Part shown: positions 1-64,000 of the stretch, piece by piece
How the letters are laid out: the number at the start of each line of letters is the position of its first letter
How positions within the stretch are numbered: the first letter of the stretch is position 1
Assembly: GCA_012295275.1 (NCBI GenBank)
Contig: CM022674.1
Location: forward strand, 14,818,001-14,882,000
Source: Chrysomallon squamiferum
Lineage: Eukaryota; Animalia; Mollusca
Reading direction: 5' to 3'
Length of the DNA stretch: 64,000 nt
Notes under the pieces: generated by a model
Database searches by the model: none
The model's input: only the letters and a program-made list of their open reading frames with translations
Told to the model about the DNA's origin: nothing
Translations under genes and position numbers: made by a program

Positions 1-76
1 TGTTCAGTAGATTAACTGTAGACTTTTTTCATTAAGTGGTTGGAATGGGATTTATGAGAATTTCTTTTCATTTCAG

Positions 77-3000
77 TTAACTGTCCCAGTGCTGAACCGT
101 TTTACTGTGGACGAGACTTGCTGCCGTCTTCATGTCACAACTACGCCAACGTGCCGTCACTGTGTCCGTACATGTGTGGCCTCTGCAGTACGCAAACCTT
201 TTCATATCAGTTAAAATGTGAAAAATGCTTCACGGCACTGTAGTGAAAAGTTAACACTTTTCATAATTTATACAATACTCTCTGCCACTGTAGTAAAAGT
301 TGTGTTAAATATACACAAAACAGTTGTTTGTGGTAAATGTAGACAAAACTATTGTAACAGTTAAATGTAGATAATAACAGTAATTTGTATTAAATGTAGA
401 CAGTAACAGTAATTTGTATTAAATGTAGATAATAACAGTAATTTGTATTAAATGTAGACAGTAACAGTAATTTGTATTAAATGTAGACAATAACAGTAAT
501 TTGTATTAAATGTAGATAATAACAGTAATTTGTATTAAATGTAGACAGTAACAGTAATTTGTATTAAATGTAGACAGTAACAGTAATTTGTATTAAATGT
601 AGATAATAACAGTAATTTGTGCTAAATGTAGATAACAGTGTGTTTTTGATTTAATTTGAAGAAAAAAAAGTTAAAGAAGATAAAGAAATGAATTACGTAA
701 CAGGAGAAATAACAGTTTTTAAGTCAGAGTTTGGCTGTGAATACACTGGAAAACGTGCATCAGTAGGTAAATACCATTTCAGCATAAAAACACACACACA
801 TAATAAATACATGTATACACAGATATAATACATACATGCATACACACACAAACACGAGACACACACACATAATAAATACATGTATACACACCACCATAAA
901 TACACATCACACCATGCGTATACCAACATACAGGAACCCAACACGTAACACACATTCACTCCAAACTGTACAGTTCACAGCACACGTACACTACAGAAAC
1001 ACAGACACAGATACACATCATGTATTGTATAGTGACAGCTTCTATTCTTCCCTCATTCCTTGATATCCAAAATACACACGGATTCACTATACACATACAA
1101 AACACATACGATATGGAATATATACATATATCACACCAACATAAACATATGATTATACACATATGCTCCATATTTCTTCTTGATAAGAGAAAACATTTTC
1201 TTTTAATTAATAAGAATGCAAGGGAAATAATCCATTAAACACATGTATTTGTTTTTCAACAAAATCTCAAGTAGTCCACTTTAAATTTGAACACGAAGGT
1301 TATTAATGCCCGTTTCATCATGATTCCTTGTATTTTTATTTGTTTTTTAATTTAATTTTTTATAAACTCTTATTGCATTCTGTTCTTCCTGTACAAATAA
1401 CTGAAGAAACAAACTAGCTAACTCAGCGCAATTTAAACGAAAGCAAGAAATAAGAAGACAATAATGTATTTCTAAGATCACAAATGAGCAAATGAATGTT
1501 ATATAAATGTTTATCTACTTACTATTATTGTGTAAAAACAGAAGAATGTAAGAATTATGGTGACCATGGTAACGACATCTCGTACTGCGGCAGTGTTGGT
1601 GGCGACATTGACTGCGGTGACTGCAGTGACTTTTATAACATCAAGCGAGACTACTGTCCTGTGATGTGTGGCCTCTGTGACCGTAAGTAACTCATACTCA
1701 GCACTCCTAGACTGGTTTCACTGTCATACTCAGCACTCCTAGACTGGTTTCACTGTCATACTCAGCACTCCTAGACTGGTTTCACTGTCATACTCAGCAC
1801 TCCTAGACTGGTTTCACTGTCATACTCAGCACTCCTAGACTGGTTTCACTGTCATACTCAGCACTCCTAGACTGGTTTCACTGTCATACTCAGCACTCCT
1901 AGACTGGTTTCACTGTCATACTCAACACTCCTAGACTGGTTTCACTGTCATACTCTACACTCCTAGACTGGTTTCACTGTCATACTCAACACTCCTAGAC
2001 TGGTTTCACTGTCATACTCAACATTCCTAGACTGGTTTCACTGTCATACTCAACATTCCTAGACTGGTTTCACTGTCATACTCTACAATCCTAGACTGGT
2101 TTCTACAATCCTAGACTGGTTTCATTGTCATACTCTACACTCCTAGACTGGTTTCAATGTCATACTCTACAATCCTAGACTGGTTTCACTGTCATACTCA
2201 ACACTCCTAGACTGGTTTCACTGTCATACTCAACACTCCTAGACTGGTTTCACTGTCATACTCAACAATCCTAGACTGGTTTCATTGTCATACTCAACAA
2301 TCCTAGACTGGTTTCATTGTCATACTCAACAATCCTAGACTGGTTTCATTGTCATACTCAAGAATCCTAGACTGGTTTCATTGTTATACTCAACCAATCC
2401 TAGAATGATTTCTTTGTTATATTCGACCAATCCTTACCTTAATGTGTTTCTTCGTTGTTGTTTTTTTGTTGTTTTTTTGTTGTTTTTTGTTTTTATTATT
2501 ATTTAATATAATATTTTCGATAATCAACAAATCATTTTTATAGTACAATTTACTAATCAGCATAAGCTTCTGAAGCATGGTAAATCAAAAATAAAATGTG
2601 GATGGTGTGGCTGTATTATTATACTTCTGAATTTCAGTTATCTCTTTGTGTTAATGTATTGATTCAGCTCAGATTTGTCAAGTGATGTGAAAATTGTTAT
2701 TTACCAGCGCCGTGTGATGGCAAAAAGTGTTTGAACAGCGGACACCTCGACACAGAGACGTGCACCTGCACGTGCAGGACACCATACACAGGAGACAGGT
2801 GTGAGAAAGGTAAAAATACAAACACACACACACTCATATGTACAGACAGACACACACACTCATATGTACAGACAGATACACATACTCATATGTACAGACA
2901 GACACACACTCATATGTACAGACAGACACACACTCTCATATGTACAGACAGACACACACACTCATATGTACAGACAGACACACTCATATGTACAGACAGA

Positions 3001-4284
3001 CACACACACTCATATGTACAGACACACACACACTCATATGTACAGACAGACACACACACTCATATGTACAGACAGACACACACTCATATGTACAGACAGA
3101 CACACACTCTCATATGTACAGACAGACACACACACACTCATATATACAGACACACACTCATATGTACAGACATACACACACTCATATGTACAAACATACA
3201 TACACACATATGTACAGACATACATACACACATATGTACAGACACACACACACACTCATATTACAGACACACATACACTCATATGTACAGACACACACAC
3301 ACTCATATGTACAGACACACACACACACACTCATATGTACAGAGATACATACACACATATGTACAGACACACACACACTCATATGTACAGACAGACACAC
3401 ACACACTCATATGTACAGACAGAAATACACACACTCATATGTACAGACACACACACACACTCATATGTACAGACACACACACACACTCATATGTACAGAG
3501 ATACATACACACATATGTACAGACACACACACTCATATGTACAGACACACACACACTCATATGTACAGACAGACACACACACACTCATATATACAGACAG
3601 ACACACACTCATATGTACATACATACACACACTCATATGTACAGACATACATACACACATATGTACAGACATACATACACACATATGTACAGACACACAC
3701 ACTCATATGTACAGACACACACACACTCATATGTACAGACACACACACACTCATATGTACAGACATACATACACACACTCATATGTACAGACACACACAC
3801 TTATATGTACAGACAGACACACACACTTATATGTACAGACATACACACATGTACATACATAGATACACACATAGATACATAAACACAGATAAACACATAT
3901 ACACACATAAACAAACACACACAAATTAAATAACAGGATGGAGATGGAAATATAAGTGAGAAACGATATAACACATATTAACTTAGATCAGAATTGTACA
4001 GAACAGTTGTAACATCAGCGGTTTGTTTTGGCCGCTGTATAACACAGCCTGCAGAATTCAGTACTTAAGCATTATTATTCTCACAACTGATCAAGTCAGT
4101 ATTTAAATTATTTTTATTTTCACAGATGATTTAATTATTTTTCTTTCATCATTTTTATTATTTGTCTTTGACAGTTGACTGTCCACAAGCTGACCCCTTC
4201 TACTGCGCCTGGTACTCACTAACTCACTGCAGCAACTACGTCAACTTTCCTGCGATATGTCCTTACCTCTGTGGCATCTGCTGA
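77..4284 (+). CDS. 3' part of a secreted-type cysteine-rich protein: ShK - ShK - EGF-like - ShK (5' exons lie outside the window; possibly CAP/CRISP-type)
   Basis: Four AG/GT-bounded exons joined in phase 1: 77-187 (NCPSAEPFYCGRDLLPSSCHNYANVPSLCPYMCGLC), 1542-1682 (ECKNYGDHGNDISYCGSVGGDIDCGDCSDFYNIKRDYCPVMCGLCD), 2708-2809 (PCDGKKCLNSGHLDTETCTCTCRTPYTGDRCEK, EGF C-x-C..G..C pattern) and 4175-4284 (VDCPQADPFYCAWYSLTHCSNYVNFPAICPYLCGIC-TGA). CPxxCGxC is the ShK terminal motif. Confidence 0.85.
362..636. repeat. 29-bp intronic minisatellite, ~9 copies
   Basis: Unit TAAATGTAGA(T/C)A(A/G)TAACAGTAATTTGTAT repeated head to tail. Confidence 0.95.
1692..2410. repeat. 32-bp intronic minisatellite, ~22 copies
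   Basis: Unit CATACTCAGCACTCCTAGACTGGTTTCACTGT, contiguous with no spacers; it diverges progressively towards the 3' end. Confidence 0.95.
2815..3925. repeat. (CA)n-derived minisatellite with ~22-28-bp units
   Basis: Core CTCATATGTACAGAC separated by variable CA runs; the source of the spurious 350-380-aa His/Thr ORFs. Confidence 0.95.
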
Positions 4285-4974
4285 AAAGTCACATGATTTG
4301 ATGACGTCATAAAAATCACATGATAGGCAGTCTTTACAGCTTCCTCCATGGCGTGCTAATATGTTATGTCAAAACAAAACAAAGAAAATGAATATAAATA
4401 CGGTTTTGGATTTTAATGATTTTTCGTTTTCATTCTTTCTTTCTCTTTTCTGTTTTTGTCCTTAGGGAATTTTTAGACTTTTTTATATTTTTTTTTTTTG
4501 TTCCTACCCTTTTGAAGATTTCGAATATTAGACAACAAACAATGGAAATATGATCTAAAGCCGACTGTGACGATTTTATATGTAAAATTTAACAGTCTCA
4601 CGGAAACATATTTTTTTTATTTATTAAAAAAAAATACATTCTTAGTTATCTTCATTAGTAAAAACTGTCCAAAACACCAATAATTAAATATTAATAAAAC
4701 AACTATCCCTAAAAACAATACAGAGTTATCTCTAACGTAATTTCGTAGTAAATAATACTTTCGTTCATTGTAATAATCATATTTACTGTACCACTATATT
4801 GTTATTACACCACCATTCTACCCGTACTATTACAACAAAAGTGTTGTAATGCTATTATCAGAACAAATGTGTTACAATATTACCATTACTCAAAAGCCAT
4901 AACACAAAACTGCATCAAAACATCATTACCTCAATATTATTCTTACCACCATTATTATCATTATACTATTATTA

Positions 4975-5440
4975 CCCACAAAACTATTATACTACAACTA
5001 TTTCAATACTATCTCTATCATCACTATTGCAACAGCACTACTAGTAAACTCCACAAAACTATTATACTACAACTATTTCAATACTAACTATCTCTATCAT
5101 CACTATTGCAACAGCACTACTAGTAAACTCCACAAAACTATTATACTACAACTATTTCAATATAACTATCTCTATCATCACTATTGCAACAGCACTACTA
5201 GTAAACTCCACAAAACTATTATACTACAACTATTTCAATATAACTATCTCTATCATCACTATTGCAACAGCACTACTAGTAAACTCCACAAAACTATTAT
5301 ACTACAACTATTTCAATATAACTATCTCTATCATCACTATTGCAACAGCACTACTAGTAAACTCCACAAAACTATTATACTACAACTATTTCAATATAAC
5401 TATCTCTATCATCACTATTGCAACAGCACTACTAGTAAAC
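4975..5440. repeat. 78-bp minisatellite, ~6 copies
   Basis: Unit CCACAAAACTATTATACTACAACTATTTCAATA...CACTACTAGTAAACT recurs at 5051, 5130, 5208 and onwards. Confidence 0.9.
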
Positions 5441-5749
5441 CCTATTATAACAAAACCACTGCGAGGGCAGCCAAAATAAATAGATAAATAGATAGATAGA
5501 TAGATCGATAAATAAATAGATAACTAAAAAAATAAATAGTTAAATAAATAATAGATAGATCAATAATAGATAGATAGATAAAAAGATAAATAGATAGATA
5601 GATAGATAAATAAATAGAAAAATAAATAATAGAAAGATAAATAATACATAGAAAAATACAAAAAAACTAGATAGATACATAAATAAATAAATAGATAAAT
5701 AAATAAATAGATAAATAAATATATAAATAAACATATAAATAAATTATAA

Positions 5750-8700
5750 CTTGAAAAACTTTGAAAATCGAATTTTTCAAGTTTCGTTGAAAATGCTGGG
5801 GTACCTTTTTCAAAGTGCAATAACTTTTTCCGAGCACGTGGGAAAAATCGGGCGCACATACCAAAAAATGGGGCAAGGGTTGCCCGACACGTCAAAAAAA
5901 GTGCCGCACGCCCCACCTAAGGGGAACAACTCGTTTCCGACACGTGCACAAAAACGCACATGTTTTGAAAATTTGCTTTTTTTTTTTTCAAACGCATTTT
6001 CAAAAGGTGCAGCACCTTTGGTAAATGTTGGAAACGTTTTGCCACACACCCCGCCCCGACGGCGCGCACCTTTTGCACACGTCGAAATATTTTTCCCGAC
6101 CAAACGGAAAGTGCCACACGGATTTTCAACTTTTGAAAATCGAATTTTTTCAAGTTTCGTTGAAAATGCTAGGGGTACCTTTTTCAAAGTGCAATAACTT
6201 TTTCCGAGCACGTGGGAAAAATCGGGCGCACATACCCAAAAGTGGGGCAAGGGTTGCCCGACACGGGTCAAAAGTGCCGCACGCCCCACCCAAGGGGAAC
6301 AACTCGTTTCCGACACGTGCACAAAAACGCACATGTTTTGAAAATTTGCTTTTTTTTTCAAACGCATTTTCAAAAGGTGCAGCACCTTTGGTAAATGTTG
6401 GAAACGTTTTTGCCACACTCGCCCCGACGGCGCGCACCTTTTGCACACGTCGAAATATTTTTCCCGACCAAACGGAAAAGTGCCACACGGATTTTCAACT
6501 TTTGAAAATCGAATTTTTTCAAGTTTCGTTGAAAATGCTAGGGGTACCTTTTTCAAAGTGCAATAACTTTTTCCGAGCACGTGGAAAAAAAAAATCGGGC
6601 GCACATAAAAAAGTGGGGGGGGGTTGCCCGACACGGGTCAAAAGTGCCGCACGCCCCCACCTAAGGGGAACAACTCGTTTCCGACACGTGCACAAAAAAC
6701 GCACATGTTTTTGAAAATTTGCTCGTTTTTTTTCAAACGCATTTTCAAAAGGTGCAGCACCTTTGGTAAATGTTGGAAACGTTTTTGCCACACTCGCCCG
6801 CCCCGACGGCGCGCACGTTTTTTGCACATCGTCGAAATATTTTTCCCGACCAAACGGAAAAGCCACACACGGATTTTCAACTTTGAAAATCGAATTTTTT
6901 CAAGTTTCGTTGAAAATGCTAGGGGTACCTTTTTTTTCAAAGTGCAATAACTTTTTCCGAGCACGTGGGAAAAAAAATCGGGCGCACATACCCAAAAGTG
7001 GGGCAAGGGTTGCCCGACACGGGTCAAAAGTGCCGCACGCCCCACCCAAGGGGAACAACTCGTTTCCGACACGTGCACAAAAAACGCACATGTTTTTGAA
7101 AATTTGCTCGTTTTTTTTTCAAACGCATTTTCAAAAGGTGCAGCACCTTTGGTAAATGTTGAAACGTTTTTTTGCCACACCCCCGCCCGACGACGGCGCG
7201 CGTTTTTGCACACGTCGAAATATTTTTCCCGACCAAACGGAAAAGCCACACGGATTTTCAACTTTGAAAATCGATTTTTTTTTCAAGTTTCGTTGAAAAT
7301 GCTAGGGGTACCTTTTTCAAAGTGCAATAACTTTTTCCGAGCACGTGGGAAAAATCGGGCGCACATACCCAAAAGTGGGGCAAGGGTTGCCCGACACGGG
7401 TCAAAAGTGCCGCACGCCCCACCTAAGGGGAACAACTCGTTTCCGACACGCACAAAAACGCACATGTTTTGAAAAAAATTTTGTTTTTTTTTTTTCAAAC
7501 GCATTTTCAAAAGGTGCAGCACCTTTGGTAAATGTTGGAAACGTTTTTGCCACACACTCGCCCCGACGGCGCGCACGTTTTTTGCACATCGTCGAAATAT
7601 TTTTTTTCCCGACCAAACGGAAAAGTGCCACACGGATTTTCAACTTTGAAAATCGAATTTTTTCAAGTTTCGTTGAAAATGCTAGGGGTACCTTTTTCAA
7701 AGTGCAATAACTTTTTCCGAGCACGTGGGAAAAATCGGGCGCGCATACCCAAAAGTGGGGCAAGGGTTGCCCGACACGGGTCAAAAGTGCCGCACGCCCC
7801 ACCCAAGGGGAACAACTCGTTTCCGACACGTGCACAAAAACGCACATGTTTTTGAAAATTTGCTCGTTTTTTTTTCAAACGCATTTTCAAAAGGTGCAGC
7901 ACCTTTGGTAAATGTTGGAAACGTTTTTGCCACACTCGCCCCGACGGCGCGCACCTTTTGCACACGTCGAAATATTTTTCCCGACCAAACGGAAAAAGTG
8001 CCACACGGATTTTCAACTTTTGAAAATCGAATTTTTTCAAGTTTCGTTGAAAATGCTAGGGGTACCTTTTTCAAAGTGCAATAACTTTTTCCGAGCACGT
8101 GGGAAAAATCGGGCGCACATACCCAAAAGTGGGGCAAGGGTTGCCCGACACGGGTCAAAAGTGCCGCACGCCCCACCTAAGGGGAACAACTCGTTTCCGA
8201 CACGTGCACAAAAAACGCACATGTTTTTGAAAATTTGCTCGTTTTTTTTTCAAACGCATTTTCAAAAGGTGCAGCACCTTTGGTAAATGTTGGAAACGTT
8301 TTTGCCACACTCGCCGCCCCGACGGCGCGCACCTTTTTGCACATCGTCGAAATATTTTTCCCGACCAAACGGAAAAGTGCCACACGGATTTTCAACTTTG
8401 AAAATCGAATTTTTCAAGTTTCGTTGAAAATGCTAGGGGTACCTTTTTCAAAGTGCAATAACTTTTCCGAGCACGTGGGAAAATCGGGCGCACATAAAAA
8501 AAGGGGGCAAGGGTTGCCCGACACGGGTCAAAAGTGCCGCACGCCCCACCCAAGGGGAACAACTCGTTTCCGACACGTGCACAAAAAACGCACATGTTTT
8601 TTGAAAATTTGCTTTTTTTTTTTTTTTCAAACGCATTTTCAAAAGGTGCAGCACCTTTGGTAAATGTTGGAAACGTTTTTTGCCACACTCGCCCCGCCCC

Positions 8701-10337
8701 GACGGCGCGCACCTTTTGCACACGTCGTCGAAATATTTTTCCCGACCAAACGGAAAGTGCCACACGGATTTTCAACTTTGAAAATCGAATTTTTTTTTCA
8801 AGTTTCGTTGAAAATGCTAGGGGTACCTTTTTTCAAAGTGCAATAACTTTTTCCGAGCACGTGGGAAAAATCGGGCGCACATACCCAAAAGTGGGGCAAG
8901 GGTTGCCCGACACGGGTCAAAAGTGCCGCACGCCCCACCCAAGGGGAACAACTCGTTTCCGACACGTGCACAAAAAAAACGCACATGTTTTTGAAAATTT
9001 GCTCGTTTTTTTTTTTTTTTCAAACGCATTTTCAAAAGGTGCAGCACCTTTGGTAAATGTTGGAAACGTTTTTGCCACACCCCGCCCCGACGGCGCGCCT
9101 TTTTTTTTTTGCACATCGTCGAAATATTTTTCCCGACCAAACGGAAAAGTGCCACACGGATTTTCAACTTTGAAAATCGAATTTTTCAAGTTTCGTTGAA
9201 AATGCTAGGGGTACCTTTTTCAAAGTGCAACTTTTTTTTCCGAGCACGTGGGAAAAAATCGGGCGCACATACCCAAAAGGGGGGGGGTTGCCCGACACGG
9301 GTCAAAAGTGCCGCACGCCCCACCTAGGGGGGGAACAACTCGTTTCCGACACGTGCACAAAAACGCACATGTTTTGAAAATTTGCTCGTTTTTTTTCAAA
9401 CGCATTTTCAAAAGGTGCAGCACCTTTGGTAAATGTTGGAAACGTTTTTTTTGCCACACTCGCCGCCCGGACGGCGCGCACCTTGCACATCGTCGAAATA
9501 TTTTTCCCGACCAAACGGAAAAGTGCCACACGGATTTTCAACTTTGAAAATCGAATTTTTCAAGTTTCGTTGAAAATGCTAGGGGTACCTTTTTTCAAAG
9601 TGCAATTTTTTTTTTCCGAGCACATCGGGAAAAATCGGGCGCACATACCCAAAAGTGGGGCAAGGGTTGCCCCCGACACGGGTCAAAAAAGCCGCCGCAC
9701 GCCCCACCCAAGGGGGAACAACTGTTTCCGACACGCACAAAAAACGCACATGTTTTGAAAAATTTGCTCGTTTTTTTTTTTCAAACGCATTTTCAAAAGG
9801 TGCAGCACCTTTGGTAAATGTTGGAAACGTTTTTTTGCCACACTCGCCCCGACGGCGCGCACGTTTTTTGCACACGTCGAAATATTTTTCCCGACCAAAC
9901 GGAAAAGTGCCACACGGATTTTCAACTTTTGAAAATCGAATTTTTCAAGTTTCGTTGAAAATGCTAGGGGTACCTTTTTCAAAGTGCAATAACTTTTTCC
10001 GAGCACGTGGGAAAAATCGGGCGCACATACCCAAAAGTGGGGCAAGGGTTGCCCGACACGGGTCAAAAGTGCCGCACGCCCCACCCAAGGGGAACAACTC
10101 GTTTCCGACACGTGCACAAAAAACGCACATGTTTTTGAAAATTTGCTCGTTTTTTTTTCAAACGCATTTTCAAAAGGTGCAGCACCTTTGGTAAATGTTG
10201 GAAACGTTTTTGCCACACTCGCCCCGACGGCGCGCACGTTTTGCACACGTCGAAATATTTTTCCCGACCAAACGGAAAAGTGCCACACGGATTTTCAACT
10301 TTTGAAAATCGAAATTTTTCAAGTTTCATTAAAATGC
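5750..10337. repeat. Satellite DNA array, ~375-bp monomer, ~12 copies, truncated by the gap
   Basis: Anchor GAAAATCGAATTTTTCAAGTTTCGTTGAAAATGCT recurs near 5763, 6135, 6503, 6885, 7265, 7648, 8023, 8400, 8780, 9172, 9546, 9931 and 10303. It is CpG-rich with A/T tracts; copies differ mostly in homopolymer length. Confidence 0.95.
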
Positions 10338-10537
10338 NNNNNNNNNNNNNNNNNNNNNNNNNNNNNNNNNNNNNNNNNNNNNNNNNNNNNNNNNNNNNNN
10401 NNNNNNNNNNNNNNNNNNNNNNNNNNNNNNNNNNNNNNNNNNNNNNNNNNNNNNNNNNNNNNNNNNNNNNNNNNNNNNNNNNNNNNNNNNNNNNNNNNNN
10501 NNNNNNNNNNNNNNNNNNNNNNNNNNNNNNNNNNNNN
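10338..10537. other. Assembly/scaffolding gap (200 N)
   Basis: Exactly 200 N, typical of a fixed-size scaffold join; the true size is unknown. Confidence 0.98.
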
Positions 10538-11061
10538 GTAAATATAATAATTGATGCTAAATAAAAGCTGTACTAGTATTAGTAGTAATAGTAGAAATAT
10601 AATAGTAATAGAGCTGTAGCAGTAATAATAATAGTAGTAATAGTAGCAGTAATATCTGTAGCAATGGTGCTGGTGATATAACTAATGGTAATAGTAGAAG
10701 TACTAGTAACAGTGCTATTACTAGTAATATCTGTAATAGTATTAATAATTATAGTAGCTGCAATAACAGAAATAGAAAACTAGTAAGTTGTACTAAAAAT
10801 AGAATAGTAGCAGTTGTAGTTGTAGTAATAGAAGTAGCTACAACATTAGTAGTAGTACTATTAATAATAGGTGTAGAAGTAATAGCAGCAGCCGTATTTG
10901 TAGTAGTAGTAGAAATATTAGTAGTAAAATTATGTAATATTTGTAGTAGTTGTATTAGCAGTAGTAGTATTAGTAGTAGCAGTAGTAGTAGTAGTAATAG
11001 TGGTAGTCATTGTGGTGCTAGTAGTATTTTAATTAATAGCAGTAACGATTTATATATTCAG

Positions 11062-12559
11062 GAATTATCAGAATTCAGTGTTATTCTCCAAACAAGATAA
11101 CTACCATAGATTCGTCTACGTCATCAACGACATCAACAACAAATCCTAAATCATCATCAACATCATCACCTGAAACAACTAGCCAAGACTCAACAGTGAA
11201 AACAGAAACTGTGAAGCAGACATCAGATGAAAGACAACTGCCAGGTTGTTATGTCTCATTTAATATCCTGTTTTCTGTCTGAGTGCGGGCTGTAGTCCAG
11301 TGGTTAGAGTGATGATTTGTGTATTGATAGGTCCTTTGCATACTTATTGATCTACTGTTTGTGATATGTATTGGTCGACCACTCGTTTATCAAAGACCAA
11401 GGTGTGAATGTTCTGTTTGTGAGAAGGTACATACAAAAACATCCTTTGCTTTTTTCTTTTTCTTTTTTTTTTGTTGTCATACAGAATGAAATTAGACATT
11501 TTACTTACTAAAAAAATTGCTATTGTTGTTATTGTTATTGTTGTTGATGCTGATTATAAATATATTGTTTTGTTTTGTCCTTAGTTGGGGCTATTGGAGG
11601 GGCAACTGCTGGTGCCGTGGTTGTTGTGGTCGCTGTCGTCATAGTCGTCGTTGTATTCAAAAGGTAATGGATATAAATGAATAAATAAATAAATAATAAA
11701 TAAATAAATAAATAAATAAATAAAAAATGTATTATATCTTCTTCTTTTGTTTTAAATTTCAACCAATCATTAATAAGCTAATAAGGTTCAGCTCACTTAA
11801 ATTATTACTGTTTTTAAATGTGCCACAAAAGTAATCAACACATTGAGAAAAATAACAAACACTTTTTTTGCAATCCATTTCAGACGTCGACAAAGAAACA
11901 AACACACAAACAACGTCGACAGAAACGTTACGGAATACTGCAACGTCAACCCAGACACAGAACTTCATACAGTCAACGACACTCACGGACAAACATCTAC
12001 AGCTACCGCAACAGTTATCTGCATCGAAAACGAACTGTACAGTGCGACACACGATGAAGACAATTTTACTTCTCCATCAAACACGTTCTCCTTAGTTGAC
12101 GAAGAAAATGGCGACCCGACTGTGAAAAATCAAGGAAATGATCGGAAGAAGAAGCAAACGGAAAACGAAAACAAAAAAGCTGAGGTAAAGAAAAAAGCTG
12201 AGATAAAGGAAAAAGCTGAGATAAAGGAAACGACAGAATCGAGTGATTATTCTAGCAAACAAACACGTCCACAACAGGACGATGATGCTGGTTTGTACGC
12301 TGCAGTGAACAAAGACAAGAAAGGAAGGAAAGACGTAGGTGCAAAAGATGAAGTCGCCAACGAGCCAGGCGATTTGTACGCCGTCGTTGATAAAAGCAAG
12401 AAGAAGAACAAACGTCCAGCAAAGACAGCGCCCTCTGGTGACATCTACACTCTCGTTCAGAAACCAGACAACTCTCAGAAGAAAGACACAGAAGAAATGT
12501 CTGGAGATATTTACACTGAAGTCAAGAAACCAAAAAAATTAAATAAAATAAAAAAATGA
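11062..12559 (+). CDS. R1: type-I membrane receptor, 3' part (stalk, TM, T1 tyrosine tail); 5' exons lost at the gap
   Basis: Exons: 11062-11244 (IIRIQCYSPNK..S/T stalk..QLP), 11585-11663 (VGAIGGATAGAVVVVVAVVIVVVVFKR) and 11884-12559 (RRQR..TEYCNV..ELYSAT..GLYAAVNK..DLYAVVDK..DIYTLVQK..DIYTEVKK..stop). Phases 1 and 2 are consistent and the frame is open. Confidence 0.8.
11283..11450 (+). mobile_element. Degenerate tRNA-derived SINE (RUDI/V-core-like); related remnants at ~37495-37630 and its inverted copy
   Basis: A-box-like GGGCTGTAGTCCAGTGGTTAGAG head and a 3' TGTTTGTGAGAAGGTACATACAAAAACATCCTTTGCT resembling the V-core TGTGGGATGGTGCATATAAAAGATCCCTTGCT. This match is recalled from memory, not searched. 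Confidence 0.4.
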
Positions 12560-13719
12560 AGTTTTTGCAGATTTTTTCACTGAATGAAGAACTAAATAAA
12601 AATAAAAATAAAAAGGGACGTTCTGGAGAATATTTACAATGAACAAAAAAGTTGATGTTCTGGGACATCTTTAAACAGCAACTACAACAATAAAAACAAC
12701 AAAATAATTGCTGTCATGCTTTAAGACAACTATAAATATAAAGTGCTTTTGCGTGTACTGGAAATAGAGAAACAATCTTTCGCTTAAAATACTACTACTA
12801 TTACTATTACTAATAATATTAATTATAATAATAAAAATCGAACACCCCACTTTTGCAAACTCATTAATTCTGCCTTTCACTTATGCATCTTGGATATTGT
12901 AGGAAGTGGCATCGAATCTCTGTGCATTTTACTATCCAAAGAACACATGTGTTCAGTCAGTATGTACAGATATGTTTAAATTCTAAATTGTATTATGCCT
13001 CTTTTAGAAATGAAATTTTGAATGCAGATGCAGCAACCCTCTTTTGTTATTTTTTTCAGTTTTTTTTCTTTTTTTTGTTGGCTTTGTTTCTGTTTATTCA
13101 AGTTTGTTTCTGAAGTGATCATACAAATGTTAAATGTCGCTGAAAAGACTCGAACGCGTGACCCAGTCTGCCACATAATGGGGATGACTAAAGGGAGACA
13201 TATCTTGCGTGTGTTTATTATTTTGCTTAACAACCTTTAAAGTATCTGTATGTCTGATTCACGAAGGCAAGTAACTAAGTAAATATGGGTGTCTGCCTTT
13301 GTGTGCGTGTCGGTATCTGTGTGTGCGTATGGTTATATATATATACATATATACATGTGTGTGCGTATACAGGAGCATGAATGTATGTGTGTATACATAT
13401 TTTTGTACATATGTATGTATAGATATATACGTATATGTATAATGTATGTATGTATGGATGGATGTACATCTATATACACATGCATGTATGTAAGTATATG
13501 TACGTAAATGTAAATATGTGTTTATGTATTATGTATATATGTATCCATTTACTGTTCTGTGTATGTTTCTATACATACATACATATCTATGTATGTACGT
13601 ATGTGCATTCATTATCTAATTATTTATTTACTTTTTATATCTTCAATCAGAAATACACATATAAAAATACATATAATAATAATAATAATAATAATAAAAA
13701 TCCTAACAACAACAACAAC

Positions 13720-13782
<63 letters not shown>

Positions 13783-14897
13783 ATTAATAATTCTCAAATA
13801 AATATTTGACCACCCAGATTAATCATACGGGTGTGTGAGATCAGATTTCAAGTGTTCGAGTCTTGTCAGCGGCGTTTGAGATTTGTATGATCAAACAGAA
13901 ATAGAAAGCAATACACAGAGTTACTACGTTATAAATTTTATCTCTGACCAATGTGTAATGAAATATAGACAGTAACTCATATATTTATTTAATACAGGAT
14001 TAGTTTAGCATTAAACTTTATTCCAGTTTAAAGGATTACATTTTAGAACTGAATAACAAGGAAATTCAAAGGACTACATTACAGCATTAAACAATGAAAT
14101 GCAGGATTTCTCCTACTTTGTCTCAAACGATATGAATGATACTTTTTCTACAAGTTTCAAAAGATGACTGAACAGTTAACATAGATGCATGAACAAATGA
14201 TTCCGTACGCAGACACACATTCATCCACACCAAAAGAACATCTGTACACCGATTAACCGCATTAAATTGTTTTATCCGTAACTAAAGTGTTATAAAATAT
14301 ACATGTATACAGATACTTGTATACACTCAGTCATGCACCCATGTAATATATCATACCAGTGTTTTCTGTGTCAATACGACATAAATCTTTACAAACAAAC
14401 TTGCCTAACCAGTTTCTATTTTAAATCTGTAGCCACTGTTATTAATACATCACAGGTTTGTGTACTCGATCGAAACGAAAGTTAACTTCCTCGTTTAGTG
14501 TGTTTCGTGCCTTAATGGCGTCTACAAATATCTTCTGAGTATTTATAAAATATGTTCTGTTTGGTTTTCGAAAAGTGATAGAATTGTGTTACAGGATTAA
14601 ACTTTTGGTCATTATTCAAATAATAAAATAAAATTATTAAAATATGTTTTGGTTTAAAGGGAAAATTTAAGGATGAACAATATTGTAATTGAAACGATTC
14701 AGTCAGAGGATTAAGTTAATAAGAAGGATGACATAACAGGACTAAAATTTGTTCCTGTCTGAATGATTACATTTTAGGACTGAATAAATGAGAATTCAAA
14801 TGTGTATATAACAATGAAGCGCAAGATTTCTTATGCTTTGTCTCAGATGATACTTTTTCAACAAGTTTCAAGAGAGTACTGAACACTTTAGACAAAG

Positions 14898-17488
<2,591 letters not shown>

Positions 17489-17854
17489 CACGTGCATTTC
17501 CAAGTCATAGAGGAAAATAAATGAAATTATTAAATAAATAAAAATGTATAAAGAACCTCAAGTATCAAACATTGTTTTGCAAACACAACCAGAAATGAGG
17601 AAAACAGAATTAAACATGTTTTACTGTGTTTAACTTTGCATCATCAACCATTAACAGCAAACTTTTGTCTGTTTGGAAACAAAAGTTTGATATTAATTGC
17701 ACTTTTTCTGGATCAAACAACGCAGTTTGATAAGACGATTATAATATTTACTTCCTATCTGGTGTTGCTTAATTTGTAATAAGTAAAATAAAATTGTAGT
17801 AAAGAAACATGTTCTTAAGTATTTTGTTTTTTACGCACACACACATGCAAGTTT

Positions 17855-18782
17855 ACATCAACGCAACAAAGGTTCTAACAACAGTTTCTGGATCAAAGTT
17901 GTATACAAGTCAGTTAAATAATAACATAAATTTTACTATTGTTTATTATTTAAGCGTCGTGGACTACTCTTGATAATTCAGCTGTTTACAGGAAGGTGTA
18001 GCTCATACTTAAACTTATTTTATATAAAAGATGTGTGCAATAACCCATAGACATGTGCTGAGGTATCGTCCAATAGTATTAAACGTTCACTAAATGAAAT
18101 TAGGTTTACATTTATTTTTACAGTTGCCATCGTTGTTGGCGTCCTAATCGCAGTAGTGTTCGTCGACATTGTTGTTGTTGTTCTTATTGTCAACTACAAG
18201 AGGTAATGTATCTTTTCAGAAGTTTTCAGTAGAAGTACTTTTAGAGGTATAAAACTTCGTGACAGTAGTACAGGTTGAGAATCCCTTATCCGCAATGCTT
18301 GGGTCTGAAAGTGTTTCGGATTTTAGAATGTAAGGAATAGAATATGAAAATTGGATTTAAGACTAAATACACGTTCCATTTATATTTCATTTGCTAATTA
18401 TACAAACTCGCTGAACTTTTTTTTATTTATTTATTTTTTATATTTATAAGAATTCAGTAGTAGTGATAGTAATTATTGATATCATACTCTGTTGTTGTCG
18501 TTGTTTTCTTGATTTTTTTTCCCTTTATGTTATTGTATTACTTTTGTTATTACAGAAGGAGAAGAAAAAAACAGCAGGGAGAGACAACACAATGCAACAA
18601 GTGATGTAAACAACAACCAACATCAACAAGGCACTGAAAGGTACGACGTCTATCTACACATATACCAGGCTCACGACAATCAAGACAGCGAACATTTGCG
18701 ACATAACGATGCTTCACGTTACAATTCTTCTTCAAGTTTCGACGATAGCCACGTTTACCTATAAATCAGTGGAACTACGTAG
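17855..18782 (+). pseudogene. R3: relic with a beta-domain fragment, a TM exon and a disrupted T3 tail
   Basis: About 80 bp (17855-17935) matches 15812-15893. TM exon 18124-18202 reads VAIVVGVLIAVVFVDIVVVVLIVNYKR. Tail exon 18556-18782 has a +1 frameshift in the A-run, an internal deletion and a premature TAA (VYL*). Confidence 0.75.
18271..18430 (+). mobile_element. Truncated Tc1/mariner (Tigger4/MER46-like) MITE end
   Basis: TA-CAGGTTGAGAATCCCTTATCCGCAATGCTTGGGTCTGAAAGTGTTTCGGATTT closely resembles the Tigger4/MER46 terminus (recalled from memory). It sits at the same intron position as the element at 38330. Confidence 0.6.
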
Positions 18783-25123
<6,341 letters not shown>

Positions 25124-26317
25124 ATTAAAAAATGAAGATTTTTGAAGATTTTTTCACTGAATAAAGAACTAAATAAAAATAAAAAGGAACTTTCTGGAGA
25201 TTTACAATGAACAAAAAATCCAAAAGAAACCGGAAAAGAAAATAGATTTCTGAAGTTGATGTTCTGGGACATCTTTAAACTGAAGGTTATAAAACAAGAA
25301 AAAGAACAACAACAACAACAGCAACAACAGCAACAACAATAATTAAAACAACAAAATAATTGCTGTCGTGCTTTAAGACAAGTATAAATATAAAGTGCTT
25401 TTGCGTGTACTGGAAATAGAGAAACAATCTTTCGCTTAAAATACTACTACTATTACTACTATTACTACTATTACTACTACTAATAATATTAATAATAATA
25501 ATAAAAATCGAACACCCCACTTTTGCAAACTCATTAATTCTGCCTTTCACTTATGCACATTGGATATTGTAGAAATTGGCATCGAATCTCTGTGCATTAT
25601 ACTATCCAAATAACATATATGTTCAGTCAGTATGTACAGATATGTTTAAATTCTAAATTGTATTATGCCTCTTTTAGAAATAAAATTTTGAATGCAGCAA
25701 CACTCTTTTGTTCTTTTTTTCTTTTCTTTTTTTCTGTTTATTCAAGTTTGTTTCTGTTGTGATCATACAAATGTTAAATGTCGCTGAAAAGACTCGAACG
25801 CGTGACCTAATCGCCCACATAATGGGGATGACTAAAGGGACACATATCTTGCGTGTGTTTATTATGTTTGCTTAACAACCTTTAAAGTATCTGTATGTCT
25901 GATTCACGAAGGCAAGTAACTAAGTAAATATGGGTGTCTGCCTTTGTGTGCGTGTCGGTACCTCTGTATGCGTATAGTTATATATCTACATATATATACG
26001 TGTATGTGCGTATACAGGAGCATGAATGTATGTGTGTATGAATATTTTTGTATATATGTATGTATAGATATATACGTATATATGTATTATGTATGTATGT
26101 ATGGATGGATGTTTGTACATCTATATACACATTCATGTATGTAAGTATATATACGTATATGTATATATGTGTTTATGTATTATGTATGTATGTATCTATT
26201 TACTGTTCAATGTATGTTTCTATACATACATACATATCTATGTATGTACGTATGAGCATTCATTATCTACTTATTTATTTACTTTTATGTCTTCAATCAG
26301 AAATACACATACTGTAC

Positions 26318-26379
<62 letters not shown>

Positions 26380-27386
26380 TTAATAATTCTCAAATAAATA
26401 TCTGACCACCCAGATTAATCACACGGGTGTGTGAGGTCAGATTTCAAGTGTTCGAGTCTTGTCAGCGGCGTTTGAGATTTGTATGATCAAACAGAAATAA
26501 AGAGCAATACACAGATTTCCTACGTTATAAATTTTATCTCTGACCAATGTGTAATGAAATATACACAGTAACTCATATATTTATTTAATACAGGATTAGT
26601 TTAGGATTAAACTTGGTTCCAGTTTAAAGGATTACATTTTAGAACTGAATAACAAGGAAATTGAAAGGACTACACTACAGGATTAAACAATGAAATGCAA
26701 GATTTCTCCTGCTTTGTCTCAAACGATATGAATGACATCAAAAGAACATCTGTGCACCGATTAACTGCATTAAATCATTTAATCCGTAACTAAAGTGTTA
26801 TAAAATGTATACAGATACTTGTACACTCACTTATGCACCCATGTAATATATGATACCATCTGTTGTGGATAGTCAAATTTAACAGTGTTTTCTGTGTCAA
26901 TACGACATGAGTCTTTACAAACACACTTGCCTAACCAGTTTGTATTTTAAATCTATAGACACTGTTATTAATACACCACAGATTTGTGTACTCGATAGAA
27001 ACGAAACAGTTAACTTCGTCGTTCAGTGTTTTTCGTGCCTTAATAGCGTTTACAAATATTTTATGAGTATATATATATTGATATCCTAATTGATAAGTCC
27101 AAGCTTAATCGTTTTTGTTGAGAAAATAAAGTTAATATAATGATGCCGTAATAATCACAAGATAAGTTTTTTGGTTACTCGGATATTATATTACCTATTT
27201 AAAGACTTACATGTTGTTAGTAATATGCCAGCTTAGTTATCTAATACAAATGTGTCAACTATGTTTTACTTTTTAAAATAGATACTGTAAACAGTGATTA
27301 GTTGAAACACGTATCAATGAACATTTCTTGTTCAGCTAACTAAACCAAGGGTGATTACTACTACTACTACTACTGCTACTACAACA

Positions 27387-27421
<35 letters not shown>

Positions 27422-27613
27422 CACTACTATTACTCCTACTACTATTATTATTAGTATTATTATTATTATTTACGCTCTATTAAACCAAGGACAGGAAGTC
27501 TTCCTTGTTAAACTTACCATAGGAACAACTACAAAAATGAAAGTACATTTTATAGTGTGTGAAATCTGATATAGCATTACAAAAACAAAATAAAATAAAA
27601 TAAAATAAATAAA

Positions 27614-27666
<53 letters not shown>

Positions 27667-27969
27667 TTACTAATAATAATAATAGTAATAAAGAACCTGT
27701 CTATACTAGATCTATTTTTACTTTGTGAATACCCGGGTTATTCTACCCGAGATGTATTGCTCTTTTACCATTTACGTGTATTCCGGTAGCTAAGGCTGAC
27801 TTAACAAAAAATAAACTAGATTTTTTTTTTTTTTTTTTATTGTAATGATGTCTTAGTTATTTTCGTTACTTAGTCTAATAAGGAAAAACACGGTGATATT
27901 TAGTGTACGTGGTGGAAATGTGTAACGATATGTTTTCGTTATTTTAAACACAAAGACGGCGGAATTAAA

Positions 27970-31696
<3,727 letters not shown>

Positions 31697-32299
31697 ACGT
31701 CTTTGACCTGTATAACCATCATAACGTCAGTGATAAACACAAATTATATTTAATAACCTAGTAAAGCTGTTTTTGCATGTTAATGTTATTTCCTCTACTT
31801 TGTTTATACTGTACATTTCCTACGAATGTTTTCCTGAAGTTTCTAGTGTAAAGAGTAATTCTGATGTTGTTTGAATTTATAATTATATCTCTGAAAGAAA
31901 CGCCGTTTGATGTTTCTTTTTGACCATGAATAACATCTTTCTAATTTTCTGACACAGAAACCAATAACTAAAGTCCAGTGATTATTACGTAATTATGATT
32001 ATTACTGAGGTGAACGTAATTCTGTGTACGACGCCAGTCGCTAATGTCAACATTATCGTAAAATATAAAACATTTCTCTGACGTCACAGTTAAAATAAAT
32101 ATTGAAAATGAAAGATGTGTTTATTTATTACTAGATATCAAATAATGTTTGATTTATCTCTCTTTAATTTGTTATTTCTTTCTTTGTTACTTTAAAATGT
32201 ATCTTTCTCTATCTGTGTGTGCATACATACATATACATATATGTACAGATACACACATATACGCACACATACAAATAGACAGATATCTTGATATCCTAA

Positions 32300-33420
32300 T
32301 TTTCAGGAAATTGGCATCGGTATTGATGGCATTTGTCACACTTCCCATCGAGAGACTGAGAAATTACTCTCTGTCACATGTCACGCACAGACGCGCTGTG
32401 ATGCTCTGTTACTGATGGTGGAAATTAAAATTCTGAGCCAATTATCAACAACTTCCATTCGATCAGGAAGAGTCCAGTGTGAAGATATAAACGTAATATA
32501 GACATACATACACACTACTGTTAATAATAAGTTGCTGACAAACTGCCAAGAAAGGAAGCTGGTTTAAGAGTCCGGGAGACGCAGGTTAGTTGATTCGTTG
32601 TTGATCACAATCCAGTACGAATAGGTGGTCACGAACAGTGTAAATGGAGGCTAAAGGATTTAGGCATATTTATTGGGGTTGGCCGATTTGGAGCAGTCAA
32701 ACTTTTTGGCACTGTGCACTAGAAACAGAAGTTGGTCAGGTGTATCAACAAACTTCACTAGGAGCCTTAGTTGATAACACGTGATGAGTTAGTTGATAAA
32801 TCAGTTCTCATGCCTGTTTCTGTTGCTTGCTTAAGCAGAAACATGCTGTTTTTAAAAATACATATAAAACAATAATCTGTTGTCAATTGTCATTTATCTA
32901 TTAGGGCTAATTGTATCAATGATAATACATGACTGAAATGGAGCATAACGCTGTTGTGCATGATAAAATGGAGCAAAACTTGAGAAACAGATCCAAAACT
33001 GGCCAGCTCTTATTTGTATTGTGTTAAGGAAACTATGGAAACCTTGAACCATTTAATTCTGTTCTTGAGTTAATGGATGTTCACTGTGCTTCGAGTTGCA
33101 TTTGTCCAGTTTATGTTTGAAGTTTAGCTGATTTAAGAGTCATGGTGAAATCATAACTGGTATCGACTTTTGCAGCTTCAGTAAAAATGTTCTCCAGAAT
33201 AAATAAAGTTGTCTGATCGTCATTTTGAACAAAAACAGTCCTTTCATCACACAGCCTCAAAGTTTTCTCAAAGAAAATACCCACGTATTCATCATGAAAC
33301 ATCGCATCAACCCGATCAGTATGAGGCACAAAACGTGATTTACCAGAAATCTTGGCACCAACGTGCTCAATGTCATCAGTCAACGATTCAGAAAAGAGTC
33401 ACATCTGTTAGACTAAGTCC
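32300..33420 (-). pseudogene. Decayed LRR-like coding relic (copy 2)
   Basis: Paralogous to 19381-20610; includes the 90-aa ORF 33111-33383 ending TLKSAKLQT, plus SMGSVTNAINTDANFLK. Confidence 0.33.
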
Positions 33421-33721
33421 TGCTTAATCGTTTTTGTTGAGAAAAAAAAGAGTTAATATAATGATGACCGGCTATCAGAGAGGAGTAATAATCACGAGAT
33501 AAGCTTTTTGCTTACTCTGATATTATATTACCTATTTAAAGATTTACAAACTGTTATTAATATGCCAGCTTAGTTATCTAATACCAAAGTGTCAGCTATA
33601 TTTTACTTTTTAAAATAGATACTGTGAACAGAGTTTTGTTGAAACACGTATCAGTGAACATTTCTTGGTCAGCTAACAAAACCAATGGTCATTACTACTA
33701 CTACTACTACTATCATTATTA

Positions 33722-33775
<54 letters not shown>

Positions 33776-33914
33776 GTTACGCTCTACTAAACCAAGGAGA
33801 GGAAGTCTTCCTTATTAAACTTGTCACAATAACAACTGCAGAAATAAAAGTAATTTTACATTGTGTGAAATCTGATATAGCATTAGAAAAATAAAATAAA
33901 ATAAAATAAAATAA

Positions 33915-33980
<66 letters not shown>

Positions 33981-34324
33981 CATGATTCTACTACTACTAC
34001 TAATAATAATAGTAATAAGAACCTGTCTGTACTGGTTCTATTTTTATATTGTGAATACCCGGGTTATTCTACCCGAGACGAATTGCTCTTTTACTATTTA
34101 CGTGTATTCATGTGTAACCCGGTAGCTTAAATCCGACTGAACAAAAATGAAGCGTAATTTAGTTTATTTTCTATTGTGATATTTGTTAGTTCTTTTCCTT
34201 AGATAGTCTAATAAGGAAAAACACGATGTTGTTTAGTGAACGACATCGCTGACGTTGTGGTTGCTGGTGGAAATGTGTAAGGATATATTTTTGTTATTTT
34301 AAGCAGAAAGACGGCGGAATTAAA

Positions 34325-34520
34325 ATGTTTTGGAAACTGGTGACAGTGTGTGTTATGTTCACAGGAAGTGACGTACAAGGTAGGTAAACTGATATTAATA
34401 TGTTGGTGTTTCGAAGAATGAACGTTTTTACATATTATTAAAAGAGAGAGGGATACATAGAGAAAGATAGACAGAGAGAGAGAGATGGGTAAGAGAGAGA
34501 GAGAGTGTGAGTGAGTGAGT

Positions 34521-34585
<65 letters not shown>

Positions 34586-36725
34586 TGAATACAAAACATG
34601 TAGAGCAAAAGAGGAGAAAAATGAAAGAATGAAAAAGGAAAGAAGTACAATAATAGTTTCTTAGAGAGAGACAGATAAACATAAGATGCAGAGAGAAACA
34701 GAGAGGGAGCGAGTGATTATTCTATTAATTTACTCAAAAATAAGAAGATAGAAAAATGTACGAAAACAATTCGCTTGAGAAAATGTTTGTAGTTTCCATA
34801 GAGAAAAAATCAACCTCTCGTTTTCAAGCATTCATGTACGTATGTTCGTATTTATAATTATAACACTTGATGCAAATAATTTGTAAGGTGGAATCTGCGC
34901 TGCCAGACAGATGAACAAAGAGCAAAACAGTGATTCTTAAAACGTGAACAAATGACAATGATTAAACAGTGTCTTTACTATATCACGTTAGAATTATTCT
35001 ATTACTGTTTTTAGATTTTGTTGATTTCTATTACAGCTATTAAGGCTTGTAAAAAGGAATGGACTGCAAATTATCCAGGTACGTGACAAAAATAATATTT
35101 AATTCAGTTAAATATCTGATTATAAAACGTCTTAAGTTTCCGAAGAACTATAATCATAACTATAATTATAATTTTTATTTTTGTTATTAGTAGTATTAGC
35201 CGTATTATTAGTAGTAAGACGGGTAGTGGTAGTCACAGTAGTAGTAGTTGTTGTTCTTAAGGTAAAGATGAGTAGTAGTGGCAGTAATAGTAATAGTAGT
35301 AGAAATGGCGGTTGTTGTGATAGCAGAGACTCTAATGATAATGTTTTGAAGACTTGTTTTTTTTTTTTTTTTGAATGAATAGGATTAGTTTTTTATGTAT
35401 TTATATATATGTGGACAAATGATTTAAACTTTTTTGTTTTCAGTAATAGACATGTGTAATGATGGAGTTATCAGTGGAAATGAAACAGTTTATCTTGATG
35501 CCTTTGTACCAGCCAAATCAACAACAAATTGTATCTGTTCTGTTACTAGAATAGCAGAACATGCAATAACATTTAACTGGGACATAATACCTGACAAAAA
35601 CTGTGGTTCAATGTTATTTTTTAATCATGAAAATCCGGTAAATTTTACCTGCAAAACAACAAATGAGGTAAGACCAGCATATAATAGATACGTGGACAGT
35701 ACAGGATTTAATATCAGTCTAGAAACATCTAATCCAAGCTTCAATATCAATTACTGTGTTGCATTCTATAACACAGAAAACTCAGGTAATAATTCTGGTA
35801 ATAATATTAAGTAATGGTGGTAACAGTAGTAATAAGTGTTGATTTTGTTGTTACTGTTTCAGTTTCTGTTCTTATTATAACAGAAGCATTTATATAAGCA
35901 GGTATGCTACAGTGATAACAATAGTAGTAATACAAATAAGTTGGTACTAGTTTACGAGAAGTAGTAGCTGTAAGAGAAGAGTAATGGAATATTAGAAATA
36001 TCAAATCTCAACTTCAATCTCAGTTATTGTGCTGATAGCATTTTTGTACTTGTTGCTGTTATTGTTGTTGTTGTTGTTGCTGCTGTTGTTGTTAATTGTA
36101 TTAGTGTTTTTTCCTTTTTTCTCTTATTTTTTTGTGGGGGAGGTATGTTATTGTTGTTTTATCTAATTAAGCACTTCTATTACGACTACTACTGCTGCTA
36201 CTACTAACAATAGTGGTAGCAGTAATGATAGTGGGATGATAACAGCAGCAGTAAAAGTAGTGGTGATAAAATTGTCATAGTACTAGTAGTAATTAAAATT
36301 AAAAATAGTATTAATAGTGTAATAATTTCAATAGCTGCAATAATAATAACATACTAGCAATATTAAAGCAGCAGACACATCAGTAGTATTGGAGATAGCA
36401 GTAGTACCAGTAGGAATAGTAGCAGTAGTAGTATTAATAAAGACATAGAAGTAGTAGTAGTAATATTGGTAGTCATGGTAATAGTAGTAGTAGTGGCATT
36501 GTCAGTAGCAGTAGCAGTGCTATTAGAAATGTCAGTAATAGAAGTAGTAGTAGTAGTGGTGGTAGCCCAAGTAATGATTGCTGCAGATGTATTGGTAGCA
36601 GTAGGAGTAGTAACAGAAGTTATACTATTTATTAAACGTGCACTAATAATAATATTAGTAATAATAGTAGTAGTTGCACTATTATTAGCAATAATGATGG
36701 TGTTGATGATGACGACGATGATGAT

Positions 36726-36760
<35 letters not shown>

Positions 36761-38713
36761 CAACAATAATAATACTAGTACTACTACTACTAATAATAAT
36801 ACTACAAATTTATTAGGATTCTTCTTATTAACAGTCATGTAGTATTAATTGTAGGGCTACATTTAGTGATTTATAGTAGTAGTACTGGTTTGTGTTCTTG
36901 TGACTGTAATAGGAATAGCAGTTGTAATAGTAGTAATAGCATTAGCAGCAGAAGTAATAGCAGTAGTTGTAGTAGCTGAGGTAGTAGTAGTAATAGACGT
37001 AGTAGTAGTATCAACGGCTGATGTAGTAGTAATAGAGGTAGTAGTATTTATAGTAATAATAGTAGTAGCAGTATTAGTAGCTATGGTAGCAGCAACAGCA
37101 GTAGTAGTAGTAATAATATTAGTAGCACTAGTAATTTTAGGTAGTAACACTAGTAGTATTAGTCGTGGTAATAGTGGTGGTGATGGTAGTAGTAGTAGTA
37201 GTAGAAGTAGTAGTAGTGATGGTGGTGCTAGTGATATTATAATTAATAACTATAACGTTTAATGCATTCAGGAAGTATCAGAATCCAGTGCTATTCATCA
37301 AACAAGAACACAGCCATAGATTCATCTACGTCATCAACAACGTCTAGCATATTTCGTAGAACATCATCAACATTATCACCTGAAGCAACTAGCCAAGACT
37401 CAACAGTGAAAATAGAAACTTTGAAGCAGACATCAGATAAAAAACCACTACCAGGTTGTTACATTTTATTCTTTTCACAAATCTTTTCTCTGTTAGTGTG
37501 GGTTAGAGTGCTGGTTTTTGACTGATAGTCCATACTTATTTCATATCTGTTATGGTAACAAGTAGTTTATCATAGATCAACGTATGTTCTGTTTGTGGGG
37601 AGATGCATATAAAATGAAATCCTTTCCTGTTATTTGTAGCAGCTTTCTACACGACTGACATTAGCTGCTCTACTTAGTAACTTCAATATTAATGTTATTA
37701 TTGTTGTTTTTTAAACAGAAAATATTACAATTTTGTTTTTCATCCCTTGCTGCTGTTGTTACTACTGTTGATGTTCTTGTTATTGTTATTGTTGTTGATG
37801 CTGATTTTATCACAATTATTATTATTATTATTATTATTAGTAGTAGTAGTAGTAGTAGTAGTTATAATTGTAGTAGAAGAAGTAGTAGTAGTAGTAGTAG
37901 TAATAGTCGTATAAGAACTAATTATAATAAACATATTGTTTTGTACTTAGTTGCGGCTATTGGAGAGTCTGCAACTGGTGGTGTCGTGGATTCACATTCA
38001 ATTATTTCCCGTTCCGAGCTGTTTATGGGAAGGTGTAGCTCTTCCGTAATTTTTGTTTTCCTTTCTTAAAACCTCTTTATACAAACGCTGTGCAATAACC
38101 GATAACGTAGAAATGTGTTGATATATTGTTAAATACTCATGAAATTTTCACTAATTGGAATTGCATTTTCGTTTATGTTTACAGTTGCCATCATTGTTGG
38201 CGTCCTAATCGCAGTACTGTTTGTTGGCGTTCTTGTTGTTGTTCTTACTGTCATCCGCAACAGGTAATGTATTTTCACAGTTGTACAGTAGAAGTAGTTG
38301 TAGAGGTAGTAACATTCATTAAAGTAGTACCAATTGAGAATCCTTTATCCTTGGCAGCGAACATATTGTGTATTTCTGAATTTTTCAGATTTTTGTATAA
38401 TTAAATAGCCTAAGTGTGCGATCTAAGACTAAATACGAGTTAAATTCATATTTTATTTAAAGCTTAACACATAGTGTGCATCCTTTTTTAATTTTTTTTA
38501 ATTTTGTTTTTTTCATATAACATTCTAGTAATTTTTTGCACAAAATATATTTATTATAAAAACTATACGAAAATAAAATATGTCGTTATATATTGTATTC
38601 GGAAATGTTTCAGATCTCGGAATTTTGGATAAGGTGTTCTGACCCTGTAGTAGTAGTTGTTTTATAATAGTAGTAGTAGCAATAGTAAAAAGCAGTAATA
38701 GTAGTAGCAGTAA

Positions 38714-38751
<38 letters not shown>

Positions 38752-39279
38752 ATAGCAGTAGTAGTAGTAATAGCAGTAGTAGCAGCAGCAGTTGTTGTTG
38801 TTGTTATAGTGGTGATATTTTTAGTACCATCAGTAGTAGTAATATTACTGACTACTACTACTAGTATTATTGTTGTTATTCCTTCTCTTGTGTTTTTCCC
38901 TTTATATTATTGTTGTTGTTGTTGCTGTTGTTGTTATTGCAGAAGGAGAAGAAAACTCAAAAATAGAGAATCCAATTCAACAAATGACGTGAACAACGAT
39001 CTACATCAACAAGGCACAGGACGTCAGCTTGATTCAGAACAAAACGTCACTTCTAACATCAGCAACGACAACTATGAACATTTACAACATGACGCTATAC
39101 AGTACGTGAACACACCCCAAAGTGACAGAGAGGGTAACGTCTATCTACACATACAGCAGCCTCACGACAACCAAGACAGCAACTACGAACATTTGCAACA
39201 TGACGACACCTCGCGTTACAACTCACATTCAAGAGTCGACGATAGCCACGTTTACCTACGCATCAGTGGGCCTACGTAG
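34325..39279 (+). CDS. R6: intact chimeric receptor (~345 aa), alpha ectodomain and R1/R4-type stalk with R3-type TM and T3 tail
   Basis: Exons: 34325-34379, 35037-35078, 35444-35785, 37272-37454, 38185-38263 (VAIIVGVLIAVLFVGVLVVVLTVIRNR) and 38943-39279 (..NYEHLQHDAIQYVNT..NVYLHI..SNYEHL..RYNSH..HVYLRISGPT). These sum to 1038 nt, open. The model requires skipping the broken TM exon at 37951. Confidence 0.8.
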
Positions 39280-39945
39280 ACGTCTTTGACCTGTATAACC
39301 ATCATGACGTCAGTTATAAACACACAATATAAATAAAAATCTAGTAAAGATGTTTTCTCTATGTTATTATTAGATATTAATGTTATTTCCTCTACTTGGT
39401 TTATATTGTACATTTCGTACGGAGATTTTGCTGTTATTTCTAGTGTAAGAAATAATAATGATGCTGACAAAGAAAGGTTCTCTTTAGTCTATAATTACAT
39501 CTCCTAAAGAAACGCAGCTTTATATTTCGTATGACTATTATTAATATGTTTCTCACATGTTTCTGAGACAGAAACCGCTAACTTACATCCAGTGATTATG
39601 ACGTAATTATGATTATTTCCAAGGTGAACGTAATTCTGTGTACGAGATCAGTCGCTAATGTCACCAGTAACGTATAACATAAAACATTTCTGTGACATCA
39701 CAGTTAAAATGAACATTGTAAATGAAAGCTGTGTTTATTTATTTTTAGATATTAAATTATTTTTGTTTAATCTTTGTTATTTCTTTTTTTTTGTTACTTT
39801 AAAAGTATTCTTTCTGTAAATATAACTACACTCACATATATACTTACACACATACATACAACAACAACAATTACTACTACTGCTACTACTACTACTACTA
39901 CTAATAATAACAATGATAATAATAATAATAATAATTCTATTATTA

Positions 39946-39994
<49 letters not shown>

Positions 39995-41709
39995 CATTAT
40001 TATTTTTATTATTGTTGTTGTACAAAATTAAATTGTTCAACAGGAATAATGACATACCTCTGGACAATTAAGAACTAAAGACACTTAATAATGTTTGTAC
40101 TCATGGAGGGTTTTCGTTATATATATATATATATACATATATATGAAGAAGTGATTTATTCTAAATTACGCTTAGAGTTACCTATCGTTCGTTGACACGT
40201 CAAATATAAAACAATTGTTATGACGTCGACAGAGTGACGTCACTGTCTTAACAGCTCAACTAAATAGAAAGAAAGAGAATAACCAAGGTACTTCTGATCT
40301 ATTGTTTTACAACCAATAACAAAATGAGGTAGTGTAGGTACGAGAAAAATAATCGGGTTTGGAAGAAGCTACTACAGACGAGAGCGGTGAGTTGATAAGT
40401 AAACGTTAATTTATTTATTTATTATTATTATTATTATTTAGAATAAAAAGAAAAGAAACAAAAGAAAAAAGTACTTGTTAGTAATGTCTTTAGATATAAG
40501 ATTTATCCTGAATATTTTCAACGGTCCAATATAACACAGCCTTGGTGGACCGTGTCTTTCATAGATTTTCAGGATAAAGTCGAAATGTTCAGACAGAAAT
40601 CAGTTACAAAGAACATTGTCCTATTGTAAGATGTATCTGTCCTGCGTTTTTTGTTCCTGTTTTTTGTTGTTGTTTTTTAGCCATCTGTAAACACAGATAC
40701 TCATAATTTCAGCTGTTTTGTGTTTTACCCAAAGTGTGAAATAAAAAGGACTTTATCCATTTTTTTACTGCAGATCCGCTTTCGTTCAGGGCAAGGTGAC
40801 TTTTGAGATATCAAAAAGAACTTAAGTTCGACCGAGAAAACTTAAGATTATAAATATTAACAATACACAAATACACATGCTTACATAGTTTTGCTAATAA
40901 TAACACACTGAAATGCAGGATTAGACAAACAGAAAGACACAAACGTGGATTGCCAAATATATTCACTTTTCTTTTCTATCATTATCATCATTATCGTCGT
41001 CATCATCATTATAATCATCATCGTCATTACAACTAGTATATAGTAATAGTTTTAGTAATAGTACTAATATAACTACTTGTGACAGCAGCACTAGTACTAC
41101 TATTACTGCTACTACTTCTACTACTATTACTACTACTACTATTACTACTACTACTTCTACTATTATATAATTATTTTCTTAAGCCTGCAAATCTCTACTT
41201 TTCAAAGATCTCACACCTCAGTTTTTATTTACGCTTGGTGAGTAGGTAGTTTACTTCAACTAGGAAGTTCTTCCTGAATATTCTCAACTACAACATTTAC
41301 AATGTTTGGCTGGTGATTTCTTTGTGTTGTGGCTTCGTATATTTGTGTGGCCAGTGTAAAGCTGACTGTGTAATAATATATTAAAATGTCAATCACAGAA
41401 AGTGGGACGAACTATTACCTTCAACACTGTATGATCTTTTCCATCTTCCTCCTTTTCTCTTGCGATATTGTATGCGTGTTTATATGTCTGTACGTACGTA
41501 ATAATATCTGTATGTATGTATGTCTGTCTCTGTTTACATATGTATGTGTTTGCGTGTGTATACACACTCTTTCTGCATTTGTATAATTTTATAAGCGTAC
41601 AGTTTGTAATATGTTATCTAACCCACCATTTCTCTCAACATTCTCCTGTATCTGGACCGTAACAACAAAGAAAAGGCGAAAATGAGAACACGATTATTAG
41701 AGAAAAAAA
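36996..41709 (+). repeat. Left arm of a ~4.7-kb near-perfect inverted repeat
   Basis: Reverse complement of ~44724-49443. Mirrored identical ORFs appear in the track (37262-37525/48914-49177, 41386-41586/44848-45048, 39252-39470/46972-47190). Confidence 0.95.
38330..38647 (+). mobile_element. Tigger-like MITE with degenerate TIRs and TA flanks (inverted copy at ~47794-48111)
   Basis: Left end TA-CCAATTGAGAATCCTTTATCC; right end GGATAAGGTGTTCTGACCCTG-TA; located in the intron between the TM and tail exons. Confidence 0.55.
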
Positions 41710-42080
41710 TGTCCATGACGGTAAATAATTAATTATGAATCCATATTTTACAATATTAACACTGAGATAATCTGTGCTGTACTGTAGTATTTTCTGATCG
41801 GTACGGTGTATATGGTATATTGTGATATGGTGTGTAATGATATATTATATGTGTTGTACTATGGTACTACACAACTAATTAAATGTGAATCCATATTTTG
41901 CGTAAAAAGATTAGCACTAAGATAACATGAACTGTTGTGTAGCACTGTATGGAATGCTACGGTGTTATGTTTCATAATAGTATATATAACATACCCATAA
42001 CTGTCTTAACAATAACATTTAATGATGTATGTGTACTGGACATATGTATTTATATATGTGGGTAAGTTTATGTTTACAGG

Positions 42081-42196
<116 letters not shown>

Positions 42197-42204
42197 TTCT
42201 ATAC

Positions 42205-44350
<2,146 letters not shown>

Positions 44351-46438
44351 ACTAGGACGTGTCTACCTTTCCAACGTCGATCCTCTGTTCATTGTCTGAT
44401 ATTTGATATCTTATAAAGTCGCACGTTCTTCCTGGTCTTTCAACATTCAGTATTACTCAATTTATTGAAACACTAAAGACTAATCTTTATAGTCTTGGTG
44501 TACATACAATCTAGATACATTTACAGCTCACACACGTTTTGACAATTTTGTTTAAGGAGTATATATACATGTATATACTAGTATATGTGTCTTTAACTGT
44601 GTTGTATCCACTTCTGAAGTGCGTCCATAAATAGAGCTGTGTAGAAAAAAAAAATAACAACAACAAATCCCGAGTGAAAAGCAGGTTTTTCACTGTTTTT
44701 AGCGTTAACAATATATATATATTTTTTTTTTCTCTAATAATCGTGTTCTCATTTTCGCCTTTTCTTTGTTGTTACGGTCCAGATACAGGAGAATGTTGAG
44801 AGAAATGGTGGGTTAGATAACATATTACAAACTGTACGCTTATAAAATTATACAAATGCAGAAAGAGTGTGTATACACACGCAAACACATACATATGTAA
44901 ACAGAGACAGACATACATACATACAGATATTATTACGTACGTACAGACATATAAACACGCATACAATATCGCAAGAGAAAAGGAGGAAGATGGAAAAGAT
45001 CATACAGTGTTGAAGGTAATAGTTCGTCCCACTTTCTGTGATTGACATTTTAATATATTATTACACAGTCAGCTTTACACTGGCCACACAAATATACGAA
45101 GCCACAACACAAAGAAATCACCAGCCAAACATTGTAAATGTTGTAGTTGAGAATATTCAGGAAGAACTTCCTAGTTGAAGTAAACTACCTACTCACCAAG
45201 CGTAAATAAAAACTGAGGTGTGAGATCTTTGAAAAGTAGAGATTTGCAGGCTTAAGAAAATAATTATATAATAGTAGAAGTAGTAGTAGTAATAGTAGTA
45301 GTAGTAATAGTAGTAGAAGTAGTAGCAGTAATAGTAGTACTAGTGCTGCTGTCACAAATAGTTATATTAGTACTATTACTAAAACTATTACTATATACTA
45401 GTTGTAATGACGATGATGATTATAATGATGATGACGACGATAATGATGATAATGATAGAAAAGAAAAGTGAATATATTTGGCAATCCACGTTTGTGTCTT
45501 TCTGTTTGTCTAATCCTGCATTTCAGTGTGTTATTATTAGCAAAACTATGTAAGCATGTGTATTTGTGTATTGTTAATATTTATAATCTTAAGTTTTCTC
45601 GGTCGAACTTAAGTTCTTTTTGATATCTCAAAAGTCACCTTGCCCTGAACGAAAGCGGATCTGCAGTAAAAAAATGGATAAAGTCCTTTTTATTTCACAC
45701 TTTGGGTAAAACACAAAACAGCTGAAATTATGAGTATCTGTGTTTACAGATGGCTAAAAACAACAACAAAAAAGGGAACAAAAACGCAGGACAGATACAT
45801 CTTACAATAGGACAATGTTCTTTGTAACTGATTTCTGTCTGAACATTTCGACTTTATCCTGAAAATCTATGAAAGACACGGTCCACCAAGGCTGTGTTAT
45901 ATTGGACCGTTGAAAATATTCAGGATAAATCTTATATCTAAAGACATTACTAACAAGTACTTTTTTCTTTTGTTTCTTTTCTTTTTATTCTAAATAATAA
46001 TAATAATAATAAATAAATAAATTAACGTTTACTTATCAACTCACCGCTCTCGTCTGTAGTAGCTTCTTCCAAACCCGATTATTTTTCTCGTACCTACACT
46101 ACCTCATTTTGTTATTGGTTGTAAAACAATAGATCAGAAGTACCTTGGTTATTCTCTTTCTTTCTATTTAGTTGAGCTGTTAAGACAGTGACGTCACTCT
46201 GTCGACGTCATAACAATTGTTTTATATTTGACGTGTCAACGAACGATAGGTAACTCTAAGCGTAATTTAGAATAAATCACTTCTTCATATATATGTATAT
46301 ATATATATATATATAACGAAAACCCTCCATGAGTACAAACATTATTAAGTGTCTTTAGTTCTTAATTGTCCAGAGGTATGTCATTATTCCTGTTGAACAA
46401 TTTAATTTTGTACAACAACAATAATAAAAATAATAATG

Positions 46439-46493
<55 letters not shown>

Positions 46494-47162
46494 TAATAAT
46501 AGAATTATTATTATTATTATTATCATTGTTATTATTAGTAGTAGTAGTAGTAGTAGCAGTAGTAGTAATTGTTGTTGTTGTATGTATGTGTGTAAGTATA
46601 TATGTGAGTGTAGTTATATTTACAGAAAGAATACTTTTAAAGTAACAAAAAAAAAGAAATAACAAAGATTAAACAAAAATAATTTAATATCTAAAAATAA
46701 ATAAACACAGCTTTCATTTACAATGTTCATTTTAACTGTGATGTCACAGAAATGTTTTATGTTATACGTTACTGGTGACATTAGCGACTGATCTCGTACA
46801 CAGAATTACGTTCACCTTGGAAAAATAATCATAATTACGTCATAATCACTGGATGTAAGTTAGCGGTTTCTGTCTCAGAAACATGTGAGAAACATATTAA
46901 TAATAGTCATACGAAATATAAAGCTGCGTTTCTTTTAGGAGATGTAATTATAGACTAAAGAGAACCTTTCTTTGTCAGCATCATTATTATTTCTTACACT
47001 AGAAATAACAGCAAAATCTCCGTACGAAATGTACAATATAAACCAAGTAGAGGAAATAACATTAATATCTAATAATAACATAGAGAAAACATCTTTACTA
47101 GATTTTTATTTATATTGTGTGTTTATAACTGACGTCATGATGGTTATACAGGTCAAAGACGT

Positions 47163-51452
<4,290 letters not shown>

Positions 51453-53045
51453 GTCTACCTTTTCACCGTTGACGCACTGTTCACTGTCTGATATTTAGAT
51501 ATCTTATACAGTCACACTTTCTTCCTGGTCTTTCAACATTCAGTATTACTAAATTTGTTGAAACACAAAAGACTAATCTTTTTAATATTAGTGTACATTC
51601 AATCTAGATACATTTACAGCTCACAGACGTTTTGACAATTTTTTAAGGAGTATATACATATGTATATAACAGTTTATGTATCTTTAACTGTTTTGTATGC
51701 ACGTCTGAAGTGCATTCATAAATGGAGCTGTGTAGAAAACAAAAAATAACAACAACAAATTCCGAGTGAAAATCCGGTTTAACACTGTTTTTACTGTTAA
51801 AAATAATCTGTGGGTTTTTTCTCTCTGATAATCGTGTTCTCATTTTCGCCTTTTCTGTGTCGTTTCGGAACAGTTACGGGAGAGTGTTGAGAGAAATAGT
51901 GGGTCAGATAATATATTTCAAACTCTATGCGTATAAAATTATATAAATACAGAAAGAGTGTGTATGAACATTAACTGAAAATTAATAAGACACACATATA
52001 CACGCACTCACATACATATGTAAACAGAGACAGACATACACACATACAGGTATTATTACGTACGTACAGACATAAACATACACATAAAATATCACAAGAG
52101 AAAAGGAGGAAGAAGAAAAAGATCATACAGTGTTGAAGGTAAAAGTTCGTCCCACTTTCTATGACTGACATATTAATATATTATTACACACAATCAGCTT
52201 TACACTGGCCACACAAATATACGAAGCCACAACACAAAGAAATCACCAGCCAAACATTGTAAATATTGTAGTTGAGAATATTCAGAAAGAACTTCCTAGT
52301 TGAAGTAAACTACTTGTTCACAAAGCGTAAATAAAAACTGAGGTGTGAGATCTTTGAAAAGATGAGATTTGCAGGCTTAAGAAAATATTAATATAGTAAT
52401 AGATGTCGTAACAGTAATAGTATTACTAGTAGTATTACTAAAACTACTACTATATATTAATGGTAATGACGATGATGATAATAATGATGATGATGACAGA
52501 AATTAAAAGTGAATATATTTGGCATTCCATGTTTCTGTCTTTCTGTTTGTCTAAACCTGCATTTCAGCGTGGTATTATTAGCAATACTCTGTAAGCATGT
52601 ATATTTGTGTATTGTTAATATTTTTCTCTTAAGTTTTCTCTGTCGAACTTTAGTTCTTTTTGACCTACTCAAAAGTCAATTTGCCCAGAACGAAAGCGGA
52701 TCTGCAGTAAAAAAAAATGGATAAGAAACCTTTTTATTTGACACTTTGGAAAAAACACAAACCAACTGAAATTATCAGTTTCTGTGTTGGCAGATGGCAA
52801 GAAAAAAAAAGAAAAAAAAAAGGAAGAAAAACAGAAAGCTATCAGATAGATGTTAGAATAGGACGATGTTCTGTGTTATACATACAACTGTCTTAATATA
52901 TCGACTTTACCCTGTAAATCTATGAAAGACACGATCCAGCAAGGTTGTGTTATATTGGGCCTCTCGAAATAAGCAGGATAAATCTTGTAACTTAAGACAT
53001 TATTAAACAGCACTTTTTTCTTTTGTTTCTTTTCTTTTTATTTTA

Positions 53046-53108
<63 letters not shown>

Positions 53109-53502
53109 TTAAAAAGTTTAAAAATTAGCGTTTACTTATCAACTCACCACTCTCGTCTGTAGTAGTTTCTTCCCAAACCGATTATTTTTCTCGTACCTAA
53201 ACTACCTCATTTTGTTATCGGTTGTAAAACAAGAGATGAGAAGTACCTTGGTTATTCTCTTTCTTTCTATTTCGTTGCGCTATTCAGACAGAGACGTCAC
53301 TTTGTCGACGTCATAACAATTGTTTTATATTTCACGTGTCAACGAACGATATGTAGCTCTAGGTGTAATTAACAGTAAATCACTTCTTCATATATATATA
53401 ATCAAAACCATCTGTCAGTACAAATGTTATACTGTAAGTATCTTTAGTTCTTAATTGTCCAGAGGTATTTCGTTACTCCAATTGAACAATTTAATTTTGT
53501 AC

Positions 53503-53567
<65 letters not shown>

Positions 53568-54202
53568 CAACAACAACAACAATAATAATAATTAGTAGTA
53601 GTAGCAGTAGTAGTAGTAGTAGAAGTAGCCTTGTTATTGTTCTTGTTGTATGTATGTGATTGAGTATATGTGTGAGTGTAGTTATGTTTACACAAAGGAT
53701 ATTTTAAAGTAACAAAGAAAGAAATAACAATATAAACACAGATAAAATAAACATAATTTAATATCTAAAAATAAATAAACACAGCTTTCAGTTACAATGT
53801 TTATTTCAAATGTGATATCACAGAAATGTTTTATGTTATACGTTACTGGTGACATTAGCGACTGATCTCGTACATGGAATTACGTTCACCTTGAAAATAA
53901 TCATAATTACGTCATAATCACTGGATGTAAGTTAGCGGTTTCTGTCTCAGAACATGAGAAACATATTAATCATAGTCAAACGAAATATAAAACTGAGATA
54001 TAATTCTAAACAAAAAACAGAACCTTTCTTTGTCAGCATCATAATTATTCTTTACACTAGAAATAACAGTAAAATCTTCGTACGAAATGTACAGTGTAAA
54101 CAAAGTAGAGGAAATAACATTAATATCTAATAATGACATAGTGAGAACATCTTTACTCGGTTTTTAATTATAATGTGTGTTTATAGCTGACGTCAAAGAC
54201 GT

Positions 54203-56217
<2,015 letters not shown>

Positions 56218-57667
56218 TTTGGGCTAAAATATTCAGTATTCTCTCTAAGCTTGTAGGAAAAGCAAAAACACCATTCGTATCGTTTGAGACACAGCATAAG
56301 AAATTTGGCAATTCGTTATTTAATGCTGTGATTTAATACGTTGAATTTCAGTCCTAAGATGCAATCCTTTAATTTGTTATTACGTCCTTCGAATCACACC
56401 ATTTAATTTATACTTCTGATTTAATCCTTTTAATTAAAATAGTGTTCATTATTCATCCTTCAAACTACAAAAAAAATATAATCTTGTTATTTTATAATTT
56501 GAATCACAACAAACAGCTTAATCCTGCTCAGACCTGAAACAGTTATATACGAAAACCAAAAAGAAAATATTTTATTAATACACATACAATATTTGTAGAC
56601 GCCATTAGGGCAAGTATCTGTATACATGTACATTTTATAACACTTTAGTTACGGATAAAACAATTTAATGCAGATAATATGTGAAAATACGTCATTTCTT
56701 CTTTGCTCGTCCAAATGTCAAAGGTCGCTGAAAAGAGTCAAATGAGTGATCTAATCTCTCTCTGAACAAAGCTATATCTTATGTTCATGTACTACACGTA
56801 GTCAAATATTTCTTTAGAACTTAATATTTCGAGTGAATGTATGTCTGATTTAAGTACTTAATAAGTAAATAGGTGTTCATTTATGCATCCATGCATGTGT
56901 GTGTGTATATATATATGTATGTATGTATGTTTGTATATATGTATGTATTATATATGTATGTATATTTGTATGTATATATGTCTGCATATATGTTTCTATG
57001 CGTGCACGAATGTATAGTATATACAAACACCCTCATATGTATGCAATAAAGTGTACACACACACACATACAAACAAGTATATATATACACATATACATGC
57101 ACGCATTTGTATATATGTGTGCGGATTCATTTTGTTTTATGGAATTTTTTTTTAAAATAATTTATTACAGTTTCATGTACAGAGATACTTATAGATGAAC
57201 GTAATGAATATGAATACAACAGTATGTTTCTTCAACATGAAACTTAAATAAAAAGTAAAAATGGAACATCCACTGGTTAGAAAGGGATTGTGTATGCCTG
57301 TGCGTGTGTGCGTGTGCGTATAAAACAACATACTTAAGAACATGTATCTATCTTTACTACAATTTTATTTTATTTATTACAAATAAAGAAACAGCAGATA
57401 GCAAATAAATATTAAAATCATCTTATCAAACTGCGTTGTTTGATTTAAAATAGTGCACAGAATGTCAAACTTTTGTTTGCAAACAGTCAAAAGTTTGCTG
57501 TTAATGCTTGATGCTGCAAATTTAAACACAGTAAAACATGATTTATTCTGTTTTTCTCATTTCTGGTTGTGTTTGCAAAACAATGTTTGATACTTCAGTT
57601 TCTTTATACATTTTTATTTATTTAATAATTTCATTTATTTTCCTCTGTGACTTGGAAATGCACGTGC

Positions 57668-58901
57668 TCTTCGTTCGCGTTAGACGGAACGTTGTAATAC
57701 TCAGCTGTGTTGCACTGTACGTTGTCCGTGACATTGACGTCGTTGACGTCAGTAGGTTTCATGTCTAAGTAAACGTGACCGTCGTCCACGTTTGATGAGG
57801 TGTTAACGTACTGATCATGTTGTAGATGTTCGTAGTTGTTCTCAGTGTTGTCGCTGTGACTGACGTTCTGATTTTGAACAGAAATGTTCTGAGGATTATA
57901 CTGACTGACATCAGTGTTTTCATAATCATTTTCATTTCTCTGTTTGCTTTCTTTCCTGTTATGTCATCCTTCTTATTATACGATTTAATTTAATCCTCTG
58001 ACTTAATCGTTTTAATTACAATATTATTCATCCTTTAAATTTTCCCTTTAAACCAAACCACAATTTAATTATTTTGTTTTGTTATTTGAATAATGACAAA
58101 CAGTTTAATCCTGTAGAGACGTAACACAATTTTATCACTATTCAAAAACCAAACAGAAGATATTTTATAAATATTCATAAGATATTTGTAAACGCTATTA
58201 AGGCACGAAACACACTGAACGAGGAAGTTAACTGTTTCGCTTCTATCGAGTACACAAATCTGCGGTGTATTAATAACAGTGGCTATAGATTTAAAATAGA
58301 AACTGGTTTGGCAAGTGTGTTTGTAAAGACTCATGTCGTATTGACACAGAAAACACTGTTAAACCTGACTACCCACAACAGAAGGTTTGATATATTACAT
58401 GGGTACATGACTGAGTGTACAAGTATCTGTATACATGTACATTTTATAACACTTTAATAGGGATAAAACAATTTAATGCAGTTAATCTGTGAAAACACGT
58501 TCTTTTCTACTTTGCTCTTCGAAGTGTCAAATGTCGGTGAAAAGACTCAACTGAGTGACCTAATCTCTGACTAAACAAAGCTATATCTTATCGTCATGTA
58601 CTACAGGCAGTCAAATATTTCTTTAGAATTTAATATTTCGAGTGAGTGTATGTCTCATTTAAGTACTTAATAAATAAATAGGTGTGCATCTATGCATGCA
58701 TGTATGTTTATATGTTTGTATGTATGTTGGTATGTATGTATGTATGTTTGTTTATATGTGTGTAGTATGTATGTATATAATATGTATGTATGTATGTATA
58801 TTTGTATATATGTATGTATATATGTCTGCATATACGTTTGTGTGCCTGCACGATTGTATAGTATGCGCAAACACCCTCATATGTATATTAAAGTGTACAG
58901 A

Positions 58902-58933
<32 letters not shown>

Positions 58934-60055
58934 TACAAACAGTTATACATGTACACATACAGATGCATGCATTTGTATATATGTGTGCGGATGCACTTTT
59001 TTATGGAAGTTTTGTTTTAAAATATTTATTACAGTTTCATGTACAAAGATACAAATAGATGTTTGTTGAACATGAAAATTAAATAAAAAATAAAAATGGA
59101 AAAAGTGACTGGTTAGAAAGGGATAGCGTATGCTCGTGTGTGTATGCATATAAAACAAAATACTTAAGAAACATGTCACTGTCATTGTCTCTGGCAGTCG
59201 TTTACTTAGACAATTAGTCTGTCACTAAATATGTCAGTCAGAAGAGCTGTAAGTAATAAATAAGTAAGTATGTAAGTAAATCAGTCAAGAATACAGAACA
59301 TCAGTCAGTAAGTTAATTCAGTGAGCTGATCTCTGAGTTAATCAGTCAATCAGTCAATTGATCTGTCGGTCGTTTACCTTTGTTGTAAGTCAGTTAGTCT
59401 AGAATAAACAAAAAATAATAATAAAAAAACGATGAAGAAAGAAAGAAAGAAAACAGGAAAGAAGGAAAGAAAGAAAGAAAGGAAAAAATATTGAAATTAC
59501 TGACCTGTAAATAAAAGTATTCAAAGCTATAATGATTAAAAAGAAAGAAAAAAAAAAATAAAACGAATAAAATAGATTAAATGAAAAATAAATTCATTGT
59601 TAATAAAAAAATAAAAAATACTTTTACATGGGAAAGAATTTAACGTTGATCTTTCTTTTTGGCCTTCTATGTTCAACGTCGAAGTTACATTTCCATCACT
59701 GCAGGCGCTACGTCTTCCCGATGACATTGCCAAAGTTGTGATTGTGCTACTTTTAGAAGTCGCAGATAAACTAACGTCTGAGATGGTTGTTGAGGTTGTC
59801 GTACTTTGTGGAGTTGTGCTTGAAGTAACTTCGGACTTTGTTGAACTTACAGCTGCAAGACTGCTATTTGGCGCAATACACTGGATGCTCAAATTTCCTA
59901 ATATATACATATTTATTTATTTATTTATTCGTAGGAATATCAATAAATAATACATTATCAGTTATTGAAACTATGACATATGTTTTTAATTTATGGATAG
60001 ATAAGGCATGAAATAAATACAGTTCAATAAAATAAAATAAAACCTGATAATATTC

Positions 60056-60101
<46 letters not shown>

Positions 60102-60486
60102 GAAATTATTTCGATAATATTGCAATAAATATATTTACCCGTATATTGAAAAATATTTATTTAGAGGCAGAAAGTAACATCAATTGATGGAAAGTCTGTT
60201 TTTAAATTAATAAAGAAACTTATGTTATTAAGTAGTCGCGAATATCCTGTTCCGATTGGTTCCGATGTCAAAGTAAACATTATGTTATTATTTAACTGAC
60301 TTGTATACAACTTTGATCCAAAAACTGTTGCTGGAACCTTTGTTACGTTGATGTTAACTGGACGAGGTTGATCGTTTACTTCTTTAACCTTACAACGGCA
60401 GGGAATGTTTGTTTTGGCAGGTACAAAGGCTTCAAGATATAATCCTTTACTCCCGATTTTAACTTCATTTTTACACATCTGTACAA
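57668..60486 (-). pseudogene. R10: beta/T2 pseudogene (R2 paralogue)
   Basis: Domain exon 60486-60139 has TAA at 60161-60163; stalk exon 59897-59628; orphan T2 tail ~57956-57668 lacks an acceptor and its stop has changed to GAG. Signal, micro- and TM exons were not found. Confidence 0.8.
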
Positions 60487-60831
60487 CTGAAATATAAAAG
60501 TGAATACAAATACATCATTTGTTTCCTTGTGCTAAATCAAAAACACCGTTCGTATCGTTTGCGACAAAGCATAAGAAATTTGACATTTCATTATTTAATG
60601 CTCTCGTTTAATACTTTGAAATTCAATCCTATGATGCAATCCTTTAATTTGTTATTACGTCCTTCGAATCAAACCATTTAGTTTATACTTCTGAGATAAT
60701 CCTTTTAATTAAAATATTGTTCAGCCCGTTATTTATCCTTCAAACTACAAAAACAAAATTAATCCTGTTACTTTAAAATTTGAATCACAATAAACAGCTT
60801 AATCTATCCTGCATAGACGTAAAACAGTTCT

Positions 60832-60909
<78 letters not shown>

Positions 60910-61355
60910 GACGACACAGAGAGATACATATATATATATATATACACAGAGAGAAAATGAAAGAAAGAAAAGCTAATAATTGAGAATAAAAAAATAATAA
61001 TCCGATTCAACGACAGAGAGAGACAGAGAACTGAAGACAGAGAGAAAAAAGATAAAGATGTAATGCATGTAAAAAGAAAAAGAAGAGATATTTACAAAAA
61101 GTAATTCACTTGAGAAAGTGTCTTTATCCAGTCTTCAGAAGTAAAAAACTTCTCAGACATGTTGATAATTATAACAGTAGTTGTAAATAATTTGTCAGTT
61201 TGATGTACGCTGAGATGCACATACACAAAGAGACATGCAATCAGACTTGAAGCAAGAAAAAGTAAGAAGTATTAGAAGGAGATATGACGTCCTTATTATA
61301 TCAGGCATGACGGTTTTAAGTGTTCTGTTTTATTTTTGTTTTTTTCCTGTTACAG

Positions 61356-63816
61356 CTAACAAGGCCTGTAAAAACCAAAATACTGGAAATTATCCAGGTA
61401 CGTGATAAAAATAATATTTAATTCAGTTTTAATTCAGTTAAGGGTATTATTATAAACTCTTTTATTTTCCTAAGAAGAACTATAACTATAATTATAACTG
61501 GAATTATGATGTCTTTTTTTTATTATTAGTAGTAGTATTAAAGTAGTAAGAAGGATAGTGGTAGTAGTAGTAATAGTAGTTGTAATAGCGGTAGTAGTGG
61601 TAGATATTGTATGTGGTAGCTGTTTTGATTTGGTGGTGGTTCTAGTTAATAGGTGGTGGTTGTAGTTATATTTGGTAGTTGATGTAGTGACTGTGGTGGT
61701 ATTGGTTGTCGTGGTAATGTTTTCAACACATGTTTGTTCTTGTTTTTGTAATGTGTACGATTTGCTACGTGTTTATGTATGTGAAAAAATTATTTAAACT
61801 GTTATTTTTTATTTTGTTTTCAGTCATAGGCATGTGTAATGATGGAGTCATCAGTGGAAATGAACGAGTTTATCTTGATGCCTTTGTACCAACCAACATA
61901 ACAACAAAGTGTATCTGTTCTGTTACTAGAACACCAAGATCATTGATAACAATTAACAGGAATATAATACCTGACAAAAACTGTGGTTCAATATTATTGT
62001 TTAATCATGAAAATCCCATAAAATTTTCCTGCGAAACGAAAACTGATGAAAGACCAGCAAATGTTAGGTATGTGGACAGTACAGGATTTAATATCAGTCT
62101 AGAAACATCTAATCCAAGCTTCAATATCAGTTACTGTGTTGCATTCTATAACACAGAAAACTCAGGTACTAATAATAGGTAATGACAAACGTAGTAATAA
62201 CTGTTAATGTTGCTTTTGCAAAAATAGAAAAAAATTATATTAGCAGTAATTCTACAGTGATAACAAAAGTAGTAATAAAAGAAAGTTGTTACTAGTTTAA
62301 GAGATGTAGCATATGTGGGCGAAGGGTAGTGCAATGTTAGAACTGAATGTCACCAGCCTAGAAATATCGAATCTCAACTTCAATTTCAGTTATTGTTTTC
62401 CTCTTATTATTTTATTAGTATAATCTTTTTTCCTTTTACAGGTATTATAAGGATCCAGTGTTATTCACCAAGCAAAGCTACCACATCTCAAACAACAGCA
62501 TCAACGACAACAGCTGAGGAAACATTAAAACATGTATTTGACAAATTCACCTCAGTTTTGACGAAAACAAACAGTTCACAAAAGATAACAACTCAACACA
62601 TGCCAATACTGCTTCCTGAACAAGAATCTTTCCCAGGTACTAAATCATGTTCTTATGTTTTATTTGTGATGTGGAGGCCTTATACTGATTTAATAAAAGT
62701 ATGAACTCATTTAGTTATATAAAATATGTTATGTACATGTACATATATATCGGTGTATATACACACACAAACATATATACATACATACAAACATACACAC
62801 ATACATATACAAACACACATATATGCAGATTGCTTAAATTATTTCTGTCTGAATGAGCTTAACGATGGAATTTATTTTGTATATGTCTTTTCTAATAAAC
62901 TTAAAGTTATTTATAAAAATATCAGGACATTCGCTCTTTTCTTACTGTTTTCATTGTTACTACTACTAGTAGTGTTACTGCTACGTCTACTACTACTACT
63001 ACTACTACTAATATTAGTATTACTGTTATTACTCTCAGTTGCTGCTGTAGCTGGTGTTGTTGGCACTTTAATAATACTTGTCGTGGTATCTGCCGTAGTT
63101 ATCATCTATTCAAGGTAACACATTTAAATCCATAAACTAATGTGGTAGCTTCAAATTATAATTTCACACACGACTACAGCCATAATCAGTTTTCCAGTAT
63201 AACTTCAAGAACAATGTTTTCAATGTAGTAGCATTAGTAGTATTAATATTAGGAGTGGAAGACCTAGTGGCCATAGTAAAAGTAGCAACAGTGGTTATTA
63301 TTACCGATACTATTATTATTGTTATTACTACTAATCTACTACTACTACTACTTCTACTAGAATTGTTCTTGTTGTTATTTTTTCTTTTTGTTACCGTTAT
63401 TGCGTTGTTGCCGTTGTCGTTGCTCATTGTGTTGTATTTTTCCTCTATATTATTACTGTTGTTGCCGCTGCTGTTGTTGTTATTGCAGAAGGAAATCAAA
63501 ACGCAAAGAGAGAGAACCCAATGCAGCAAATGACATGAACAACGATCTACATCAACAAGGCACTGGACGTCAGCCTGATTCAGAACAAAACGTCACTTCT
63601 AACACCAGCAACGACAACTATGAACATTTACAACATAACGCTGTGCAGTATGTGAACACACCCGACAGCGACAATGACACTACCGTCTATTTACACATAC
63701 AGCAGCGTGACGACAACGAAGACAGCAACTACGAACATTTGCAACATAACGACCCCTCGCGTTACAACTCACATTCAAGTGTCGACGATAGACACGTTTA
63801 CCTACACATCTGTTGA
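61356..63816 (+). CDS. R11: alpha ectodomain with T3 tail; exons 2-6 open but no signal-peptide exon found upstream
   Basis: Exons: 61356-61397 (NKACKNQNTGNYP), 61824-62165, 62442-62636, 63039-63114 (VAAVAGVVGTLIILVVVSAVVIIYSR) and 63489-63816 (..NYEHL..QYVNT..TVYLHI..SNYEHL..HVYLHIC-TGA, slightly shorter than paralogues). Confidence 0.62.
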
Positions 63817-64000
63817 ACTACGTAGACGTCTTTGACCTGTATAACAACCATGACGTCAGTTATAAACACACATTATAATTAAACATCGAGTATAGATGTT
63901 TTCACTATGTTATTATTAGATATTAATGTTATTTCCTCGACTTCGTTTATACAGTACATTTCATATGAAGATTTTCCTGTTATTTCTAGTGTAAAGAATA

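Follow-up and report, generated by a model that had tools for sequence, protein, structure and literature searches.

The window, a 64,000-nucleotide stretch of the Chrysomallon squamiferum contig CM022674.1, carries within the roughly 53 kb between positions 11062 and 63816 eleven units that follow one common exon plan and lie on both strands (Table 1). They represent a previously undescribed gene family, likely of gastropod origin, arrayed in tandem and encoding membrane proteins that span the membrane once and have no kinase. The predicted proteins consist of an outer domain, a Ser/Thr mucin-like stalk, a single transmembrane (TM) segment and a kinase-free tyrosine-rich tail. Units D (467 aa), F (345 aa) and H (340 aa) are predicted to splice through six exons without internal stop, with GT..AG at all 15 introns and identical exon end phases of 1,1,1,1,2. 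The six-exon plan on both strands that a first-pass annotation of this DNA had proposed is thus borne out at predicted junctions, while its count of at least 11 receptors holds for units of the common plan only, as three of the 11 (D, F, H) have complete reading frames and six (B, C, E, G, I, J) are broken. Only three to five copies can be functional. A family HMM run over the six frames of the window recovers nine domain copies, and ten tail exons or remnants are present. The ~110-aa cysteine domain described earlier recurs as an exon, but two of its cysteines come from its neighbours: the micro-exon and the beginning of the stalk exon each supply one. The TM segments of the window units hold no embedded charged residue suited to adaptor pairing.

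Table 1. Units of the array and inverted duplicate arms, in window coordinates.
Feature	Position	Strand	Exons and remarks
Unit A	11062..12559	+	stalk 11062-11244, TM 11585-11663, tail exon 11884 to stop 12557-12559
Unit B	14898..17488	+	signal 14898-14958, micro 15195-15230, domain 15680-16027, TM 16719-16797, tail 17194-17488 (class 2)
Unit C	18124..18782	+	fragment: TM exon 18124-18202 and shortened, frameshifted class-2 tail only
Unit D	21516..25091	+	21516-21570, 22247-22288, 22655-22996, 23708-23893, 23996-24074, 24392-25091
Unit E	27970..31696	+	pseudogene; domain exon 29691-30032 with TGA at 29855
Unit F	34325..39279	+	34325-34379, 35037-35078, 35444-35785, 37272-37454, 38185-38263, 38943-39279
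Inverted duplicate, left arm	36996..41709		3' half of F and intergenic DNA
Unit G	42205..44341	-	signal, micro-exon, domain exon without first third, own Thr-rich stalk (42513-42205)
Inverted duplicate, right arm	44725..49443		3' half of H and intergenic DNA
Unit H	47163..51452	-	51452-51392, 50615-50574, 49819-49499, 49167-48985, 48257-48179, 47499-47163
Unit I	54203..56217	-	pseudogene; TAA at 54445; without stalk
Unit J	57631..60486	-	pseudogene; TAA at 60163 in its B-type domain, stalk 59897-59628, tail of B type
Unit K	61307..63816	+	five exons: 61307-61397, 61824-62165, 62442-62636, 63039-63114, 63489-63816

Unit A has an open frame from stalk to stop, ends in a class-1 tail with a YxxV array and shares intron and flank homology with D; its 5' exons are absent from the window, with an N gap at 10338-10537 upstream. 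The class-1 tail of D holds eight tyrosines and five YxxV motifs. The domain of B belongs to a subtype without the third and fourth CUB cysteines, and its stalk from 16296 is out of frame at a donor position common to J, with a stop at 16598; B is either a broken gene or a secreted form. Further lesions of E are a shortened signal exon, loss of the fourth CUB cysteine and a frameshift opening the class-2 tail. Neither TM nor tail was found for G, and a search for the signal, micro and TM exons of J returned none. Units F, H and I are exon-level mosaics: F combines a D-type ectodomain with an A/D-type stalk, a C-type TM and a class-2 tail, retaining an A/D-type TM exon remnant at 37951; H has a G-type ectodomain that gives way, at a (CT)n tract, to a duplicate of the stalk, TM and tail of F; and I places a B-type signal, micro-exon and truncated domain before an E/K-type TM and class-2 tail. 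Unit K, with a D-type ectodomain and a class-2 tail, is open over 343 aa only if the in-frame ATG at 61307 stands in for a separate signal exon and, given this start, is probably intact. The two 4.7-kb inverted arms are 99.8-99.9% alike, with 0.1-0.2% substitutions and 12 gaps, and either arose very recently or were produced by faulty assembly; unit H may be an assembly chimera. Satellite copies upstream, read by eye, show mostly homopolymer-length differences, as in unpolished long reads.

The outer domain is predicted to adopt a divergent CUB fold. In the structure comparison, for which a homolog from Gigantopelta aegis (G. aegis) rather than a window protein was folded, CUB chains stood at the top of the 50 matches listed, and the ~110-residue beta-sandwich (jelly-roll) superposed on solved CUBs with a margin of about 1 Z unit over other jelly-roll sandwiches. 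Identity to solved CUBs (spermadhesins PSP-I/II and aSFP, MASP-1/2, C1r/C1s, Kremen1, TSG-6, cubilin, neuropilin) is 5-16%, and CUB clusters in the ESM Atlas at 0.92-0.93 were taken as a lead only. Pfam CUB models at the curated cut-off matched none of five window domains, 18 homologs and 17 alignment rows, and the family HMM gave no match among PDB sequences. No Ig fold occurs among the 50 structure matches listed, which by itself does not exclude the Ig family. For the CUB disulfides Cys1-Cys2 and Cys3-Cys4, the alignment, which places residues rather than bonds, has cysteines at P0012 positions 43 and 73 in 26/26 rows and at 97 and 113 in 24/26, the latter two being lost jointly in B and J. 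In difference to known CUBs, the family has four additional conserved cysteines, of which neighbouring exons supply two. A subset of CUB domains binds calcium through a conserved Tyr/Glu/Asp/Asp site; assignment to this subset was rejected, as there is neither a conserved Tyr-Asp after Cys3 nor a late Asp, and the only near-invariant acidic column of the alignment is position 57, early in the domain. Empty Pfam scans agree with the earlier statement that the ectodomain bears no Ig, C-type lectin or fibrinogen signature, whereas its description as unrecognised needs amending in that the domain is identified as a predicted divergent CUB.

The tails fall into two classes, with repeated D/G-hydrophobic-YxxV in class 1 (A, D) and YEHL, YVN and YLxI in class 2 (B, C, E, F, H, I, J, K). 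Each of the eight tails read through has 6-8 tyrosines, within the five to eight claimed before, and many tail tyrosines are preceded by acidic residues. Compared to shuffles, Yxx[ILV] is enriched in D (p 0.0017), F (p 0.005) and K (p 0.0015) and not significantly in B (p 0.06). Motif columns of class-2 tails are invariant in 22/24 cases versus 43/78 for other columns (p 0.0007), and these motifs are kept between the window and G. aegis; for the A/D pair, motif conservation is not significant (p 0.16). Applying the criteria Yxx[L/I]x6-9Yxx[L/I] for ITAM and [I/L/V/S]xYxx[I/V/L] for ITIM (both PMC9546547), we found no canonical ITAM (spacing 6-8) in the eight window tails read. An ITAM-like scan at spacing 6-12 gave only one spacing-10 pair, in F, H, I and K, and YEHL-x6-YVNT has ITAM spacing with Thr at +3. 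The ITIM consensus matches once each in the class-2 tails of F, H, I and K and in none of A, B, D and J; in G. aegis it is matched by 3/11 tyrosines of P0007 and 2/11 of P0022. YxxP is absent among the tail contexts listed.

By tblastn, both domain and tail exons of the window are matched by annotated G. aegis proteins, with E down to 1e-14. Twelve annotated G. aegis genes, among them LOC121390012, LOC121390013, LOC121390466 and LOC121390530, are homologous and show the same architecture with both tail classes; their class-1 tails are longer than those of the window, with two further tyrosine motifs. The G. aegis proteins and the 'mucin-like' proteins of Haliotis are true homologs with the same domain, stalk and TM, annotated only as uncharacterised, mucin-like or serine-rich. 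Unlike the window units, the abalone proteins carry between 1 and 4 copies of the domain and short tails (28-31 residues, with 0-1 tyrosines in four of five measured), so the family did not always signal through a tyrosine tail.

Across species, class-1 tails (window A/D versus P0007/P0022) match at E 7e-21 to 1e-10 and class-2 tails (B/F/K versus P0001/P0008/P0015/P0023) at 1e-13 to 9e-8, the best cross-class comparison reaching E 0.054. Ectodomain identity is 74-77% among D, F and K and 73-81% among four G. aegis proteins regardless of the tail carried, but 33-38% between the species. In these alignments tails cluster by class and ectodomains by species, and a tree forcing the three class-1 ectodomains together was rejected (15 rows, lnL 141.7 lower, p-AU 2.7e-37). 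Similar ectodomains on different signalling ends are thereby seen within a cluster in two species, while cysteines and tyrosine motifs are conserved within and between them.

The domain exons of the D/F and E/K pairs are free of gaps, and flanking introns of similar divergence have 2-4. Together with the G. aegis matches and the Yxx[ILV] enrichment in D, F and K, this argues for a family beyond chance. dN/dS lies near 1 throughout: none of 37 usable comparisons had dN above dS with a confidence interval clear of zero, and one indicated purifying selection. The earlier claim of a tandem, fast-turnover family of kinase-free tyrosine-tail proteins is supported. A parallel to the six broken units is found in the birth-and-death of Hydractinia Alr, whose models include 12 pseudogenes (PMC9546547), and conversion is reported to keep CD300A/C ectodomains alike under divergent signalling (PMC12447643).

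Since the predicted CUB domain occurs with two kinds of tyrosine-rich tail, these proteins are likely 'go' and 'stop' recognition receptors, and we give about even chances to their acting as a paired system for recognition, probably in immunity, with one tail class damping the response of the cell and the other triggering it. The predicted CUB-fold domain, kept at a distance from the membrane by its mucin-like stalk, would bind an outside ligand, presumably microbial or glycan, and upon clustering a Src-family kinase would phosphorylate the tail tyrosines in their motifs. Judged from motifs, class-1 tails, with consensus ITIMs in G. aegis members, may recruit inhibitors of the SHP or Csk type, and class-2 tails activators of the Syk/Shark and Grb2 types; oyster haemocytes possess functional ITAM-Syk signalling (PMC6994640). 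As no canonical ITAM was found and the window ITIM matches occur only in class-2 tails, the inhibitory and activating labels could be wrong or reversed. Unequal crossing-over and conversion, as the observed mosaics suggest, would re-pair ectodomains with both tails and shed pseudogenes. The analogy to paired immune receptors drawn in the first-pass annotation gains strength from the discordance of ectodomains and tails in two species. It is conceivable, if doubtful, that vent snails, some of which host bacterial endosymbionts, independently built vertebrate-style paired receptors on a CUB scaffold as a symbiont-versus-pathogen rheostat, an abalone-type mucin-like CUB surface protein having gained two ancient tyrosine tails and exon shuffling matching new ectodomains to both.

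A non-immune adhesion or growth scaffold of the CDCP1/DCBLD kind, whose CUB domain would bind a self ligand or matrix, with Src/Abl phosphorylating the tail, Grb2-type adaptors assembling and two tails tuning output by tissue, appears unlikely, although the predicted CUB fold, the lack of a canonical ITAM in window tails and the resemblance of abalone members to mucin-type surface proteins would suit it. In vertebrates, DCBLD1/2 and CDCP1, which combine CUB domains with a tyrosine tail, are such scaffolds, DCBLD1/2 with conserved tail tyrosines (PMC6029619) and CDCP1 as an activator of Src kinases (PMC4761645). Ectodomains only 33-38% alike between two gastropods, domains re-paired with tails in both and tail contexts listed without the DCBLD-defining YxxP do not agree with it. 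These vertebrate genes exist in one or two conserved copies, whereas six of 11 copies are broken here. Gamete or species recognition, with rapidly evolving CUB proteins of eggs, sperm or the reproductive tract binding glycans or partner proteins, is improbable: spermadhesins score within 1 Z of complement, Kremen and TSG-6 CUBs, they are secreted and tail-less, two alternative tyrosine tails would be unexpected for gamete adhesion, and positive selection was not significant.

Nothing observed points to allorecognition in particular, and allele-specific binding between individuals, as at Hydractinia Alr or Botryllus fuhc/FcoR, is very improbable: the homologs come from solitary snails, which are not known to show natural fusion or rejection behaviour, and no Ig fold is among the best structure matches listed. 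In its favour, Alr has a corresponding layout of single-pass proteins with each domain on its own exon, tyrosine tails and numerous pseudogenes (PMC9546547), and FcoRs combine ITIM and hemITAM with core YxxI/L/V motifs (PMC12065747). Also improbable is that the array is decaying, with its copy number raised in part by misassembly, and does little or nothing in this genome today. The dN/dS values, the broken units, the near-identical inverted 4.7 kb of F and H and the satellite variation would point that way; three complete frames with canonical splice sites, conserved tyrosine motifs and cysteines, indel-free exons next to gapped introns and the 12 G. aegis genes speak against it.

Vertebrates, Hydractinia and Botryllus have tyrosine-motif recognition clusters built on Ig and C-type lectin scaffolds; the gastropod family, which domain scans miss, behaves alike at the genomic level on a predicted CUB fold. 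Should the tails of the two classes prove to have opposing effects, molluscs would have a paired-receptor system of their own, one more independent origin of the design, with concrete candidate genes for host-symbiont or host-pathogen discrimination. The alignment of the family can be used for naming such genes in other snail genomes. Vertebrate paired receptors, including KIR, LILR, Siglec and Ly49, use Ig or C-type lectin domains; the window family differs from them by its predicted CUB fold, long tyrosine tails in both classes and no charged TM residue. Shared features, as described for CD300A/C (PMC12447643), are a tandem cluster with pseudogenes and ectodomains alike within a lineage on differing signalling ends. 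Hydractinia Alr and Botryllus FcoR form comparable invertebrate single-pass clusters with tyrosine motifs, one domain per exon and pseudogenes or gene-content variation (PMC9546547, PMC12065747), but possess Ig/Fn3 or Ig/sushi domains and canonical ITAM, ITIM or hemITAM, and are genetically linked to fusion/rejection.

DCBLD1/2 and CDCP1 are likewise CUB-bearing, kinase-free type I receptors, their tails being tyrosine-phosphorylated scaffolds, but have more extracellular domains (CUB, LCCL and discoidin in DCBLD1/2, with YxxP/CRK tail motifs; PMC6029619) and a conserved low copy number. Homolog and PDB-sequence searches found no similarity of the family to either, and DCBLD1/2 membership was rejected given one domain and stalk only and no YxxP among the listed contexts. 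Biomphalaria proteins were not among the family matches, and in the main text of PMC13712769 'CUB' occurs only within reference DOIs. The PTC1/GRC, PTC2 and LG5R clusters described there are akin to the window array as gastropod single-pass clusters with copy-number variation, differ in their Fn3, EGF-like, fucolectin or disordered ectodomains, and map to parasite resistance.

The window, AT-rich animal DNA with abundant microsatellites, harbours a real, hitherto undescribed gastropod receptor family that joins an ectodomain with a predicted divergent CUB fold to either of two shuffled tyrosine tails. By snapping exon ends to AG/GT sites and translating, we recovered eleven units (A to K) in the interval 11062–63816, A−F and K on the plus and G−J on the minus strand. 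This confirms the single exon plan on both strands proposed in the first-pass annotation, whose count of at least 11 receptors holds for units of this plan, but only D, F and H (467, 345 and 340 aa) are complete predicted reading frames, while six units are broken. The plan runs signal, cysteine micro-exon (36–42 nt), cysteine domain exon (321–348 nt), Ser/Thr stalk, TM and tail, with exon end phases 1,1,1,1,2, and all 15 introns of the D, F and H models are GT..AG. The profile-HMM copy search that the annotation had suggested returned nine domain copies in the window (family HMM over six frames) and, as named relatives, 12 genes of Gigantopelta aegis and seven Haliotis (abalone) proteins from three species; in tblastn, which it had also suggested, annotated G. 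aegis proteins match the window at domain and tail exons. In the pairs D/F and E/K, the domain exons contain no gaps, against 2–4 in adjacent introns at 8–13 % divergence.

The ectodomain, described initially as unrecognised, indeed has no Pfam match, but a divergent CUB fold is predicted for it. Word-indexed sequence searches for relatives found no match, and when 1.84 billion representatives were scanned with an HMM, 18 proteins scored at E 0.001 or better. The domain is present in 17; P0018, lacking it, was dropped as a chance match. A deeper profile gave 12 matches, eight of them new. Besides the named gastropod relatives there are five ENA records, and database labels are without exception uncharacterised, mucin-like or serine-rich. 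As the ESM Atlas links a G. aegis domain at 0.95 to a cluster of 63 members, the family may extend beyond the listed matches. Nine of the 12 G. aegis genes lie on contigs all 46,388,186 bases long and thus probably on one chromosome, adjacency not being implied; the ENA members P0002 and P0010, both on contigs of 653,483 bases, probably represent another cluster. All 15 abalone domains are set apart by a 100/100 branch, so the window is likely from a gastropod nearer to G. aegis than to the abalones. Abalone members carry 1–4 domain copies, and four of the five tails measured have 28–31 residues with 0–1 tyrosine. In P0009, P0011, P0020 and P0021 (abalones, G. aegis) a block of micro-exon, domain and stalk start is repeated in tandem, 2–4 per protein, which fits symmetric phase-1 exons permitting such duplication.

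Eight tails could be read through and contain 6–8 tyrosines, slightly narrowing the 5–8 reported before. Class 1 (A, D; G. aegis P0007, P0022) comprises long tails that repeat YxxV after acidic and hydrophobic residues, and class 2 (B, C, E, F, H, I, J, K; G. aegis P0001, P0004, P0008, P0015, P0021, P0023) carries YEHL, YVN and YLxI/V. Cross-species tail matches follow class (E 7e-21 to 9e-8; best cross-class 0.054), so both classes are older than the species split. Ectodomains group by species, whichever the tail: identity is 74–77 % among D, F and K, 73–81 % among P0007, P0022, P0008 and P0023, and 33–38 % between species. Constraining the three class-1 ectodomains to one group cost 141.7 lnL units (p-AU 2.7e-37) in a 15-row tree that contains long branches and omits G, I, A, C and any protein whose tail could not be classified. 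Unit F is D-type as far as a broken A/D-type TM exon and C-type in the TM and tail thereafter, I has a B-type front and an E/K-type rear, and H joins a G-type domain to an inverted copy of the 3' half of F (99.8–99.9 % identical). H could be an assembly chimera; the re-pairing evidence from F, I and the G. aegis pattern stands independently of it. The P0001 (LOC121390466) tail has 14 tyrosines and five copies of a YEHL-containing unit, hence motif amplification through internal duplication, and a short Lys/Glu repeat is expanded in the tail of D relative to A.

A hydrophobic +3 residue after Tyr is enriched in the tails of D, F and K, and not in that of B by the same test. Among the E/F/I/K tails, the residue is invariant at 22 of 24 columns inside motifs, compared with 43 of 78 elsewhere (p 0.0007); the A/D test was not significant (p 0.16). 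Scored by the definitions in PMC9546547, the window tails read contain no canonical ITAM, and F, H, I and K each have a spacing-10 pair, DxYxxL, YVN and one ITIM match. Consensus ITIMs are absent from A and D, and P0007 has three and P0022 two. TM segments of window units show no embedded charged residue. dN/dS is about 1 in every exon type, with positive selection in none and purifying selection in one of 37 usable comparisons; the first 75 domain codons are roughly threefold more variable than the last 38, a boundary picked post hoc.

Unit anatomy, the two conserved tail classes, ectodomain/tail re-pairing and gene turnover are evident from these comparisons. Functionally, we infer that the ectodomain on its mucin-like stalk would bind an external ligand, clustering would lead to tail phosphorylation by a Src-family kinase, SH2 proteins would dock on the tails, inhibitory ones on class 1 and activating ones on class 2, and recombination would keep pairing ectodomains anew with both classes; we rate this whole mechanism about evenly between right and wrong. 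The immunoreceptor reading of the first-pass annotation gains from turnover, re-paired tails and a genomic pattern like that of vertebrate paired receptors (PMC12447643), but loses from the lack of a canonical ITAM in the window tails read and of positive selection in the usable comparisons. ITAM-Syk signalling described in oyster (PMC6994640) implies that downstream parts are present in molluscs. By domain plus tail, the closest known systems are DCBLD (PMC6029619) and CDCP1, and a non-immune scaffold of their type, though unlikely, deserves consideration; gamete recognition receptors are a distinctly doubtful reading. Layout resembles Alr (PMC9546547) and FcoR (PMC12065747), yet the family belongs to neither, nor to the paired receptors, and an allorecognition locus appears very improbable. 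Ectodomains described for Biomphalaria resistance clusters in the available part of PMC13712769 are of other kinds. No description of the family was found in open-access literature, where supplementary gene-family tables could use other names, nor any mention in the accessible portions of PMC7895826, PMC7736800, PMC7142155, PMC13218726 and PMC10855680.

That the array is decaying or inflated by artefact, for which the six broken units of eleven (B, C, E, G, I, J) could speak, we likewise consider rather improbable. About 12 copies of a GC-rich satellite (unit ~377 bases) occupy 5760–10337 up to an N gap and differ, judged by eye, chiefly in the length of their homopolymers, a hint of unpolished long-read sequence; some frameshifts may therefore be sequencing errors, an explanation that fits deletions less easily. 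A scaffold join immediately upstream of A is possible; A reads without interruption from its stalk to the stop codon, its 5' exons missing next to the gap.

Broken units and exons of the gene upstream of unit A
Feature	Position	Strand	Details
B	stop at 16598	+	stalk out of frame with donor position common to J
C		+	TM and frameshifted tail, nothing else
E	TGA at 29855	+	frameshift in tail
G		-	without domain 5' third, TM and tail
I	TAA at 54445	-	domain truncated, without stalk
J	TAA at 60163	-	without TM
ShK-like cysteine exon	79–186	+	cysteine pattern
ShK-like cysteine exon	1541–1684	+	cysteine pattern
EGF-like exon	2701–2811	+	
ShK-like cysteine exon	4174–4281	+	cysteine pattern; ends in TGA

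With its stalk donor skipped, B (14898–16600, +), in which CUB cysteines three and four are absent, reads signal, domain, stalk and stop, and might possibly encode a secreted decoy ectodomain. K has an open frame of 343 aa provided that an in-frame ATG at 61307 serves in place of the separate signal exon; the stretch starting at this ATG (61307–61397, +) lies in sequence corresponding to intron 1 of D and F and yields a hydrophobic leader, possibly a signal peptide that arose out of a polypyrimidine tract once the J/K head-to-head junction had lost the signal exon. Exons of a separate cysteine-rich gene lie within 79–4284 (+); one of the four gave a weak Pfam match to a ShK domain-like entry (E 0.03, below cut-off).
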